Positions 1 through 64,000 of a stretch of 64,000 nucleotides of DNA are shown one piece after another; within the stretch, counting starts at the first letter, position 1, and every line of letters starts with the position of its first letter. The translations under genes were made by a program, and so were the position numbers. Source of the DNA: an uncultured delta proteobacterium (GTDB lineage Bacteria; Desulfobacterota; WTBG01; CAIYCZ01); assembly GCA_963803975.1 (NCBI GenBank), contig CAWDOY010000017.1, forward strand, positions 649 through 64,648, written 5' to 3'. The notes under the pieces were generated by a model. That model was not told the origin of the DNA. It did not search any database and worked only from the letters and a program-made list of their open reading frames with translations.

Positions 1-1018
1 TCTGTGGGTTGTATAATGTCTTACCATCAGCATATGGCAGGATAAGGCACGGCTCAGGCTTAACTTTTAGTATCTCGGTATAGATGGCAACTGCTGCCAC
101 CATTTTTCTGAACACGCATCCCAGATACTCCGTTCCCCTGGAAGTATCCTGAACCACAGCATCATGTTTCAGGTCAGCATCGGTGCGTATGGTGAACTCC
201 TCTTGAACTGTATGGGGAGTAACGGAGTTAGCGTTAGTTATAAGAGTAAAATAGATAGTCTGGTCTTCATCACGGCACTGCATGACCAGAGTGAGCTGGG
301 CTTTCTTGCCAAAAGCTCCCTCAAAAGGGATTCTATAGGTGCCGTTTTCATCAGTCGTTGTCTCAAATTCTTTACCACCATACGTTAATTTTACCACCAT
401 ACCAGGGAGTTCCTCTCCCCAGGCATTTGTCACTTTGCCCCAGAATTTGCGGTCCTTCGAATTAATAACCTTTATAATGCAGTCCTTCATCTGGGCAAGG
501 GCATCACGGACCTGCTGCTCACTAAAATCAGCCGCGCGCGCGCCAAACTCTCCACGCGAAAAATAATTGTCAGCATAGAGCATGGCGAATTTTACCACAT
601 AATATTTTTCCCCCGTACAAGAGGACGTTTCCCCGTAATAGATCAACGTGCTTTCAGTATCAGTAAAATCAGCTTCTAAAATAGTTATGCAGGGGAGGTC
701 TTTTAACAGGTCGACGTCTTTAATATGACTGTCCCTGTATATTTGAAAATTGGTTTTCGCTTCATCTGCATTTTTATAAAAATCGAGCCAGAACTGCAGA
801 TGGTCACCATTATAGGAAACATATATGCCCGAATGGTTTTCATCCTGAGATTGCATAGAGTAGTCATATTCAAAGCCCGTAATTTTACAGTCTGCAAAAT
901 CATCGTCGGTGAAGGTGGGCATCTCATCAGCCGCAAAAATAATAGAGCCTGAGGATAAAAAAATAACTGCAAAAATGAGGACTAAAAGAGCGGAACACTT
1001 ATTTTGTGAGATAGTCAT
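1..1018 (-). CDS. hypothetical secreted protein, 3' end beyond window start (N-terminal signal peptide MTISQNKCSALLVLIFAVIFLSSGSIIFAADE)
   Basis: Open minus-strand frame from ATG at 1018-1016 running uninterrupted to position 1 (checked by hand over ~100 codons); hydrophobic signal-like N-terminus; not in ORF track because no stop inside window. No family recognised. Confidence 0.5.
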   Translation of the reverse strand, partial: MTISQNKCSALLVLIFAVIFLSSGSIIFAADEMPTFTDDDFADCKITGFEYDYSMQSQDENHSGIYVSYNGDHLQFWLDFYKNADEAKTNFQIYRDSHIKDVDLLKDLPCITILEADFTDTESTLIYYGETSSCTGEKYYVVKFAMLYADNYFSRGEFGARAADFSEQQVRDALAQMKDCIIKVINSKDRKFWGKVTNAWGEELPGMVVKLTYGGKEFETTTDENGTYRIPFEGAFGKKAQLTLVMQCRDEDQTIYFTLITNANSVTPHTVQEEFTIRTDADLKHDAVVQDTSRGTEYLGCVFRKMVAAVAIYTEILKVKPEPCLILPYADGKTLYNPQ

Positions 1019-1369
1019 ACTTATTACCTCCCAATAAAGTTGGAAAATAGACCCCCCTACCTATATAAACTGCATATATAACCGGGAGAAATGGTAGTCA
1101 ATAAGAAATATTAAAGAGGCACAAAGGCAGAAGGCACATAGGCACAAAGTAAAAAATTAAAGAGGTTAAGAGTCATGAGGAATTGTATAATAGGGGATTG
1201 CGGAATGCAGAATGGGAAAAACGTGGCTCGCCTGCGGTGAGCCATGAGCCTGTCGAACGGCCGAACCGTAAAAGGCTTTGACAAAATCCGTGACTGTAAT
1301 AAAGTTATTTAAAAAAAAGTGTATTTCATTCAGCGTTTCATTCGCCATTGAATCGGGGGGCTTACCGCT

Positions 1370-2674
1370 ATGAAAACAAACTATGATGTGACGATCATCG
1401 GGGCCGGGCCGGCAGGCCTTATGGCGGCCATTACCGCAGCGCGAGAGGGGCTGAGGGTATTGCTGGTCGAAAGGAAATCCGGCATATCCCGGGTCCAGCG
1501 CTCCTGCTGCTCCTCCCTTATTATGGAGCCCGACACGCACGGCGAGTCAGTGACGCTCGCGGATAACAAAATAAATTTTCCCAAAAACGGTTTTTCAGTT
1601 CCGTATAAAGGGCCGTGCGTTCCCCTGGTCCTGGCGATCAGGTTTTCTCCCAGCGGCAATAAACTGATGTTTACACAAAAAGGGCAGCCGCTTGCTGTTT
1701 CAATCAACAAGGAAAGCCTTCTTGACGGGCTTGTGCAGGAGGCCGAACAGGCAGGGGTCACGATATTGAATAATACCCTGGCGCTGAAAGCGGAAAACGC
1801 GGGGGACAGTGTCGTGGTATTGCTCAGGCAGCCTGACCGGGATTTTGACGTTGTCTCTGAAACAGCCATTGTTGCCGACGGGGTCAATTCCCGGCTGGTA
1901 GAAAATCTCGGCTTGAACAAACTGCGAAAGTTCTTTGCCCAGTTTCACGTCGTCACCTACTACATGGAAAACATGTCCTGCGAATATCCCCCGTCCTGGA
2001 TGGTATTTATCGGCAAGGGGCAGACGCCATCCGGCATGGGGCAGCTGTATGTTCTGCCGAAACCCCGCGAGGACGGATCAGTGGTGCATGAAGTAACATA
2101 CGGGTGCCCGGTCATCGGGGAAAACCGCATCAAGTCTGATCTTGAATGGTTCATACACGAGGGGACTTTTTCCCCATGGTTCAAGCAGGCCCGGTGCGTT
2201 AAAACACTCTCAGCCGTGCTCCGGTTTCACACGCCGCTTTCAGTACCAATAGCGGGAAGAATTCTCATCGCAGGAGACGCGGCAAGCTTCATAGAAGTCT
2301 ACATGCAGGGGGCCCTCATGTATGGCTTTCGGGCGGCTAAAGCTGTCGCAGGCTATCTGAAATCAGGGTCCGGGTTTGATGAATACACCAGCTTCTGGAA
2401 AAGCACCTACGGCTACAATCAGCCCGGCGCGATTGAAGCTGCAACGCAGGCATTTGGCCTGCATGTGCTTGCGGATGATGAAATAAATTACCTGTTCAGC
2501 CTTACGGATAAGGAGCAGCATCCGGGATATGTTAATGAATTCTCCGACCGAGATAATCTCATGCGAGCGATACTCGCGCATATGAGTGATATAAAGAGGG
2601 ACCGGCCTGAGCTTGCAGCCAGGATACATAATTTAAGCAGTATGTCAGTAGAGGAACTGTTGCAGGTAACATAA
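1370..2674 (+). CDS. NAD(P)/FAD-dependent oxidoreductase, geranylgeranyl-reductase-like
   Basis: N-terminal Rossmann motif DVTIIGAGPAGLMAAITAAREGLRVLLVER; 434 aa; overall similarity pattern to FAD-dependent hydroxylase/reductase family. Confidence 0.7.
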   Translation: MKTNYDVTIIGAGPAGLMAAITAAREGLRVLLVERKSGISRVQRSCCSSLIMEPDTHGESVTLADNKINFPKNGFSVPYKGPCVPLVLAIRFSPSGNKLMFTQKGQPLAVSINKESLLDGLVQEAEQAGVTILNNTLALKAENAGDSVVVLLRQPDRDFDVVSETAIVADGVNSRLVENLGLNKLRKFFAQFHVVTYYMENMSCEYPPSWMVFIGKGQTPSGMGQLYVLPKPREDGSVVHEVTYGCPVIGENRIKSDLEWFIHEGTFSPWFKQARCVKTLSAVLRFHTPLSVPIAGRILIAGDAASFIEVYMQGALMYGFRAAKAVAGYLKSGSGFDEYTSFWKSTYGYNQPGAIEAATQAFGLHVLADDEINYLFSLTDKEQHPGYVNEFSDRDNLMRAILAHMSDIKRDRPELAARIHNLSSMSVEELLQVT

Positions 2675-3036
2675 AAGTGCTGAGTTTCGAGTAACGAGCG
2701 ATGAGTGGACAAAATCGGTGAATAGGTAAATAGGTGAGTCGGTGAATGGGTAAATCGGCAAGCACCCTTCGGCAAGGCTCGGCCAACGGCTCGGGCAGGC
2801 AATCAAAGTGAATCGGAAGTATTTACATTGGAGTTGCGACGGGTGACCTTCCAATGGTCACGCACGAATCCACTGGCCACGGGTCACGTATGTTGTTGAC
2901 CGCTGACAGCTAATATTATTTCTTGCATCCTTCCTTCTTCCACATTAAAATGTGGAACCTTTCAGGAAATATTCTTTTCTTAACAGACACTATACACACG
3001 CAAACACATAACTGACCGCTGCGCTCAGGAGTTGCT

Positions 3037-3693
3037 ATGGAGATGATTTTAAAGTTTTTTGATATTCTGCTGCACCTTGACAAATACATCAACGTCGTCA
3101 TTCAGGACTACGGGCAGTGGACCTACCTGATCCTTTTTCTCATTGTTTTTTGCGAAACCGGGCTGGTGGTGACGCCCTTTCTTCCCGGCGACTCCCTGCT
3201 CTTTGTCGCCGGCGCCTTTGCCGCGCTGGGCTCATTAAACCTTGTCTGGGTGCTGGTACTTCTGAGCGTTGCCGCAATACTCGGCGACACCATTAATTAC
3301 TGGGTGGGAAACTATATCGGGCCAAAGGTTTTTCAGATGGAGAACAGCCGCATCTTCAAGAAAGAGTACCTTGACCGCACCCACCAGTTCTATGAAAAGT
3401 ACGGCCCCATCACCATCGTCATCGGCCGCTTCGTCCCCATCATCAGGACCTTTGCCCCGTTTTTGGCCGGAGTGGGCAGCATGACCTATGGAAAATTTCT
3501 CACCTATAATGTGGTGGGCGGTATTTTCTGGATTTTTTCCTTTACCCTGGGCGGCTACTTTTTCGGCAACTTGCCGTTTGTGAAGAAAAATTTCACCCTT
3601 GTTATTTTCGCCATCATTATAATCTCGGTCATGCCCACGGTGATTGAATATTTCCGCCAGCGAAAAGCCGCGAAGAAAGAGGTGAAGCCGTGA
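3037..3693 (+). CDS. DedA/VTT-domain (SNARE-associated) inner membrane protein
   Basis: 218 aa multi-TM protein with typical DedA motifs ([44 protein letters not shown]). Confidence 0.8.
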
Positions 3694-4040
3694 CCATGGA
3701 TGATGAACAGCGGCGCCTGGTGACCATTTGCGGCCTGCACTGCGCAGACTGCTATGCCTACACCGGCCGCATAGCACAGCTCGCCGGGGAACTGCGGGCA
3801 CTCCTGCAGCAGTACAATTTTGCTGCAGTCTCGCAGGCCGTGCCCTTTGACGGCCTGCAGCACTATGCGCAGGCGGACGCGTTTCTGGAGGCGCTCACCT
3901 TTATGCGCTGCGTAAAAACCTGCCGGGGCGGCGGCGGCAACCCGGCCTGTGAGATACGGGAATGCTGCCGGGAAAAAGAGCTTGCGGGCTGCTGGGAATG
4001 CGGCAGGATGGAGGAGTGCGAGCTGCTTGAAAGTGCTTGA
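3690..4040 (+). CDS. DUF3795-family cysteine-rich protein
   Basis: 116 aa, [11 protein letters not shown] ... CxxC-rich C-terminus typical of DUF3795; start overlaps DedA stop (GTGA overlap) suggesting translational coupling. Confidence 0.55.
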
Positions 4041-4178
4041 GCCGGTCCATCGTGACGCCAATATAAAAAATTTGCGAAATATAAAAAAACAGGGTATTGA
4101 TACATGGGTGGCAGCAAAGAAACGCTACTGGTAAACCGTCAGGGACATCAGTAACTTGACCGCACAAGGAGGGATAGC

Positions 4179-4736
4179 ATGATAAGAAAAAATGTCGCCG
4201 GCGATCAGCCCCAGATAGATAACACCGCCTTTGTCGACCCTTCTGCCGTTATCATCGGCAGGGTTATAATCGGCGGGAACACCTATATCGGGCCCGGGGT
4301 GGTTCTCCGCGCGGACCGGTTTTCCACCGTCGATGAAATATCAAAGATTGAAATCGGCAGCAATTGCAGCATTCAGGATCTAGCGGTAATCCACTGCCGC
4401 GCCGAGACTCCCATAGTCATTAAAGATGATACCAGCATAAGCCACGGCGTCATCATTCACGGATCCACCTCCATCGGCCGCAGCTGCTTTGTCGGGGCGC
4501 GCTCGGTCATCACCAATTCCATGATTGAAGACAGCGTGTATATAAGAAGCAATGTAATACTTGAAAATGTGCTGATAGCAAAAGAAAGCTTTGTCCCCAA
4601 CAATGCGGTCCTGGAATCGCAGGATACGACCATCGGCCTGCGCAAGATTACTGCCAAAGAGAAAGAATTTATATTGAAATGTGTTGCTGAAAACCGGGAA
4701 TTTGCGCTCCGCTACAAATACTCATTAACCGACTGA
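4179..4736 (+). CDS. gamma-class carbonic anhydrase family / hexapeptide-repeat (left-handed beta-helix) protein
   Basis: Hexapeptide repeats, N-terminus AFVDPSAVIIGRVIIGGNTYIGPGVVLRAD like YrdA/PaaY gamma-CA family. Confidence 0.75.
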   Translation: MIRKNVAGDQPQIDNTAFVDPSAVIIGRVIIGGNTYIGPGVVLRADRFSTVDEISKIEIGSNCSIQDLAVIHCRAETPIVIKDDTSISHGVIIHGSTSIGRSCFVGARSVITNSMIEDSVYIRSNVILENVLIAKESFVPNNAVLESQDTTIGLRKITAKEKEFILKCVAENREFALRYKYSLTD

Positions 4737-4957
4737 GCCTTTGAAAAATTCGCTAAAACAGCTGGCCAGTGAAGCAGAGCAGAGATCACGAGCCCAGTAC
4801 CGCTGGTGCGAGAAGGAGGAGCGGTATATGGCCCTCGCCGTCTGCAAATCCCGGGAGCCTGGCACAAAACAGTGCCGCGCCTGTCTTTTCCGCTGGCGGC
4901 AGCTGCCCCTGCCATTCCCGGAACAGAACAGTAAAAAAAGAACTGCGGAAAAACAGC

Positions 4958-5338
4958 ATGCATGATCCCGGGTTTATCCGCACCTGTGCCGGCGAAATAT
5001 TCACTGCGATGAATTCGCGGGACTTGTCCGGCCTTGCCCGATACCTTGCAGACGATGCGGTGTTTGATTTTCCGGGTGCCGGCTGCATCAGCGGACAGAA
5101 AAAGATCCTCCTGTTCCTGAGGGTCCTGTTCAGAAAATATCCCCGCCTTATATTTACGGTTGAGGATATGCTGATAGAGGGAGACCGTGCCTGCGCGGTA
5201 TGGTCAAACCAGGGGGAAGACAGTCACGGCACACCGTACAAAAACCGCGGTGTCACCGTGGTGCGCATCGCGAAAGAAAAAATAATTTTTATAAGCGATT
5301 ATTTCAAAGACACCTCTTTTATTGCGGCTGCCAAGTAA
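4958..5338 (+). CDS. NTF2-like / SnoaL-like (ketosteroid-isomerase fold) domain protein
   Basis: ORF track frame 4769..5338; biologically plausible start at ATG 4958 (MHDPGF...); ~126 aa with NTF2-like pattern (NSRDLSGLARYLADDAVFDFPG...). Confidence 0.45.
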   Translation: MHDPGFIRTCAGEIFTAMNSRDLSGLARYLADDAVFDFPGAGCISGQKKILLFLRVLFRKYPRLIFTVEDMLIEGDRACAVWSNQGEDSHGTPYKNRGVTVVRIAKEKIIFISDYFKDTSFIAAAK

Positions 5339-5365
5339 TCTTTTCTTCTCCGTAAGGCACGCACC

Positions 5366-6046
5366 ATGAACATCCTGGCATTCAACGGCAGTCCCCGAAG
5401 GGCAGGAAATACCACCCATCTGGTGCGCGAATTTTTGCGCGGCGCGCGGGAAGCAGGCGCCCGGGCTGAAGAACTGGTTGCCGAAGAGCTTAACCTGAAC
5501 TACTGCCGGGGATGCCTGCGCTGCAATGTGCTCAAGCGCTGCTCAATAAAGGGTGACGACTGGGAGGCAGTGAGTCAGAAAATTTTAAAGGCTGATGTTC
5601 TGGTCTTTGCCTCGCCCATCTATTTTCATCACCTTACTGCCCCTTTAAAAAAGCTCCTCGACCGGTTCCGCTCCTTTATTCATGTCCAGATAACCGAGCA
5701 GGGGCTGCGGCACACGCCCTGGCAGCCCTGGCAGAAGCAGATCGTCCTGCTGCTCTCTCTGGGGTCATCAAATGACGATGATGCGCAGCCAATACTTGAT
5801 CTTTTTAATTTTCTGGGAAGAGTTCTGGGCACCGGCACTTTTGTCAGCTCCATCATCGGCACCCGCCTTGCCGTTGTCAACCAGGTGACAATGGATGTTG
5901 AGCAGCTTCGCGCCCTGTTCCCGAAAATCGGCCTGCCGGAATCTTTGGCGGAAGAAGATTATCACAGGAACCAGGCGCTCCTGCGGAACTGTTATGAGCT
6001 GGGGAAAGAGCTGGCAACAGCGGAAACGCTTAACCGGGGAAGGTGA
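5366..6046 (+). CDS. NADPH-dependent FMN reductase / flavodoxin-like iron-sulfur flavoprotein
   Basis: MNILAFNGSPRRAGNT... flavodoxin-fold FMN reductase N-terminus with CRGCLRC motif. Confidence 0.7.
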   Translation: MNILAFNGSPRRAGNTTHLVREFLRGAREAGARAEELVAEELNLNYCRGCLRCNVLKRCSIKGDDWEAVSQKILKADVLVFASPIYFHHLTAPLKKLLDRFRSFIHVQITEQGLRHTPWQPWQKQIVLLLSLGSSNDDDAQPILDLFNFLGRVLGTGTFVSSIIGTRLAVVNQVTMDVEQLRALFPKIGLPESLAEEDYHRNQALLRNCYELGKELATAETLNRGR

Positions 6047-6071
6047 CCCTGCTCAGGAAAGGATAGCGGGG

Positions 6072-7499
6072 TTAGACGTTGGTATCGTAGGCGCTGCTGC
6101 CTGCCGAAGTATCGAACATGGCCTCGCAGGCGCCTGCAAGCTCTTCATCATGCTTATGGTTCAGGGCAAAGACCCTGAAGTGAACAATGCGCGCCGGAAT
6201 GTACTTGAATATCTCTTTTAGCGGCTCAGGAGATGTTGCCGCGGTGGACGGGTTATAGATATTTATTCTCTTGTTGCCCTCTGCCATCGGGTTTATGGGC
6301 CGGGGATCCTGCATGGCCAGATCCACGCGAAACTCAATCTGCCGTATGCGCTGCGGCAGGTTCTTCCGGATGGTCTGTTCAAACTGCTCGGGCCGGGCAA
6401 AGGCGAGCATGCCCCGCAGTGCCTGGTCCATGGTAAGCTCTGTTGAATAGGCCATCTTCCATTTTATCTGGCGCGCGATGATGGCTGCCCATTCTTTTCC
6501 CAGCCTTTTTTTCTCGTTATCCTGGGCGTACTGCCATTGCTCAACTGCCTGAATGAGCGACCAGTCATTCAGGTGCAGATATTTTTTAAGTGCCTTGAGC
6601 GGATTTGCCGGAAATATCCTCTTCAGCGTCTCCTGAAATATCTCCTGCATGTGAAAGTCAATGGCCCTGGTGGTGCGGTGATAATAGACCGTGCTGTAGA
6701 GGCTCAGGCGGGCATTGAGAAACCTGGTGAACGCGGAGATGCCTGCCTGGTGCAGCGTCAGGCCCCGCTCGCTGAAAAACGAATAGAAGAGCAGCCGCCG
6801 CATATCCACCATATCAAGGGAAAACCCGGTCATGTAGGCGTCGCGCTGCACGTAATCAAGGTTATCAACCGTGTAAATCCCGGAAAAGAGCTGCTGCAGG
6901 AACTTAAGCCACTGGGGTTTTCCGGCATCAGCGGTATTCGCCTCCCGGGGTTTTTTTATTAAAAACGCGACATCTTCGGGGCGCAGCTTCTCTTTTGCCG
7001 CAAACAGGCCATTGGGGCTTCTCCTGATTTTTTGAATGATGTCGCCAAGCTCGCGGATAATGATCTCCTGCCCGAGTATTTCATGGGTGAGGCCGTACAG
7101 GCAGAGGAAATTCTCATCAAAAAAATGGCCGTAGGGACCGTGGCCGACATCATGCAACAGGCCCGCGATGCGCAGCAGCTCTTCAACAAAGGGAAATGAC
7201 GGGACCCCGGTACAGGTCGCGCACAGGCTCGGGTAGAGGTGCCGGGCGAATTCTCCGGCCATATGCATGGTGCCAAGTGAGTGCTGAAAGCGGGTGTGCT
7301 CGGCTGATGGGTAGACCCAGCGGGCGCTCTGGAGCTGGTGGATGCGCCGCAGCCGCTGCATCCACGCGGAGTCGATAATATTCTGCTCAGTGCGCTCCTG
7401 AGGGGTTTCGTCGTCAGAGGCCGTGAATGGAATATAGCTGTAAATCGGATCAGCAATGAGCGCTATTCCCTTAAACGGAAGGAAAGGTGGCTTTTTCAT
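6072..7499 (-). CDS. HD-domain phosphohydrolase, dNTP triphosphohydrolase-like (COG1078-type)
   Basis: WMQRLRRIHQLQSARWVYPSAEHTRFQHSLGTMHMAGEF ... LLHDVGHGPYGHFFD: canonical HD motifs of dGTPase-like HD superfamily. Confidence 0.75.
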   Translation of the reverse strand: MKKPPFLPFKGIALIADPIYSYIPFTASDDETPQERTEQNIIDSAWMQRLRRIHQLQSARWVYPSAEHTRFQHSLGTMHMAGEFARHLYPSLCATCTGVPSFPFVEELLRIAGLLHDVGHGPYGHFFDENFLCLYGLTHEILGQEIIIRELGDIIQKIRRSPNGLFAAKEKLRPEDVAFLIKKPREANTADAGKPQWLKFLQQLFSGIYTVDNLDYVQRDAYMTGFSLDMVDMRRLLFYSFFSERGLTLHQAGISAFTRFLNARLSLYSTVYYHRTTRAIDFHMQEIFQETLKRIFPANPLKALKKYLHLNDWSLIQAVEQWQYAQDNEKKRLGKEWAAIIARQIKWKMAYSTELTMDQALRGMLAFARPEQFEQTIRKNLPQRIRQIEFRVDLAMQDPRPINPMAEGNKRINIYNPSTAATSPEPLKEIFKYIPARIVHFRVFALNHKHDEELAGACEAMFDTSAGSSAYDTNV

Positions 7500-7517
7500 C
7501 TGCTGAAAACGGTAGTG

Positions 7518-7727
7518 TTAATAACCTGACTTCTTAAGGGTCCTGAGCCTGGTTTCCATGCGGCTGATGAGGCTCTTCAAATCAACCTGCAGCGCGCTCA
7601 GGCTTTCAGAGGGTTTTTTTACAATCTTTTCCGCTTCTTCCTTCCAGTACTGGACGGTCGCCAGCTCCTTGTCCTGTAGCTCCTTCTCAACCCTCTTTCT
7701 CATTTCTTCTGCAAAAGACTTGTCCAT
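7518..7727 (-). CDS. small hypothetical protein (69 aa, charged/coiled-coil-like)
   Basis: ORF between adenosine-kinase-like gene and HD gene on same strand; no family recognised. Confidence 0.3.
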   Translation of the reverse strand: MDKSFAEEMRKRVEKELQDKELATVQYWKEEAEKIVKKPSESLSALQVDLKSLISRMETRLRTLKKSGY

Positions 7728-7772
7728 AGTTTTTCCTCAACGCGTTAACAAATCACACCGTGTCCGCTGTAA

Positions 7773-8255
7773 TTACCGTTTGTATCCGATCTTGCGCAGA
7801 AAATTCCGGCGCTTTTCCCTATCCTCTGCGGTCTCAACTCCTTTGGGTGAAGATCCGTCGATGACCCCGATGATGCCGCAGCCCTGCTCTGACCGGGCAA
7901 CAATCACTTCCACCGGATTTGCCGTGGCGCAGTAGATGGAGCACACCTCCGGGCACTGCTTGATGCTGTTCAGTACATTGATGGGATAGGCATCGCGCAT
8001 GATCAGATTGAAGGTATGGCCTGCCGCCAGGGCCTGGCAGTTTCTGATGGCAGCCTGAACGAGCCCCTCATCATTGCCATCTGAGCGAATAAGACACGGC
8101 CCTGAGGCCTCGTTAAAAGCGATGCCGAACTTCGCCCCGGGCACGCTGGTGACCATTATCTCATAGACATCTTCAACCGTTTTAATAAAGTGGGTCTGGC
8201 CGAGAATGATATTGGCATCCTCGGGGATTTCCAGCATTACTGATTTGATTTCCAT
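7773..8255 (-). CDS. adenosine-specific-kinase-family-like protein (PF04008-like), tentative
   Basis: 160 aa; recalled resemblance to the small adenosine-specific kinase family; not verified. Confidence 0.4.
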   Translation of the reverse strand: MEIKSVMLEIPEDANIILGQTHFIKTVEDVYEIMVTSVPGAKFGIAFNEASGPCLIRSDGNDEGLVQAAIRNCQALAAGHTFNLIMRDAYPINVLNSIKQCPEVCSIYCATANPVEVIVARSEQGCGIIGVIDGSSPKGVETAEDREKRRNFLRKIGYKR

Positions 8256-8330
8256 GCTGCCCTCCCTTTTGTAATAGCTGTCAGTTGTCAGCTATCAGCG
8301 TTCAGCTTTCAGCAAATTGCGTTTCACCTT

Positions 8331-9107
8331 TCACCTTTCACTATTCCCGGGGCACTGGTCACTGGCCACGAATTCCATTTCGCATTTAATTAATGGGCAC
8401 CTCTTCTCCCGAAACGCCACGGCCGATGGCTGGGCTGGGGCGGCGGAGCAGTCTTTTCCTTCCGGATAAAAGACAAATATCTCGTTCGCGATATCCTCTT
8501 CCAGAGCAATCTGGGTATTTTCGTGCTGGATAACAAAGGACGGTGACTGCTGATGAACCTTGAGATAGGAGCCGGGGACGATGCCGAAATGACAGAGCTT
8601 GTGCATCCGGGTGTTTGACTGGGTGTTTATGTAGCAGACCTTCACCCGGTCGCCTATCCGCACCCGGCTTAAAGGGACGATGGCGCTTCCCAGCGTATTC
8701 CGTGCCTGCTGGCAGCACTTGCCTTCTGGTATTTTCAGCCCGTGCGGGCATTCTGACGGGTGTCCGAGCAGCGTGCAGATGCTGTCAACTATTTCCGGGG
8801 CAAGGATGTGCTCGAACTCGCACGCGCCCTGTTCAATCTCCTTTGGCTTCATGCCCAGCACATCTGCCAGCAGCCGCTCTGCCAGCCGGTGGCAGCGAAC
8901 AATCTGTTTGGCCTTTTCATATCCCGCGGGGGTAAACTCAATTTTTTCCCCCTGCACGGCGATAAGCTGTTCCTTCTGCAGATGCGCGACAATCTCTTCA
9001 TTAAAGGTCTCCTCAGCCCAGGTCTGCAGCCCGTCTGTTGTCAGCCGGCCCTCTTCAACAAGGTACCAGAGCGTCTCCATGTATTCATCAAGGTCTCTTC
9101 TGTCCAT
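8331..9107 (-). CDS. iron/manganese-dependent transcriptional repressor, DtxR/IdeR family (HTH + dimerisation + SH3-like/FeoA-type domain) with extra Cys-rich C-terminal tail
   Basis: CHRLAERLLADVLGM...EQGACEFEHILAPEIVDSI matches DtxR metal-binding/dimerisation region; SH3-like RVRIGDRVKVCYIN...; likely start at internal ATG 9107 (MDRRDLDEY..); ~45 aa extra tail with 4 Cys. Confidence 0.75.
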   Translation of the reverse strand: MDRRDLDEYMETLWYLVEEGRLTTDGLQTWAEETFNEEIVAHLQKEQLIAVQGEKIEFTPAGYEKAKQIVRCHRLAERLLADVLGMKPKEIEQGACEFEHILAPEIVDSICTLLGHPSECPHGLKIPEGKCCQQARNTLGSAIVPLSRVRIGDRVKVCYINTQSNTRMHKLCHFGIVPGSYLKVHQQSPSFVIQHENTQIALEEDIANEIFVFYPEGKDCSAAPAQPSAVAFREKRCPLIKCEMEFVASDQCPGNSER

Positions 9108-9355
9108 ACAAATTGCCGTCAAATAGTGTATCAGAAATGCGGTGAAAAATTCCCAACCATGAGAAACCCGCACGTAAAAACCAAAAGGTAAATTTCAAAT
9201 GTCAAAGCTCACATGACAAGTGAATGTCAAATATCAAATGCAGTAAGTTAAACATTTGGATTTTGTCATTTGCCTTTGTTTTGGCATTTGGGCCTTTGGA
9301 TTTTGAGCTTTAGACGGTAACGCCACCCTCGGGCTTATGTTTTTTTGAAGTATGG

Positions 9356-11344
9356 TTAAAAAAGCCGTAATATATAATTGACCGCTCCCCCAATAATAAC
9401 AGAAAAACCGCTAATTACAAGAAGCATGAATAATGCGCTCTTAACACCAAGCTCCCTGATCATGGTCATAATATTGGCAAAGCAGGGGAACAGGCAGGTG
9501 AGGACGATCGTGCCGACAATAGCCTGAACAGGATCAAGCTGGTGGTTGTGCGCCAGGTTCAGAAGAATTACCGCACCTGCTTCTTTCCGCGTCAGGCTCA
9601 GCAGAAAGGCATCAACAACCTGGACGGGAAGATTGAGGAATGTTGCAATAACGGGAAAGATAAGCCGCTTAATCATCGCCAGAATCTGGAGCTTGTCCAG
9701 GGCAAACAGAATGCAGGACCCGGCTATGAACAACGGCAACGCCTCCACCAGAAACCACTTAATGCGATAATAGGTTTTGGTGACGAGATTTTTCAGAATG
9801 GGAAGCCGTACCGGAGGGATTTCAAGAATAAAATCACTTGCCGTGTCCTGCCTGATGATCCGGTTGAGCAGCAGGCCGGAGACTATCTCCATAAGCGTGA
9901 GAACTGCGAGCACCGTCAGGAACGCGCTGAAGCGGTAGTATGACAGGATCGCCAGATTGATGCCGATCAGGGGCGCGCACGGGATAGCAAAGGCAATGAG
10001 AAAGATGGCAATGTAGCGCTCTTTTCGTGAATCAAGGATTTTGGTGGTGAGCGTGGCCATGGTTTTGCAGCCGAAGCCAAGGATAATCGGCAGCACCGCC
10101 TTGCCGCTCAATCCAACCCGGTGAAAGAGCCGGTTGCTCAGCACGCACAAATTGGCAATGTAGCCGACATCTTCCAGGAAGTTTAACACCAGGAAAAAAA
10201 GCGTTAGTATTGGAAGCACCGTGCCCACCGCGTTGGCCACACCGGTGGTCAGTATCCCGTAGGGGCCGACCATGAATTCGCGCGCCGGCTCCCACGGGAT
10301 CATGCTGCCCAGCGCGCTGTTGAGCGGCACAAAAATCCGCTCGTCAAGCAGCGGCACGATCATCCCCGCGCCCACGCTGCCCACGATGAAGTAGGTGCCG
10401 TAAACAATCGCCGCCATGATAAACCACCCCCAGACCGGGTGCCGCGCCAGCGAGCCGATGATTTCTCCGGTCCGGTTCGGGGCATGAGCGCGCGTCCTGA
10501 CTACTTCACGGGAAATCCTCTCAGCCCAGCGGGTGCGCTTTTCAAGAATGAGCCGTGCCAGCGGTTGCCGGATCCGGTGCCGGACATTTTCCGCAACGGT
10601 TCCTGCCTCTGCTGCAAGCGTGTCCCCATAGGTTGCGCGTATATCCCGCTCTACAAACTGGTCCTGCTGGAGCAGCAGCAGCACGACCGCCTCGGATGGT
10701 GCCGCAGCTGCAGGGAAGCAGCGCACGATCTCGCGCACACCCTTCTCGATAGCGGCTGTATAGTGAATCGTATTCCGGGATAGTGCTGCCTGGGGAATCT
10801 TTTTGAGGAGCTGTTTTATACCATGTCCCTCGCTGGCAACGGTTTCCACGACCGGCACGCCCAGCAGCTGCTCCAGTTTCTCGCGGTTCAGGTGAATGCC
10901 TTTCAGCTGTGACTCATCGATCATGTTCAGGCACACGATTACCGGGACGCCGAGCTCAAAGATCTGGGACGCCAGTATCAGGGAGCGCTGGAGGTTGTTG
11001 GTATCAAGACAAAGAATGATCAGTTCCGGCTGCTCCTGCAGGAGAATCTCCCTGGTTACCATGCCGTCTTCTGACAGCATATCAAGCGCGAGTATCCCCG
11101 GAGTATCGATAATTTCCAAGGTAACCCCGGCGATGGCAACGTCGGCACGCGCCACGGTTATGGTGGTGTAGGGAAAGTTTGCAACCAGCGAGTATGCTTT
11201 GGTGAGCTGGTTAAAAAGCGTGCTTTTCCCGACATTCGGATTGCCGACAATGGCGGCCTTTTTTTTATGAGGGGCTGCGGTGCTTGGTGACAATGTTATA
11301 TCCTGCTGGAGTGACTGATCGTTCCTTCGCTTACAATTAACCAT
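9356..11344 (-). CDS. feoB: ferrous iron transport protein B
   Basis: G-domain IVGNPNVGKSTLFNQLT.. DTPG.. followed by large polytopic membrane domain, 662 aa. Confidence 0.9.
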   Translation of the reverse strand: MVNCKRRNDQSLQQDITLSPSTAAPHKKKAAIVGNPNVGKSTLFNQLTKAYSLVANFPYTTITVARADVAIAGVTLEIIDTPGILALDMLSEDGMVTREILLQEQPELIILCLDTNNLQRSLILASQIFELGVPVIVCLNMIDESQLKGIHLNREKLEQLLGVPVVETVASEGHGIKQLLKKIPQAALSRNTIHYTAAIEKGVREIVRCFPAAAAPSEAVVLLLLQQDQFVERDIRATYGDTLAAEAGTVAENVRHRIRQPLARLILEKRTRWAERISREVVRTRAHAPNRTGEIIGSLARHPVWGWFIMAAIVYGTYFIVGSVGAGMIVPLLDERIFVPLNSALGSMIPWEPAREFMVGPYGILTTGVANAVGTVLPILTLFFLVLNFLEDVGYIANLCVLSNRLFHRVGLSGKAVLPIILGFGCKTMATLTTKILDSRKERYIAIFLIAFAIPCAPLIGINLAILSYYRFSAFLTVLAVLTLMEIVSGLLLNRIIRQDTASDFILEIPPVRLPILKNLVTKTYYRIKWFLVEALPLFIAGSCILFALDKLQILAMIKRLIFPVIATFLNLPVQVVDAFLLSLTRKEAGAVILLNLAHNHQLDPVQAIVGTIVLTCLFPCFANIMTMIRELGVKSALFMLLVISGFSVIIGGAVNYILRLF

Positions 11345-11488
11345 GATTGGCTGTCATGAGTCAATATGATTTGGCCGTCCGCGGGCAAAAGGTTTTTTCT
11401 TTTTGCAGGACATGGTGAAATATGTTATTTTTAAAAAATTCACGGCCATAACTTATGGTACATCTTTTACCGCACGGAAGGCTCCCGC

Positions 11489-12823
11489 ATGAAACTGACA
11501 ATCGCCAGGAAGCTGCTTGCAGCCTACCTGCTCATGGCGCTTCTGACCATCCTGGTTGGTTCCTATGCACTGTTCAGCCTGCAGCATTTGAATGAGCTTG
11601 CCTACACGATTATTAAGAAGGATTTTTTCGTAATCTATCACGGCCGGCAGATGCTGGACAGCCTGCTGGCTCAGGAGCGCAGCGAAAAGAAGTTTATTAT
11701 CTTACAGGACCCCGCCCTTGCAGAACTCTACCGGGCGCGAAGCTCTGCCGTCAAAGAGGGCATTGCCAAGCTGCAGAAAGTCAGCGACCCGGCGGTGGAA
11801 AAGCTCCTGTTCCGGATCAGGGTGCTGCATGAGGAAGGTGACCTGTTGTTTCAGCGTGAGACCGAGCTTATAAAAGCACAGCAGGCGGACGAGGCAACAC
11901 GGCTTTCGGAAGGCAGCGTCAGGGAAAAGACCGAACAGCTGGCCGCATTGATGCGCGAACTGCAGAAGCAGGCGGAAAGCGATGTTGATCAGAAGATGAA
12001 TCTTATCAGGAGCCGCGGCGCCAGCGCTGCAACCGTTACTACCGTGCTGTTTCTTCTCAGCCTGGGCGGCGGCATCGGACTGGCGCTGTTTGTTACCTAT
12101 ACCATCTCCCGGCCGCTGGGAAAGCTTAAAAAAGCAACCGGCTTTATTGCCGACGGCAACTTTGATTATGCGGATCTCAACATTAATCACCACGACGAGA
12201 TCGGAGAACTGGCAAAGCGCTTCCGGGTAATGGCCAGCCGCTTGAAGATGCTCGAGCAGCTGAACCTTGATGCGAGCCCGCTGACCCGCCTCCCCGGCAA
12301 TATTGCCATAGAGCAGCAGATTGAAAAGCGCCTGGCTGAGAAAAAGCCGTTCTCCCTCTGCCATGCAGACCTGGACAATTTCAAGCCGTTTGCAGACAAG
12401 TACGGCTACGCCTGGGCCAGCGAGGTAATAAAGGCAGTGGCTGAAATTCTCCTTGGCGCGCTGAAAACATCAGGGCGTGACAGCGATTTTATCGGTCACA
12501 TCGGGGGCGATGATTTTGTCATTATAACCGCGCCCGTTCGTGCTGAGCAGATCTGCCAGCATGTGGTTGGCGAGTTTGACCGGCGGATTGTGAGCTTTTA
12601 CGAAAGCCGGGACCGGACGTCGGGATTTATAATCGGAAAAGACCGGAGGGGAAACGTGCAGCAATTCCCGCTTATGACCATCTCCATTGGTATTGTCACT
12701 GATGACGGCTCCCGCTTTGAAAGCCCGCTGGCGATGGCACGCATGGCAGCTGATTTGAAAGAGTATGCAAAGGCCCATCCCATCAGCAACTATGTGAAAC
12801 AGGAAGATGTGCAACAACACTGA
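11489..12823 (+). CDS. membrane sensor with HAMP and GGDEF-type domains (variant GGDDF motif)
   Basis: N-terminal TM, second TM ~res 180-200 followed by HAMP; C-terminal LTRLPGN...LCHADLDNFKPFADKYGYAWASEV...GHIGGDDFVI resembles diguanylate cyclase fold with E->D in GG[DE]EF. Confidence 0.7.
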   Translation: MKLTIARKLLAAYLLMALLTILVGSYALFSLQHLNELAYTIIKKDFFVIYHGRQMLDSLLAQERSEKKFIILQDPALAELYRARSSAVKEGIAKLQKVSDPAVEKLLFRIRVLHEEGDLLFQRETELIKAQQADEATRLSEGSVREKTEQLAALMRELQKQAESDVDQKMNLIRSRGASAATVTTVLFLLSLGGGIGLALFVTYTISRPLGKLKKATGFIADGNFDYADLNINHHDEIGELAKRFRVMASRLKMLEQLNLDASPLTRLPGNIAIEQQIEKRLAEKKPFSLCHADLDNFKPFADKYGYAWASEVIKAVAEILLGALKTSGRDSDFIGHIGGDDFVIITAPVRAEQICQHVVGEFDRRIVSFYESRDRTSGFIIGKDRRGNVQQFPLMTISIGIVTDDGSRFESPLAMARMAADLKEYAKAHPISNYVKQEDVQQH

Positions 12824-12842
12824 TTCCCGGAGAAATTCTGCT

Positions 12843-13286
12843 ATGCGGTCACCTGCTGAAAAATTATGTGTTCTGCTGCTTATCATAGTACTGACCGGTG
12901 CCTGCGCCGTGATCAGGCCCCCTGGAAAAAAGACGGTGCCCTATCCTGCCGGCCCCATAGTGCCCGGGGTCCCGTCCGATGAAGACCTGTTTCTGCTCGG
13001 CACCTCATACCTGGGAAACGCTGAGCTGCACCCTGACTACTTCAATGCCCGCGTGGCGTTTGAAAAGCTGGTCAAGACCTATCCCGGCAGCAGGAGGCGG
13101 CAGACCTCGGCGCAGTTTATCCGGCTCATAGATGAACTCCAGACAATGCAGAAGAACAGCTCTGCCGGAGACACGGGCGCGCAGCAGGAGCAGCTTATAA
13201 GCGAAAATGTCAGATTAAAAAAAGACCTTGAGCGGCTGAAGCAGCTGGAAATAGAATCTGAGAAGAGGGACAGGAAGCTCAGGTGA
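12843..13286 (+). CDS. lipoprotein with C-terminal coiled-coil (hypothetical)
   Basis: MRSPAEKLCVLLLIIVLTGAC lipobox-like; charged heptad-like C-terminus; start chosen at internal ATG. Confidence 0.45.
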   Translation: MRSPAEKLCVLLLIIVLTGACAVIRPPGKKTVPYPAGPIVPGVPSDEDLFLLGTSYLGNAELHPDYFNARVAFEKLVKTYPGSRRRQTSAQFIRLIDELQTMQKNSSAGDTGAQQEQLISENVRLKKDLERLKQLEIESEKRDRKLR

Positions 13287-13523
13287 GATGCAGTACAAAC
13301 TCTTTACGTTGTGAATCGAAATCAGCTCCCGACACATTCCTTTGTTCCTTCAAAACCTCCCGGGCAAGAACTGATACGAGTGTCGCTGCGCTCTGTTTCT
13401 CCCCGTTAAAAAACTGCCTTCTATTGATTATTCCGGTGAACTCCTCCGCGGATAATTGCCTTCTGCTTTATAAAGAATCGCCCCGCGGCATAGGCTGTGG
13501 GGATGAAAACAGTTTCTTTTCAT

Positions 13524-13556
13524 AAAAAAAGGCCACCTTTATACGGTGGCCTTTTC
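13524..13556. terminator. bidirectional rho-independent terminator (GGCCACC-loop-GGTGGCC flanked by A7 and T4)
   Basis: Seen directly: aaaaaaaggccacctttatacggtggcctttt between convergent genes 12843..13286(+) and 13591..14586(-). Confidence 0.6.
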
Positions 13557-13590
13557 AGCAATCATCCTGACTTCTATTTTATATTCCCGT

Positions 13591-14586
13591 TTAGAAAGCG
13601 AAACTTGTTCTCAGTCCAACCATGGGCGTCTGATCATATTTTTCTTCTGCCAGGGCCTGGCCGTTTCTGTTTTCAACTTTCAGCTTGCCGCTGAAGGCCA
13701 TACCGGCATACCCTTCAACCCCAATCTTATCGGTGATGTCATAGCAGGCCTTTGCATAGGCAACAGCAAATTTATCCGAGGCAACTGCCGGTGTGTAACG
13801 CTCGTGTCTACGTCCGGATTCGTTTGCAAGCCGGAACCGCTTATACTGCTGCTGCACCCCTGAAGAAAGCGTCAGCTTCTCGATAGGATTCCAGTTGACA
13901 TCCATCCCGTACCCTGCGGATGATCCGAGATCTGTGAATCCGGCATGCAGTTTCCACTGTTCAGCAAACATCCAGTCCAGTCTGACCAGGGGCACTACTG
14001 CCACCGGGTCTTCAATCCGGCTCACTACCGCGAGTCCTGCGCCTGCGGTCAGGGTCGGGCTGAAAACATAGTCAAATCCGGCAGCGCCGCCGCCTGAAAA
14101 CGTTCTACCGATACTTGAGCCTTCCTCGGCTCCTACATTAATTATCGGCCCGCCATAGAAACTCCACTTTTCATCCATCTGCTGGAATCTAAGCAAAGAG
14201 GTGAGCGTTACCAGATGGACTTTGTTCCAGTCAAAGCGGTTGCTCCGCCAGAAACCTCTGCGATTATTATTTTGCATCTGATAGATGTTATATTCATAGC
14301 TCATGGCTGTATCCAGCGAGTAACAGGGGTTTAGCTGAAGATGGTTGGAAGCCTTTACACCGGTACTTTGAACATTAAAACTCCCGCTGCCGCCTTTAAT
14401 ATCGGTTTTGATACGATGGCTGTAGCCCACATCAATTTTAAAAGGGCTTTTTTGTTCGATTGGCTGACCCGTGGTAGTGTCAGCTACGGGGGTAATGGTT
14501 TGGGCGAATGCCGGGAATGAAAAAAGCATTGCTGCCGCAATTGTGAGGGTTACGAATTTCGCTTGCTTTGGTAGTTTTTTCATCAT
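13591..14586 (-). CDS. outer-membrane beta-barrel protein (signal peptide, C-terminal Phe)
   Basis: Signal peptide MMKKLPKQAKFVTLTIAAAMLFSFPAFAQ; alternating beta-strand pattern; ends ...LRTSFAF. Confidence 0.55.
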   Translation of the reverse strand: MMKKLPKQAKFVTLTIAAAMLFSFPAFAQTITPVADTTTGQPIEQKSPFKIDVGYSHRIKTDIKGGSGSFNVQSTGVKASNHLQLNPCYSLDTAMSYEYNIYQMQNNNRRGFWRSNRFDWNKVHLVTLTSLLRFQQMDEKWSFYGGPIINVGAEEGSSIGRTFSGGGAAGFDYVFSPTLTAGAGLAVVSRIEDPVAVVPLVRLDWMFAEQWKLHAGFTDLGSSAGYGMDVNWNPIEKLTLSSGVQQQYKRFRLANESGRRHERYTPAVASDKFAVAYAKACYDITDKIGVEGYAGMAFSGKLKVENRNGQALAEEKYDQTPMVGLRTSFAF

Positions 14587-14835
14587 CTTGTTTCCTTTGT
14601 GCTTGGTTAATAATATTGTTTCAGTTAATTAAATTATTACCTTTTTCATTTTGCATATAAGTTATAAAAATTATTGCCTTGTTTGTCAAGGCGTTTTTTC
14701 TATTATCCTTTTTTGATTCTGACCAGGCGGTGCTGCGCACCCCCCATAAAAAGATAGTCCAGATATCGGCATAGTACTCCAATATCTGGACAATTTTCTT
14801 CGGAAAAAATATAAAACAAATTAAATTTCAGATAC

Positions 14836-15453
14836 TTATTTCTTGTTACCGTGGACCTCATCCATCCTCAAGCGCAGCCGCTGCGCCCAGAACTTGAAGG
14901 CATCCTCGGCTGTGCTGAACCGGCGCAGGCTCTCAAGCCTGGTTCCGGTTCTCTGGTCAACCCCAGCTGCGATGCGCTGGCCTGTCACAGAGTCGAGAGA
15001 CTCAAACTCCATACTTATTTCACCTAAGCCAGGCCCCTTCCCGGTCATGATGCTTTTGAGACTTCTTTTGGGCAGCTCCAAGTTTGTTATAGCGACCCGT
15101 AACCGCATAACATCCGGCCCCGGCTCCTCTACCAGAGGATAGGCTCCGCTCAACGCATCCTTTGCCGCCTGGTGAAATTTGTGTGACAGCTCAGCCATTT
15201 CAATGGGGTCAATGCCCTTCTCTGCCGCGTCGTCCTTGAAATAGAAGACCACATGGTCCATCATGATCTTGCTGTATTTCTTATAATCAACCCCTTCCTT
15301 CCGGTATACCTTGGCGACCCCGCCTTTAGGACCGGGTTTCAGCTGGGAATAATCCACGAGAAATCCTGAATACTCCTGTTTGGCCTGGGCCGCGCCGGCA
15401 AGCAGGAACAGGCTGACGACCATGATATTTAAAATTTTCAGTACACTCCGCAT
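14836..15453 (-). CDS. secreted hypothetical protein (possible DUF3313-like lipoprotein)
   Basis: Signal peptide MRSVLKILNIMVVSLFLLAGAAQA from internal start; no firm family. Confidence 0.45.
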   Translation of the reverse strand: MRSVLKILNIMVVSLFLLAGAAQAKQEYSGFLVDYSQLKPGPKGGVAKVYRKEGVDYKKYSKIMMDHVVFYFKDDAAEKGIDPIEMAELSHKFHQAAKDALSGAYPLVEEPGPDVMRLRVAITNLELPKRSLKSIMTGKGPGLGEISMEFESLDSVTGQRIAAGVDQRTGTRLESLRRFSTAEDAFKFWAQRLRLRMDEVHGNKK

Positions 15454-16074
15454 ATAGACCTCCGGTATTTGAATCAGTGAACAGTAATCAGTTAACAAAC
15501 TCCAGCACTCGTAACTCCTTAACTCTTCCAACTCGTAACCTCTGTGGTTCATACATACCCTTAATTAAAACCCGGTTTCTATATATATATTTAAGCTGCT
15601 CAGATGTCCATTGATAAAAGCACTAAAAAAACAGAAGATGAATAGTCCGGCGGGTTATGAAGCAGTCAGGGTCGGTATTTTTAATTGTTTTAACCGGGCC
15701 GGTCATTTGCCTCTGTTTCTTATCTGTTTGTGCTGGTATTTTTTCTTTGTTTGCTATGCTTGAGAAAGGATTGCCCCCTGACTGTTCTGTTGCAGCCCCG
15801 AGGTGGAATTGTGGGGTGGAGCAGTACAGGTAAAGAATACATCCAAACAATAGCAAACAAACTTTACAGGGAGATGCAGGACGGTGAAATTTACAGGACT
15901 TAAAATTCCGAGAAAATAAGAAACCGGGTCCCCCATGCCCCCAGAATCCCGCTTCGCATTTTGCCGGGACATTTCCTGTTGACACCCTCAGTGCCCTCTG
16001 CCTATACTTTCATCAATACAAAAACCAGTTCTTAGCAATAATTTCACTATGTATTTTTAAGGACAGCACACGGT

Positions 16075-17199
16075 ATGGAAAAAACCGGGATAACGATAAT
16101 AGGGGCGGGGGCTGTAGGGCTTTCCGTTGCTTCATGCGTTGCGAATAAAGGAAGGAATGTGCTGTTGCTTGAGAGGCATGCATCTTTCGGGCAGGAGACA
16201 TCAAGCAGGAACAGCGAGGTGATTCACGCAAGTATTTATTATCCTCAAAATTCACTGAAAGGAAAGTTCTGTCTGGAGGGGAATGCGTTGATGTATGAGA
16301 TATGCGAAAAGCACAATATTCCCCACCGCAGGACCGGCAAGCTGATTGTTGCCGTGAGTGGAGAGGAAGAAGGAAACCTGCCGCAGCTGCTCGAAACAGC
16401 AAAGAATAACGGGGCCAGGGGTGTAAGAATTGTAAGCGCTGAGGAAATCAGAAAGCATGAACCGAAGGTATCGGCACGGGCGGCAATACTATGCCCCACA
16501 TCAGGGATTGTGGATTCGCACCATCTGATGAAATACTATGAACGGACCGCTCTATCGAACGGCGCCAGCATTGCCTACAATGTTGCGGTGAAGGCAATTG
16601 AAAAAATAAGCGGCGGCTATAGTGTGCGGGTGGCTGATACTGACAACAGGGATTTTGAATTTCAGACGAGGATTTTGATAAATTGTGCCGGGCTTGAATC
16701 GGGAAATGTATCGGCAATGCTTGGAATAGATATTGATAAAGCAGGGTACCGGATTAATTACTGCAAGGGCATGTATTTCCGGGTGGGCGGGGATATCAGC
16801 AGGTTTCCCAAAATGCTCATATATCCCGTGCCGCCCGCGCCGGGTTTTGTGGGGATTCACACGACGCCTGACCTTGGCGGCGGGATGCGGCTGGGACCCT
16901 ATGATGAATGGGTTGACACAATCGAATACACGGTTGATGAAACGCTCAGGGAGCTGTTTTTCAAGTCAACCGTATCCTTCCTGCCGTTTCTGAAAATGGA
17001 GCAGATCAATCCGGACACAGCGGGCCTCCACCCTAAAGTTCAGAAAAAGGGGGAGCCCATGAAGGATTTCGTAATCCGGCATGAGGCGGACAAAGGGCTG
17101 GAGAATTTTATTAATCTTGTCGGTATTGAATCGCCCGGGCTGACATCCTCACCCGCAATAGGGAGATATGTCGCGGGACTGGTGGCGGAGATATTCTGA
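16075..17199 (+). CDS. lhgO: L-2-hydroxyglutarate oxidase/dehydrogenase-like FAD-dependent oxidoreductase
   Basis: IIGAGAVGLSVA...NVLLLER...SSRNSEVIHASIYYPQNSLKGKFCLEGN closely parallels LhgO/YgaF N-terminus. Confidence 0.75.
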   Translation: MEKTGITIIGAGAVGLSVASCVANKGRNVLLLERHASFGQETSSRNSEVIHASIYYPQNSLKGKFCLEGNALMYEICEKHNIPHRRTGKLIVAVSGEEEGNLPQLLETAKNNGARGVRIVSAEEIRKHEPKVSARAAILCPTSGIVDSHHLMKYYERTALSNGASIAYNVAVKAIEKISGGYSVRVADTDNRDFEFQTRILINCAGLESGNVSAMLGIDIDKAGYRINYCKGMYFRVGGDISRFPKMLIYPVPPAPGFVGIHTTPDLGGGMRLGPYDEWVDTIEYTVDETLRELFFKSTVSFLPFLKMEQINPDTAGLHPKVQKKGEPMKDFVIRHEADKGLENFINLVGIESPGLTSSPAIGRYVAGLVAEIF

Positions 17200-17356
17200 G
17201 AAAAGTAAAAAAGGGAACAAGATGAAACCACAGAGACCGGAGAGAGGCAACAGGTAAAAAAGTGGTGAGTGATGAGTACCGAGTTCGGAGTAGCGGAGTA
17301 CAGGCTCCGGGTCACGGATACTGCTGTCCGTTGTTATTTCTTTTGCTGTCAGCATT

Positions 17357-18304
17357 GTGTATGCGGTCGAAAAAACTCCGGGTACAGGAAGCATTATGCA
17401 GCACACTACTATGCAAATCAATGGTATGGAACGCACCTTTGACGTATATGTTCCAGCAGGCGCGGGAACAAGTCCTCTTCCGCTTGTTTTCCTGCTGCAT
17501 GGCCATGGGGGCAGCGCAGGTCAGCTGACAGGCCGGAACGGGAATGTTGCACCGCACCGGGTCTGGCTTGAAATCGCGGAACGCGAAAAGCTTATTGTAG
17601 TTATTCCCCATGGAGCTTTGAGCCCTGACGGAAACCCGGGATGGAATGACTGCCGTGCGGACGCGGAATCCAATCCAAAAACAGATGACGTCAAATTCTT
17701 AAGCAAACTCATACAAACCGTGGCCGGGTCCCATGCAGTAGACCGCCGCCGTATTTTTGCTTCGGGAATTTCCAGTGGCGGCAACATGGCGCTTCGGCTC
17801 GCGCTTGAATTATCAGATCAGATTGCAGCTGTAGGGGTCGTTGCTTCCGCCATGCCCAAAGTCAACGCATGCGGCCCGCCCGCTCATCCGGTGTCGGTAC
17901 TGTTCATGAACGGAACTGCAGATCCGGTTCTTCCCTATGACGGGGGAGAAGTGGCAAAAGTCTGGGGTAAACGGGGGAGCGTGATTTCCACGGAGGCTTC
18001 CGTTCGCTACTGGATCACGCATAATCAAACAAAAACAGAGCCTGACGTGAAGCAGTTTCCAGCGCGAGGCCGGGGTGATCGCGGTTCAGTCACTCGCTAC
18101 CTCTACAGCGGGGGCAAAGGGGGTACAGAAGTCGTCCTCTATAAAATAGCAGGGGGAGGACATACTGAACCAAGCATCAAAGAGCAATATTCCGGGCCTT
18201 TTGAACTTGCTGTTGGCGCACAAAACAGCGATGTTGAGATGGCAGATGAGATATGGTGCTTTTTTAAAGACAAACAAAAAAAACAGGGGGAGCGCCCGTT
18301 TTAA
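17357..18304 (+). CDS. alpha/beta-hydrolase, PHB-depolymerase-family esterase
   Basis: GISSGG nucleophile elbow, LVFLLHGHGGS; family normally secreted; start codon uncertain (see findings). Confidence 0.65.
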   Translation: MYAVEKTPGTGSIMQHTTMQINGMERTFDVYVPAGAGTSPLPLVFLLHGHGGSAGQLTGRNGNVAPHRVWLEIAEREKLIVVIPHGALSPDGNPGWNDCRADAESNPKTDDVKFLSKLIQTVAGSHAVDRRRIFASGISSGGNMALRLALELSDQIAAVGVVASAMPKVNACGPPAHPVSVLFMNGTADPVLPYDGGEVAKVWGKRGSVISTEASVRYWITHNQTKTEPDVKQFPARGRGDRGSVTRYLYSGGKGGTEVVLYKIAGGGHTEPSIKEQYSGPFELAVGAQNSDVEMADEIWCFFKDKQKKQGERPF

Positions 18305-18334
18305 ACCAGCCTGCCCTTTGCGTATCTTGACCTG

Positions 18335-19012
18335 TTAGTCCGGCCGGGTTGCGACCCAGATGGTGTGCCGCCCTCCCTTGCCGCAGCCGCGCGCACTGAC
18401 GGTTTTCTCCTGAACCCTGAAGCCGGCATTGCGGAGCCGAAGGCTGAAAGCGCTGTCGGGGCCCGTGGACCACACGGTCAACACGCCCTGGCGTCTCAAG
18501 GCAGTGTAGATGACCGGCAGGCCCGTGTCGCAGTAGAGCCAGTCATTGCTTTTCTGCGTCAGGCTACGGGGATTGTTGTCAACATCAAGCATAACCGCAT
18601 CAAAGCCGCCCGGTTCGTTCTTCAACAGGATGCAGACGTCATGCTCCTGCACGGTAACACGGTTGTCGTCAAGCGGATGGCCGGCCAGTCCCCCCAGAAT
18701 GCCGCGGTTCCATTGCACCACCGCCGGCACCAGTTCGGCAACGATTACGCTGGCGTCGTCCCGAACTACTGACAAGGCCGCTGCCAGCGTATACCCCATG
18801 CCCAGCCCCCCGACAAGCACCCGCGCTTTGGCACGATTCGCGATGGGCGTGCAGGCAAGCTCAGCAAGCACTGCCTCAGAGCCGTGCATGCGGCTGGTCA
18901 TAAGCTCCTTTCCATCTAAAGAGATGAAAAAATCATCGCCGCGCTGATACAGCTGAAGCTCGCAGCTTTTGTCCGGGGTCGGCGCACTGTCAAGAAGCTT
19001 TCGGGGTATCAT
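18335..19012 (-). CDS. spermidine-synthase-family (short PABS-like methyltransferase-fold) protein
   Basis: VLVGGLGMGYTLAAAL ... DAVMLDVDNNP pattern of short spermine/spermidine synthase-like proteins. Confidence 0.5.
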   Translation of the reverse strand: MIPRKLLDSAPTPDKSCELQLYQRGDDFFISLDGKELMTSRMHGSEAVLAELACTPIANRAKARVLVGGLGMGYTLAAALSVVRDDASVIVAELVPAVVQWNRGILGGLAGHPLDDNRVTVQEHDVCILLKNEPGGFDAVMLDVDNNPRSLTQKSNDWLYCDTGLPVIYTALRRQGVLTVWSTGPDSAFSLRLRNAGFRVQEKTVSARGCGKGGRHTIWVATRPD

Positions 19013-19100
19013 AGGGGCCTTGGGTTTTTAGTTTATCTGACGGGGACGACGAGGAGTGGTTTGACCAAGCAGTCGGAGAGAATAGAATAAGCGAAGTTGC

Positions 19101-19496
19101 TCAATAAAATTTCAGGCTGACAACTCTGGCGATGGCTGCAAAATCACTATCGTTATGCAGCAGCAACAGATCGTGCTCAATAGCTATCTGGGCTATGAGG
19201 CAATCAATGCTGCTGCGAATTGTTATCCCCTTTTTTCTGCACGCAACATATATTCTGGCTGCATGTGCAAACGTTTCAACAGGATGCAGCGGGTGTATAA
19301 AATGCTGTGTTTCAAAGTAGGTTTTAAGCAGCGAGTACTCCTGTTCTGATTTTGCTCCCTGAAGAACTTCCTGATATATAAAAGACGTGATGCCAAAGGG
19401 GACTTTCTGCTTAAGTATCCTTTTGAATTTTCTGGTTGGTTTATTGTCGATGCCTTTTAAAAAACTGATCAGCACTGAAGTATCAACAAGTATCAT
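19101..19496 (-). CDS. vapC: type II toxin VapC (PIN-domain ribonuclease)
   Basis: MILVDTSVLISFL... PIN acidic residues; 4-nt overlap with upstream antitoxin gene. Confidence 0.85.
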   Translation of the reverse strand: MILVDTSVLISFLKGIDNKPTRKFKRILKQKVPFGITSFIYQEVLQGAKSEQEYSLLKTYFETQHFIHPLHPVETFAHAARIYVACRKKGITIRSSIDCLIAQIAIEHDLLLLHNDSDFAAIARVVSLKFY

Positions 19497-19699
19497 GTAC
19501 TCTCTCTCGATTTTTTATAATCATATCCCTCAGCAAATTCTATATTCCCTTCCAGATCAAGGAGATTCATGCGTCGCCGGTTTTCCACAAATTCCTTCAG
19601 TGCTATGGAAATGAGTTCCTTCTTGGTCTTAACCTGAGAATATTTAAACGCTTCTTTCACGAGTTTTTCATCGAGCACTATATTGGTTCGCATAGACAC
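19493..19699 (-). CDS. vapB: type II antitoxin VapB
   Basis: MSMRTNIVLDEKLVKEAFKYSQVKTKKELISIALKEF matches VapB-antitoxin family; ATGA overlap with vapC. Confidence 0.75.
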   Translation of the reverse strand: MSMRTNIVLDEKLVKEAFKYSQVKTKKELISIALKEFVENRRRMNLLDLEGNIEFAEGYDYKKSREST

Positions 19700-19855
19700 A
19701 CCTCCCTATACACATCATAATACACATATACGTTAAAACAGTCAAGATCTGCATTCTAATTAAAACAGGGATTCGAGGAAACCAGGGAAAAACAGGGCCA
19801 ACGCCCGCCTTAAATTACCCTGCGGCATTCATCAGGCATCAGCATAAATAAAACA

Positions 19856-19882
19856 GAGATTAGTCAGCTTGGCTAATCTCTA
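19856..19882 (-). terminator. 9-bp inverted repeat AGAGATTAG-N9-CTAATCTCT followed by T-rich tract on minus strand; possible higA terminator
   Basis: Seen directly in the 270-bp higA-vapB spacer. Confidence 0.3.
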
Positions 19883-19968
19883 TTGGTTTATCTGCCAAAG
19901 GACGTAAGGGGCTGGATTGATTTTATACAATAAGCGCAGCCCTCAATTGTGTTAATTTGCAATTGGAA

Positions 19969-20271
19969 TCAAACAACCGCCCGCAGCGGCCGCACTTCAC
20001 GCGCAACCTGCGCAGACATGGCATCCTCTGCGACATCCATATCATACCGGCTTTGCAGGTTTATCCAGTACCGTGGGCTTTGCCCGAAATAGCGACCCAG
20101 GCGCAAGGCAAGCTCTGCGGTCACCGGCCGTCTGCCATTCACCACATGATTAATCCGCATGGCAGGAATGCCTAAATCCTGCGCAATCCGGTATTGTGAC
20201 AGCTTTAACTCGTCAAGCAGCTCTTTCAAATACACACCAGGGTGCACCGGAGCAATATGTCTTTTAGCCAT
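19969..20271 (-). CDS. higA: HigA-family antitoxin (XRE-type HTH)
   Basis: MAKRHIAPVHPGVYLKELLDELKLSQYRIAQDLGIPAMRINHVVNGRRPVTAELALRLGRYFG classic HigA; start at internal ATG 20271. Confidence 0.8.
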   Translation of the reverse strand: MAKRHIAPVHPGVYLKELLDELKLSQYRIAQDLGIPAMRINHVVNGRRPVTAELALRLGRYFGQSPRYWINLQSRYDMDVAEDAMSAQVAREVRPLRAVV

Positions 20272-20281
20272 GGCGGCCTCC

Positions 20282-20392
20282 TTAATGATAATCGACGATT
20301 TCGACCTGTTCTGCATTGCCATTGCGCCACTCAAAACAGATGCGCCATTGTTCGTTAATACGAATGCTCCACTGCCCTTTGCGCTTTAACTT
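20282..20392 (-). pseudogene. higB: higB toxin remnant (C-terminal 36 codons only: KLKRKGQWSIRINEQWRICFEWRNGNAEQVEIVDYH*)
   Basis: Hand translation; in-frame TAG immediately upstream (20395-20393); 10 nt before higA start; N-terminal ~55 codons missing and region overlapped out-of-frame by 3' end of S1-domain gene. Confidence 0.6.
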
Positions 20393-21677
20393 CTAAGGCT
20401 GCTTTTGGCTTTTTATAATACTCTTCCGTTTCAATACCGGTTTTGCTGATGTGCGGGTTTGCAGGAATCAGCGTTTTTCGGTTTTTCCCTTCCGGGCTTT
20501 TAAGAAAGCTGCGCCCATGCGCGCCAGGGGAGTCTGATTTTCCGGCAGGCTGCTTTTCCACATACTGCCTGAAATCATCTTCCTCCTGCTCCTGCGGGCC
20601 TGAACTTGCAAGGGCAAGCGAAAGCCGCTTGCTTTCCATGTCGATCTTGATTACCCGCACCTCTATTGCCTGGCCTTCGGCGAGCACCTCGCGCGGATGG
20701 TTGATGCGCTTGCCCTGGCCAAGCTGTGAAATATGAATGAGGCCGTCGATGCCGGGCGCAAGCGTCACAAACGCGCCGAACGGGGCAAGGTGCGCCACAA
20801 TGCCGGTGTGACAGGACTCTTCCGGGAACCGTGCGGACAGCTGCAGCCAGGGATCAGGCAGCGCGGCCTTCAGGCTGACGGAGATTCTGCTTTTCTCCCA
20901 GTCAAGCTCCGTCACTTTCACCTCTAACTCCTGCCCCGGGGAAAGTACGCTGCTCAAGTCATCGATTCTGCTCCAGCCGACCTCTGATATGGGCAGCAGG
21001 GCCTCGACGCCGCCGATATCGACAAAAGCGCCGAAGGGTCTCAAGGATATGACGGTACCTTTTAGGACCATATCTTTTTGCAAGGTCTTTTTCAGCTCTT
21101 CCCGGATACGTTCCCGCTCCTCTTCAAGCACCTTTCTGTTTGACAGCACCAGCGAGCGGCCGTTGTCGCGGTATTCCGTGATTTTGAAGAGCAGTTTTTT
21201 GCCGATAACATCCTGCGGATTGTCGCTGCGGCGAAGGCCCATCTGCGAGAACGGGCAGAAGCCGCGAACAGAGCCGGCAATTTTTATTTCATAGCCGCCC
21301 TTGATTTCCTTCTCCGCAACACCCTCAACGGGAATGCGGCTGTGAAAGGCATCTTCGAGATACTGATTGCCGACAGCGCCGCCGCTGACCTTTGTAGTAA
21401 AAATCCTCTCATTGCTTTCCGATGACAGGAAGTAGGCGCTGACCCTGTCGCCTTCCGCAACGCTGAGTTTGCCGTCGGCATCAAGCAGCTCTTTTCTGTC
21501 AAGGCAGCCTTCGCTTTTGTCGCCAAGGTCCAGGAATATCCATTCATCGGTTATCTTGACGATGACCGCTTCGACCTTCTGTCCCGGTTCGAGGCGTGAG
21601 GGTTTTTTAAAGCTCTGCTCAAACAGTTCGGCAAAGCTTTTGTCTTCGGTTTCTTCCATATTTTTTTCGTTATTCAT
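20355..21677 (-). CDS. S1 RNA-binding domain protein (4 S1 domains, ribosomal protein S1-like paralogue)
   Basis: Repeated S1 motifs (G..V.G.V..I..FGAFV.I..G..GL.HIS..); 440 aa. Confidence 0.8.
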   Translation of the reverse strand: MNNEKNMEETEDKSFAELFEQSFKKPSRLEPGQKVEAVIVKITDEWIFLDLGDKSEGCLDRKELLDADGKLSVAEGDRVSAYFLSSESNERIFTTKVSGGAVGNQYLEDAFHSRIPVEGVAEKEIKGGYEIKIAGSVRGFCPFSQMGLRRSDNPQDVIGKKLLFKITEYRDNGRSLVLSNRKVLEEERERIREELKKTLQKDMVLKGTVISLRPFGAFVDIGGVEALLPISEVGWSRIDDLSSVLSPGQELEVKVTELDWEKSRISVSLKAALPDPWLQLSARFPEESCHTGIVAHLAPFGAFVTLAPGIDGLIHISQLGQGKRINHPREVLAEGQAIEVRVIKIDMESKRLSLALASSGPQEQEEDDFRQYVEKQPAGKSDSPGAHGRSFLKSPEGKNRKTLIPANPHISKTGIETEEYYKKPKAALEVKAQRAVEHSY

Positions 21678-21757
21678 GTCTGCTCTTCAGAAAGGGTGGA
21701 TATGAGGTTCACGTCTTCAATGGTCACTAATTATGAACCATAAAACAGCTTTGGACT

Positions 21758-22725
21758 TCAAAGCAAAAGAGAGTCAGTCAACCCAGACCAACTCTCTGTC
21801 CATATATTCAAATTGCTTAATTTTCTGGCGTTACGATAAACAAATCCATAGTCAGTAAAAGAGTCAGGGTCTTGTGCCCACCCTATCACTTCCCCAGTAT
21901 CATTCAGCTCTGTAACACTAATCATACGCTTGCCATATGGTAAAAAGAATGTGTATTTGCCACCACTGTAAATAAACCCCTTTTTCCCTTTAGGCAATTC
22001 AGTACCATCATCAACTTCGCCAACCACCTCTCCATTATTGTTGATATGATAAAACCGTGCATTAACCCAACCAGGAGGCAGCAACTCTGTGTACTGGCCG
22101 CCACTGTAAATAAACCCCTTATGCAATCCATTCCCATCATGACCATCCCCTAACACTCCTCCATTATCATTAATGTCAAAAGCACTCGCATTAATCCAAC
22201 CAGGGGGCAGAAACTCTGTGTACTGGGCGCCACTGTAAATGAAGCCTTTTCCTATCCCCTCACTATCTTCACCCCCGCCAACCACATCTCTGTTATTGTC
22301 GATGTCACGAGCACACGGATTAACGCAACCAGGAGGCAGCAATTCTGTGTACTGGCCGTCACTGTAGATAAAGCATTTTTCTCACTCCCTCACCCTCTTC
22401 ACCCCTGCCAACCACATCTCCAGTATCATTTATGGAATTAGCATAAGAAGAACGCCAACCCTTCTGGCAGTATATATGTAAAGATACCACCACTATAAAT
22501 AAAGCCAGTACTATCGACCTCACAAAGACCATACTTGCAATATGTAATATGCGACCCAACAACTTCTCCGTTTTCATTTATGTCTGCAGGCTGAACCCAA
22601 ACATAATTATCTGGATGGAAATAAGTGTATTCATACTCAATAGGCGGTGAACAACTATAAAACAACACAATGCAAACAATTGTTAGCAGTAATCCGAGCT
22701 GCTTCATAATCATTAAGTTTTTCAT
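21758..22725 (-). pseudogene. repeat-containing secreted/lipoprotein disrupted by two frameshifts (three ORF fragments 22725-22438, 22577-22359, 22342-21758)
   Basis: Signal peptide MKNLMIMKQLGLLLTIVCIVLFYSC; ~40-aa repeats KGFIYSGGQYTELLPPGW(I/V)NA..DINDNG.V.G continue across frames; shifts at ~22456 and at T5/A5 run ~22376. Confidence 0.6.
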
Positions 22726-23122
22726 AATAAAACACCTCCTTTTTGAAAAATAAAAAACCCCTAACAGTCCGAAAGCAGACCGATAGAGGCACGTTTTAAA
22801 ATCATATTATAAGAGCGTTGTTCCCCTGCATAAAGCATATACCCCTGAAATTTATCGGATAGTATATCCTTGCCTATGGCTTCGGTCAAATGAAATATAT
22901 GCAGGAGTTTACAGATTCGTTTTGAAAACTGCGGGCGAAGTTCTGGGGCCGTAGCCCATCTGCCAGTTGAAAGTGCAGTAGGAGAGGTTGTCTGACGAAT
23001 GGTTTACCGCAGAAGATAAGACGGCAGTGAATAATATCAGGAGCTATGAGGCTCGGCTGAGGGCATTGGAAGATTTCTAAAGAAGAATGTGGGAGGTGAT
23101 GGTAATAAGCTATATTATTTTC

Positions 23123-23150
23123 TGGCGCGCCCAGCCCGACTCGAACGGGC
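23123..23150 (-). repeat. 28-nt direct repeat identical to the 3' end (T-arm 3' half + acceptor + CCA) of tRNA-Arg(TCG) at 23444-23471; attR-like fragment
   Basis: Seen directly: tggcgcgcccagcccgactcgaacgggc at both positions, also sharing upstream attatt. Confidence 0.75.
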
Positions 23151-23443
23151 TTGACTTGAGGATTTCGCTATCTTTTTACTTTACGTCTTTTTTTTACAGC
23201 TTCAACAATTTGTTCGACGCTGTCATTTTTTAACCACTTGGCTCTTTCTTTAGTATAATCACCAGAGCCGCTTTCAAATTGCCTTAAAAAACGGATCATA
23301 CCGGTTGTACCCAATCGCTTTTCAACAGCTCTTAATCCCAGCATTTTTATTTAACAGTTTAACTAATTGACCATTAAAAAGGGTTAGCTGTTTTTTATTC
23401 CGGCTAACCCTGGCCTTATATGAAAAATTAAAACATTATTCGC

Positions 23444-23520
23444 TGGCGCGCCCAGCCCGACTCGAACGGGCGACCTGCGGATTCGAAGTCCGATGCTCTA
23501 TCCAACTGAGCTACGGGCGC
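23444..23520 (-). tRNA. tRNA-Arg (anticodon TCG), CCA encoded
   Basis: Hand-folded cloverleaf: acceptor GCGCCCG/TGGGCGC, D-arm GCTC..GAGC, anticodon loop CTTCGAA, T-arm GCCCG TTCGAGT CGGGC. Confidence 0.8.
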
Positions 23521-23525
23521 GTATG

Positions 23526-23603
23526 TGGGGTGGATGAAGGGATTTGAACCCTCGGCCCCCAGGGCCACAACCTGGTGCTCTAACCAACTGAGCTACACCC
23601 ACC
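23526..23603 (-). tRNA. tRNA-His (anticodon GTG) with encoded G-1 and C73
   Basis: Hand-folded: G-1, acceptor GTGGGTG/CATCCAC, anticodon stem CCAGG/CCTGG loop TTGTGGC, CCA encoded. Confidence 0.8.
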
Positions 23604-23659
23604 ACATATTTTCTATTATATAGATTTGCGCTTAAATATGCAAACTTAAAAATTCTCTA

Positions 23660-23736
23660 TGGCGCGCCTGGAGGGACTCGAACCCCCAACCTACGGCTTA
23701 GAAGGCCGTTGCTCTATCCTGCTGAGCTACAGGCGC
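23660..23736 (-). tRNA. tRNA-Arg (anticodon TCT), CCA encoded
   Basis: Hand-folded: acceptor GCGCCTG/CAGGCGC, anticodon stem ACGGC/GCCGT loop CTTCTAA. Confidence 0.8.
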
Positions 23737-23779
23737 ACAGGTTGCATAAATATCATTAATTTGCTGTTATGTCAAACAG

Positions 23780-24908
23780 TTAGAGATTTTTTACCGGCAC
23801 AAGCGCCTGATACAGGGAAACATATTGTTCGGTTACCGATTCCAAAGAGAATTTTTCTACCGCAGTTTTTCGAGCTTGCACGCCGAGTGCCTTTGCCAAG
23901 TCTTTATCCTGTAAAATTTTCTTCATCGCCTGATACAGTTGACCCGCATTGTCCGGCTCTACCAGGATGCCGTTGACGCCATCCTGCACCAGGTCAACAG
24001 TGCCGCCGACCCGTGTCGCGACAACCGGGAGGCCGCAGGCCATAGCCTCAAGCAGCACATTGGAGAGCCCTTCGGAGAATGACGGGAGCACAAACAGGGT
24101 GGCCTGCTGCAGATACGGCCTGATATCCGCTGTTTCGCCGCAAAAACGTATCGAATCCGCGCGGCCTGTATCACGGGCAAGCTTTGTCAATTTCTCCCTG
24201 TCAGGCCCGTCGCCGATAATGGCGAGATGGGCTGCGACGCCCGCATCGTTTAGCTGCTTAAATGCCTCAAGCAGGACATGTACGCCCTTCATGCGGTCTA
24301 GCCTTCCGACAAAGACGACAGTTAACGGCCCTTCTGCGCGCGGCAGCGGCTTGAAATAGCTGCTGTCCACGCCGTTCGGTATGCTGCAGCACCTGTTCCG
24401 GCAGAAAGCCCGCCTGCAATGCTTCCCTAGCTGATTGTGAACACACGCAGATGAGCCGGTCGGCCCGGGGGGTCTGGCGCAGCAGAAAGCCTCCACCGAA
24501 AAGGTTTTTCATCATCCTAAAATCACTGATCGGGCCGGTTGCGCCGACTTTTATAATCACCTTTTTTTTGAAAAGTGCTTTCATCAGTATGGCGGCAAGG
24601 GAGTGAAAGCCCTGCAGCAGGTGGCAGTGGATAATATCGTAGCTCCGGCGCTTCTTCAGAAGAAACCACAGGACCGAGAAGAGATACGTGAGCGCAAACC
24701 ATTTTCCCCAGGGAAGGGTCCTGATCGCCCGATAGACCAATACGCCCCGGACTGTTTCATGAGCAGGAAGCCCCTTGAACTTCCTGGTAAGAACGAAAAC
24801 CTGCACGCCGCGCTGTATCAATTGTTCGGCAAGCTGCAGGGCCTGCTGCTCTGCTCCCCCAAGATGGGGATAGAAAAAAGAAATAATTATTAAGACGCGC
24901 GGCTGCAT
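23780..24908 (-). pseudogene. GT4-family glycosyltransferase split by a +1 frameshift near 24385 (N-domain ORF 24908-24267, C-domain ORF 24496-23780)
   Basis: N-half ...FYPHLGGAEQ... ; C-half IPNGVDSSYF...EGLSNVLLEAMACGLPVVATRVGG; frames meet at ...AGFLPEQV / IPNGVD. Confidence 0.6.
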
Positions 24909-25054
24909 TTCAGATCCTTAAGCCTTTGCCTGCTTCTGTTTTACCGAGAAAACAATAACACCGATGACCGCAACAAGCCCGATCAGTTTGCCGGCAAGGC
25001 GCTCTACCTGCATCTCTGCCCCGCTTGCTATGGGCCGGAACTGGTGAATGACCA

Positions 25055-26989
25055 TCAGCACTCGTGGAAGCATAGGCTGCCTGCCGGGGGTGATAATGTT
25101 TCATCGATAAACATGAGGTGCCACAGCTCAAGCATGAGCAGGTTCCAGATCAGGTACTGCCACTGCTCCCCCCGCTGGTGGCGCTGCAGCATCTGCTCAA
25201 CATAGTCTCTTTTGAAATAGCCCCGCTCAAGAGCCCGCTTGCTGAGCAGGGTGTCAAAAGCCATATCCTTCAGCTCGTGGCGAAACCAGTGGTCCAGGGG
25301 AACGCCGAAGCCCATCTTGGGGCGATATATAAGATCGCGCGGCAGGTAGGGCTCAACCGCCTTTTTTAAAATATATTTCCCTTCCCGGCCATCTTTCAGC
25401 TTGAGGTCTGACGGTATCCGGGCCGCGAATTCCATAAACGTGTGGTCAAGAAACGGGGAGCGGGCTTCCAGCGAATAGGCCATGGAGGCAATGTCCACCT
25501 TGGGCATGAGCGTGTCCGGCAGATACAGCCCGAAATCAAGTGACAGGGTGGTATCAAGAAAATCAGCGGCTTCTGCGGCACGGTATTTATCCAGCATGAT
25601 GTCTACTGACAATGCGCGCCCGGTAAGCTTTTTCATCTCGGCAGTATAGAGCCCTCTCTTGTACAGCTCATGAAAATGGGTAATGCGGTAGTAATACAGC
25701 AGGCGCTCCTGATTGAGCGCCAGGAAGCGCCGGGCATTCTTCACCAGCCCGTCCGCCGGGCTCATGAAGGCATACAGAGAGCAGCGCTGTTTCAGCCAGC
25801 GCTTCAGTAAATAGGCCGGGCCGGGCTGAAGCGCATTGTCGCCGGTATTGGTGTAGCGCGGATAGCCGGCAAAGTTTTCATCTCCGCCGTCGCCGTTCAG
25901 TATGACCGTCACGTGCTGCCGCGCCAGCTTGCTCACATAAAAAGTGGGGATTGCGGAGGAATCGGCAAACGGCTCATTGTAGTGCCAGACCAGCTCGGGG
26001 AAGATGGCCTGTGCCTCGGGTTTGACAATAAATTCATGGTGGTCTGTGTGGTAGCGCTCAGCCACCATGCGCGCGTAGGGCAGCTCATTATATTCATCAT
26101 GCTCAAAGCCGATGGAAAACGTTTTGACCGGCTGGTTCATGAGCCCGGCCATCAGGGCGGTGATGATGGAGGAATCTATGCCCCCTGAAAGAAATGCGCC
26201 CAGAGGCACATCGCTCATCAGGCGGACTTTTACTGCTTCGCGCAGGCGCTCAATGATTTCTTCCTGCAGGCCGGCCAGCGCTTTTTCATCCGGCACTGAT
26301 AGTTTATCAGCATAGGACAGCTTCCAGTAGCAGGCTGGCTGTTCACCGCCATTTCTGATCAGCAGGCAGTGGGCCGGGGGAAGTTTTTTGACCCCCTTGA
26401 ATGCGCAATACGGCGCGGGAACGGATTGATAGCTTAAGTAGTGGTGCACTGCTTCAATATCAACCTCCCTGGTGAAGGCAGGGTCCTGAAGAATTGCTTT
26501 GATCTCAGAGGCAAACATGACGCGGTCGGGAAGGTCGGCATAAAACAGCGGTTTCTTTCCCACCCGGTCCCTGGCCAGAAACAGGGTTTTAGCAGTGTCG
26601 TCCCACACGGCAAAGGCAAACATTCCGCGCAAACGCTTCACGCAGGCTGCTCCTTCCTCTTCCCAGAGATGCACAATAACCTCGGTATCAGTGCGGGAGC
26701 GGAACTGGTGGCCCCTGGCGAGGAGGTAGTCTTTTATTTCCGGAAAATTATAAATTTCCCCGTTGAAGGTGACCCATACCGTTTGATTCTCGTTGGGCAT
26801 GGGCTGGTTGCCGAGGGGGCTCAGGTCAATGATTGAAAGGCGGGTGTGCCCGAGGCCGGCATTTTTATTAGTCCAGATCCCGTTATAATCAGGGCCGCGA
26901 TGATTGAGAACGCGGCCCATTTTTCTCAGCAGGTCGGCTTCAACCGTGCGCTCAGGATTCTTATAGACGATTCCATAAATGCCGCACAT
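25055..26989 (-). CDS. asparagine synthase (glutamine-hydrolysing) family amidotransferase, AsnB/WbpS-like
   Basis: MCGIYGIV N-terminal nucleophile Cys, GATase-II domain, SGGIDSS PP-loop; 644 aa; embedded in glycan locus. Confidence 0.85.
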   Translation of the reverse strand: MCGIYGIVYKNPERTVEADLLRKMGRVLNHRGPDYNGIWTNKNAGLGHTRLSIIDLSPLGNQPMPNENQTVWVTFNGEIYNFPEIKDYLLARGHQFRSRTDTEVIVHLWEEEGAACVKRLRGMFAFAVWDDTAKTLFLARDRVGKKPLFYADLPDRVMFASEIKAILQDPAFTREVDIEAVHHYLSYQSVPAPYCAFKGVKKLPPAHCLLIRNGGEQPACYWKLSYADKLSVPDEKALAGLQEEIIERLREAVKVRLMSDVPLGAFLSGGIDSSIITALMAGLMNQPVKTFSIGFEHDEYNELPYARMVAERYHTDHHEFIVKPEAQAIFPELVWHYNEPFADSSAIPTFYVSKLARQHVTVILNGDGGDENFAGYPRYTNTGDNALQPGPAYLLKRWLKQRCSLYAFMSPADGLVKNARRFLALNQERLLYYYRITHFHELYKRGLYTAEMKKLTGRALSVDIMLDKYRAAEAADFLDTTLSLDFGLYLPDTLMPKVDIASMAYSLEARSPFLDHTFMEFAARIPSDLKLKDGREGKYILKKAVEPYLPRDLIYRPKMGFGVPLDHWFRHELKDMAFDTLLSKRALERGYFKRDYVEQMLQRHQRGEQWQYLIWNLLMLELWHLMFIDETLSPPAGSLCFHEC

Positions 26990-27007
26990 AATGATAGATG
27001 TAGTAAC

Positions 27008-27811
27008 CTATGTTCTTTTCTTTTTAAACAGATACTCAATATTTGCTTCGCCGGTTTTGACCTTCATGCGCTCAAGCCCCAGCGTGCCCTCGCAAAAAGC
27101 GCACATCTCCTCCAGCGTCGCCGGCTCATAGGGCCACCCTCCCAGCCAGTCCTTAACATCGGTCCAGAATTCCATGCCCCGGCTCGTTTTATAATTGCTG
27201 ATATACATGATGGACTTCCTGATGCGGCTGGGTGATGCGGTCCTGAAAAATGTGCGCCACACATAGGAAAGCTCCATGAGCTTTTTGCCGGGCCGGCCGG
27301 TGCGATTATATTTTTTCTTAATGTCTGTCCAGTAGGGCGTATCAGGGGTTTTGTCATAGATGGCGATATAAAAAATGCTGCCGGGTTTCAGAAACGTGGC
27401 AGCATTGCTGACTGCCCGCCAGAGATTCCCCGTATGATGAAGCACACCCCATGAATAGACGATATCGGCAGGCTCAAATGCGCGGATAAAATTGTCATCC
27501 AGTATTGAGCCCTGGGCAATCTGCCAGTTCGCCGGGCTTCCGTACATCTGGTGGATCTTTTTTGTGGTGGCAACAGAATAGGGGTCAACATCAAAACTGA
27601 CAATGCGCTGCGCCGCGGATTTAAAGGCCGCCAGGGAGTGAATGCCGCTGCCGCTGCCGATATCCAGGAAATGCTTTCCCTCTAAATCCTTGATCTCCAG
27701 GAAGTTAAGGAGATGCTGCCGCGCTATTTCAATGCGCTCTTCGGAAAAGTTCGCGCTGACGAACTGCTCCCAGTTTTTTCCGAATGAAAACGTTACTTTT
27801 TCTTCTGCCAC
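27008..27811 (-). CDS. class I SAM-dependent methyltransferase
   Basis: FLDIGSGSGIHSLA motif I. Confidence 0.75.
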   Translation of the reverse strand: MAEEKVTFSFGKNWEQFVSANFSEERIEIARQHLLNFLEIKDLEGKHFLDIGSGSGIHSLAAFKSAAQRIVSFDVDPYSVATTKKIHQMYGSPANWQIAQGSILDDNFIRAFEPADIVYSWGVLHHTGNLWRAVSNAATFLKPGSIFYIAIYDKTPDTPYWTDIKKKYNRTGRPGKKLMELSYVWRTFFRTASPSRIRKSIMYISNYKTSRGMEFWTDVKDWLGGWPYEPATLEEMCAFCEGTLGLERMKVKTGEANIEYLFKKKRT

Positions 27812-27986
27812 CGTCTGCGTCTACCCGCCCCGTTTATGGTTTTTTGCTTCATTGCCGCTTGCGCAGCAATCGTGATATTTTCATAAGCCACGACTGCTGG
27901 ATGGCTTGCGCCAGGCGAAATATTTCACTTGCCATGACGTCCTGATACTGCTGCTGCGCCGCAGCGGGGTTCTCCCGCAGCATTGT

Positions 27987-29153
27987 CTACTCCATGGCCC
28001 CGGTAACGTGCTTCACGTAGTGCTGTATAACGGTTCCCAGGGAATAGGTGGTGACCGCGGCCTCGCGCGCCTTGCGCGCAAGCTCCCGGTGAAGCGCACT
28101 ATCAGCCAGCAGCCGCTTGATCGCCGCGGTAAGGGCCGGGACATCGTCCGGCGGAACCAGTATGCCGTGCGCACCGATCCAGTATCCCCCCGGCTCAGGG
28201 CGCTGCTGCTCTGGCAGGCCGATGACATCAGTGATACCCCCCACGCGTGAGGCGACAACAGGCACTCCGCACGCCATTGCTTCAAGCAGAACCAGCGGCA
28301 TCCCTTCGGAATATGACGGCATAACGATCAGATATGAGCGCTGATAATAGGGGACAACAGCGTGCGCATCTGGTATTTCCCCGATAAACGTAATGCGGTC
28401 ATTCAGCCCGCGGGCAAGCACCAGTTCCTCCAGGGAAGACCTCTGTTCACCGCCGCCCACCACAAATGCTTTGAACTCCGGGTTGGTTTGCCGCAACAGT
28501 GTCAGCCCCTCGATAAAGAGCTCAACGCCTTTACCTCTTGTAAGCCTTCCGATATAGCTTATAATCGGGATGTCTTCGTCTTTCAAATGAGCCGCAGGGG
28601 AAAATGTTTCCGTATCGACCGAGTTGGGAATCCGAAAAACTTTTTTCACCGGAAACCCTCGGGCCAGCAGTTCCTCCTCAATTTGCCGGCTGATTGCAAT
28701 AATCCCGTCAGCCCGGCAGGCACACCTGATGGTGAGCGCTCCCCACGAAAGCTGTGCGGCTTTCAAGAGGTCTCCGGTTCCCCCCCCTGATTCCAAGCGT
28801 ACCAGGACCCTCTTTCCGGTTAAAAACCTGAAAAGAACCGCTGGGGCAATATAGAGGTAGAGCCCGAAACAGCACATGACATCAAAGTTTTTTCGGTACC
28901 GGAAAAGAAGAATAAGAACCGAAAGCATGTAGCTCAGCTCATACCAGTGCCAGCCGCGTATTTTTCGGTACACCGGAACGCCATCGATAAGCTCGTAGGC
29001 GGGGAGGTCTTCCCGGTATTGCGTCAACACAGAGACCTCATGTCCCGTCTTTTTAAGCTGTTTTGCAATCTTGCGGCACTCCTGCTCCGCCCCCCCGATA
29101 GAAGGATAAAACTGGGCGATAATCATCATTATTTTTGGTTTGGCTGTATCCAC
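27987..29153 (-). CDS. glycosyltransferase family 4 (GT-B)
   Basis: FYPSIGGAEQ N-term; EGMPLVLLEAMACGVPVVASRVGG C-term. Confidence 0.85.
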   Translation of the reverse strand: MDTAKPKIMMIIAQFYPSIGGAEQECRKIAKQLKKTGHEVSVLTQYREDLPAYELIDGVPVYRKIRGWHWYELSYMLSVLILLFRYRKNFDVMCCFGLYLYIAPAVLFRFLTGKRVLVRLESGGGTGDLLKAAQLSWGALTIRCACRADGIIAISRQIEEELLARGFPVKKVFRIPNSVDTETFSPAAHLKDEDIPIISYIGRLTRGKGVELFIEGLTLLRQTNPEFKAFVVGGGEQRSSLEELVLARGLNDRITFIGEIPDAHAVVPYYQRSYLIVMPSYSEGMPLVLLEAMACGVPVVASRVGGITDVIGLPEQQRPEPGGYWIGAHGILVPPDDVPALTAAIKRLLADSALHRELARKAREAAVTTYSLGTVIQHYVKHVTGAME

Positions 29154-29186
29154 ACCGACAGACTCAAAATATTTTTTACTGAATTG

Positions 29187-30233
29187 TTACTGCTGTACAA
29201 GACCGTTGTAGAGATTCCGCATTTTTTCTGCTATCACCTGCCAGTCAAACTGCTGCGCCACACTCCGTGCTCCCCGGGACATCTCTTCCAGACGCTGTTT
29301 GTCGGTGATAAGGGCAAGTACTGCATCCGCCATCCCCTGAACATCATCCGGGTCAACTAAAACAGCACACGTTCTATTTACATACAGGCCAAGCCCGCCC
29401 ACCCGGGTTGCTACGACAGGCAGGCCGCAGGCCATCGCCTCGAGAACGGCGTTATTTGCGGTGCAGTCATGCATCGGCATGAGAAGCACATCGGCAGCGC
29501 CATACAGGCCAAGCAGCTCATCTTCGGAAATTGATGAATAAAGGCTGACATTGCGCAGGCCTGCGAAATGAGCAAACTGGTCCTTAAAGGTTATGATGGA
29601 AAAAAAGATGTTTTGTTCCTGGCTGCAGATGTTCTCGATCACTGCCCGCAGCATCTTAAAATTGCGCAGGTGAACGCCCACAAAAATACAGCGCCGGGGC
29701 CGGCCTGCAGTAGCTGCTTTTGGATGAAAGAATTCCGTATCAACCCCGTGCGGGATGAGGTGCACCTTGCCGGGGTCAATAATAGTTTTAAACAGTTCTT
29801 CCTGATTCGGGGCCACAATAACAGCAGCGTCAAGCGTCTTGAGGTGACGCCTTCCACGGGTTATGTTTAGAAATTTTTCCGGCGGCATGTGAAATGACGC
29901 GACTATTTTATTGCCCTTCCGCGGATTCAGGTAGCCCGCGTAATGAAACGAGTCTTCACCGTACAAAAAGTGAAAAACCTGGCCGGACGCATATAAAAAG
30001 TCCGGGATTTGCTGCAGCTCCATCTTCAGGGCTGTGGAGTTGTACCAGTTACCGGCGGTTCGTCGCAGGTTAGCAAGCACCCACTCCGGTAGCCGGTCGA
30101 GCACCCGGCGGAAACGGTTAGGCTGAACGACCCGGCTTTCAATATAGCGTGTCAGCTGATCATAGCCGGAGTGAGTAGCATGGTGTGACACCCGGTTAAC
30201 TATGTAGCGTATTGCGGGTGCAGCCTGTTTCAT
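29187..30233 (-). CDS. glycosyltransferase family 4 (GT-B)
   Basis: C-terminal LEAMACGLPVVATRVGG motif region. Confidence 0.8.
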   Translation of the reverse strand: MKQAAPAIRYIVNRVSHHATHSGYDQLTRYIESRVVQPNRFRRVLDRLPEWVLANLRRTAGNWYNSTALKMELQQIPDFLYASGQVFHFLYGEDSFHYAGYLNPRKGNKIVASFHMPPEKFLNITRGRRHLKTLDAAVIVAPNQEELFKTIIDPGKVHLIPHGVDTEFFHPKAATAGRPRRCIFVGVHLRNFKMLRAVIENICSQEQNIFFSIITFKDQFAHFAGLRNVSLYSSISEDELLGLYGAADVLLMPMHDCTANNAVLEAMACGLPVVATRVGGLGLYVNRTCAVLVDPDDVQGMADAVLALITDKQRLEEMSRGARSVAQQFDWQVIAEKMRNLYNGLVQQ

Positions 30234-31153
30234 TTCTGGTAGAGCCTCAGCCTTTGTTTCAGTTTTCCTGCGATAAAAAATAGTGTGAACAGGTCCTCTG
30301 CACTGAGCCTGGTTTCCTTTACAAAAATATGCCGGATTGACCCTTTGAGCGTCCCTGCCAGATCGCGCATTTCTCTACGCCAGGCATGATGTTGTCGCAC
30401 ACCCGTTTTCTGCTCTACCATAACATTTGATTTGCCCTGGGCATAGGCTCGTTTCAGCAGGTACTTTTTACTCATCCGTTCCGGAAGAACCGTGTGGTGC
30501 ACAACAGCCTGCGGAGCATAGTACACCTGTTTCCCTCTCTGCTCTATCAGGCGGCACAGATACACTTCTTCGCTCGAGAGCAGGCGCGCGCGGGTTCGGC
30601 CAAGCGCCTCATTAAATCCGCCAAGTTCCAGAAACAGTTGCCTGGGGACCGAAAAATTCCCTCCAAACGGTGTTTTCGGATAGCGAAGCGCCTGTATTTC
30701 GTCTCCATAGTCAAGCGCCCCGTAGCTTTGCTCAAGATTAGGTGAGAGCCAGGCGGGTTTCTCAACAGGCCACGTTAGTTTGATTTTTCCGCCCACAACA
30801 CCGGCATCAGGAAATTGCCGGTAAACGCTCATAAGACCCTGCAGCCAGCCCTTATCTGCTACAGCATCATCATCCGTGAACGCTACAATTGAGCCACGGG
30901 CTTCCTGCGCACCACGGTTCCGGGCAAACGAAAGCCCCTGCTTTAATTCTTTTACATAGCGGATGACCGGCTCAGACCTGTTGCAGTATGATGCCGCCAG
31001 TTCCGGGGTCTTGTCATGGGAATTATTATCGACGATGATAATTTCAAATGAATCTGCCGGCAGGTCCTGACATATCAGACTGTCAAGAGCCGCTTTGAGG
31101 TATGCACATCTATTATAGGCAGCTATGACTACCGAGATTGTGGTTGGGGCCAT
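30230..31153 (-). CDS. glycosyltransferase family 2
   Basis: ISVVIAAYNRCAYLKAALDSL...IIVDNNSHD..; start chosen at internal ATG (MAPTTISVV). Confidence 0.75.
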   Translation of the reverse strand: MAPTTISVVIAAYNRCAYLKAALDSLICQDLPADSFEIIIVDNNSHDKTPELAASYCNRSEPVIRYVKELKQGLSFARNRGAQEARGSIVAFTDDDAVADKGWLQGLMSVYRQFPDAGVVGGKIKLTWPVEKPAWLSPNLEQSYGALDYGDEIQALRYPKTPFGGNFSVPRQLFLELGGFNEALGRTRARLLSSEEVYLCRLIEQRGKQVYYAPQAVVHHTVLPERMSKKYLLKRAYAQGKSNVMVEQKTGVRQHHAWRREMRDLAGTLKGSIRHIFVKETRLSAEDLFTLFFIAGKLKQRLRLYQK

Positions 31154-31325
31154 AGGGTAACTCAATGAATTATGAATATGTGCGGCAGGAGCCGTTTCCT
31201 GGCTGCATGAATTTTCTCGGACAGCTTTTTCCCGAGGAACGATTTTATATACGGCACAATCAGCCGTACGGGCACCGTCGGAAAGGCGAACCTGCATGCG
31301 CTGCTGACACATCTTCGAAACTGTT

Positions 31326-32312
31326 TCATATTACCCTGGTGATAATATTCCCAGGCAAGCTGAAGGTACTGAGCTGTATATGCTTTTTTTTATCCTGCCT
31401 GTTATGGCACTGATCTCCGCTCGTCCAGAACTGACTGAACACGGCAAACACGGCACGCTCTTTTTGCTGCGCGTCAGCTCCATGGATGAATAGTTTCTGT
31501 GTCGGACCGTGGGTCAGGGCCAGATGTAACAGCCGTTTGAAGGAATCGTGATCTCCGTTTCGGTAGTAGTTCCATGCCAGATTGACGCAATTGTTACTGT
31601 AGCTTCTGTGCATGAGGTTCCCCTCAAGCTGGTTTTCCTGCCAGTGATCCTCTAAAATCCTCATCACTGCCTGCTCCATCGCCCGGCCGTTTTGAGATAA
31701 ACCCTGGTCATGAGTAACGTATTGAACGAGCGGATCTTCAACAAAGTCAACCTTGTATTTTCTGCTTATGCGAATCCAATATTCATAATCTTCTGCCGGC
31801 GAATATCTGCCCTGGAAAAAACCAATCTGTTCTACACACTCTCTTTTGATGACAACGGAAGATGCTCCCATTTGATTCCCAAGCACAAGATCATAATAAA
31901 TCATGCCCTTACAGGCCGGCTTAACCTGCCCTAATATTTCTCCCTGCATATCAAGAGTTGTGTATCCACAATAGACTAACCCGACATCAGTATCCGACTG
32001 AAATATGTTCATCTGCGCATCAAGTTTAGCCGGCATCCAGGTGTCATCACTATCTAAAAAAGCAATATACTCGCCCCGCGACTCTTGTATGCCTGCGTTG
32101 CGTGCACCCGCCACTCCCCTGTTTTCCTGGTAGAAGTATCGTATCTTATCCCGGTATTTTTGAACCAGCAGTTCCTGGGTATTATCACTGCTTCCATCAT
32201 CAATGACAATTATTTCTATATCCTTATACGTTTGATTAAGAGCACTATCTATGGCTTTGCAAACCATAAATTTTCTATTGAAGGTAGGGATTATAATACT
32301 GACTATTGACAT
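31326..32312 (-). CDS. glycosyltransferase family 2
   Basis: VSIIIPTFNRKFMVCKAIDSALNQTYKDIEIIVIDDGSSDNT ... FLDSDD. Confidence 0.8.
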   Translation of the reverse strand: MSIVSIIIPTFNRKFMVCKAIDSALNQTYKDIEIIVIDDGSSDNTQELLVQKYRDKIRYFYQENRGVAGARNAGIQESRGEYIAFLDSDDTWMPAKLDAQMNIFQSDTDVGLVYCGYTTLDMQGEILGQVKPACKGMIYYDLVLGNQMGASSVVIKRECVEQIGFFQGRYSPAEDYEYWIRISRKYKVDFVEDPLVQYVTHDQGLSQNGRAMEQAVMRILEDHWQENQLEGNLMHRSYSNNCVNLAWNYYRNGDHDSFKRLLHLALTHGPTQKLFIHGADAQQKERAVFAVFSQFWTSGDQCHNRQDKKKHIQLSTFSLPGNIITRVI

Positions 32313-32428
32313 GTTAATTCAGGAGCATCGAAACTGTACTCATTCTTATCTTATAATGGAAGTGCTGCTTTTCGCGCACAGCACGGGGCATTCCGGTAAT
32401 TACTATTGACGTATTATTTCGTACCAAT

Positions 32429-33790
32429 TTATCCCCCCTCAAGGGTGCGCATCACTTTATCAAAATTTTCAGACAAGTCGTCTGCCACCAGCTCTTCAAA
32501 AAATAGTGCATACGCAAATTCTAAAGCTTGTTCTTGTATTCGACTGCGGAGTGAAGTGTCCATGGATGATATACAGGCATCAGAAATTACACTCTTGAAA
32601 GCCGAAGGATGAGATATATCCCAAGTAAATCCTTTATGTCCATAAAATGCTTCTCCAACAGTTACTACCGGTTTCCCCAGCATGGCCATTTCAAGCCCTG
32701 CTTGTGAAACTTCAGTTATTCCGACTCTCGCTACATCCATAAGGGTATAGGTATTATAAACCTTTTCTGCTACAATGCGGACATTTTCACGCGAAAAATA
32801 TCCGCGTCGCTCCAATTCCTGTTTTGTCTCATTGTTAAATTTAAAACCGCCCGGTGAAAATCCCCCAGCTTCTTTAGGATGCAGCCGGACCACCAAAATC
32901 CAATCCTTCAAGTCAGCTGCAAAGAGGTCAATCACATCGGCAATGAAATCAACAGAATCGTTATATAAGGGAGAGTCATAGATGACTGAGGTGTCATTTC
33001 TTACATGTGCCAGCAGCAGGGCAATGGGTTTTTCAACAGGAAGGCAAAGCTGTTGCCTGATTTTTTCATGATCATCTATGCCGCCGGTTCTATGCTGGTC
33101 AGTTTTCTGGGAAATCTCGCTCCGCCAGGTATCTAATGCCTTTTGGCGCTGTTCTGCGGTAAATATACGTGTCTCCAGGAGTTCGCGCCCGCATTTTGCT
33201 AAACGATGCCGATTGATGATCATCCCGGTTGTGTTATCAAAAAAAAGATAACCGGGGCGTAAAGAATTAGTGCCTAAAGCAATTGCCCGGACATTGCAGA
33301 ACCGTGCCGTTTCAACAATGGCCCTGCTGAAAGCACGCGCTCCCTCGTATACTATTACCGCCTTGGGTTGCACGCGCTTAAAAAAATCAGGGAGGCATTT
33401 CATAACACAGAGAATTTCAGCAAGGATTTCTGTTGCTTTTTCCAGATGAGATTCATTCATCTGCTTTTCATGGGCAAGATTCAGGTTCACTATAATGTCA
33501 CCCTTTGCAATCTGCCACAGGTTGAACCCATGGTAATGTGCATGCATGAGATTATCAACTGATCGTATCTGTCCTGCCAAGTAGTTTTTTGCCCAGAGCA
33601 AATCCTGTTGCGATATGATGTCATCTTTCTCAATATGCATAAGGCAGTATTTCTTATTGAATTTTGCATGGTGCGACAACCTCGTGAGAAAAAGCTTGAA
33701 ATCCCACTGGTACCAGTCCATTTCAAGGACGATATCCCGCCTTTCAAGACGGGCGATAATTTTTCTTAACCTGCAGAATAAGGGGGACAT
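32429..33790 (-). CDS. capsule-polysaccharide-biosynthesis-family protein (KpsS/KpsC-like), tentative
   Basis: 453 aa soluble protein in glycan locus with LVVRLHPKE region; assignment from recalled family pattern only. Confidence 0.4.
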   Translation of the reverse strand: MSPLFCRLRKIIARLERRDIVLEMDWYQWDFKLFLTRLSHHAKFNKKYCLMHIEKDDIISQQDLLWAKNYLAGQIRSVDNLMHAHYHGFNLWQIAKGDIIVNLNLAHEKQMNESHLEKATEILAEILCVMKCLPDFFKRVQPKAVIVYEGARAFSRAIVETARFCNVRAIALGTNSLRPGYLFFDNTTGMIINRHRLAKCGRELLETRIFTAEQRQKALDTWRSEISQKTDQHRTGGIDDHEKIRQQLCLPVEKPIALLLAHVRNDTSVIYDSPLYNDSVDFIADVIDLFAADLKDWILVVRLHPKEAGGFSPGGFKFNNETKQELERRGYFSRENVRIVAEKVYNTYTLMDVARVGITEVSQAGLEMAMLGKPVVTVGEAFYGHKGFTWDISHPSAFKSVISDACISSMDTSLRSRIQEQALEFAYALFFEELVADDLSENFDKVMRTLEGG

Positions 33791-33979
33791 TTTAAAAGCA
33801 CTCGTCCGGTTAGGGTGATTTCCAGTCTTTCCTTTTATTTTTGACGCAGGCCGAAAAGCTTCACAGCTGCAGTGACCTATTGAGAGGGGGGCAATATAGT
33901 TCCCCTGGTAATTTTAGGTGTGTCCTCGGCATCCGCTGCATCATCAAATGAACTACAGAACAGGGATAACGTTAAAGGT

Positions 33980-36667
33980 TTATAAATTTTTCTCTCTAAG
34001 CCATGCATAGATTACTTCCCCTGCCATTGGTTCCAGGGCTTTGTAGGTTTGCGCTATTTTTTTCCTTATTTCTTGCTGGTTGTCAAAGAGATACCGCATT
34101 TTTTCTATTATCTCTGCTCCTAAATGTTCCGGGGCGCACTGTATAAGGCAGTTTTCCATATCAAAGATTTTTAATGCCCCCTTGTTTTTATGAAAATAGT
34201 AATCATCAAAAGCCATCGCTATCGTTGGAACACTGCCGCCCATCGCAAATATTATCGGATGATGTTTCATGGTGAGACAAAACGCAGCGCAACGGATTGT
34301 GTCAATTGCTGCATCAATATCGTACCCATGAGCAATGGTTGCCGATGGTTGCTGCATGAATCGCGCAGCTTCATGTATTGCCGCCTCATCCGAACTGGAC
34401 ATGGGAATAAACGCAACCTGCACATCGAGGGATGCGCTGATGCTGTCAAGTGCACCGGCAATTTGCTGCATAATATCACGGGAACTGTCAGGAGACTGCC
34501 CCCAATAGTGTACATTGACTGCAATATAGGGCTTCGTAAAACTGAAGCCATTATTTGCCGACACAACGCGCGGAATGACTTTTGAGGCAACTTTATAATA
34601 CAGAGCATCATCGAAGGTGCTTTTAAATTTTGATGGCGGTACGCCGATTTGTTCAAGTGCTTTGCCGGAATCTTCCGGATCTCTGAGATAAATGCGCTGG
34701 GCTTTTTTAAATCCCCATCGTGATAGACTTCTGCTGGTGCGGTCTTTGAAGACACCTATGGTCTGGCCGGAAAGAATGGTCGGCACACCAAGCAGATCGG
34801 CCAGTCGCATGAGCAGCATATGGTCCCAAAGGCGAGACAGCGTCATTCCTGTCAAATAGCCTCCGCCGGATAAAAACAGCACGTCAGCATTATGCAGTTC
34901 ATCGAGCAAACGCGCCTGACGCGCAGTAACTCCAAAGACCGGAAGGCCTGCCCGCATCAGTCGCGCATTAAAGAGCAAAAGAGCAGCTACGGGGAAAAAC
35001 AGTTTTTTAAACAATTTTTCATTGCCAAAATAACTTTTATCTCCCCACCCAAAAAAAGCAGTGCGTGGAGCAAGCTCAGCAGAAACCTGCGGGTGGGTTT
35101 TCTGCGTGTACGATACATCAGGCGTCAGCACCGTAATCCGGGCACCAGGTGCAGCCTTTTTCCAGTGCTGAATATTTGCGGCAAGCTGTGCTTCATCCCC
35201 AATATTTCCATAGCCGTAGCCCCCGGCAATAAGCACTTTAAGTGATAGCTTCCCTTCAGCGCGGGATTTTTGCGGAGGCAAAAGACCCAAAAAACGAAAA
35301 AAAATTTTTAGAGCTGTTTTAAGAATTAGCCAGAGCTGGCGCAGCGAACGATAGATAAAGTTTATGGTTTCCTTCGCCAGAGAGTATCCATGCTTATGGA
35401 AATTACTGAAAAAAATCAGGCTGTTGACCGGGACAGCGCCAAAACGGGTGAAGCAGAACCGCGATACTTTGATGAGCCCTAAGAGCCGGAAATATTCCAA
35501 TGAATGTCGACTAATTAATCGACGATTTTTTAACCCGATTTGGTTGTTTTTATTCACCTCATGCCAGATAGCCTTTTTCCTGGCAATCCTATCCTTTATC
35601 GCTCTATGTTTAAATACCGCTGTGCCTGGCTGTGAATTATACACCTCGTCTTCATTGCAGGGCTCAAGACTTAAAATTGATTCATGATGAAGTTTCTCCA
35701 GTATGGGTAAAAGCATGCGGTTCCTGACAACAAGCAAGGATATTCCCCGGGGGTCCTTGCTGAGGCGCCCCCATGCATCTTTTACGGAAAGATCTGCATC
35801 AGCTCCATAAAAATCAGGGCAATAGAGACAGCTTTCAAGGGCGAAAAAATAATTGCGCCACATCGAAGTAAATGGGGCAAGAAACCTGTTTTTTCGGATT
35901 TCGCGGTCAGCGAGTTTGAAAAAGATATTAAAGTTATCGGCGTCAGGTATGTTGAGCTTATCCCGCAGGTTAACAAAAAAACGTTCTCCCCTCGTGATGC
36001 CCTGTTGCCGTGCCAGTTGGTCGATGAATGCCCCCGTCACATTGTGGCTGCATGCAAGGGCAATGGAAAATTTTATTTTTTCTCGCAATGAACGGGGAAG
36101 CAGTTTTATTCCGCGGACCACGCAGGGCACACCGACTAATACATACGAGCCCTCACGGTTTTTTATGTGTTTCAGAGCATCGTGATAGGTGAGGGGGTGA
36201 TAATGCGAACTTCGACAGCTTGTTATCTGCTCGGCTGTGGTAATAACATCGAGGCTATAGTGGGGGTTTCCGATGCTGGCGCACAGAGGGGTTGAGCACA
36301 GAACACCATCAATGTCATGCGATTTAAGAAGATGGGTCAGAAGCAGCGAGACAACACCACCCGAGGCGCTTTTCATGCGATTGTCTGCATTGAGGTCAAA
36401 GCTTATGAAGTAATTGGCGTTTTTTAAACCAAACTTCTCCCCATCCACCGCTGCCTTCCCGGCATACTCTGCGATTACTTCAGGTGATTGAGGACATACT
36501 TCATAGCACTTGCCGCATTGCGTACAGCCCGCAGCTGAAACAGCAGGGTTCCATATGCCGCAGGATTTCCACTCCATGGCAATGTTATCATCTGGGCACG
36601 ATGCGGTGCATAGTCCGCAGCCGGTACAAAGATTGTTTTTTATAATTTCTTTTATTGTGAAGGGCAT
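33980..36667 (-). CDS. fusion protein: coenzyme F420-hydrogenase/dehydrogenase beta-subunit-like Fe-S/flavin domain + polysaccharide pyruvyl transferase (CsaB/WcaK-like)
   Basis: N-term two 4Fe-4S motifs CTGCGLCTASCP / CTQCGKCYEVCP and FrhB-like region; C-half KVLIAGGYGYGNIGDEAQLAANIQHW... pyruvyl-transferase pattern; 895 aa. Confidence 0.65.
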   Translation of the reverse strand: MPFTIKEIIKNNLCTGCGLCTASCPDDNIAMEWKSCGIWNPAVSAAGCTQCGKCYEVCPQSPEVIAEYAGKAAVDGEKFGLKNANYFISFDLNADNRMKSASGGVVSLLLTHLLKSHDIDGVLCSTPLCASIGNPHYSLDVITTAEQITSCRSSHYHPLTYHDALKHIKNREGSYVLVGVPCVVRGIKLLPRSLREKIKFSIALACSHNVTGAFIDQLARQQGITRGERFFVNLRDKLNIPDADNFNIFFKLADREIRKNRFLAPFTSMWRNYFFALESCLYCPDFYGADADLSVKDAWGRLSKDPRGISLLVVRNRMLLPILEKLHHESILSLEPCNEDEVYNSQPGTAVFKHRAIKDRIARKKAIWHEVNKNNQIGLKNRRLISRHSLEYFRLLGLIKVSRFCFTRFGAVPVNSLIFFSNFHKHGYSLAKETINFIYRSLRQLWLILKTALKIFFRFLGLLPPQKSRAEGKLSLKVLIAGGYGYGNIGDEAQLAANIQHWKKAAPGARITVLTPDVSYTQKTHPQVSAELAPRTAFFGWGDKSYFGNEKLFKKLFFPVAALLLFNARLMRAGLPVFGVTARQARLLDELHNADVLFLSGGGYLTGMTLSRLWDHMLLMRLADLLGVPTILSGQTIGVFKDRTSRSLSRWGFKKAQRIYLRDPEDSGKALEQIGVPPSKFKSTFDDALYYKVASKVIPRVVSANNGFSFTKPYIAVNVHYWGQSPDSSRDIMQQIAGALDSISASLDVQVAFIPMSSSDEAAIHEAARFMQQPSATIAHGYDIDAAIDTIRCAAFCLTMKHHPIIFAMGGSVPTIAMAFDDYYFHKNKGALKIFDMENCLIQCAPEHLGAEIIEKMRYLFDNQQEIRKKIAQTYKALEPMAGEVIYAWLREKNL

Positions 36668-37593
36668 TCTTTTTTTCTAATAACAGCAACGAGGTGGGTG
36701 CCACCATGGATTTTTGCACAAAAATAGGTGCCAAATAAATCGAAAGCTTTGCTCCAAAATGAAGCTGGCCGGTAGTATGGTGAAAATGTCGTATCAGTTA
36801 AAGGACGGGTTATAATTGTGGATATATATTTTTTATTATCAATGATGTTCTGGATGCCCTTTTGAGTTATTGCCCATAGATGCCTTGGCGGATCTATACC
36901 ATGCAGCATATCGCCGAATATCAGCCGTTGAACCACGTTTGATTTAGCCATATGGCTTGATCGACTGATTGTATTGATTCTCATTGCGATATTGGATTGG
37001 GGATGTGCAAGATATTCAAGGGAGTTACCATTTGGGCACATCAAAAGCAGCAGGCCGTTTTCTGAAAGAGCCGTTAAGATTTTCGTGATAAAGAAAGTAG
37101 GGTTCGGCAAATGCTCAATGACATGCCGGCACATTATAAAGTCATATTTTTTTTTGCCATAGCATAACTGTGTTGCATCTCCATGCAACACCGTGTCGAT
37201 CCCGCTGCTCTTTGCAAACGTGCATGCTTTTTCATCAAGGTCAACATAGGTGCTTTCCCCGCAGAAAAGTTCCTTAAATGCTTTTGCATAGAATCCGCCA
37301 CCACCTCCCACATCAAGCATCGCATGATTCTTGTTTGGATGGAATCCCAATAGCGGGAAAAGTCTTTTTGCGCTTGCAAGTACCGGCTGATAATAGTTCG
37401 GGCTGGCAGAAAATAAAAAACCGGAATAAAATTTTTTCAATGTGTCTTCCCTTGGCATCGGATAGGCTTGTCCTGTGCCACAGGACAAACACTTATAGAT
37501 GCTGTAGCTATTCATTTTATAGACAAAGCGGCAGACGTCTTTGCAGAACGGGCAGCATACTTTATGGGATATTATTGTTGTATCTGCTTCCAT
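36652..37593 (-). CDS. class I SAM-dependent methyltransferase with N-terminal Zn-ribbon
   Basis: CPFCKDVC...CLSCG; LDVGGGGGFYAKAF motif I. Confidence 0.7.
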   Translation of the reverse strand: MEADTTIISHKVCCPFCKDVCRFVYKMNSYSIYKCLSCGTGQAYPMPREDTLKKFYSGFLFSASPNYYQPVLASAKRLFPLLGFHPNKNHAMLDVGGGGGFYAKAFKELFCGESTYVDLDEKACTFAKSSGIDTVLHGDATQLCYGKKKYDFIMCRHVIEHLPNPTFFITKILTALSENGLLLLMCPNGNSLEYLAHPQSNIAMRINTISRSSHMAKSNVVQRLIFGDMLHGIDPPRHLWAITQKGIQNIIDNKKYISTIITRPLTDTTFSPYYRPASFWSKAFDLFGTYFCAKIHGGTHLVAVIRKKECPSQ

Positions 37594-38768
37594 ACAGCGT
37601 TAAATTGAATGGGCGCGCCGCCCTGAAAATCTCCCTTTATGATTACTTTCCTTGCACCAAACATCCATAAGAGATGCTTCATGTTGCTTTTATCAAAAAT
37701 TATCACATTCATGTAATATGTTCCAGGGTTTAGCGTCAGGTTCTGAATAGTAACGCTCACCGTGCTTCGTTTTCCGCTGTTTGTTAATATGGTATTATTA
37801 TATTTCGAATGACACTGAGCGATGAGGTTTGTGTCGGCGGTCATAAAAGTTATTGATACAAGAAATTCCTCATAGTTTCCCGCAACCTGAACGTCAAACA
37901 TGATGCACATACCCTCAGTGTACATGAAGGTATCAGTTGCCATATTGTGCGCATTAAGGAGCCTGAGGTTTTCAATGTGCGCATCGCCTGTTCCTGCAAT
38001 GGTCAGCTGGGTATCCGGGAACAAGCTATTATATTGTTCGATGCCGTGCGAAGGGTCGGATATTGATAGGGCGTTCCCATGATCCAGCACGAGCACTTTT
38101 GTGCACAGCTTTGCGATCTGGGGCATGTGGTGGGAAACAAAGACAACCGTGCAATTTTTCATTTTCTCGGCTATTTTCAGATAACACTTCGCCCGAAATC
38201 CAACGTCTCCGACCGCCAGCACTTCGTCTATGAGCAGGACATCTGGCTCCATGTGGGCAGCCACGGCAAAACCCAGCCGAACGTACATGCCGGAACTGTA
38301 ATGTTTAACCGGAGTATCAATAAAATCAGCCAGTTCAGAGAACGCTACAATTGCATCAAATTTTTGCTCTATCTCTTTTTTGCTGAAGCCAAGTATTGAA
38401 CCATTAATATAAATATTTTCCCGTCCCGTCAGCATGGGGTGAAAGCCTGCGCCCAACTCAATGAGGGCTCCGACGCGACCTTTAATTTCTATTGAGCCCC
38501 TATCAGGCATTAAAATTCCATTGAGCATTTTAAGAAGGGTGCTTTTACCGGAACCATTCGGGCCAATCAATCCAATGCACTCTCCCCGCCGCAATTCAAA
38601 CGAGACACCATCAACAGCCCAAAATTCGCCTGGTCGCAGATTAGTTTCTTTTGCATCAAGACTTAATACATTTTTTATAATATCCTCAACTCCATACAGC
38701 ATAGATCGTTTAAGGCTTTTGCAGAATTTTTTTGATACTCCTCCTGCTTTAACCAGTATTTCGGACAT
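37572..38768 (-). CDS. wzt: polysaccharide ABC exporter ATP-binding protein (Wzt/KpsT/TagH-like) with C-terminal extension domain
   Basis: Walker A GPNGSGKSTLLK, signature YSSGM, Walker B LLIDEVLAVGD; start at internal ATG (MSEILVKAGG). Confidence 0.8.
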   Translation of the reverse strand: MSEILVKAGGVSKKFCKSLKRSMLYGVEDIIKNVLSLDAKETNLRPGEFWAVDGVSFELRRGECIGLIGPNGSGKSTLLKMLNGILMPDRGSIEIKGRVGALIELGAGFHPMLTGRENIYINGSILGFSKKEIEQKFDAIVAFSELADFIDTPVKHYSSGMYVRLGFAVAAHMEPDVLLIDEVLAVGDVGFRAKCYLKIAEKMKNCTVVFVSHHMPQIAKLCTKVLVLDHGNALSISDPSHGIEQYNSLFPDTQLTIAGTGDAHIENLRLLNAHNMATDTFMYTEGMCIMFDVQVAGNYEEFLVSITFMTADTNLIAQCHSKYNNTILTNSGKRSTVSVTIQNLTLNPGTYYMNVIIFDKSNMKHLLWMFGARKVIIKGDFQGGAPIQFNAVWKQIQQ

Positions 38769-38772
38769 GATG

Positions 38773-39639
38773 TTATATCCTCTCGGCAATCTTTGGCTCA
38801 ACCAAATGGAAAATTCGCCACCCAACAAGCACGGTAACCAGACTGAATATGACTGCAGAAAAATAGCCTGCCGGGTCAGAGATATAGCCCTTTGCTGAAA
38901 GATCCTGCGCTGCGATCAAAAAGCCACTTACAGGGTTTACATAATTAATCCAGAAGTTAAGCGGCCACGCTGTAGGAGGTGGATAAATGACCGGACTGGC
39001 AAACATTGCGACACTCAGCACAATAAGCAGTACGCTGCCGATGTCTCTGATAATGGCGTTAAACATCGCCACTAACAGACCAAGGCCAAAAATTAAAAAT
39101 AAGAGGGGTATAATAATGACCGGAACGAAAATTATAGCAGGCTTGGGAACGAAACCGACCCAAAAAAATATTATTATGAGTAGCGGGATGCGTATAATAA
39201 AATCAAAAATGGTCTGACCAAGTGCGGAAAGTATCAGGACTTCTTTGGGAAAATTTATTTTTGCAAGCAGTGACTCTGATGATATCAAGCTATTTGCGGC
39301 AGAAGTGAGGCCCTGGGAAAAAAGCAGCCACACCATCTGTCCGATAAAAACGTAAGCCGGGTATGGCAGCGTGGTATCTCCTATGGGGATAATCTTGTTA
39401 TTCTTTACCACAACGAAAATACCCATGATAAATAAAGGGGTAAGAAACGACCATAAAACACCGAGCACGGATTGCCGGTACCGGGCAGAAATATCCCGAA
39501 CCATCAGCCGCCATATAAGCTCACGATATTCTATCAGCTCATTAACCATGTCTGACCAGGCACGGATTCCCGTTTTTTTGATGTAGTTGGGTTCATATAT
39601 CCGGATACGGCTGTTTTGTTCGGTTACTGGTGTTTGCAT
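38773..39639 (-). CDS. wzm: ABC-2 type polysaccharide exporter permease (Wzm/KpsM-like)
   Basis: 6-TM ABC-2 permease, ...ELIEYRELIWRLMVRDISARYRQSVLGVLWSFL..; immediately upstream of wzt. Confidence 0.8.
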   Translation of the reverse strand: MQTPVTEQNSRIRIYEPNYIKKTGIRAWSDMVNELIEYRELIWRLMVRDISARYRQSVLGVLWSFLTPLFIMGIFVVVKNNKIIPIGDTTLPYPAYVFIGQMVWLLFSQGLTSAANSLISSESLLAKINFPKEVLILSALGQTIFDFIIRIPLLIIIFFWVGFVPKPAIIFVPVIIIPLLFLIFGLGLLVAMFNAIIRDIGSVLLIVLSVAMFASPVIYPPPTAWPLNFWINYVNPVSGFLIAAQDLSAKGYISDPAGYFSAVIFSLVTVLVGWRIFHLVEPKIAERI

Positions 39640-40020
39640 AAATTGTTATCTTTACTAATTAGTACAGGATATATAATTATATCAATTATATCGTTTGTTT
39701 GAGATAAATTTTAAATTATATACCGATTGGAACAAATTTTTGTCCCGGCCATTTTCTGGCAGGTACCAAACCCTCCTTCAAATGCGGCTGACCAAACCTT
39801 ACAAAAGTTTTATATCTCTCCAGCGATAGATTGAAATAAGCGGTATGCCTTCAAGTTGCAGAGAATATAACGGTCTATTTTTATAATAAATATTCCAGTA
39901 AACTTGGTTAAAGGACCCCTGGCGGGACAGGAGTATCAGGTACTGCGGGGTATCCGGCGAAAACTTGAAATCAGCCCCCTTGATTGGTAATGGTTACGAT
40001 AATGTCGGGGGTGATAAATT

Positions 40021-41455
40021 TTATATCTTTTCTGATTTTTCCCTTGTCCTGTAAAAATTCAAAATAGGCCTGATTGCCGACCCACATGCTGACTGCAGCC
40101 CCCGGAGGTATATCTCCTGTTTAATATCTCGAGAAACTTGCTCATTGACCACATCATACCAGTATGTGGTCTCCATGCCAAGGGCATAAGCGCCCCTGAC
40201 TCCGCCGACAAGCTCATTGTAGTAACAGAGCTCATAGGGGTGGATGCGCATCGTTTGATAGGCCGGGTAGAGGGTAAAAATAGCCAGTGCAGCCGGGATG
40301 AGAACTTTTTTTATTTTCATCGCTGGCATCATTCGTTCGGTGAGAAAATAAAACCCTGCGCCGGAAAAATAAGCCATGAAAGGAAACAGGTAAAAAAATT
40401 GCCGCGTGCCGTCATGCACCGGTGCATTGGGCAGCATGGTAAGGAAGAGCGGGAACAGGCAGTTGATAAGCATTAAATTATTAAATCGACGGTTTGCGGT
40501 ATCGCGATAAAGAGTCAGCAGCCCCAGCATAAAAGTAACAAGAGTGGTCACTGGTACGGTAATTGCGGTCATGATCCATGCATAGGTCCAGGGCGGGGAA
40601 AAAGAATAGGTTTTGCCCAGGAAAAAGGTGGGAATCCGGATGGAATCTTCCCTGTGACAGGCTGATCTGTACAAAGTTTACAATCTTTCCTATGGGATCA
40701 TGCCACCATCCCGGGTTTACCAGAAGGGCCAGCAGCAGCGCCAGCGGCAGTGCGATAAGTAAATTACTTAGGCCCCGCCGTTCCTTATATAAAAGGGCCC
40801 ATACCAGGAGGGGCACCGGGAGTAACAGCCCGGTAAATTTTGTGGCAATGGCACATCCCCACAGGATGCCAAACAGTATGATACCTGAGCGACGAGTTAA
40901 TCCTCTCCAAAATGCGAAGACTGCCAGCAACCAGAATGTCGTGAGCGGAATTTCTGTCGCTGCAATATGGGCATGGCCAAAAAACCTTGGTAAAAACAGC
41001 AGGGACATACTGCCGCACAGCCCTGCCAGTTTGCCATAGCGGCTGTTTAAGATAAAAAAGACAGTAAGCAGCAGTACGGTGCTTAAAAAGGCCGGGGCGC
41101 ACCGATAGGCCACCAATTCTCCACAATAGCCTTTAAGACAGGCTAAGGAAATCCCGGCAAGAATCCTGGCGAGGGGGGGATGGGGATTGTGTGAAATATC
41201 CCACAGCCAATACTGGTCGGTAATAGTCCGGGAAAGAATGGCGCCGGGTGTGCCATGAAACAAAGCAGTACCAAGCGCACGACTCCATGCAATAATCAGC
41301 TCTGAAGACTTGAAATAATATACTTCATCCCAGGTCCACCCTATATCATGAGCGGTCAGGATAATAACAAACAGGGAGAAGATGCCAATTACCAGGCCCA
41401 GGAATCCTGCCATTGCTATACTATGGGTATGCTGCGGGGCAGTGTTTTTTTCCAT
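40021..41455 (-). pseudogene. GT-C fold ArnT/PMT-like (GT83/GT39-type) membrane glycosyltransferase split by frameshift near 40650 (ORFs 41455-40481 and 40674-40021)
   Basis: N-part WDEVYYF...HPPLARIL; C-part IPTFFLGKTYSFSPPWTYAWIMTAITVP; frames meet at ...ISLSQG/RIPTFF. Confidence 0.55.
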
Positions 41456-41482
41456 TGAGGGGGTTCTTCCTGAATGTGCGGT

Positions 41483-43108
41483 TTATATGATAGATTTTCT
41501 CCGGAATACAAACAATACATTTTTTGACCGCGGTACATAGTTGTTTACTTCATGGTCCCACCGGTAAATGGTTTGATCATCTTGTATATCTGCTATGCCC
41601 ACTAATGTATATGCCTTAATATACTCTGTCGCCCACTTAAATATCAGTTTCTCTGAATTATCGCGGTTAAGCCAGGAAGCGGACACATTGACAAAAACTA
41701 TATACGCGGGTTTTGCATTCTCGATTTCTGCTATCATTTCCTTTTGCATTCTAAGCGCAAATTGATGATCTTCCATCAGCCCATAGGTGTAAATATAACC
41801 GGTAGCGGCGGGCCTTTTTGCATAAAAATAGATTTGCGGTTCGGAACCAAGCACCGCAATCCGATCTGTGGGAGCGGTATGGTTTCTGATGTACTGTGCT
41901 ATGTGCATTGATTCAGGAAATGGATTTGCCCCGTATGTCAGTCTGCATATTTCATATGGGCTGAGCTCAAATAAAAAACCCCGCTGCAGAAATAAGCCAT
42001 GCAGCAAAACAGCCAGAAATAAAATGGTTGTTACCTGCCTGAGGTGCGGCCGCCCGCTGAATTTTACGGCGAAACGCTGGAAGGCCGCCACGGCGATTCC
42101 GATTGATAGCGATGCTGCAGGAAGCAGGAGCACAAAATAGTGCGAACGGAAGAACAGCCCGGAACTTACCGCAAGAAATGAACAGGTCAAAAATCCTGTC
42201 ATAAAAAAGAGCTGTTTTTTTGCTTCAGCATCGCACCGGATCGCGATTAATCCCATCCCTGCAATCGCCCAGAGCAGAAAAGAACCGCCGGTTATGTTTG
42301 AAAATTCGTTGCGAAAAAGCGTCAAACCGATAGAAAAAGGAACCTGGGCTCCATAGGCGGCGGCATAGGTAACCGCCCAGAACCAGAATTTTTCAAAAGT
42401 ACCTGTTGCATAGGCAATGATACAGGTTAACCCGAAGGGAAGAAGCACTGCGGCTATAAAAAGGCTGGACGTCAGGACCCGATATCGCAGGGTATGGCGG
42501 GCAGTGCGCAGGTTGCGCGCGAGGTACAATAAGGCAAAGACGATAAAAAAAATACCGGGCTGCTTCACTAAAAATGCAAATCCTAACAACAGGCCGCTGA
42601 AAAAAAAGCAAATTAATTTTTCAGCTTTCAGAGCCCGGATCAGCAAAAGGATACCGCCCAGGGAAAATAAAAGCACAAAGTGAGTGGCGTGCGCAGCAGC
42701 TCCCAGCACGGTCTGACTGATAGACAGAATTGCAAAGGCAGCGCTTGCCGTTAAAGCTGCATACGAATCATAAAGACCCTTCGTCAGCAGGAAAACCAGA
42801 ACAATTGTTGCACTGTTTACCAGCAGCAATCCCAGATGTATGCCCTGCACGGTTTGACCCAACCCTGCCATTATCACGGCATATGCTAAATAAGCACCCG
42901 GTAATTTCATATTGTATGATATCAAATATGGCGGTATGCCTTTGAGTATAAGCTGCCCCATATAGGCAAACTCACCCTCATCGCGCTCAAGAGGGATGCT
43001 GAGGAGCCTTGAGCGAATTACACCGGCGCATACGATTATGAGTATGAGAATCGCCCAGGCAAAATATCGGGAATAGGTGCGCGGCTTATTTTCAGACAGG
43101 ACTTCCAT
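41483..43108 (-). CDS. GT-C fold ArnT/PMT-like (GT83/GT39-type) membrane glycosyltransferase
   Basis: LERDEGEFAYMGQLILKGIPPYLISYNMKLPGAYLAY (DE..KPP-like motifs), ~11 TM then periplasmic C-domain; 541 aa. Confidence 0.7.
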   Translation of the reverse strand: MEVLSENKPRTYSRYFAWAILILIIVCAGVIRSRLLSIPLERDEGEFAYMGQLILKGIPPYLISYNMKLPGAYLAYAVIMAGLGQTVQGIHLGLLLVNSATIVLVFLLTKGLYDSYAALTASAAFAILSISQTVLGAAAHATHFVLLFSLGGILLLIRALKAEKLICFFFSGLLLGFAFLVKQPGIFFIVFALLYLARNLRTARHTLRYRVLTSSLFIAAVLLPFGLTCIIAYATGTFEKFWFWAVTYAAAYGAQVPFSIGLTLFRNEFSNITGGSFLLWAIAGMGLIAIRCDAEAKKQLFFMTGFLTCSFLAVSSGLFFRSHYFVLLLPAASLSIGIAVAAFQRFAVKFSGRPHLRQVTTILFLAVLLHGLFLQRGFLFELSPYEICRLTYGANPFPESMHIAQYIRNHTAPTDRIAVLGSEPQIYFYAKRPAATGYIYTYGLMEDHQFALRMQKEMIAEIENAKPAYIVFVNVSASWLNRDNSEKLIFKWATEYIKAYTLVGIADIQDDQTIYRWDHEVNNYVPRSKNVLFVFRRKSII

Positions 43109-43147
43109 TGTTTTTTATCATACCAATAATTAGCGTGGCGCGTGACC

Positions 43148-45613
43148 TCATTGACAAGTCCCGTTCCATAAAACGGGCCCGTCTTTTTTCAGTGTCACAA
43201 GACCAATACATACCCCTGCCAGGGTTATTAGGGAAATAATCGCCCCGATGAAAAAAGATCGGGGCTTGAACACAAACATCACCTCATGCTCACCCCGGTC
43301 GATAAGGAGCCCCCGGAGCGTATAATTAACTTTAACAATTGGTTTTTCTTTGCCGTTAATATATGCCCGCCAGCCGGGATAAAAATTATCAGACAGCACC
43401 AGCAGTCGCGCCTCGTTGGTCTTTACCCTGAGTGAGATATCGTTGGGGCGATAGGCAACAAACTCTATGGAGCCAGCAAAGGGTTCCTGGCCCCTCGCCG
43501 CACCAGCGGGAATGGGTTCGCCACGCAGTTTTGCTAACTCAGGTTGAGCTATATAGACCATGGTAGCGGGATCAAATGACGCGTGCTTCATTTTTTCCAA
43601 AACGACTGCTTCACTTTCAACCGGCACCAGTTGTTCGGCAAAAAATGCCCGCGGCAGGCAGCGAGGGTTCTGATAAATTTTAATTTTGTCATCCAGTACC
43701 AGCCGGTAGGGGAACCCCTCAAGTTTAAACGGGCTGATAATGTACTTAACATTGAGTAAATTTAACATCTGGGCTTCATACGTGTTTTCTGTGGACTGCT
43801 GTTTTGCTTTTGCAAAATAATCTTCAATTCGGCTCACTATTTGTAAATAGTCCTTATGTACGACATCCTGAAAGAAATTAATGGATTGTATATGATAATA
43901 AATATTTAAATTGGGGGCCAGTTCCTGCTGATACAGTTTATATAATGGCTCAAAGGGAATTGCATAATAGTGCAGGTAGCTCTGTTTATGGAGGAGTGCC
44001 GCAAGGGGTAAAATGCGAAACAGCGAGGAGTCCCGTTGTAAATAGCTAACGGTTGGGTTTTCTCTGGTAAAGAGCGATTCGTCAATATACGGTTCCTGTG
44101 GTTTGCCGACAAAAAAAAGATCAGCGAGAATCACTGCCGCGACCAGATATTTACAGAGTGACACACGTAACTTCCCCTTTCGCACCGCCCCGATAATAAG
44201 AAAAAATGTCCCGAAAAGAATGATGGCGATTGACAGGCCGTTGAACAGTTCAGTGAAGGATATTTTTTTTATCGTCTGGAAATATTCAGTTGTGGGATAC
44301 ATGGTGAGAAAATAGCGGTACAGCGGCTCTCTCAAGACGGTCCCCATTCCAAGAACAGCGAGCAAAACCAGAAAAAATACTGCAAGCTGTTTCAGATAGC
44401 GCTCAACCATGTCGCCCTGCTGCAGGCGTGCAAGGAGCTGCGAAGCTCCTATCCCTGCCAGTATTGAAAAGCAGAAAGCACCGGCAAAAAGAAATTTCAC
44501 CGGGAATTGAATCATGTTTATAACGGGGAAATAATTATAAAAAAATTTATACAGTGGATTATATTCCCCTATGCCCAGCAGCAGAGAACATGCGAGCAGG
44601 GGAAGGATAAAATATCGTATTGTATCTTTCGAATAAAACATGCCATAGATCACAAATATAAGCGGGAAGATGCCGCAATAAAAAGTGTCCAGCCACAGTT
44701 GACCGAACCAGCGGGTCATCGGCACGGTCGCGCCAAATACATAGGGGACAAGGAGCTGTAGAAACTCGAGCGGATGGTATGACCATCGGGTGACTGTTTC
44801 GTAAGACAATCCATCGAAGCGTGTAGAATTGCTTACCAGTTCAAACATGGGGATTAGTTGCACTGACGCCAGCGCAAGGCCTGCTCCCATAGTGCACAAG
44901 ACCTGAAGCCAGGGCTTTATTCTCCAGCCGGAGGTTTTTACCGCACCATTGACGGCTGGCCATAATAGGGTATACAGGAATAGGCAGAGAAAGGTCGAAA
45001 AAACATAAAAGGACGCATCCCCGGCAAGTATTTGCAGGGAAATCCCTATGGCGCCAAGCAGCGACCAGTAAAATGAGCCTGTTTTCAATGCATGGTGATG
45101 CAGCAGTACAATGAGCGGAAGCCAGACAGCGGAACACAGGAAACACACATTATCCTGAATAGAGACAAGATACCCGCTGAATGAAAAAACGATCCCGGAT
45201 ATAAGGGCAGCGTACCAGTCATAGCCCCATGCACGCATCAGCAGGAACACAAACAGGCCCCCCAGAAAATAATGCAGGATTATAAAATATTTATATCCGG
45301 TCTGAAACGGCAGAACATAGTACAGGAGGCTGGGGGGGTAGAAAACACAGCTCTGCACATTTGCCTGAAAGGGGACCCCTCCGGCGAGATAGGGGTCCCA
45401 GAGGGGGATCGTTCCTGACTTTATGCTCTCCGCGGCGAAGAAATGCTTGGGATTGTAAAACATATAGTTATCCCGGGCAATAAACGTCTTAGGGGAAAAG
45501 ATAACGGGGGCAAAATAGATACCAGTTATAATAAAAAAAATGAGTGCGGAAATGAAATTTTTTTTCACAGCAGACTCTTTATTCCTTCCAGCATGTTTTC
45601 TCGCTAATACCAA
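43148..45613 (-). CDS. YfhO-family large polytopic membrane protein (putative GT-C glycosyltransferase)
   Basis: 821 aa, many TM helices in N-terminal two-thirds, soluble C-terminal domain; N-terminal FYNPKHFF..LWDPYLAGGVPF pattern recalled from YfhO family. Confidence 0.5.
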   Translation of the reverse strand: MVLARKHAGRNKESAVKKNFISALIFFIITGIYFAPVIFSPKTFIARDNYMFYNPKHFFAAESIKSGTIPLWDPYLAGGVPFQANVQSCVFYPPSLLYYVLPFQTGYKYFIILHYFLGGLFVFLLMRAWGYDWYAALISGIVFSFSGYLVSIQDNVCFLCSAVWLPLIVLLHHHALKTGSFYWSLLGAIGISLQILAGDASFYVFSTFLCLFLYTLLWPAVNGAVKTSGWRIKPWLQVLCTMGAGLALASVQLIPMFELVSNSTRFDGLSYETVTRWSYHPLEFLQLLVPYVFGATVPMTRWFGQLWLDTFYCGIFPLIFVIYGMFYSKDTIRYFILPLLACSLLLGIGEYNPLYKFFYNYFPVINMIQFPVKFLFAGAFCFSILAGIGASQLLARLQQGDMVERYLKQLAVFFLVLLAVLGMGTVLREPLYRYFLTMYPTTEYFQTIKKISFTELFNGLSIAIILFGTFFLIIGAVRKGKLRVSLCKYLVAAVILADLFFVGKPQEPYIDESLFTRENPTVSYLQRDSSLFRILPLAALLHKQSYLHYYAIPFEPLYKLYQQELAPNLNIYYHIQSINFFQDVVHKDYLQIVSRIEDYFAKAKQQSTENTYEAQMLNLLNVKYIISPFKLEGFPYRLVLDDKIKIYQNPRCLPRAFFAEQLVPVESEAVVLEKMKHASFDPATMVYIAQPELAKLRGEPIPAGAARGQEPFAGSIEFVAYRPNDISLRVKTNEARLLVLSDNFYPGWRAYINGKEKPIVKVNYTLRGLLIDRGEHEVMFVFKPRSFFIGAIISLITLAGVCIGLVTLKKDGPVLWNGTCQ

Positions 45614-45625
45614 AGGGGGGTTATG

Positions 45626-46786
45626 TCAGGTTAAGCTTCTATACAACAAAATGTAGCGTTCGGCGACGGTGTCTAAATTAAAATGCTCTGTTACCGTTTT
45701 CTGTGCTGTAGCGCCCAGTTTGCGAGCTTTTTCTGGGTGGGATATCAAATCTAAAATCGCGCGGGTTAGATGCCCTTCGTCATCCCGGTCAACCAAAAGT
45801 CCGCTGATATCGTGCTCAATAAGTTCCCTATTCCCGGAAACTCTCGTCGCAATGACCGGCAGCGCACACGCCATAGCTTCAAGAACTGAATTTGACATGC
45901 CCTCATGTAATGAGGGCATAACAAAAATATCGGCAATGTTCAGAAACACGGTCACATCCGTAACTCCCGGGACCAGGTGCACTCGGTCTTCCAGGTGGTT
46001 TTGGACGATCAGTTTCCGTATCCTGGACCGCTCAGGGCCATTACCGACAATATACAGTTTAAAGGGGATAGAGCGCGGAGTGAGCCTGGAACATGCGCGG
46101 ATAAGAAAATCCACCCCCTTCTCGCGGGCAAGTCGTCCCGTATACAACAGTATTGTTTCATCATTGACTCCAATTTCCTTTCGTCGTGCCTTCCGGTCAG
46201 ATGACGGTTTGAACACAGCACGATCAACTCCATTGGGAATATGAACGATTGCCTGCTGGTCATACCCTATGGTGCCAAGCTCGCGCTTCATCTCCCTGTT
46301 TAAAATCACTGTCCGTGACGCAAGCCGGCACAGAGCAAGAAAAACCCGCCCCCAGGGCGAGCGCTTGTGCCGGTTGATATCGCCCCCCCTGCCGCTTCCG
46401 GCTAAATTGAGAATGGTCGGCTTTTTGAAAAGTTTCCCGGCAAGCATTGCCAGTGCCGAGCTGTATCCCACCTGAAATGCATGAATCATATCAAAACTGG
46501 CACGGCGCTTATAAAGATGGCTCCACAGAAAACACAAAAAAATAACTCCGCCAATTATTTTAATGCGCGGTGAGGGAAGCCTGCAGACAGGAACCCCTTG
46601 TATCACTTCCTGCCGTGGCCATGAGCGGTAAAATCTGCTGGTAATAATTTCGACCTTGATTCCTCTTTGCACGAGGACAGAAGCAAGGTTCAGGGTCTGC
46701 TTCTCCCGCCCGCCGATAAAAGGATGGAAGTATCTGATGACGAAAATAATGTTAAGCGATTTTTGGCCGTTTGAACGAGTATCCAA
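45626..46786 (-). CDS. glycosyltransferase family 4 (GT-B)
   Basis: FHPFIGGREKQ; HIPNGVD; EGMSNSVLEAMACALPVIATRVSG. Confidence 0.85.
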   Translation of the reverse strand: MDTRSNGQKSLNIIFVIRYFHPFIGGREKQTLNLASVLVQRGIKVEIITSRFYRSWPRQEVIQGVPVCRLPSPRIKIIGGVIFLCFLWSHLYKRRASFDMIHAFQVGYSSALAMLAGKLFKKPTILNLAGSGRGGDINRHKRSPWGRVFLALCRLASRTVILNREMKRELGTIGYDQQAIVHIPNGVDRAVFKPSSDRKARRKEIGVNDETILLYTGRLAREKGVDFLIRACSRLTPRSIPFKLYIVGNGPERSRIRKLIVQNHLEDRVHLVPGVTDVTVFLNIADIFVMPSLHEGMSNSVLEAMACALPVIATRVSGNRELIEHDISGLLVDRDDEGHLTRAILDLISHPEKARKLGATAQKTVTEHFNLDTVAERYILLYRSLT

Positions 46787-46921
46787 GAGCCTTTACACCC
46801 TTTCTGCGCAAGCCTTGATCTGACAACAATCTACTGGGTTGCGGTCCTGTTCACGGCGATAATTATTCCCATCAATGCCCAGAAAGCAGGAGAAACGGAG
46901 ACCACGCTGAAAATAAAGCAG

Positions 46922-48205
46922 TCATTTAGCAGATATCCGAAGACATGCTGCTATAAACCCGCAGTAGATTATCTTCCGGGACGGATTTTGCTCAGCCCTC
47001 ATGGACTTAACCAGCAACGCAAGGAAGGTCGCAATAATTGTCAGATAGGCAAAAAGGCCGATCAATCCCTGACTAATCGCCATGTCCAGATAATTATTGT
47101 GGGCTCTGTCTATAAGGCCTGAGCACTTGAACCTGCGGGCATACTCAAGATTAAATTTTTCCATGGCTATTGCGTGGGTATCAGGGCCGTAGCCCAGAAG
47201 CGGTCGCTCCTTGATCAGTGAAATGGCCATGTTCCACAGATAGAGACGGGCACTGACATCCCCCGTGCCCGGATCAAGAATCCTTTCTATTTTGCTGATT
47301 ACCGTAGGGGTAACCTTGCCATCCGCAACAGGTTTTTTGAGCAGCGACTGGGCTTCCCAGGACATGGCAACAGCAATCAATATCCCGGTTATAATAAACA
47401 GTTCTTTCTGCTTGCTCCATGCTATTTTTCCCCGCAACAGCATGGCAAGCAGCATAACGCTGCAGGCAAAACTGAACCAGCTGGCCCGGGTGAACGTCAG
47501 AATCAGGGCACAAAATGAGATTGCACATCCTGTTAAAAGGAGGTATTTTTCTCTCCGGCGGACAGCCGCGGCATAATATACTATATAAAGCGGCAAAATG
47601 AGAACAAGAAATTTGCCCAGAAAATTCGGGTTGCCGATGGTGCTTCCCGGACGATTTTCAACACCACGCAGGAGCGGAATAAAATGTTCTGTCGGATTAA
47701 AACCGAGATACTGGATTATAGCGTACAGTGAAACAAGAAACGCAGTGACAAGCAGTCCCTTTATCAGGTTATGCGCCTGTTTTTCTGTTTCAACCATAGA
47801 AGCAAAGACAAATGTGAGGGCGCCATATGAAAGAATAGTAAAAATACCCTCTTCCCTGAACATATCACCATGGATACTGAGTTTAGGATTGATTGAAGCC
47901 CAAGCGGATAAAATACTCGCAATGCCATAGGCAATGAGAGGAATGGTGAGAAGGTTACCCTTGATTGCCGGAGGCTTACGCAGAACAATCGCCCGCGCTA
48001 CTGCGGCTATACACAAAACAGCTAACAGAGCATAAACTGAGTCAATTTTAGGCTTGTACCAGTAGTCAAACGCAAAGGGATTGATTATAAGAGGAACAAC
48101 GGCAAAAAGAAAAAACAGACATATGCTTATTATCCGGTCGATAATCAGACCAGCGGATATGCCTGTCAGCGATTCACCTGCAAACCTTTTTTTCATACAA
48201 AACAT
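46922..48205 (-). CDS. Wzy_C-superfamily (O-antigen ligase/polymerase-like) membrane protein; positionally TfpO/PilO-like candidate pilin O-oligosaccharyltransferase
   Basis: ~10-12 TM; RAHNNYLDMAISQGLIGLFAYL Wzy_C signature; 95 bp downstream of pilin gene on same strand. Confidence 0.6.
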   Translation of the reverse strand: MFCMKKRFAGESLTGISAGLIIDRIISICLFFLFAVVPLIINPFAFDYWYKPKIDSVYALLAVLCIAAVARAIVLRKPPAIKGNLLTIPLIAYGIASILSAWASINPKLSIHGDMFREEGIFTILSYGALTFVFASMVETEKQAHNLIKGLLVTAFLVSLYAIIQYLGFNPTEHFIPLLRGVENRPGSTIGNPNFLGKFLVLILPLYIVYYAAAVRRREKYLLLTGCAISFCALILTFTRASWFSFACSVMLLAMLLRGKIAWSKQKELFIITGILIAVAMSWEAQSLLKKPVADGKVTPTVISKIERILDPGTGDVSARLYLWNMAISLIKERPLLGYGPDTHAIAMEKFNLEYARRFKCSGLIDRAHNNYLDMAISQGLIGLFAYLTIIATFLALLVKSMRAEQNPSRKIIYCGFIAACLRISAK

Positions 48206-48236
48206 GCCTTATTATCGGCTCATTTCTCCCATAACA

Positions 48237-48275
48237 TAAAAAAGGCAGATGCTTTTATACCTCAAAGCCTCTGCC
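48237..48275 (-). terminator. rho-independent terminator after pilin gene (minus-sense GGCAGAGGCTTT...AAAGCATCTGCC + T7)
   Basis: Seen directly in the pilin-Wzy_C spacer. Confidence 0.45.
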
Positions 48276-48300
48276 TTTTGTAATGTATTTTTATCTCACA

Positions 48301-48768
48301 TTAGCTGGTAGTGTATTTCTCGATTCCGGAGGGAGATATCTCTATGGTAGAGCCGGTCAGAGCAGCAGGCACGCCGGATACGGTCACGGTAATAAGATAA
48401 TTTCCTGGCTCAGTAGGATCTCCACCCTCGGCTGACTGGGACTGATAGGTAAAACCTGAAAACCCCTGTCCAACCATGGTTGGTTTCAATGTGGCGCCGT
48501 TAGCATTACAAATATCTAATAAACCAGTATCTGTCGTCTCCCAGTCAGCTATGACGCCGGGAAAAAGATTACCGGGTGATGTTGCAGCAAAGCCAGCCAG
48601 AGCCCCGCGGATGGATTCGGCTGTTCCTATTGAGGCCGCTATACGTGATTTATCGCGGTAAGCAATAAAGTTGGGGACCGCAATTGCCGCAAGGATACCA
48701 ATGATCGCCACGACGATCATCAGTTCGATTAAGGTAAAACCCTTTTCATGTCTTAATTTTGAAATCAT
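48301..48768 (-). CDS. type IVa pilin (prepilin with class III signal; mature N-term [24 protein letters not shown]); C-terminal residue Ser
   Basis: Leader [10 protein letters not shown]|[20 protein letters not shown]; RBS GGAGGA 9 nt upstream. Confidence 0.9.
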
Positions 48769-48932
48769 TGTTAAATCCTCCTACGTGTTAGTTGTTCATG
48801 TTTACTTGTTTAAGGGGTAAGACGTACATTGATTATTTTGTTGTGACTATTTTTATTTTTTGTTTTACACCTCCCTTCTGTGTCTGTGGTTATTTGCTTT
48901 TTGTCTTATATTATTTTTTGTTTTCAATAGTA

Positions 48933-48948
48933 CGCAATCTCTATGCCA
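48933..48948 (-). promoter_or_regulatory. sigma54-type -24/-12 promoter (TGGCATAGAGATTGCG) upstream of pilin gene
   Basis: Minus-strand read of 48948-48933; GG and GC elements at exact consensus spacing; ~165 nt upstream of pilin start; sigma54 activator encoded 4 kb upstream. Confidence 0.5.
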
Positions 48949-49065
48949 AAAGCAGCTTCAAAAAACAATGATGATATTCCAAGCAGTTATAAAAATATGC
49001 GGATCACATCCCATTGCAGGCAAACAATGATATGACGATTATGGTCACTTGGTTGCCGTATTTTG

Positions 49066-51196
49066 TCACTTGTCAGCATGGTTCAGCTTGGCAAGCATCT
49101 GTTCAATAAGGGCTTTGTGCGGATAATCTGGGTCAATGGCCAGCACCTGCTTAAAATGATACCGAGCCTGGTTCTGCTCTTCCGGGAACAGCATGTATGC
49201 CGCAGCTATATTAAAATGGGCTTCTACATAGGACGGATTAAGGTCAAGGGCCTTTTTATACTCTTGGATGGCGTTACGCGGCTTACCGATATTGAAAAAA
49301 ACAATCCCGGTATTTAAATAGATCTCAGGGGATGAAGGGCGGAGCGTGGCAGCTTTCGTCAGAAACGGCAAGGCCTTATCAAAAAGTTTTTGTTTAATAT
49401 ATAACAGGGCGATATTATTCAGGGCCTCATAATTTGATGCATCAAAGGAAAGGGCTGTTTCGTAATGCTTGAAAGCACTGGCAACGTCCCCCTCCTGCAT
49501 ATAAAAGAGCCCGAGCGCATTATGCACGTAACTGCTGTGGGGGGCTAACGGTAAGGCTGTCTGGTATTCAGCAAGAGCTTTTTGCTTATCCCCCTGATCA
49601 TTATACACCAGCCCCCTGTTCAAATAAGCTTGTGCGAAGTCCGGTTTGATTTCAAGTGCTTTTCGAAACCATGCCAATGCCTTTACATAGTCACCGGTTT
49701 CCCTGCAAATCATGCCGATATTATTGCAGGTCTCTGCAGAACGCGTATTGAGGGTAAGGACTTTTTCATAGGCAGCCAGCGCCGGTGCATATTCCTTCTT
49801 CAATGAGTAGGCAAGCCCGAGGTTGCCGTATGCTTTTTCAGCCGCCGGGTTGAGCTTAAGAGCCCGGTTCAAATAGTTTATGGCGTCGTCATATTTTTTT
49901 TCTCTTATCTGAGCAGATCCCAGGTTGTTTAATGCGGTCACAGAGTTTGGCGATTTTTTTACCGTGTCACTCCATACTGATACATCATTCTGCCATATAC
50001 GGTTTCTCTCCACCGTTAACAGGCTATATAGTATTACTATAAACACAGCAATTCCATACCCCAGATTCCTTTTTTTACCCTGCCCTGACGCAGCAATGCC
50101 CGCAGAGTATCGACTACACGCGACAGACAGCATGAGACAAAACCCGATGCTCGCCCCGTACAGCCGGTGCTCTAAAATCGGCACCCCCATCCATATAACA
50201 CCGCTCACCGGGAGAAGATATATTAGTATCCACAACATGCCGAACGCAACTTCACGGTAAAATTTTCTCCATACTCCGCCAATAATAAAGCACACCAGAA
50301 ACAGGTAACACGGGATAAACCGGGGACTTAAAAAAGCTTCTTTAAAAGGTATGGAGGGAGCTACCGTAAGATTGACGGGAAAAAAGAGCACCTTCAGATA
50401 ATAGCAATACACGGCCAGTGGTGTCGTCAAGGCAGTTGCTATGCTGGCGGTTTGCAGCTCAAACCGGGAGCCCAGGTCAGTGAAAGCCAGACGCCTGAGC
50501 AGAAGAAAACAGAGCACAACGACCCCCAGAAGCCCATAGACAAATACCGTTTCACCGCGCCGCTGTCTGCTCCATGAGTCTTTCTGATAAAAGAAGTCAA
50601 TCAGAGCGAGAAGCGGCACCATGACGATTGCCGTTTCCTTGGTCAGAAGGGAGCAGGCAAAACTGCAACAGGAAAGTGCATAACAGCCCGTTTTGCTGTA
50701 GGGCTCCTGTGTCTGGCGGGCCTGCAGTAAAAAAACGAGCGACAGCAAAAAAAACAACATCATAAGCGGGTCATTTCTTCCTGCTATCCAGGAAACAGCT
50801 TCGGTCTGCACCGGATGGGTGGCAAATAGCGCGGCGGTAAGCACTGCGATGTTAGAAGAAAATCCGAGATTAAGGATAAACCAGCACACAAGAGCGGTGT
50901 TGAGGAGATGCAGCAGGAGATTGGTTATATGAAATCCCAGCGGATTGATCCCCCATATATAATAATCGAAAAAAAATGAAGCCCAGAGCAGCGGCCGGTA
51001 ATAGGGGGTTTGCTGCAAAATGAGGACTGAAAAACAGCGATGATAAATTTCCAATGTCTTCAAAATATTCAACTTGTGCGGCAATAAGCCCGCTATCATC
51101 CCAGACAAAACCGCCGTTGAGTGAATTTGCGTATACCACGACCGTGAGAGCAAGAACTGCTATAATTTTATTTGACGGATACTGGAATATTTTCAC
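49066..51196 (-). pseudogene. TMTC-like GT-C membrane protein (DUF1736-type N-terminal domain) with C-terminal TPR array; N-terminal 50 codons in different frame (shift at C5/G5 run ~51005-51009)
   Basis: N-term fragment MKIFQYPSNKIIAVLALTVVVYANSLNGGFVWDDSGLI (ORF 51196-50870) continues as ...YYRPLLWASFFFDYYIWGINPLGFHITNLLLH in main ORF; C-terminal ~9 TPR repeats. Confidence 0.6.
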
Positions 51197-51295
51197 GGTA
51201 TCAAAACTATATGTGATACGTTTTTATTTTTTGGGTCTGCGAAGCCGGGCCTTGGTGATATGTTTTAGGAACAGCATCAGCAGGAATGGGCAGTT

Positions 51296-53008
51296 CTATT
51301 GCGGCAGACAAATAATAAAGCTCGCTCCATGGCCGGTACTGCTGACAACAGAAATAGTGCCGCCAAGTTCCTCAATAATACGATACACAATCGAAAGACC
51401 GAGTCCGGTGCCGCGCTCTTTTGTGGTATAAAAGGGTTCAAAAATTTTATCCTGTTCACTCTCGCCAATCCCGCATCCGCTATCCCTGACTATTATCTCT
51501 ACCTTGGTTTTAGGGCTTGCACCGGGGGCAGCGGGCTTTAATGCGCGTGCTGCGGTTAAACCGCCTGCCGTATAATGAGCAGTAAGGGTTATTTCTCCAC
51601 GGTCATCATTGATTGCCTGTGCTGCATTTATAAGGAGATTCCATAGCACCTGCTTGAACTGCTGGGGATCTGCCTTAAAATAGATATCTTCACTGATGTT
51701 CTGGCTGATGGTGATATTGCCCCGGCACTCAGCGCTGTTATGAAACAGCTGCAGGGTTTCCTCGACCAGGGTCTTAAACTGAATCGGCTCCTTTTTCTGT
51801 GTGTTAGGCCGGGCAAACTGGAGAAAGTTGGAGATCAGTCCATTCAGGTTGTCACTCTCGCGTAATACAATATCCATCAGGCGTTTATCACTATCGCTCA
51901 AGCTGAGATTTTTCTGCAGCACCTGAACAGAACCCCTGATGGAAGCCAGGGGATTTCGAACCTCATGGGCTATTCCTGCGGCAAGCCGCCCAATCGCAGC
52001 CAGGCGGTCCATGCGTTTCACATACTCTTCCATTTCTTTTAGCAGGGTTAAATCCTGAAATGCTAAAATGTTGCCGATCTCCTGTCCCGTTCCATCTTTA
52101 AGAATAGAAGATGAAATTCCCAGCTGCAGCACCCTGCCGTCAGCCTTGGTAAAGGGTGCTTCAAAACGTACGGGGATATTACCATCGGTTTGATTGCCGG
52201 TGATATGGTAGGGCATTGTGCTGTCGCCAAAAATCTCGGTGACATGGCGTTTATATATCTGCGCCTGGGAAAATCCCGTTATCTGTTCGGCAGCTTTGTT
52301 CAAGGTAATAATGTGCCCCTCGGTATCAAGGGTGAGCAACCCGCTATTGATGCTTTGAATAATATTTTCATTGAGCGCTTCAAGCGTTTTAATATCGATC
52401 TGCTTTTCTTTCAGCTGAAGCTTTGATTTGCGCGCCTGTTCAGAAACAAAGCTGCTGAGGAGAGCAACCAGGTAAAATGCCGTAATATTAACAATAACCG
52501 GGTATACCAGAGGTTCCTCCGAGTACCCACGCGCAATAAAGGCGGATATTTGCAGCGGATGAATAATGCCGAAATATTGAAAACTTACCAGCAGGCTGTA
52601 GCAAAAACTTGCTCCGGTAGCAGCGAGAAGGCTTCCTGAGCGGTACAGCAGGATGCTGGCAGAAATGATGGAGATACTGTACATAAAGGGAAAAATGCTA
52701 TTGACGCCACCGGTTATAAAAAGCAGGGCTGTGATCAGAAGGATGTCCATCATGATCTGGAAATAGCAGAACAGTTTTAAATTGATTATCTTATAGATGA
52801 GGCTTGCATAGATAAAGGTAAGGACAAAGATCCCGGCAGTAAGACCGTACAGACAGATAAGATACGGGGCAAGATATGATTCACTGCGCTGCAGTTGGGC
52901 GATGATGGCAATTCCCAGGAAAAAAGACGCAACCATGACCCTGCACAGCATGAGCCACTGAAGCCTCTTCTGAAACTCTTCCTTTATATCTGCTGGATTT
53001 TTATTCAT
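51296..53008 (-). CDS. sensor histidine kinase with 6-TM N-terminal domain, PAS, HisKA, HATPase (PilS-like architecture)
   Basis: H-box AAGIAHEVRNPL; G-boxes DSGCGI..GTGLGLSIV; N-terminal polytopic region as in PilS. Confidence 0.8.
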   Translation of the reverse strand: MNKNPADIKEEFQKRLQWLMLCRVMVASFFLGIAIIAQLQRSESYLAPYLICLYGLTAGIFVLTFIYASLIYKIINLKLFCYFQIMMDILLITALLFITGGVNSIFPFMYSISIISASILLYRSGSLLAATGASFCYSLLVSFQYFGIIHPLQISAFIARGYSEEPLVYPVIVNITAFYLVALLSSFVSEQARKSKLQLKEKQIDIKTLEALNENIIQSINSGLLTLDTEGHIITLNKAAEQITGFSQAQIYKRHVTEIFGDSTMPYHITGNQTDGNIPVRFEAPFTKADGRVLQLGISSSILKDGTGQEIGNILAFQDLTLLKEMEEYVKRMDRLAAIGRLAAGIAHEVRNPLASIRGSVQVLQKNLSLSDSDKRLMDIVLRESDNLNGLISNFLQFARPNTQKKEPIQFKTLVEETLQLFHNSAECRGNITISQNISEDIYFKADPQQFKQVLWNLLINAAQAINDDRGEITLTAHYTAGGLTAARALKPAAPGASPKTKVEIIVRDSGCGIGESEQDKIFEPFYTTKERGTGLGLSIVYRIIEELGGTISVVSSTGHGASFIICLPQ

Positions 53009-53031
53009 TGCCGGAGCTCGTCGCTGCAGGG

Positions 53032-54453
53032 TTAGGGTTTCAATGTCTGTTCATTAAACTTGCCTTTTTCCAGCCGGTACCGCATGGAGCGAAATGAGAT
53101 TCCCAAAAGTTTAGCAGCACCCGTAATAGACCCTTTTGACAATTTTAACGCTTCGGTAATATATTCCTTTTCATAGCGTTCCAGTATCTCATCAAGCTGC
53201 ACCCCTTCAGGCGGAATCAATACTTTTTTCTGATCTGCGGTTGGGAATTTTTCCTGTTCTTCTGCCTTAAATTTTGAAAGCTCCAGACTCTCCGGGAGCA
53301 TGATACTGGTATTAGCCAGGGCTACTCCCTTCTCGATGATGTTTTCCAGTTCGCGCACATTGCCGGGAAAGGAATACTGCAACAGACAGTCCATGGAATA
53401 GGACGAGATTTCGGTAACCTGTTTGCCGAGTTCCTGGGCATATTTTCTGAGGAAGAAGTTAGCGAGCAGCGGTATATCATCTTTGCGTTCCCGCAGCGGC
53501 GGAATATGCAGGTGAATGACATTGAGCCGGTAGTAGAGGTCCTCCCTGAAGGTGCCTTCAATAACCTTTTTTTCAAGGTCCTTATTGGTTGCAGATATTA
53601 TGCGCACATCCACTTTTACTTCCTCCGTACCGCCCACCGGCATGAAGGTTTTTTCCTGCACTACTCTGAGCAGTTTTACCTGGAGAGAAAGCGGCAGTTC
53701 CCCTGCTTCATCCAGGAAAACGGTTCCCCCGTCTGCCACCTCAAAAAATCCCTTTTTATTAATAGTAGCGCCGGTGAATGCACCTTTTTTATAGCCAAAC
53801 AGCTCGCTTTCAAGAAGCGCTTCGGGGATTCCTCCGCAATTTATGGGAACAAACGGCAGGGCGCTGCGCGGGCTCTGTGCGTGGATTGCCTTTGCTACCA
53901 GCTCTTTGCCGGTCCCGCTTTCTCCGGTTATGAGGACATTTGTTTTTGATGTGGCGGCCCGCGGGATGATGTCAAATATCTTTTTCATTTCCGGACTGGC
54001 GCCCAGTAAATGTTCAAACTGCGGTACCCCGTCTCCTGCGTGCGGGATTTTTGACAGCGCCCCCAATTCCCTGTCTGCTGGAGCCTGTTCTGCTCTCTGG
54101 GCAAGAGCTGCTTCAATTTTTTTCTTTACCTCTTCAACATCAAAGGGCTTGGTAATATAATCGTATGCCTCCTTTTTCATTGACTCTTTTGCCGTTTCAA
54201 ATGAGGCAAAAGCGGTAATCATGAGAAAGATAGTTTCCGGGGAAAATTCCTTTACCTTGTTCAGGAGGCTGATGCCGTCCATGCGCGGCATTTTAATATC
54301 TGCGATGACCACATCAAAAGGCATTTTTTTGCAGTACGCTAAGGCTGTTTCGCCATCTGCGGCGGTCATCACCTCATATCCTTCCCGCTGCAGGTAGATC
54401 TCGAGCATTTCCCGTATTCCCTGTTCATCATCTACAATCAAAAGCCTCGGCAT
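53032..54453 (-). CDS. sigma54-dependent response regulator (NtrC family; PilR-like)
   Basis: REC domain (DDE..D..K), AAA+ GESGTGKE, GAFTGA motif, C-terminal HTH. Confidence 0.9.
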   Translation of the reverse strand: MPRLLIVDDEQGIREMLEIYLQREGYEVMTAADGETALAYCKKMPFDVVIADIKMPRMDGISLLNKVKEFSPETIFLMITAFASFETAKESMKKEAYDYITKPFDVEEVKKKIEAALAQRAEQAPADRELGALSKIPHAGDGVPQFEHLLGASPEMKKIFDIIPRAATSKTNVLITGESGTGKELVAKAIHAQSPRSALPFVPINCGGIPEALLESELFGYKKGAFTGATINKKGFFEVADGGTVFLDEAGELPLSLQVKLLRVVQEKTFMPVGGTEEVKVDVRIISATNKDLEKKVIEGTFREDLYYRLNVIHLHIPPLRERKDDIPLLANFFLRKYAQELGKQVTEISSYSMDCLLQYSFPGNVRELENIIEKGVALANTSIMLPESLELSKFKAEEQEKFPTADQKKVLIPPEGVQLDEILERYEKEYITEALKLSKGSITGAAKLLGISFRSMRYRLEKGKFNEQTLKP

Positions 54454-54634
54454 AATGCATATTCTCCTGTGGTTATGCGCGGTACCCGGAGGTAATACGT
54501 GTAGTTTATCATCGGATTTTTTCTGTCAAACTGAAACAAATGCAGGGTACTGCTCAGAGGTTGCAAGCGTCTCTTGTATGAAACCGTAAGGGAGAAGGAC
54601 TGTGTGTGCACGGGGCGTGACAGAAACAAGCACC

Positions 54635-55930
54635 TCAGCTTTTTGCCTGAAAGACAATTGTTCCTGAAACCATAGTATATATAACGCGGCCCGTAAGTCG
54701 CCACCCGTGGAAAGGGGAATTTCTGCTTTTTGATTTGAATGAGGTAACATCAATCGTATGCTCCGCGTCCATATCGACAATGGTAATATCAGCATCAGCC
54801 CCTTCACACAGGCGGCCCTTGTCGAGAGCAAGAATTGCTGCAGGATTGACGGTCAATTTTTCCAGTGCCTGGGTGAGGCTCATAACCTGCTGTCTGACCA
54901 GGCTGAGCGTGAGCGCAAGAGCTGTTTCCAGCCCGATGATGCCAAAGGCTGCGGTGTCGTATTCCACATCTTTTTCCAGCGATGAATGGGGCGCGTGGTC
55001 ACTGGCAATAACGTCAATGGTTCCGTCCCGAAGCCCTTCTTTTATAGCTTCCACATCTTTTTCCGAGCGCAGCGGCGGGTTTATTTTGGTGTTCGTATCA
55101 AACGTGCGCACCGCTTCTTCAGTTAAGGTAAAATAGTGGGGGGCTGTTTCAGCCGTTATCTTTACGCCACGTGCTTTGGCCTCCCTGATAATCTGTACCG
55201 AACCGGCAGTGCTCACATGGGCAATGTGGACCGGGTGTCTGGTCCATGCAGACAACGCAATATCCCGAGCCACAATAATCTCCTCTGCAATGGGCGGTAT
55301 CCCCCTCAGCCCCAACAATGCCGAGGTGACGCCTTCATGCATGACTCCGCCGCTCGAAAGGTCATCCTCTTCGCAGTGGCAGATGACCGGCAGGGAAAAG
55401 TTTCGGGCATATTCCAGGCCGCGGCGCATTATCCCGGCATTCTTAACCGTATGCCCGTCATCTGACAGGGCAACAACGCCTGCCCCCTTAAGATCACCGA
55501 TTTCCGCCAGCTCTTCTCCCTTGAGCCCCCTGGTGAGGGCACCAACCGGATAGATGTTGACGCATGCTTCCTTGCGCGCTTTTTCCAGGATAAATTCGGT
55601 AACTGCTGCGGAATCGTTTGGCGGACTGGTGTTGGCCATGCATACCAGGCTGGTAAACCCGCCGGCTGCTCCTGCACGAGAGCCGGTTTGTATGGTTTCC
55701 TTGTATTCATGTCCGGGCTCGCGCAGATGGGTGTGCATATCAATAAGGCCGGGCATAACCACAAGACCCGTAGCATCAAGCACTGAAACTTCTTCTGTGC
55801 CGGAACCTGCAGCGGGAGTTAATCCCCGTGCCAGCGCGCGGATCTTTCCCCCTTCAACCAGAATGTCTATAATGTCATCAAGTCCCGAGGCCGGATCTAA
55901 CACTCGTCCGTTCTTAATAAGAAGTGCCAT
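54635..55930 (-). CDS. pyrC: dihydroorotase (multifunctional-complex type)
   Basis: PGLIDMHTHLREPG...; 431 aa; adjacent to pyrB. Confidence 0.9.
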   Translation of the reverse strand: MALLIKNGRVLDPASGLDDIIDILVEGGKIRALARGLTPAAGSGTEEVSVLDATGLVVMPGLIDMHTHLREPGHEYKETIQTGSRAGAAGGFTSLVCMANTSPPNDSAAVTEFILEKARKEACVNIYPVGALTRGLKGEELAEIGDLKGAGVVALSDDGHTVKNAGIMRRGLEYARNFSLPVICHCEEDDLSSGGVMHEGVTSALLGLRGIPPIAEEIIVARDIALSAWTRHPVHIAHVSTAGSVQIIREAKARGVKITAETAPHYFTLTEEAVRTFDTNTKINPPLRSEKDVEAIKEGLRDGTIDVIASDHAPHSSLEKDVEYDTAAFGIIGLETALALTLSLVRQQVMSLTQALEKLTVNPAAILALDKGRLCEGADADITIVDMDAEHTIDVTSFKSKSRNSPFHGWRLTGRVIYTMVSGTIVFQAKS

Positions 55931-55972
55931 ACAAAGTCCTTACTAGGTAAAAAGCTGTCAGCAGGTGCGGCA

Positions 55973-56890
55973 TTACTTGCCGATCAGCAGGTAGAGAAGC
56001 GCCATTCTCACTGCCACGCCGTTGGTAACCTGATCCAGAATAATGGAGTACGGGCCATCTGCAACGTCAGGGGAAATCTCAACGCCACGGTTAAGAGGGC
56101 CCGGATGCATGATCAGGACATCAGGTTTTGCCCGTTGCAGTTTTTCCCTGTTTAAGCCAAAAAACCGCGCGTATTCCCGCACGGTCGGAAACAGCCCGTG
56201 CTGCTGACGCTCAAGCTGAATTCTCAGCATCATGATAACATCTGCATCACGGATAGCTTCCCCGATATCGGGAATGAAGGATACACCTAACGCCTCAATG
56301 TGCGGGGGCACCATCGTATACGGGCCGGACAACCTCACCTCCGCCCCCATCTTCTGGAGCAGGGCTATGTTAGACCGGGCCACCCTGCTATGGGTTATAT
56401 CTCCTATGATAGCCACCGTGATGCCTGCAAGCGTCTTCTTCTTTTCCCGGATGGTAAAGGCATCCAAGAGCGCCTGGGTGGGATGTTCATGTGCTCCATC
56501 GCCCGCATTAATCACCGGGACCGGCAGCGCATCAGCGAGAATTTTAGGGGCGCCGGCAGCGGCATGGCGGATAACAATGAGATCCGGATTCATGGCCTGG
56601 AGATTCCTGCCGGTGTCTTTCAGCGTCTCTCCCTTGGTCGTGCTGCTGGTAGCGGAAGAGATGTTAATAACATCAGCGCTGAGCCGTTTACCGGCAATTT
56701 CAAATGAAGTCCTGGTGCGGGTGCTTGGTTCGTAGAAAAGATTGATTACCGTTTTTCCCCGCAGGGTGGGCACCTTTTTTATATCTCTGGTAGAAATTTC
56801 TTTCATCGATTCTGCAGTATCCAGGATGAAAAGGATTTCTTCCGGGGAAAGGTCGCGGATGGCGAGAAGATCTTTATTTCTGAGTTCCAT
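55973..56890 (-). CDS. pyrB: aspartate carbamoyltransferase catalytic subunit
   Basis: STRTR carbamoyl-phosphate motif, HPTQ, HPGP. Confidence 0.95.
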
Positions 56891-56893
56891 ATA

Positions 56894-57439
56894 TTATGCC
56901 GCCTTTTTAACGATGACCTGATCTATCTGGTCATCCTCTTCCAGAAAGACTTCAATCTGCTCGTCCGCGGTAGTAGAGATCGCTTTCCCCACATAGTTCG
57001 CCTGGATCGGCAGTTCGCGATGGCCCCGATCTATGAGCACGGCCAGCTGTATGGACATAGGTCTTCCCAGGTCAATAATACCATCAAGGGCGGCACGAAT
57101 TGTTCTTCCGGTGTAGAGGACATCATCGCACAGAATAATTCGTTTGCCCTTTACGGAAAACGGGATTTCGGTCTTTTTTAAGACTGGCTGCGCGTCAATT
57201 TCAGAAAGATCATCCCGATACAGGGTTATGTCAAGAGCCCCCACCGGCACCGGGACCCCGGTAATATCATGTAGCTTTTGTGAAAGACGCTGGGCAATGG
57301 CAACGCCTCTGCGGCGAATGCCAATCAGCACTAAATGTTCCATGCCCCGGCTTCTCTCCGAAATCTCATGCGCTATGCGGGTGAGAGTTCTGTTAATATC
57401 CTGTTTATCTAAAACTATTTTTGTCTGCATAGTAGCCAT
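56894..57439 (-). CDS. pyrR: bifunctional pyrimidine regulatory protein PyrR / uracil phosphoribosyltransferase
   Basis: VLIGIRRRGVAIA, PRTase motif ILCDDVLYTGRTIRAAL. Confidence 0.9.
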   Translation of the reverse strand: MATMQTKIVLDKQDINRTLTRIAHEISERSRGMEHLVLIGIRRRGVAIAQRLSQKLHDITGVPVPVGALDITLYRDDLSEIDAQPVLKKTEIPFSVKGKRIILCDDVLYTGRTIRAALDGIIDLGRPMSIQLAVLIDRGHRELPIQANYVGKAISTTADEQIEVFLEEDDQIDQVIVKKAA

Positions 57440-57448
57440 AGTGCCCTC

Positions 57449-57483
57449 AAAAAAAAGGCCTTCCCTTTAATTAAGGAAGGCCT
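57449..57483 (-). terminator. strong intrinsic terminator in pyrR leader (11-bp stem GGCCTTCCCTT/AAGGGAAGGCC, 5-nt loop, U8) ending 9 nt before RBS; candidate PyrR-controlled attenuator
   Basis: Seen directly; minus-sense: hairpin-TTTTTTTT-GAGGG-N5-ATG. Confidence 0.6.
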
Positions 57484-57913
57484 TCTACTACGTATAGTAT
57501 ATAAGCAACCATATGGATTATGTCAGGTATCTTAGATTTGATGTGTGCTGTTTGTTATTGTTAGGGCACGTTAGCATAGACATTGCGCAAGGTCAAGAAA
57601 AAACCGACAGGAAAAACCGCCTGAACTTTTATTCTGCCGGTGATAACAAGGAGGCGCGCTAGGGCAGCAGCCGTAATCGTATTCCTTTCACTGCGGTCAT
57701 GCCGCTTGTAGGTTTTCTATGCCGTAATTTTGGGGAAATTTTTGAAAACACTATTAGCTTGATATTTAACAGGCTCTGTCTTATTTATACTGAGTAGACT
57801 GCCTGGATAAAGCTGGAGATGGGTACTGTCAACTCCTGCACGCGCAGGACGGAGAGCCTGGTAAGGCTCGATTTTCCAGACAGGCCCATGGCATAAAAGA
57901 TCAAGCATCCCGT

Positions 57914-59189
57914 ATGCACATAAAGCATCTGCATTTTCTTGAACATATTGAGATTCCGGAACTTACCGAGTGTGAATGGAACTATCCCTGCCCTTCTCTG
58001 CCCGCGGTTGAAGAGGAATTAACACGGCAGATCAGCACCTCTTCTCTGGCGGCAAGAATTAAGCCGGGAGACCGCATAGCAGTGACTGCCGGCAGCCGCG
58101 GCATAGCCCGCATTGATACCATTCTCGCCGTAATCTGCAAGGAAGTAAAAAGGCTCGGTGCTCATCCGTTTATTATCTCTGCCATGGGCAGTCATGGGGG
58201 TGCTACCGAGGAAGGCCAGCGGGAAATACTGAATGGTTATAACATCACGCCGGAGCGGATCGGCGCGCCGGTTGTCTGTGCAACCACTGTGGTTGAAATC
58301 GGCAGAACCCCGGACGGGATGCCGGTATTCTTTGATGAAGAAGCGCTCAAGGCTGACGGGCTCATTGTTGTCAACCGTATCAAGTCTCACACCAGCTTTC
58401 AATCAGCAACCGAGAGCGGTATTCTGAAAATGCTCGCAGTCGGGCTTGGTAAAGACCGGGGAGCCCGCCATATCCACCAGCTGGGCACGCGGGGTCTTAA
58501 ACAGGGCATTCCCCAGGCAGCACGCATTATTATGGACACGGTACCCGTGCTGCTTGGCATCGGGATAATTGAAAACGCCCGGGGCAGTATTGCCGTCATT
58601 GAAGCCCTGGAGCCGGAGCAGATAGAGGCTGCAGAAGAGCGGCTGCTTCAGCAGGCAAAAGCTCTGATGCCGATGATTCCATTCAACAAGGTGGATGTTC
58701 TCATTGTTGCTGAGATGGGGAAGAACATCAGCGGCACCGGAATGGATACCACGGTAATCGGCAGAAGAATGATCAGCGGGGAGCCGGAGCCCGCGTGCCC
58801 GCAGCATAGCGAGAATTGCGGTACTGGACCTCTCCCCGGGCTCCTATGGAAATGCAACCGGTCTTGGTTTGGCTGATATTATCACCCGGCAGTTGTATGA
58901 CAAAATTGATTTTGCCAAGACCTGGTTAAATATCATCAGCTCAACCTTTATCGAGCGGGCAAAAATCCCCATCACCATGCCCACCGATAAAACAGCCATT
59001 CAGCTTGCTCTCATGACCTGCTGGGTAGCGCAGCCCGGTAAAGCGCGGGTGGTATTGATAAAAAACACCGCTTCCCTGGGGAGATTGTATATCTCAAAAC
59101 CGCTGGCAGCTGAAGCCCGGCAGGTTGCCCGCCTGCACTGTGCGGAGCGCTTCGTGCCGCCTGCATTCACCATGCAGGCATACGCTTGA
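57914..59189 (+). pseudogene. DUF362 / LarA_N-like domain protein, apparently frameshifted near 58775-58800 (ORFs 57914-58876 and 58869-59189; second frame open from 58773)
   Basis: ...ADGLIVVNRIKSHTSFQSATESGILKMLAVGLGKDRGARH pattern; second frame continues IAVLDLSPGSYGNATGLGLADIITRQLYD. Confidence 0.4.
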
Positions 59190-59421
59190 AAACTATTTTT
59201 AACAGCAAAAAGGGGCGGTCGTTTCCCGGCAGCCCAATCAAGCTCACCTGACGTCGCGCTGTTCAATCAAGAGCGTCCTTGACAACAAAGCCGGCATCAG
59301 GTATTACGCTCCTGCTGTTTACCACGCCGGCACCCGTGCCAGGCGCCTAAACTTCTTGACACTCGGGTCTAAAAATATTAGTCTTATTGAATAGATAGTG
59401 TTTAACACCTGCGCACCATAC

Positions 59422-59500
59422 GCGAGAGTGGCGGAATGGCAGACGCACTGGAATTAGGATCCAGCGGGAAACCGTGGGGGTTCGACTCCCCCCTCTCGCA
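59422..59500 (+). tRNA. tRNA-Leu (anticodon TAG), type II with 11-nt variable arm, CCA not encoded
   Basis: Hand-folded: acceptor GCGAGAG/CTCTCGC, anticodon stem CTGGA/TCCAG loop ATTAGGA, T-arm GGGGG TTCGACT CCCCC. Confidence 0.75.
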
Positions 59501-59529
59501 TGTCAAATAGAATGGAGAAAGAAACGAAC

Positions 59530-60798
59530 ATGAAGGTTGAAATTGAACAGGTAAGTCCGATTCGCAGAAAAATGTCTGTTGCACTCCCCCCGGAACTGGT
59601 GGATCAAGAAGTTGACAAAGCATATCTTAATCTGCAGAAACAGGTTAAGATCAAGGGCTTTCGTCCCGGCAAAGCACCCCTGCCCCTGCTGCAAAGGTAT
59701 TTTAAAGCACAGGTTGAGGAAGATGTTATTTCAGCCCTGGTGCAGGATTCCTACCCCCGGGCTTTGGATGAAACAAAGATGGTACCCGTTTCCCAGCCTA
59801 TAATAGAAAAGGGCGTTCTGGAAAAGGGAACAGCATTCAGCTACACTGCCAGTTTTGAGATAAAGCCTGAGTTTGATGTCCAGGGCTACCAGGGGCTGCA
59901 GCTTGAAAAAGAGAAGCTGTCGGTAACAGAGCCTGACATTGAGCAGCAGCTTAAAAATCTGCAGGACAATCATGCCACCCTGAAGACCGTTGCGGGCCGG
60001 GCAGCCCGGGCCGGGGATTGTGTTGTCATTGATTATGAGGGAACCATTGAAGAAAAGCCTTTTGCCGGCAGCTCCACAAAAGATCATCTGATGGAAATTG
60101 CGCCTGAATCATTTTTACCTGGATTCTCAGAGCAGCTGACCGGAATGAAGTCCGGTGAGGAGAAAGCCTTTTCTCTTGAGGTACCTGAAAAATATGCCCG
60201 GGAAGACCTGGCTGGCAAAACCGTGGAATTTAAGGTACACTTAAAGGAAATCAAGGAGAAAATTCTTCCGTCACTGGATGACGAATTCGCCCGTGACCTG
60301 GGAGCGTATGCAGACCTTGCAGATTTAAAGGAAAAAATTCGCGCGTCCCTTACCACGCACCGGCAGCAGCAGATCGAGGCCAGCCTCAGGGAAAAAATTG
60401 CCGGCACCCTGATAGAGAAAAATTCTCTTGAGGTTCCTCCCGCACTGCTTGAGCAGCAGATCAAGAGCATGATAATCAATATGCAGCAGCGGCTTTACAC
60501 GCAGGGAGTAAATATTGAAAATCTTCCTTACTCGATAGAAAAGCTGTCCGACATATATAAGGAGCCTGCTGAAAAACAGGTGCGCGCCTCACTGCTCCTT
60601 GAAGCAATTGCTAAAAAAGAAAATCTGACAATAGCTGCAGAGGATCTTGAGAAACGCTATCAGGAGATTGCTCAGACCCTTGCCCAGGATGTAGCGGCGG
60701 TGAAGAAATCAATTGAACCGGAGCTTATAAAAGCCCAGTTGCAGGAAGAGAAAGCAATCGATTTTATTATTGCACATGCCACTGTCACTGAAATATAA
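59530..60798 (+). CDS. tig: trigger factor
   Basis: MKVEIEQVSPIRRK... GFRPGKAP motif; start at ATG 59530 with GGAGAAAG RBS (ORF-track 5' extension overlaps tRNA); followed by clpP-clpX-lon. Confidence 0.9.
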   Translation: MKVEIEQVSPIRRKMSVALPPELVDQEVDKAYLNLQKQVKIKGFRPGKAPLPLLQRYFKAQVEEDVISALVQDSYPRALDETKMVPVSQPIIEKGVLEKGTAFSYTASFEIKPEFDVQGYQGLQLEKEKLSVTEPDIEQQLKNLQDNHATLKTVAGRAARAGDCVVIDYEGTIEEKPFAGSSTKDHLMEIAPESFLPGFSEQLTGMKSGEEKAFSLEVPEKYAREDLAGKTVEFKVHLKEIKEKILPSLDDEFARDLGAYADLADLKEKIRASLTTHRQQQIEASLREKIAGTLIEKNSLEVPPALLEQQIKSMIINMQQRLYTQGVNIENLPYSIEKLSDIYKEPAEKQVRASLLLEAIAKKENLTIAAEDLEKRYQEIAQTLAQDVAAVKKSIEPELIKAQLQEEKAIDFIIAHATVTEI

Positions 60799-60828
60799 TC
60801 AATCGATCCCGAAAAGAACCTCTTTATC

Positions 60829-61476
60829 ATGAGCGAGCGGCCGACTATGAAATCAAGTCCAGTAATGCAGCTGATACCCTTTGTGGTTGAACAGACCAAT
60901 CGAGGCGAGCGTGCCTATGATATTTATTCCCGGCTCCTGAAAGACCGGATAATTTTTCTTGGCGGGGCGGTGGATGATAACCTTGCCAACATTGTAATAG
61001 CCCAGATGCTGTTTCTTGAGTCTGAGGATCCGGGAAAGGATATCAATATCTATATCAATTCCCCCGGCGGGCTCGTTACCGCGGGACTTGCCATTTATGA
61101 CACCATGCAGTATATAAAGTGTCCGGTTTCGACGCTCTGTTTTGGACAGGCAGCCAGCATGGCGGCAGTGCTGCTGGCAGCGGGCGAAGCGGAAAAGCGT
61201 TTTGCTCTGCCGCACTCGCGCATACTCCTGCATCAGCCCATGGGAGGATTTCAGGGGCAGGCAACTGATATTGACATTCATGCGCGGGAAATTCTGCGGA
61301 TGCGGGAAGAGCTCGACCAGATTCTGGTAAAACATACCGGACAGCCGGTGGAGAAAGTTCACCGGGATACGGAACGGGATTACTTCCTGGATGGAGAACA
61401 GGCCCGGGAATATGGTATAATAGATAAAGTGATAGCCAAGAGAGATATACCAAAGATTAAGGAGAGCGGAGGCTGA
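60829..61476 (+). CDS. clpP: ATP-dependent Clp protease proteolytic subunit
   Basis: [15 protein letters not shown], catalytic Ser in GQAASMAA, His/Asp present. Confidence 0.95.
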
Positions 61477-61478
61477 TT

Positions 61479-62729
61479 ATGGCGAACAAAAAGGGACCGG
61501 GTAAATATAGCCAGCTTTTTTGTTCATTCTGCGGTAAAAACCAGGAAGAAGTAAAAAAGCTCATTGCCGGGCCGTCGGTATATATCTGTGACGAATGCAT
61601 AGAGCTGTGTAATGACATTATTGGCGAGGAAGAGGAGCGGGAGGCACTTGCCAGGAAAAAGTCCACCATTCCCAAGCCCCAGGAAATTAAACTTTTTTTA
61701 GATGACTACGTTATCGCCCAGGATCGGGCAAAAAAAATCCTCTCGGTTGCGGTCAACAACCACTACAAGCGGATCGAATGGCAGAAGGGCAGTGATGAGG
61801 TTGAACTGCAGAAAAGCAATATTCTCATCATCGGGCCCACCGGTACCGGCAAGACCCTGCTCGCACAGACTCTGGCCCGGGTCTTGAACGTGCCCTTTAC
61901 CATTGCCGATGCCACCTCCTACACTGAAGCCGGCTATGTGGGTGAAGACGTGGAAAACATCATCCTCAGCCTGCTTCAGGCAGCAGACTATAACATTGAG
62001 CGGGCCTCCCGCGGGATCGTATATATAGATGAGGTTGATAAGATTTCCCGCAAATCTGACACCCCGTCCATCACCCGGGATGTTTCCGGCGAAGGGGTGC
62101 AGCAGGCCCTGCTTAAAATTATTGAGGGCACCATCGCCAATGTGCCGCCCAAAGGCGGGCGCAAGCACCCGCAGCAGGATTTTCTCCAGGTGGATACCTC
62201 AAATATCCTGTTCATCTGCGGCGGAGCATTTAACGGGCTGGAAACCATTATCGAGCAGCGCATCGGTAAAAAGACCGTGGGCTTCGGCGCTGACATAAAG
62301 CACCGTGAAGAAAAAAATATAGGTGAAATCCTTTCCCAGGTGCAGCCCGAAGATCTCACCCGGTACGGTCTCATCCCTGAATTTGTCGGCAGGCTGCCGG
62401 TCATTGCAACCCTTGAGGATCTCAACGATAAAGCGCTGGTCGATATTCTCACCAAGCCGAAAAACGCGCTGGTGAAGCAGTATGAAAAGCTCTTTGAGTT
62501 TGAAAATGTAAAACTGCGTTTCAGCCAGGAGGCCCTTGGCGCCATCGCGCGCAAGGCGACAAAACGAAAATCCGGCGCCCGCGGCTTGCGGGCAATAATT
62601 GAAGAGATCATGCTTGATATTATGTATGATCTCCCCTCCGACAGCACCGTCGAAGAATGTCTGGTCAATGAAGAGGTCATCCTGAAGCGGGAACGGCCGC
62701 TGCTGGTCTATGGAAAAAAATCTGCATGA
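61479..62729 (+). CDS. clpX: ATP-dependent Clp protease ATP-binding subunit ClpX
   Basis: N-terminal Zn-finger [14 protein letters not shown], Walker [13 protein letters not shown] pore loop. Confidence 0.95.
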
Positions 62730-62750
62730 GCATGACAGGAAGGCACTATC

Positions 62751-64000
62751 GTGATTTTTAAATCAACTAAGGACAATGGTATAAAAACTAACACGCCGGA
62801 GGCGGTCTATCCCATGATGCCGCTGCGCGATATCGTGGTCTTCCCGCACATGGTGGTTCCGCTGTTCGTCGGGCGGCGCAAATCTATCAGCGCCCTGGAA
62901 GAAGCGCTCCGGAAAGATAAAAATATTTTCCTTTCCGCCCAGCGGGATGCCAAGATTGATAATCCCACTGAAGAGGATATTCACACCCTCGGCACGCTCA
63001 GCACCATCATCCAGCTGCTGCGTCTTCCGGATGGCAGTGTCAAGGTGCTGGTAGAAGGAAAGCAGCGCTATCGCATCAAGGGCTTTGTGCCGCATCGTGA
63101 ACATTTTGCCGTACTGGCTGAGGCCGTTGAAGAAGAATACGAAACCAGCCCCGAGACCAAGGCCCTGACGCGCAGCATCGTTTCAACCCTTGATGAGTAT
63201 GTAAAGCTCAATAAGCGTATCCCCCCGGAAATGCTCACCACCATTTCCGGAGTTGATAACCCGGGCCGCATCGCTGACCTGCTGGCCCCGCACCTCAATC
63301 TCAAAATAGAGGAAAAGCAGAAGCTGCTGGAGACGCTGGATATCAATCAGCGCCTGGAAAGCATCTACTCCCTGATGGAGTCAGAGATTGAAATTCTGCA
63401 GATCGAGCGCCGGATCAAGAACCGGGTTAAGAAGCAGATGGAGAAGACCCAGAAGGATTACTACTTAAACGAGCAGATGCGCGCCATTCAAAAGGAGATG
63501 GGGGAAAAAGACGATCTCATGAGCGAAATCATGGAGCTTGAGGAGAAGGTAAAAGCTAAAAAGCTCTCTGAAGAGGCGCTCGGCAAGGTCAAAAAAGAGA
63601 TTAAAAAGCTGAAGATGATGCCCCCCATGTCTGCTGAAGTGACCGTGGTGCGCAATTACATTGACTGGATACTGTGCCTGCCCTGGGGTGAGAAGACCGA
63701 TATTAAGATGGACCTGAACGAGTCAGAAAGAATTCTTGAAGAAGATCATTACGGCCTCAAGGAACCCAAAGAGCGGATTCTGGAATACCTTGCAGTGCAG
63801 GGCCTGGTTAATAAGATTAAGGGGCCCATACTCTGTTTTGTCGGGCCGCCGGGGGTGGGAAAAACGTCCCTTGCCAAGTCCATTGCCCGGGCGACGGGGA
63901 GAAAGTTTGTGCGCCTGTCGCTGGGAGGCGTGCGGGATGAGGCTGAAATTCGCGGTCACCGCCGGACCTATGTCGGAGCCCTTCCCGGGAGAATCCTCCA
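62751..64000 (+). CDS. lon: Lon protease (N-terminal part; continues past window end)
   Basis: GTG start with AGGAAGG RBS; LON N-domain [21 protein letters not shown]; Walker [10 protein letters not shown] near window end. Confidence 0.9.

Follow-up and report, generated by a model that had tools for sequence, protein, structure and literature searches.

The 24-kb block of glycan genes in the window (the whole 64,000-nucleotide stretch of DNA analysed) belongs to a type IV pilin locus of an uncultured Desulfobacterota bacterium, of which it makes up the downstream part; the pilus subunit is therefore most likely its glycosylation target. On the same ground, a free-standing polysaccharide pathway is an unlikely reading of the block. 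Judging from sequence, we lean towards regarding the locus as a pilin O-glycosylation island with a TfpO/TfpM-like oligosaccharyltransferase and GT-C enzymes. The minus-strand order is pilR, pilS, a PMT/TMTC-type GT-C with a periplasmic TPR domain, pilA, a Wzy_C gene (~455 aa), GT4, YfhO, PMT_2, PMT_2, Wzm, Wzt (with cap-binding domain), methyltransferase, ferredoxin/FrhB/pyruvyl-transferase fusion, KpsC/S-like, GT2, GT2, GT4, GT4, methyltransferase, AsnB, GT4 and three tRNAs (Table 1). Every family listed in an earlier note on this DNA lies where that note placed it, on the minus strand (Pfam). Its description of an ABC-transporter-dependent locus unusually rich in GT-C enzymes also stands: Wzt has a cap-binding-type C-terminal domain, and there are four GT-C genes (PMT/TMTC-like with TPR, YfhO and two PMT_2) plus one Wzy_C. 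The interval that it delimited, 23780-48205, stops one gene short, as directly upstream lie pilA, then a fifth GT-C-type gene (49066-51196), then pilS/pilR.

Table 1. Features of the pilin locus, in minus-strand order
Feature	Position	Strand	Evidence
pilR, sigma-54-dependent response regulator	53032-54453	-	Pfam Response_reg, Sigma54_activat (239 bits), HTH_8
pilS, sensor kinase	51296-53008	-	Pfam 6TM_PilS, PAS, HisKA, HATPase_c
PMT/TMTC-type GT-C with C-terminal TPR domain, 709 aa intact	49066-51196	-	TPR domain, homology, motifs, AF2 fold
Sigma-54 -24/-12-like element TGGCAT-N5-TTGCG	48933-48948	-	~165 nt upstream of pilA ATG
pilA, type IV major pilin, 155 aa	48301-48768	-	Pfam N_methyl; NCBIfam prepilin domain
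Hairpin + T-run, terminator-like	48235-48277	-	Sequence reading (AAGGCAGAGGCTTT...AAAGCATCTGCCTTTTTT)
Wzy_C-family enzyme, 454-457 aa intact	46831-48205 (window ORF 46922-48205)	-	Pfam Wzy_C, 75 bits; ~10 TM segments
GT4d glycosyltransferase	45626-46786	-	Pfam Glycos_transf_1 138 bits, Glyco_transf_4
YfhO-type GT-C, 806 aa	43148-45613	-	Pfam YfhO 92.3 bits (cutoff 28.5); multi-TM
PMT2b, PMT_2 (ArnT/GT83-like) GT-C, 541 aa	41483-43108	-	Pfam PMT_2 39.4 bits (cutoff 26.1); ~11 TM
PMT2a, second PMT_2 GT-C, 550 aa intact	39800-41455, end approximate (window ORF 40481-41455)	-	Pfam PMT_2 50.8 bits
Wzm, ABC-2 permease	38773-39639	-	Pfam ABC2_membrane 50 bits; ~6 TM segments
Wzt, ATPase with C-terminal Wzt_C	37572-38768 (ORF to 38828)	-	Pfam ABC_tran, Wzt_C 46.4 bits (cutoff 30.4)
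SAM methyltransferase, overlaps wzt stop	36652-37593	-	Pfam Methyltransf_11/23
Fer4+FrhB+PS_pyruv_trans fusion, 895 aa	33980-36667	-	Pfam Fer4, FrhB_FdhB_N/C, PS_pyruv_trans 98 bits
Capsule_synth (KpsS/KpsC-like)	32429-33790	-	Pfam Capsule_synth 41.7 bits (cutoff 20), weak
GT2b, TuaG/EpsD-like, soluble, 383 aa in L029	31162-32312, end approximate (window ORF 31326-32312)	-	Profile matches
GT2a, AglG/EpsD/HpsE-like, soluble, 307 aa	30230-31153 from L029 Met (ORF to 31312)	-	Profile matches
GT4c	29187-30233	-	Pfam Glyco_trans_1_4 69 bits
GT4b	27987-29153	-	Pfam Glycos_transf_1 138 bits
MT1, SAM methyltransferase	27008-27811	-	Pfam Methyltransf_23/11/12
AsnB-type glutamine amidotransferase	25055-26989	-	Pfam Asn_synthase 353 bits
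GT4a, split in window, 375 aa after frame repair	23780-24908	-	Pfam, GT4 family
tRNA-Arg(TCT), tRNA-His(GTG), tRNA-Arg(TCG) cluster	23444-23736	-	Island boundary

The order of pilA, Wzy_C (and GT4) is strictly conserved. Wzy_C directly follows pilA in 21/21 independent related loci, with zero exceptions (L numbers denote these loci and the other assemblies compared). Sixteen of these are Desulfobacterota genome loci found with Wzy_C as seed (38-63% identity; pilA directly upstream in 16/16), one was found with a TMTC-like homologue as seed and likewise has pilA followed by Wzy_C, and four were found with the pilin as seed (56-64% identity; Wzy_C then GT4 in 4/4). A GT4 gene comes after Wzy_C in 17 of the 21 (directly, as with GT4d, in 12/16 genome loci, in L019 and in 4/4 pilin-seeded loci). 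A pilin target is also favoured by the short distance between pilA and the Wzy_C gene (95 nt from end to start), by the TMTC-like gene being located between pilS and pilA in the window and also in 8/21 relatives, and by YfhO lying downstream of pilA-Wzy_C-GT4 in six relatives (L001, L002, L006, L014, L016 and L031); in L033, YfhO is upstream of pilA. The expectation that the GT-C set would be linked to the exporter in relatives fails in part, as the genes do not form a fixed set there: YfhO and the TMTC-like gene go with pilA, PMT2a has in three loci a homologue that is encoded upstream of pyrC on the other strand, and PMT2b is absent from 16/16 distinct related loci compared and present in near-identical assemblies of the same population.

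Near-identical genomes have undergone cassette replacement at this position. The DNA of L004 is 94.7% identical to the window from pilS to pyrR, and identity drops to 65-72% in the stretch that starts inside the TMTC-like gene and takes in pilA, Wzy_C, GT4 and YfhO. The cassette proteins are 55-60% identical versus 93-99% for flanking genes (99% for PilR), which again favours the pilin as target. In a sister strain (L029) the tRNA cluster serves as an integration hot spot, with a 7.9-kb SNF2/AbiE/AEP element sitting between tRNA-Arg(TCT) and tRNA-His. The sigma-54-like element upstream of pilA is suggestive by its position only, and the pattern is not enriched across the window (24 matches versus 42 expected).

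The window contains at least eight frameshifts that stem from assembly errors. GT4a is split by an extra base at 24383 (single ORF in the L003 homologue), and an extra base at 46942 removes the last TM helix of Wzy_C; in L024-L026 and L028 that protein is complete (454 aa). The TMTC-like frame is broken by an extra base at 51012 (intact, 709 aa, in L022-L026), and the GT2b C-terminus is shifted in an A-run. PMT2a is broken by four single-base shifts (40654, 40140, 40115 and ~39985); removal of three bases gives a 493-aa ORF, and it is one 550-aa gene in L023, L025, L026 and L028 and one ORF in L001 and L006. Short-read contigs with an identical pilin have all genes intact in the pyrR-to-wzt block.

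The Wzy_C enzyme is a candidate pilin O-oligosaccharyltransferase by its size, which resembles that of TfpO (440-470 aa) and TfpM (420-440 aa), whose substrates are type IV pilins or pilin-like proteins (PMC9829042) and whose glycosylation site is a C-terminal Ser/Thr. The best PDB match of the family profile is 9rmk, “Oligosaccharyltransferase” (E=2.9e-8), with WaaL 7tpg close behind (E=5.2e-7), and the His of the DRAHNNY motif aligns with the HN motif of both. The PilA leader has the cleavage context |FTLIELM (alignment of 17 orthologues), and 116/119 pilin homologues carry Ser/Thr among the last four residues, as part of a conserved PSGIxK[YFWQ][TS] C-terminal tail, as would suit an acceptor.

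Modelling shows that the TPR protein has a GT-C fold: in the AF2 model of its N-terminal domain (pLDDT 82.6), the best 29 Foldseek matches are all GT-C, among them AglB, Pmt4, ArnT, STT3 and PglB. Homologues carry the name protein O-mannosyltransferase, a match to spider Tmtc3 spans 87% of the query, and the frame-repaired protein matches Pfam PMT (26.8 bits, cutoff 22.7). The invariant FVWDD, YRP, HP and KE motifs of the family match the TMTC motifs described in PMC7801869. TfpW is a pilA-linked GT-C that arabinosylates Pseudomonas pilin, and the TPR-bearing GT-C upstream of pilA has the same architecture. The ArnT-like and YfhO-like assignments proposed previously hold in profile searches, with PMT_2 and YfhO above Pfam cutoffs; PMT2a has a TWDE acidic motif after TM1.

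Wzt has as its best PDB match the Aquifex Wzt with carbohydrate-binding domain (8dku/7k2t, 213 bits), and the methyltransferase at 36652-37593 is a candidate chain-terminating capping enzyme by analogy with WbdD/WsaE. In the fusion protein, a 2x[4Fe-4S] ferredoxin is joined to an FrhB-like flavoprotein and to a polysaccharide pyruvyl transferase, for which the NCBIfam CsaB-like model scores 119 bits and so stays below its cutoff. The Capsule_synth protein, which matches PDB KpsC over residues 327-397 only (E=1.5e-4), is possibly a ulosonic-acid/Kdo transferase, and AsnB, which scores 496 bits with NCBIfam asn_synth_AEB (above cutoff) and 652 bits with the XrtA/PEP-CTERM amidotransferase model (under the cutoff of 817), is a candidate for uronic-acid amidation. 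The suggestion that a GT2 might be the polyprenyl-phosphate sugar synthase fails, as neither is of ArnC/GtrB/CsbB type: both score best against elongating GT2s (e.g. TuaG, AglG, EpsD), only GT2b matches the ArnC model (31.6 bits, cutoff 529), and neither has C-terminal TM segments, including intact 383-aa GT2b (maximum KD19 1.31). Initiator, Wzx and nucleotide-sugar genes are, as reported, absent among the large ORFs across the entire window. ABC-dependent O-polysaccharide loci normally lack a WecA/WbaP-type initiator or Wzx, as in E. coli O8/O9a, where wecA is located elsewhere; their absence is not a sign of an unusual pathway.

Several observations weigh against pilin glycosylation. Synteny inside one lineage can be inertia, and the pyrC-pilR pair, which has no functional link, is just as conserved. 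PilA and Wzy_C pairwise identities do not co-vary (Spearman rho -0.01; 17 loci, window included), the hairpin and T-run stand between the two genes, Ser/Thr is the final residue in only 46/119 pilins (the conserved Ser/Thr being 1-4 residues from the end), and the Wzy_C profile resembles WaaL nearly as closely as it does the O-oligosaccharyltransferase. Neither a polyprenyl-phosphate sugar synthase nor a GtrA-type flippase that could serve the GT-C enzymes is encoded in the window.

Further points against pilin glycosylation concern the exporter. In Geobacter, a pilA-adjacent ABC-dependent cluster is described as making an extracellular anchoring polysaccharide; the Wzt_C domain is of the glycan-cap-binding type and implies a capped polymer, whereas pilin glycans known so far are short and TfpO moves only 3-6 sugars. 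Of 11 related loci long enough to be informative, only 3 have Wzm/Wzt at 10 kb or less from pilA. Conversely, in L001 and L016 the exporter directly follows pilA-Wzy_C-GT4-YfhO in one same-strand run, and S-layer slg clusters, in which the target gene is accompanied by Wzm/Wzt, the Wzy_C transferase WsaB/WsfB, a TPR protein, a methyl cap and a homologue of AsnB (PMC2943079), are a precedent for ABC-dependent protein O-glycosylation. Of the two targets proposed earlier, proteins or a pre-formed glycan, the evidence favours proteins. That the ABC-exported glycan is the donor for the Wzy_C enzyme is a tentative and rather doubtful proposal.

Under pilin glycosylation, undecaprenyl phosphate would be primed by a phosphoglycosyltransferase encoded elsewhere, and the glycan would be assembled at the cytoplasmic face by the soluble GT4/GT2 enzymes, modified by methylation, pyruvylation (or carboxyethylation) and amidation, and capped at its non-reducing end. 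The Wzt C-terminal domain would recognise the cap for export of the Und-PP-glycan via Wzm/Wzt, and in the periplasm the Wzy_C enzyme would move the Und-PP-linked glycan en bloc onto Ser/Thr in the conserved PilA C-terminal tail. The TMTC-like TPR protein, YfhO and PMT_2 enzymes may use undecaprenyl-phosphate sugars to attach single sugars to the pilin or its glycan; here we infer the roles of the decorating enzymes and likewise the GT-C donors. Pilin glycosylation is already known as a type of system, and what is new is the combination of parts found here.

The genes of the glycan block and its surroundings were assigned by profile searches, and their positions are collected in the table below. 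The gene list of the earlier note was reproduced almost exactly, with every gene in it on the minus strand; asparagine synthase is the sole specific equivalog matched in NCBIfam. Its calls of YfhO-like and ArnT-like proteins survive these searches, with one Pfam match to YfhO (92.3 bits against a cutoff of 28.5, residues 101-661, in a protein with about 13 hydrophobic segments) and two to PMT_2, and the phosphoglycosyltransferase, Wzx and nucleotide-sugar genes that it had reported as absent are likewise not found in Pfam scans of the window's large ORFs. The interpretation built on that list, of a large ABC-dependent glycan locus rich in GT-C enzymes with a GT2 protein as their possible polyprenyl-phosphate sugar synthase, holds in part: the inventory stands, the pilin context upstream of the block had been missed, and the synthase assignment fails. 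The sigma-54-like pattern found 5' of pilA shows no enrichment in the window, its position near pilA alone being of note. Membership of the PEP-CTERM/XrtA-associated exopolysaccharide loci was considered and rejected, the AsnB, GT4 'stp2' and 'PEP_O_lig_1' models all scoring under their curated cutoffs.

Features of the pilin-glycan region and its neighbours in the window, with the extra bases that break reading frames
Feature	Position	Strand	Remarks
PIN-domain gene	19101-19496	minus	just past S1-domain gene
HTH_3 gene	19969-20334	minus	about 470 nt upstream of PIN-domain gene; just past S1-domain gene
Repeat protein	21758-22806	minus	signal peptide; GFIYSGGxYT motif; weak DUF3466; gene split over three frames
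Three tRNA genes	23444-23736		far end of the block
Four GT4 and two GT2 glycosyltransferases, AsnB-type amidotransferase, two SAM methyltransferases		minus	profile search
GT4a	23780-24908	minus	extra base at 24383
GT2a	30230-31153	minus	
GT2b	31162-32312	minus	extra base at about 31330 (C-terminus)
Capsule_synth (KpsS/C-like) protein	32429-33790	minus	match weak but above threshold
Ferredoxin, FrhB-like and pyruvyl transferase fusion	33980-36667	minus	895 aa
Methyltransferase	36652-37593	minus	overlaps wzt stop
Wzm; Wzt with Wzt_C domain; two PMT_2 (ArnT-like); YfhO; Wzy_C		minus	profile search
PMT_2a	39800-41455	minus	extra bases at 40654, 40140, 40115 and about 39985
PMT_2b	41483-43108	minus	
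Wzy_C gene		minus	extra base at 46942
pilA, type IV pilin	48301-48768		N_methyl domain; leader ending .../FTLIELM; 95 nt from Wzy_C gene
Sigma-54-like -24/-12 element			5' of pilA
TMTC-like gene	49066-51196		709-aa membrane and TPR protein; upstream of pilA; extra base at 51012
pilS (6TM_PilS domain), pilR (sigma-54 activator), then pyrC-pyrB-pyrR			upstream of pilA, after the TMTC-like gene
LarA-like gene	57914-58876		off the island; truncated

The Wzy_C gene follows pilA in the same order in all 21 independent related loci. Its product matches Pfam Wzy_C with 74.6-74.8 bits (cutoff 31.7), has about ten hydrophobic segments, and is 457 aa long after repair of the frame, or 454 aa in L024-L026 and L028, which are near-identical assemblies of the same population. 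It is likened to the pilin glycosylation enzymes TfpO (PilO; Pseudomonas aeruginosa 1244 and Acinetobacter) and TfpM (Moraxellaceae) by domain, size and gene position, and belongs to another phylum, that of the uncultured Desulfobacterota. The tfpO gene lies directly downstream of pilA, and the gene here is likewise 3' of the pilin gene; further points of likeness are a Ser/Thr at or near the pilin C-terminus and a conserved His in an HN motif. The invariant H369 of the family, in the motif DRAHNNY, pairs with the HN motif of PDB entries 9rmk and 7tpg in the family profile alignment. In size, the membrane enzymes TfpO (440-470 aa) and TfpM (420-440 aa) are set apart from PglL (550-600 aa) and PglS (520-550 aa) (PMC9829042 Table 2), and the protein of the window falls in the joint 420-470 aa range of the first two, whose substrates are type IV pilins or pilin-like proteins modified at a C-terminal Ser/Thr (PMC9829042). 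When the family profile is compared with the PDB, the 'Oligosaccharyltransferase' 9rmk (E=2.9e-8, positions 132-413) comes slightly ahead of the O-antigen ligase WaaL 7tpg (E=5.2e-7, positions 214-395), a difference that does not strongly discriminate between the enzyme classes; the single sequence gave no match in the same database.

The tail of the pilin is conserved as PSGIxK[YFWQ][TS] followed by 0-3 residues, and the pilin of the window ends in ...KYTTS. A Ser or Thr stands within the last four residues in 116 of 119 pilin homologues and is terminal in 46 of the 119. In contrast to the site of TfpO and TfpM, the conserved Thr/Ser falls 1-4 residues from the C-terminus and is not always the last residue.

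Related loci were collected by seeding with the Wzy_C enzyme, the TMTC-like protein and the pilin. Wzy_C homologues found in this way come only from metagenome-assembled genomes of uncultured Desulfobacterota or 'delta proteobacterium', and the order pyrC-pilR-pilS-(TMTC-like)-pilA-Wzy_C is found in all 16 of the Wzy_C-seeded loci (L001-L016, 38-63% identity). A GT4 gene comes next in 12 of the 16 and YfhO then in five, the row continuing as YfhO-PMT_2-Wzm-Wzt in L001 and as YfhO-Wzm-Wzt in L016. Genes for AsnB, methyltransferase, FrhB-pyruvyl transferase and other GT4 proteins are scattered among these loci, often on the opposite strand, and PMT_2b has no counterpart in any of the 16. Seeding with the TMTC-like protein gave a homologue of 39% identity with the same pilA arrangement, and all four pilin-seeded homologues (56-64% identity) are followed by Wzy_C, GT4, and then YfhO or a radical-SAM/SPASM gene. 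The seeding results thus define pilA-Wzy_C-GT4 as the conserved unit. YfhO and the TMTC-like GT-C enzyme are its frequent satellites; the gene of the latter separates pilS from pilA in the window, as it does in eight of the 21 relatives. The genes for the ABC exporter and for the polymer form an extension that varies from locus to locus. The linkage of GT-C enzymes to an ABC exporter, on which the earlier note had rested its interpretation, is seen in relatives only in part: YfhO and the TMTC-like protein often accompany the triad, but Wzm/Wzt is found within 10 kb in only three of 11 informative loci. Wzy_C homologues of the candidate phyla radiation (25-27% identity) have no pilin motif nearby and TMTC-like homologues at 30-32% identity have no pilin neighbour, so the association with pilin is limited to the closer Desulfobacterota subfamilies.

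Several genes of the relatives differ from those of the window. The radical-SAM/SPASM gene stands directly after pilA-Wzy_C-GT4 in L001 (12525-13763), in the pilin-seeded loci L032 (7030-8343) and L033 (7277-8497) and on a fourth contig (3500-4624), and a methyltransferase of about 400 aa follows the triad in L008, L016 and the TMTC-like-seeded locus L019, with a Trm112p-like zinc-ribbon in L008 and L016; neither gene occurs in the window. In L033 (1-3775), YfhO and a 655-aa protein with no Pfam match lie directly upstream of pilA, at the place that the TMTC-like gene holds in the window.

Exchange of the cassette is seen in L004, a relative whose DNA is 94.7% identical to the window from pilS to pyrR and 65-72% identical through pilA, Wzy_C, GT4 and YfhO (proteins 93-99% in the flank versus 55-60% in the cassette). 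The recombination breakpoint falls in the 5' part of the TMTC-like gene, where window positions 50740-51212 and L004 positions 6980-7451 are 80% identical. Since the allele of the window recurs in seven other assemblies at 99.2-99.5% identity, there are two cassette alleles on a 95% identical backbone, much as in the pilin groups of Pseudomonas or in O-antigen loci.

At its other end the island borders on a tRNA cluster that is a hot spot of integration. In L029, a 99.7% identical strain, a 7.9-kb element (in the region 13254-21406) lies between tRNA-Arg(TCT) and tRNA-His, which are 57 nt apart in the window; it carries a SNF2-family helicase, an AbiEi/AbiEii toxin-antitoxin pair, an AEP-type primase and helicase fragments. 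No tRNA genes are found inside the 10-kb flanks of L001-L016. Beyond the cluster, the gene for the repeat protein is missing in L029, where the S1-domain gene directly follows the tRNAs, and the PIN-domain and HTH_3 genes are possible toxin-antitoxin components.

At least eight frame breaks occur in at least five glycosylation genes of the window, namely those for the TMTC-like protein, Wzy_C, PMT_2a (four breaks within this one gene), GT2b and GT4a, and removal of the extra bases gives full-length ORFs. This number could be read as an island in decay, or as phase-variable switching, but such a reading is highly improbable. Eight public contigs carry exactly the pilin sequence of the window, and assemblies that share it (99.2-99.5% identity) lack the breaks. 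In the two short-read contigs, L025 (JGI) and L026 (k141 assembly), which span pyrR to wzt, all genes are intact (709, 155, 454, 386, 806, 541, 550 and 288 aa), whereas the 'contig_N' (long-read-style) assemblies are each broken in different genes, pilS in L027 included. The window differs from L025 and L026 by 12-13 one-base gaps per 19.4 kb, the six sites that were checked base by base are outside simple repeats, and the LarA-like gene, which is not part of the island, is shortened as well, to 320 aa from the 428 aa of L022/L023. Intact short-read contigs and differing breaks elsewhere mark the window as an error-containing assembly, and its frameshifts are assembly errors. The population thus has working copies of the genes checked in the short-read contigs; GT4a and the C-terminus of GT2b lie outside the short-read span, and for these the evidence of an intact frame comes from L029 and the L003 homologue. 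A methylation-motif artefact (GCAG^C context at two sites) was set aside once the errors proved assembly-specific. With about 0.6 single-base indels per kb, apparent pseudogenes in this window are not to be trusted.

The 709-aa membrane and TPR protein is predicted to be the fifth polyprenyl-dependent glycosyltransferase of the locus. Its homologues include ones named protein O-mannosyltransferase, and an alignment with spider Tmtc3 spans 87% of the query. After repair, the N-terminal domain matches Pfam PMT with 26.8 bits (cutoff 22.7), whereas the frameshifted ORF gives no match; TMTC_DUF1736 is matched in just three of 15 distant family members, and the domain profile finds no match in the PDB. 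In the family D33, D34, H127, P128 and K186 are invariant and Y66, R67, P68 and E187 near-invariant, within the motifs FVWDD, HP, K(E) and YRP, and all TMTC-type motif residues are retained in the repaired protein of the window. The published TMTC motifs are DD in the first external loop, SHKSYRP, and KE(T/Q), whose Lys binds the donor phosphate, and uncharacterised full-length TMTC homologues have been noted in Deltaproteobacteria (PMC7801869). An AF2 model was made from P0121, which is 88% identical to the protein of the window. The full-length model matched TPR proteins only in Foldseek, and the N-terminal domain was therefore modelled separately (pLDDT 82.6); its top 29 PDB matches are all GT-C enzymes, among them AglB, Pmt4, ArnT, STT3, PglB, Pmt1/2, AftD, EmbB and ALG3, with a best TMq of 0.47-0.59. 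In the model, about 11 TM helices are followed by the TPR domain (TPR_1, 178 bits), a superhelix that spans residues 404-708, and the odd number of helices would place this domain on the non-cytoplasmic side.

Two known kinds of protein are comparable. Eukaryotic TMTC1-4 and their prokaryotic homologues share the GT-C domain of about 11 TM helices followed by TPR, the motifs DD, (SHKS)YRP and KE(T/Q), and ArnT, PMT and STT3 as the nearest solved folds. The acceptors of TMTC proteins are cadherins; we know of no function or acceptor for any bacterial member. TfpW, the pilin arabinosyltransferase of P. aeruginosa group IV (Pa5196/PA7), is likewise a multi-TM GT-C protein with DD(x) in periplasmic loop 1, a C-terminal TPR and pilA as neighbour. 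The gene described here differs from it in being 5' rather than 3' of pilA and in belonging by sequence to the PMT/TMTC clan; the exact Emb-type motif Yx6PFx7P is absent and only approximated, the nearest stretch being YYLKVLFFPVNLTVAP, and no D-Araf genes of the DprE1/DprE2/UbiA type are found in the window's scanned ORFs. Since the proline motif and the DprE genes are missing, the protein resembles TfpW in architecture and context and is not assigned to its family.

All parts of an exporter, that is an ABC-2 permease, the Wzt nucleotide-binding domain and Wzt_C, are present. In E. coli O9a and related systems it is the C-terminal domain of Wzt that binds the polymer, at its capped non-reducing end, and ABC-dependent loci normally have neither an initiating transferase nor Wzx. 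The methyltransferase that overlaps the wzt stop and the nearby KpsC/S-like protein are candidate capping enzymes by context, neither having a match to a specific capping family. Wzm with a Wzt_C-bearing Wzt, an adjacent methyltransferase, a KpsC/GT99-like candidate capping enzyme, an initiator encoded elsewhere and no Wzx are likewise features of the O-polysaccharide pathways of E. coli O8/O9a, Raoultella terrigena/K. pneumoniae O12 and Aquifex; the locus differs from these in being attached to pilA, not to an LPS locus, and in its four interleaved GT-C genes. From TfpO it differs in its donor, single Wzx/Wzy O-units there and here a likely ABC-dependent pathway with a cap-binding Wzt. For ABC-dependent protein O-glycosylation the S-layer slg clusters of Geobacillus stearothermophilus NRS 2004/3a and Paenibacillus alvei (WsaB/WsfB) are a precedent (PMC2943079). 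In these the target gene also lies beside Wzm/Wzt and a Wzy_C O-oligosaccharyltransferase, with a TPR protein, a terminal methyl cap predicted to be read by Wzt and, in P. alvei, an AsnB homologue, but they are Gram-positive, have an S-layer acceptor, carry their own WsaP/WsfP and rml genes (absent here) and have no PMT/YfhO-type GT-C. As a separate observation, the 895-aa fusion carries two 4Fe-4S motifs and has a full-length homologue, 52% identical, in L015; speculatively, a redox module beside an enolpyruvyl/pyruvyl transferase could give a reduced (carboxyethyl or lactyl) substituent instead of a pyruvate ketal.

GT-C enzymes of the YfhO and ArnT types work at the outer face of the membrane, with polyprenyl-phosphate sugars as donors. 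The suggestion that one of the GT2 proteins is the ArnC/CsbB-type synthase of these sugars is contradicted by the searches: GT2b reaches 31.6 bits on the ArnC model, with a cutoff of 529, and GT2a has no match. Nor does either have a hydrophobic segment at threshold, the 383-aa form of GT2b included; both are soluble and resemble chain-building enzymes. As neither is a polyprenyl-phosphate sugar synthase, the donors of the four GT-C enzymes must come from elsewhere. The locus thus shares YfhO and ArnT (PMT_2) family GT-C enzymes with the three-component systems GtrA/GtrB/GtrC, ArnC/ArnT and CsbB/YfhO but lacks, within the window, their GT2 synthase with C-terminal TM helices and their small flippase. 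A fusion of this missing type, GtrA_DPMS_TM with GT2, occurs in L021 (1135-2280), near a TMTC-like homologue of 30% identity that is not linked to pilin.

We consider it somewhat probable that the locus is a pilin O-glycosylation island, in which the TfpO/TfpM-like Wzy_C enzyme would move an Und-PP-linked glycan onto the pilin tail and the TMTC-like, YfhO and PMT_2 GT-C enzymes would attach sugars from Und-P donors. It is rather doubtful, if conceivable, that the glycan exported by Wzm/Wzt, probably a polymer, is the donor for Wzy_C; in its favour, the locus has no exporter other than Wzm/Wzt, whose genes directly adjoin the core in L001 and L016; against it stand the short length of known pilin glycans and the lack of conservation of the exporter. 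A less probable alternative is that two separate modules lie side by side: a pilin core (TMTC-like, pilA, Wzy_C, GT4, YfhO) and, beginning with PMT_2 or Wzm and ending with the last GT4, an independent ABC-dependent surface polysaccharide, Xap- or capsule-like and exported on a lipid carrier, not on pilin. Consistent with this are a conservation that stops at the triad and YfhO or the TMTC-like gene, the variable exporter, AsnB, methyltransferase, FrhB-pyruvyl transferase and other GT4 genes, on the opposite strand in L003, L006, L009 and L015, and the mosaic GC content, 0.50-0.56 at 24-31 kb (the AsnB/GT4/GT2 part) versus 0.43-0.48 at 32-48 kb (the pilA-proximal part), with flanks of 0.47-0.53. 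From the Wzt_C domain and the KpsC/S-like protein one would expect the polymer to be capped or lipid-linked, and the xap cluster of Geobacter sulfurreducens (GSU1498-1508) requires its own ABC ATPase to make polysaccharide. However, no outer-membrane export genes (OPX/PCP, KpsD/E-like) are present in the window; there is also no other flippase in it for the Wzy_C substrate, which leaves Wzm/Wzt as the sole candidate exporter, and this exporter shares a strand run with the pilin core in L001 and L016. The S-layer systems, moreover, are an example of both working jointly. Like the window, Xap (xapD being GSU1501) and pilGHI of Myxococcus xanthus combine an ABC-2-type exporter and glycan genes near a pilin gene, a likeness that is drawn from the literature and consists, for Xap, of the pilA-adjacent position and the ABC exporter; from the gene numbering we take GSU1498-1508 to lie directly after the pilA genes. 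In the descriptions consulted, which mention no Wzy_C or GT-C component for either, Xap is an exopolysaccharide that anchors cytochromes and PilGHI is required for pilus biogenesis.

A plain ABC-dependent LPS O-antigen locus, with Wzy_C as a WaaL that joins the polymer to lipid A-core and pilA beside it by accident, is improbable, and so is the corresponding role of PMT_2 and YfhO as periplasmic modifiers of lipid A, core or O-antigen. Wzy_C is the domain of WaaL, and the family profile does match WaaL 7tpg, but its best PDB match is, slightly, the O-oligosaccharyltransferase. Wzm/Wzt with Wzt_C is the architecture of E. coli O8/O9a and PMT_2 is the ArnT family, yet no LPS core (heptosyl- or Kdo-transferase) genes are found among the window's scanned ORFs, and the adjoining GT-C enzyme, of the protein O-mannosyltransferase clan, has a TPR protein-interaction domain. 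Hypervariable cassettes are typical of O-antigen loci too, and the pairwise identities of PilA and Wzy_C do not co-vary in a mirror tree (Spearman rho -0.01, 17 loci with the window included); against this, the constant neighbour of Wzy_C is pilA, invariably so in 21 loci, whereas conservation does not extend to the exporter and polymer genes. We also think it unlikely that one pilin is served by two routes coded on either side of it. In the one, en bloc, Wzy_C with cap-reading Wzm/Wzt would give the pilin a length-controlled, methylated, pyruvylated and amidated polymer; in the other, stepwise, the TMTC/PMT-type GT-C enzyme, its TPR domain binding pilin, would act together with YfhO and the ArnT-like enzymes.

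The locus, if read as a pilin O-glycosylation island, combines known kinds of system in a new way; it is no new kind. Pilin glycosylation is known chiefly from a few pathogens (Pseudomonas, Neisseria, Acinetobacter). What is new is that the TfpO-like and TfpW-like classes, which belong to separate pilin groups in Pseudomonas, are joined around one pilin, together with GT-C enzymes of the YfhO and ArnT types and with a glycan pathway that depends on an ABC exporter. The compact Wzy_C transferase is a candidate for glycoengineering and might accept ABC-exported polymers, and pilin is offered as a candidate acceptor for bacterial TMTC/PMT proteins with TPR. Were the two-route reading true, prokaryotic TMTC homologues and a Gram-negative YfhO would for the first time have an acceptor and a function, and it would suggest that pilA-linked ABC exporters of 'deltaproteobacteria' such as Geobacter Xap and Myxococcus PilGHI belong to pilin or pilus glycosylation; in any case the locus may bear on the older puzzle of why such exporters lie beside pilA in these genera. 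For the organisms themselves, it suggests a conserved and diversifying glycosylation of pilin in the widespread uncultured Desulfobacterota of anaerobic sediments.

Follow-up and report, generated by a model that had tools for sequence, protein, structure and literature searches.

The pilin island of Pseudomonas aeruginosa exists with five pilA alleles, each of which has its own accessory genes and is exchanged with them as a unit. In Pseudomonas, TfpW is associated with pilin group IV and TfpO with another, group I. The pilin-glycosylating protein TfpW of P. aeruginosa has 646 aa, 11 transmembrane segments, a DDX motif, and C-terminal TPRs; it is the pilin D-arabinofuranosyl transferase of the group IV strains Pa5196/PA7, in which tfpW lies 3′ of the pilin gene (bioRxiv 10.1101/2020.04.19.049825). 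TfpO (440-470 aa) and TfpM (420-440 aa) are without the large C-terminal periplasmic domain of PglL and PglS (PMC9829042). O-oligosaccharyltransferases (O-OTases) of this kind and the ligase WaaL are not separable by sequence (PMC3643930).

Here, we describe a pilin locus from an uncultured relative of the sulfate reducers, a lineage for which our literature search found no experiment and no glycoproteomic data. The minus strand of the window (the whole 64-kb stretch of DNA analyzed) carries, in order, pilR, pilS, a gene for a GT-C glycosyltransferase with TPRs (GT-C/TPR), the pilin gene, and a Wzy_C gene. This order had been given by a first-pass annotation of the same DNA, and domain and ORF analysis bore it out (Table 1).

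Table 1. Features of the window, with the evidence for each assignment
Feature	Coordinates	Strand	Basis
PilR-type sigma54-dependent response regulator	53032-54453	-	Pfam Response_reg, Sigma54_activat, AAA_lid_14, HTH_8
PilS-type histidine kinase	51296-53008	-	Pfam 6TM_PilS, PAS, HisKA, HATPase_c
GT-C glycosyltransferase, ∼9 C-terminal TPRs, TfpW-like architecture (GT-C/TPR)	49066-51196	-	Pfam PMT + TPR families
Sigma54 -24/-12 element, TGGCATAGAGATTGCG (match TGGCATAGAGATTGC at 48934-48948)	48934-48949	-	5′ of pilin gene
Type IVa major prepilin, 155 aa	48301-48768	-	Pfam N_methyl, NCBIfam PilA-type N terminus
Intrinsic terminator (A-tract, GC hairpin, T-run) 3′ of pilin	48235-48278	-	RNA folding
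Wzy_C (O-antigen-ligase family) membrane protein	46831-48205	-	Pfam Wzy_C, 8e-21
ABC-transporter-type glycan locus, possible donor source; from 46786 down: GT4, YfhO, two PMT_2, Wzm, Wzt with Wzt_C, methyltransferase; then FrhB-pyruvyl transferase fusion, KpsC/S-like, two GT2, two GT4, methyltransferase, AsnB-like amidotransferase, GT4 (to 23780)	23780-46786	-	Pfam + NCBIfam
Split GT4	23780-24908		
Split PMT_2	40021-41455		
Split GGDEF protein gene	11489-13286		
Split LarA-like gene	57914-58876		

Results

The two regulators had been read as a sigma54-dependent response regulator and a PilS-like kinase, and the Pfam domains agree for both. pilR stands beside pilS in all related loci that extend far enough. 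pilS is the final gene of a conserved backbone, with 92-95% nucleotide identity to the related loci L010 and L033 and a collapse of identity beyond it. The prepilin has a 10-residue leader ending in Gly, a mature N terminus reading FTLIELM, a single Cys, and the C terminus EKYTTS, which confirms the terminal Ser noted earlier. The identical protein is encoded on eight independent contigs. The sigma54 element claimed upstream of the gene is present: it is the single match within the window, where at least one chance match occurs in 44% of shuffles, and an equivalent box lies 83-180 nt 5′ of the gene in 13 of the 16 related pilin genes examined. The pilin gene is also followed, as proposed, by a terminator of its own, a strong hairpin (−26.7 kcal/mol, z = −4.9) with a T-run that nearly all related loci retain. 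[quoted passage not shown] In most loci, a strong terminator stands between the pilin and Wzy_C, an arrangement that counts against a pilin role of the latter.

Both enzyme genes are broken by single-base insertions in this assembly. The 2131 nt given for GT-C/TPR are not one ORF: they span two frames, the first ∼60 codons being out of frame with the rest, with an extra C at ∼51015 relative to six contigs (∼97-99% identical). Intact copies read SPHFEQTPYYRPLL at this site, and L017-L021 and L024 encode the intact protein, whose length is 709 aa once the insertion is removed. For Wzy_C, the start and the domain stood, whereas the end had to be moved. The listed ORF (46922-48205; 427 aa) is shortened by a 1-nt insertion at ∼46942, and the restored frame, like the homologues, reaches ∼46831, for a protein of about 457 aa (454-463 aa with homologues included, which have 450-463 aa in one comparison and 444-470 aa in another and continue past the listed stop as AACFGYLLNDCFIFSVVSVSP). 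In ∼99% identical strains known from short-read-type assemblies, Wzy_C is intact at 454 aa.

The Pfam PMT match of GT-C/TPR is weak (27.5 bits). An AF2 model (pLDDT 89) has a GT-C plus TPR fold, and its membrane domain superposes on Pmt4, Pmt2, and ArnT, which are among the closest solved folds in structure comparison. The DD motif at residues 33-34, part of a DDx in periplasmic loop 1, is invariant across orthologues, and a loop motif, Y266-x6-P273-x6-P280 (YLKVLFFPVNLTVAP), resembles the YX6PFX7P of TfpW, a protein known here by description only. The first-pass annotation had called the protein TMTC-like. As in TMTC1-4, an N-terminal GT-C/PMT-clan domain with DD precedes non-cytoplasmic TPRs (PMC7801869). 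In contrast to the human TMTCs, which all match the DUF1736 loop model at E < 1e-19 (PMC7801869), the window protein gave no match to TMTC_DUF1736 (PF08409) at E ≤ 1 in the HMM check that had been proposed, and 1 of 16 relatives matched (E = 0.002). Because this model is unmatched, membership in the TMTC family is ruled out, and the resemblance is one of architecture. Further differences are the bacterial origin of the window protein and a donor predicted to be a polyprenyl (undecaprenyl) phosphate sugar.

Nor is GT-C/TPR the undescribed kind of pilus-locus component that it had been taken for; TfpW is already a pilin-adjacent GT-C with TPRs, and with this precedent a GT-C/TPR pilin glycosyltransferase is not new as such. 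Compared by description, the two share a GT-C membrane domain with DD(x) in periplasmic loop 1, a large periplasmic C-terminal TPR domain (646 vs. 709 aa in total), and a gene that adjoins the major pilin gene within a pilin-allele-specific accessory set; a conserved Tyr/Pro motif, in a later loop, is similar in the two. They differ in that the window gene lies 5′ of the pilin and tfpW 3′, that the host lineage here is Thermodesulfobacteriota, that no D-Araf genes (DprE1/DprE2) lie near GT-C/TPR, and that GT-C/TPR shares its cassette with a Wzy_C gene.

A gap in score divides the group of GT-C/TPR orthologues (at least 39% identity, ∼705-725 aa) from paralogues (≤34% identity). Every orthologue examined is linked to a pilin gene, and neither of the two paralogues examined is. 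At least 13 distinct loci have the gene between pilS and the pilin; in the window, 100 nt separate it from pilS. About half of the related loci have pilRS and the pilin without it, and its slot is filled by other GT-C genes in L080 (YfhO) and L071 (a 655-aa GT-C).

The HMM check proposed for the gene downstream of the pilin returned the claimed Wzy_C domain, which 39 of 39 relatives also have. The catalytic-type Arg and His of DRAHNNY (IIDRAHNNYLD) are invariant in the family. PglL_A (PF15864) and Wzy_C_2 were found in 0 of 39 relatives (PglL_A sought at E ≤ 1), and the window protein, examined as a PglL-type general O-oligosaccharyltransferase, gave no PglL_A match at E ≤ 0.01. No second Wzy_C gene was found in the 64-kb window. 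The family profile matched a 610-aa “Oligosaccharyltransferase” (9rmk; E = 3.5e-9) and WaaL (7tpg; E = 3e-8) about equally, and the best NCBIfam matches were ligase-type families, all under the cut-off. For P0002, an 81% identical Wzy_C protein, the AF2 model (pLDDT 85.7) had WaaL (7tpg_B) as its sole significant Foldseek match (E = 4e-7, TM 0.57/0.63). Because O-OTases too have this fold and the Wzy_C motif, such matches do not discriminate. Sequence and modeled fold appear to fit both a TfpO/TfpM-type pilin O-oligosaccharyltransferase and a WaaL ligase for the adjacent glycan locus, and cannot separate the two.

The context of the gene can be set against both. Like TfpO (PilO; P. aeruginosa group I and Acinetobacter) and TfpM (Moraxellaceae), the window enzyme is a ∼455-aa Wzy_C protein whose gene directly follows that of the pilin on the same strand; the pilin ends in Ser, and an Und-PP-linked donor could come from the glycan locus next door. 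Unlike in those systems, a strong terminator precedes the enzyme, the pilins are without a disulfide loop beside the tail, and a terminal Ser/Thr is not family-wide. With WaaL (7tpg), it shares the Wzy_C domain with conserved Arg and His and a place at the edge of an O-polysaccharide-type locus; it differs from WaaL in being co-inherited with the pilin and GT-C/TPR, and neither with the core genome nor with the genes of the glycan locus, and in a family that is pilin-adjacent in ∼90% of informative loci.

Most related pilins keep G-[IV]-x-[KR]-x-[TS] ahead of a tail of 0-5 residues; the pilin sets L015, L062, and L071 have longer tails or depart from the near-terminal Thr/Ser motif. The last residue is Ser, Thr, or Tyr in 25 of 42 distinct pilin sets (60%; ∼16% expected, kinship uncorrected) and G, A, L, E, H, N, P, K, F, M, or Q in the other 17. 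Such an ending occurs in 11 of 12 pilin sets with GT-C/TPR vs. 7 of 16 without (Fisher p = 0.016). By sequence comparison, most related pilins retain a Thr/Ser close to the C terminus; Ser as the very last residue is not kept throughout the family. Of the “exact TfpO geometry” that had been proposed, the position of Wzy_C directly 3′ of the pilin stands, whereas the terminal Ser is no family property.

The synteny comparison that the first-pass annotation had named as a way to refute its proposal showed that the trio of pilin, Wzy_C, and GT-C/TPR recurs. Of 48 informative loci of uncultured Thermodesulfobacteriota, ∼43 (∼90%) have the pilin directly 5′ of Wzy_C and co-oriented with it, with Wzy_C identity in this set extending down to 38%. 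Five Wzy_C family members (44-49% identity) have no upstream pilin. The 4-nt overlap between the last pilin-like gene and the start of Wzy_C in a three-pilin subclade implies a single operon there. Taken by itself, such synteny is weak evidence: pyrB-pyrC-pilR-pilS is conserved to the same degree and has no functional link.

From pyrB to pilS, L010 and L033 have 92-98% nucleotide identity to the window, and L058, whose contig begins within pilS, has 87% in that gene. In all three, GT-C (63-64%), pilin (64-67%), and Wzy_C (61-62%) are far more divergent; the downstream GT4 is at 59% in L010 and L033 and lies outside the L058 contig. L002 shows the other edge: identity is 85% in pilS, 92% in GT-C, 91% in the pilin, 85% in Wzy_C, and 60% in GT4, and its blastn homology block stops at 46868, at the Wzy_C 3′ end. 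The downstream genes are replaced and Wzy_C is kept in the pairs L004/L038, L004/L039, and L011/L038. Recombination breakpoints thus separate pilS from GT-C/TPR (in L010, L033, and L058) and Wzy_C from GT4 (in L002), the Wzy_C-side boundary resting mainly on the L002 comparison, plus the L004/L011/L038/L039 group. Because these shared breakpoints separate the trio from pilRS and from the glycan operon, GT-C/TPR, pilin, and Wzy_C appear to be a co-inherited cassette. That this cassette is a horizontally exchangeable unit between conserved pilRS and a variable glycan operon is, jointly with the mechanism given below, what we consider probable. As in the P. aeruginosa pilin island, pilin and accessory enzyme genes are replaced together in strains that are otherwise nearly identical (window vs. 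L010, L033, and L058); the cassette here differs in being flanked by pilS and a glycan operon.

The module had been placed at the end of a large glycan-assembly locus, and glycan genes indeed occupy ∼23.8-46.8 kb, with three tRNA genes (23444-23736) directly past them. No Wzx or Wzy polymerase was seen in this locus, and no polyprenyl-phosphate-sugar synthase, flippase, or initiating transferase was identified within the window. Because it is of the ABC-transporter type with Wzt_C and methyltransferases, the locus requires a WaaL-type ligase. Glycan genes always adjoin Wzy_C, which counts against a pilin role.

Discussion

Both enzymes might instead serve the neighboring polysaccharide, an explanation that, taken whole, we consider unlikely, though it deserves weight. 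Wzy_C would then be a WaaL-type ligase to lipid A-core, or a related ligase or polymerase; GT-C/TPR would be one of five periplasmic GT-C decorators, with YfhO, two PMT_2, and Wzy_C counted; and the pilin would lie between the two enzymes only through block inheritance of the neighborhood in the clade. A pathway with Wzm, Wzt with Wzt_C, and methyltransferases and without Wzx/Wzy ends with a ligase, and the first gene past the terminator of the pilin is Wzy_C, on the same strand as GT4-YfhO-PMT_2 and contiguous with it. WaaL 7tpg is the only significant structural neighbor of Wzy_C, its best NCBIfam matches (all below cut-off) are ligase-type, and some of the family occur in a glycan context that has no pilin. 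As pyrBC-pilRS illustrates, genes can be neighbors for purely historical reasons, and sequence does not distinguish WaaL from O-OTases (PMC3643930). Inheritance argues the other way. Wzy_C tracks pilS, GT-C, and the pilin, not the glycan genes (L002 vs. the window; the L004/L011/L038/L039 pairs), and it has been swapped with the pilin between strains with a 93-99% identical backbone (L010, L033), which is odd for a ligase because its lipid A-core acceptor should be constant. In one subclade, it overlaps a pilin-like gene by 4 nt. GT-C/TPR orthologues, for their part, are exclusively pilin-linked, with the pilin between them and the glycan genes. TPR arms serve to bind proteins, and the sole characterized bacterial pilin-adjacent GT-C/TPR acts on the pilin.

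GT-C/TPR could also be no enzyme of the pilin at all, being rather a PilF/PilW-like TPR scaffold in pilus assembly or a partner of PilS in sensing. Its place directly after pilS, across a 100-nt gap, fits such a role, which is nevertheless very improbable: the catalytic DD and other GT-C motifs are invariant in orthologues, the membrane domain superposes on Pmt4, Pmt2, and ArnT, and the gene belongs to the variable cassette, outside the conserved pilRS block, with about half of the related loci doing without it while keeping pilRS and the pilin. Only slightly less improbable is that the frameshifts are real, so that in this strain both accessory genes are pseudogenes, or are expressed by way of +1 ribosomal frameshifting or phase variation only, and the pilin bears no modification. 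Each of the two breaks is a single-base insertion of the +1 type, and the one in Wzy_C recurs in the independent contig L018. Yet at least five other genes of the window are likewise split, including non-glycan ones (GGDEF, LarA-like, GT4, and PMT_2 among the split genes), neither insertion lies in a phase-variation-type repeat tract, and other long-read-type (“contig_”) assemblies have different indels, in other genes. L020 and L021, two short-read-type assemblies (JGI and MEGAHIT-type) with 99.2-99.3% nucleotide identity, have both enzyme genes and all other split genes intact. Because intact genes are carried by such ∼99% identical assemblies, both frameshifts are almost certainly long-read assembly errors, not biology.

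We therefore return to glycosylation of the pilin, for which the precedents, motifs, and inheritance pattern suggest claims of different strength. At least one of the two enzymes probably glycosylates the pilin. GT-C/TPR is the likelier of the two, and the balance favors its acting on the pilin; for Wzy_C, the case for and against such a role is evenly poised. That both act on the pilin is a tentative proposal, with the chances rather against it.

PilS and PilR would activate the sigma54 promoter, the pilin would be abundant, and most transcripts would end at the terminator. Lodged in the inner membrane, the prepilin would expose to the periplasm a globular domain and a flexible C-terminal tail, the tail presenting K-x-T/S plus 0-5 residues, often with Ser, Thr, or Tyr last. 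O-glycosylation would take place on the prepilin in the periplasm, prior to assembly. GT-C/TPR, built like TfpW, may hold the pilin with its periplasmic TPR arm while its DD-motif GT-C domain transfers a sugar from a polyprenyl-phosphate-sugar. Wzy_C, with the size and gene position of TfpO/TfpM, may transfer an undecaprenyl-diphosphate-linked glycan en bloc, the donor coming from the neighboring ABC-transporter pathway. By analogy with the known Pseudomonas systems, the pilus of this organism would most likely be sugar-coated by the cassette that carries its pilin gene.

Results

On the minus strand, the window carries pilR, pilS, a gene for a GT-C membrane protein with TPRs (GT-C/TPR), a pilin gene, and a gene for a Wzy_C-family protein, in the order proposed by the first-pass annotation, and the promoter and terminator that it had assigned to the pilin gene were also recovered. 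The σ54 element is the single match in 64 kb; because at least one match occurred in 44% of shuffles, the window match alone is not significant. An equivalent box lies 5′ of 13 of 16 related pilin genes. The stem of the pilin terminator contains an internal mismatch and a bulge; it was missed by a simple scan and recovered by folding, and a hairpin with a T-run is kept 3′ of the pilin gene in nearly all related loci.

Features of the pilin region and of other sites in the window (positions in the window)
Feature	Position	Strand	Remarks
PilR-type σ54 activator	53032-54453	-
PilS-type kinase	51296-53008	-	6TM_PilS domain
GT-C/TPR membrane protein	49066-51196	-	many TPRs; between PilS-type kinase and pilin
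σ54 element TGGCATAGAGATTGCG	48934-48949	-	5′ of pilin
Type IVa prepilin	48301-48768	-
Pilin terminator, hairpin + T-run	48235-48278	-	-26.7 kcal/mol, z = -4.9 (folding)
Wzy_C protein	start 48205	-
ABC-transporter-type glycan locus	~23.8-46.8 kb		downstream of Wzy_C
GGDEF protein, truncated	11489-13286		domain cut at 96/161
GT4, split	23780-24908		N- and C-halves in different frames
PMT_2, split	40021-41455		550 aa in relatives
LarA-like gene, truncated	57914-58876		320 vs 428 aa

Both enzyme genes had been listed as single genes (49066-51196 and 46922-48205) but are frameshifted in the window: the former interval measures 2131 nt and spans two reading frames, and the Wzy_C ORF ends ~30 codons sooner than all homologues. 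Eight independent contigs encode exactly the same pilin protein, and their DNA is ~97-99.5% identical to that of the window. Compared with these, one extra base is present in the window at ~51015 (GT-C/TPR; placed by alignment with intact near-identical genes) and one at ~46942 (Wzy_C), with further ones at 46831, 40654, 40142, 40117, and 39979. Across the break, the intact GT-C/TPR sequence is ..SPHFEQTPYYRPLL... Two related loci, L020 and L021 (a JGI contig and a MEGAHIT-named contig), encode intact GT-C/TPR (709 aa), Wzy_C (454 aa), and PMT_2 (550 aa); in the other “contig_” assemblies, the indels are different ones and lie in other genes. At four other window sites, genes are split or truncated, apparently through single-base indels, which is consistent with an unpolished long-read assembly. 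The frameshifts in GT-C/TPR and Wzy_C are thus very probably assembly artefacts, and we treated both enzymes as intact.

We gathered ~100 related loci from GTDB genomes, JGI metagenomes, and a protein collection; every named source is an uncultured MAG, assigned to Thermodesulfobacteriota or labeled “delta proteobacterium,” and the samples are of lake and sediment type. The arrangement recurs among these relatives, which the first-pass annotation had set as a check. With Wzy_C identity as low as 38%, the order pyrB-pyrC-pilR-pilS-(GT-C/TPR or nothing)-pilin(s)-Wzy_C-glycan genes is kept, and a pilin gene stands directly 5′ of Wzy_C in ~43 distinct loci of those with enough upstream DNA; five loci (L040, L043, L077, L079, and L087) have none there. 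GT-C/TPR is the usual gene between pilS and the pilin gene, with YfhO (L080:3874-6321) or a 655-aa PMT-like GT-C (L071:5111-7078) taking this slot elsewhere; divergently encoded GT-Cs occur in three loci [L047:2400-4238(-), L055:5328-6986(-), and L085]. In one subclade (L051, L053, L056, L067, L068, L072, and L076; e.g., L067:6397-9257), pilS and Wzy_C are separated by a tandem run of three pilin-like genes, and GT-C/TPR is missing. The last of the three and the Wzy_C start codon overlap by 4 nt, which makes this subclade the clearest case of Wzy_C in one operon with pilin-like genes. Nevertheless, synteny alone is weak evidence, because pyrBC adjoins pilRS just as faithfully without a functional link. 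In several relatives, the GT4 next to Wzy_C is followed by a radical SAM/SPASM gene (L001:6337-7578, L002:7197-8399, L003:2793-4031, and L006:12837-14072); it is missing from the window, where YfhO directly follows the GT4.

The most informative result of the analysis concerns the boundaries of sequence identity between related loci. Compared with the window, L010 and L033 share 92-98% nucleotide identity from pyrB to pilS, and L058, whose contig begins inside pilS, shares 87% over pilS. In all three, identity drops exactly at the GT-C/TPR start, to 63-64% (GT-C/TPR), 64-67% (pilin), and 61-62% (Wzy_C), and the following GT4, not covered by the L058 contig, is 59% identical in L010 and L033. 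In L002, pilS is 85% identical to that of the window, GT-C/TPR 92%, the pilin gene 91%, Wzy_C 85%, and the GT4 60%; its downstream genes differ from those of the window, and the blastn block stops at 46868, the Wzy_C 3′ end. L002 carries the same cassette type as the window on a more distant backbone. In three further pairs of loci (L004/L038, L004/L039, and L011/L038), Wzy_C stays in step with pilS and the downstream genes are replaced. Together, these comparisons indicate that GT-C/TPR, pilin, and Wzy_C form a unit inherited and exchanged together, separate from the regulators and the glycan operon, in parallel with the pilin islands of Pseudomonas aeruginosa, in which pilin alleles travel with accessory genes. 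Between L047 and L085, pilS, GT-C/TPR, Wzy_C, and the downstream genes are 99-100% identical, whereas the pilins (L047:6898-7359 and L085:7356-7820) are 86% identical, pointing to diversification or recombination confined to the pilin gene.

GT-C/TPR has an invariant DD motif and a conserved Y-x6-P-x6-P loop motif, and an AF2 model of an 89% identical orthologue reached pLDDT 89 and pTM 0.86. A single-sequence PDB search and a GT-C domain profile search found nothing. The Pfam search gave a weak PMT match and no match to TMTC_DUF1736, so the TMTC likeness suggested from sequence holds for architecture and fails at the TMTC family model. The closer precedent is the bacterial TfpW of P. aeruginosa rather than TMTC: TfpW is a GT-C of 646 aa and 11 TM helices that has a TPR domain in the periplasm and depends on a DDX motif; its gene adjoins pilA, and its O-glycosylation target is the pilin (bioRxiv 10.1101/2020.04.19.049825). 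Given this precedent, the claim that no pilus locus had been described with a protein of this sort was incorrect in kind, although the window protein differs from TfpW in gene position, lineage, and pairing with Wzy_C. Its orthologues (at least 39% identity, ~705-725 aa) are set off from generic paralogues by a clear score gap; every orthologue examined was pilin-linked, and neither of the two paralogues examined was.

The restored Wzy_C protein (457 aa) lies inside the size range of TfpO and TfpM (440-470 and 420-440 aa, respectively; PMC9829042). The ..DRAHNNY.. and GNPNFLGK motifs are invariant across its family. In the comparison with PglL models that had been suggested for this gene, neither PglL_A nor Wzy_C_2 matched any of 39 family members; a single-sequence PDB search found nothing. 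The family profile gave no discrimination, with near-equal scores for 9rmk, an “Oligosaccharyltransferase” of 610 aa (3.5e-9), and WaaL 7tpg (3.4e-8). With the AF2 model of an 81% identical relative (P0002; pLDDT 85.7), Foldseek returned WaaL as the sole significant match, and 9rmk was absent from the matches. O-OTases and WaaL have been described as inseparable by sequence (PMC3643930); our sequence and fold tests agree that TfpO/PglL and WaaL cannot be told apart in silico.

Most related pilins end in ..G-[IV]-x-[KR]-x-[T/S] and a tail of 0-5 residues, and three distinct pilin sets (L015, L062, and L071) have a longer tail or depart from this motif. Among 42 distinct pilin sets, 25 have S, T, or Y as the last residue, much more than composition predicts (without correction for phylogeny). 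A C-terminal Ser, as in the TfpO geometry, is therefore true of the window and no rule of the family. An S/T/Y end was found in 11/12 pilin sets with GT-C/TPR versus 7/16 without (P = 0.016, kinship ignored); the idea that a C-terminal hydroxyl tracks GT-C/TPR rather than Wzy_C looked strong with 16 loci, became modest with 42 sets, and was downgraded. The conserved near-terminal hydroxyl residue on a short tail is compatible with glycosylation and could equally be structural.

The module stands, as noted from sequence, at the end of a large glycan locus. This locus encodes Wzm, Wzt with a Wzt_C domain, methyltransferases, GT2 and GT4 glycosyltransferases, a pyruvyl transferase fusion, two PMT_2 proteins, and YfhO; neither Wzx nor a Wzy polymerase was seen in it. 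The fusion [33980-36667(-), 895 aa] joins a redox module, a 4Fe-4S ferredoxin plus FrhB/FdhB-like (F420 hydrogenase beta-like) domains, to a CsaB-type polysaccharide pyruvyl transferase. Directly beyond the last GT4 lie three tRNA genes, Arg(tcg), His(gtg), and Arg(tct) [23444-23736(-)]. They may delimit the variable region on its far side, in the way that a tRNA-Thr bounds the Pseudomonas pilin island. Several proteins had their best matches, all sub-threshold, among XrtA/PEP-CTERM families: an amidotransferase (25055-26989; TIGR03108, 652 bits versus a cut-off of 817), a GT4 (45626-46786; stp2), Wzy_C (46831-48205; PEP_O_lig_1, “putative O-glycosylation ligase”), and the regulator (53032-54453; PEP-CTERM-box response regulator). 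An XrtA/PEP-CTERM system was rejected because the window has no exosortase gene and the kinase has a PilS 6TM domain.

Discussion

We favor reading this region as a pilin-glycosylation cassette, predicted throughout. PilSR and σ54 would drive pilin expression, and in the periplasm the TfpW-like GT-C/TPR would attach O-linked sugar to the membrane-anchored prepilin, with a polyprenyl-P-sugar as donor and the TPR arm as acceptor clamp. The TfpO/TfpM-like Wzy_C may also glycosylate the prepilin, using Und-PP-glycan from the neighboring ABC-transporter pathway. GT-C/TPR more likely than not acts on the pilin, and for Wzy_C the chances are about even; that at least one of them does so is likewise more likely than not, and that both do is doubtful.

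The alternative is that Wzy_C is the WaaL-type ligase for the adjacent O-polysaccharide, that GT-C/TPR is an extra periplasmic GT-C decorating that glycan, and that the pilin gene lies between them by inherited synteny. A glycan locus of this type needs a ligase, the sole significant fold match is WaaL, a terminator parts the pilin gene from Wzy_C, and a few Wzy_C family members have no upstream pilin. However, the cassette boundaries set Wzy_C apart from the glycan genes it would serve, Wzy_C is swapped between strains whose backbones are 93-99% identical, and the GT-C/TPR orthologue group is found only beside pilins. We consider this alternative, the main rival, less likely than the favored reading.

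Both types of enzyme are already known as accessory glycosyltransferases of pilins; new here are the lineage, the orthologue group, and the flanking of one pilin by both types in a single exchangeable cassette. We know of no characterized pilus system with both routes in one locus. Literature searches for pilin glycosylation in Desulfobacterota/Deltaproteobacteria and for TPR/O-mannosyltransferases with type IV pilins found nothing relevant. In its fullest form, the proposal is that one pilin is served by two mechanistically different periplasmic routes (polyprenyl-phosphate GT-C/TPR and Und-PP polymer Wzy_C), both acting on the short hydroxyl-rich C-terminal tail, and that the unit is swapped between near-identical strains for surface variation or phage evasion; we offer this as a speculation that, taken whole, is rather improbable.

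The glycosylation of pilins by accessory enzymes whose genes adjoin pilA has been studied in depth in a few Gammaproteobacteria and in Neisseria, where it influences the assembly and antigenicity of pili and the resistance to phages, and O-oligosaccharyltransferases of that type serve in making conjugate vaccines. If the favored reading is true, the cassette carries this principle into uncultured Thermodesulfobacteriota of anoxic freshwater habitats and adds a distinct pilin-tied GT-C/TPR orthologue group, a new clade of small pilin-adjacent Wzy_C enzymes, and the first locus with both enzyme types flanking one pilin. Such a finding, here reached by prediction, would if confirmed matter to pilus and glycoconjugate specialists. 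Moreover, near-identical backbones with different cassettes would provide a clean natural experiment on the diversification of pilus surface chemistry.
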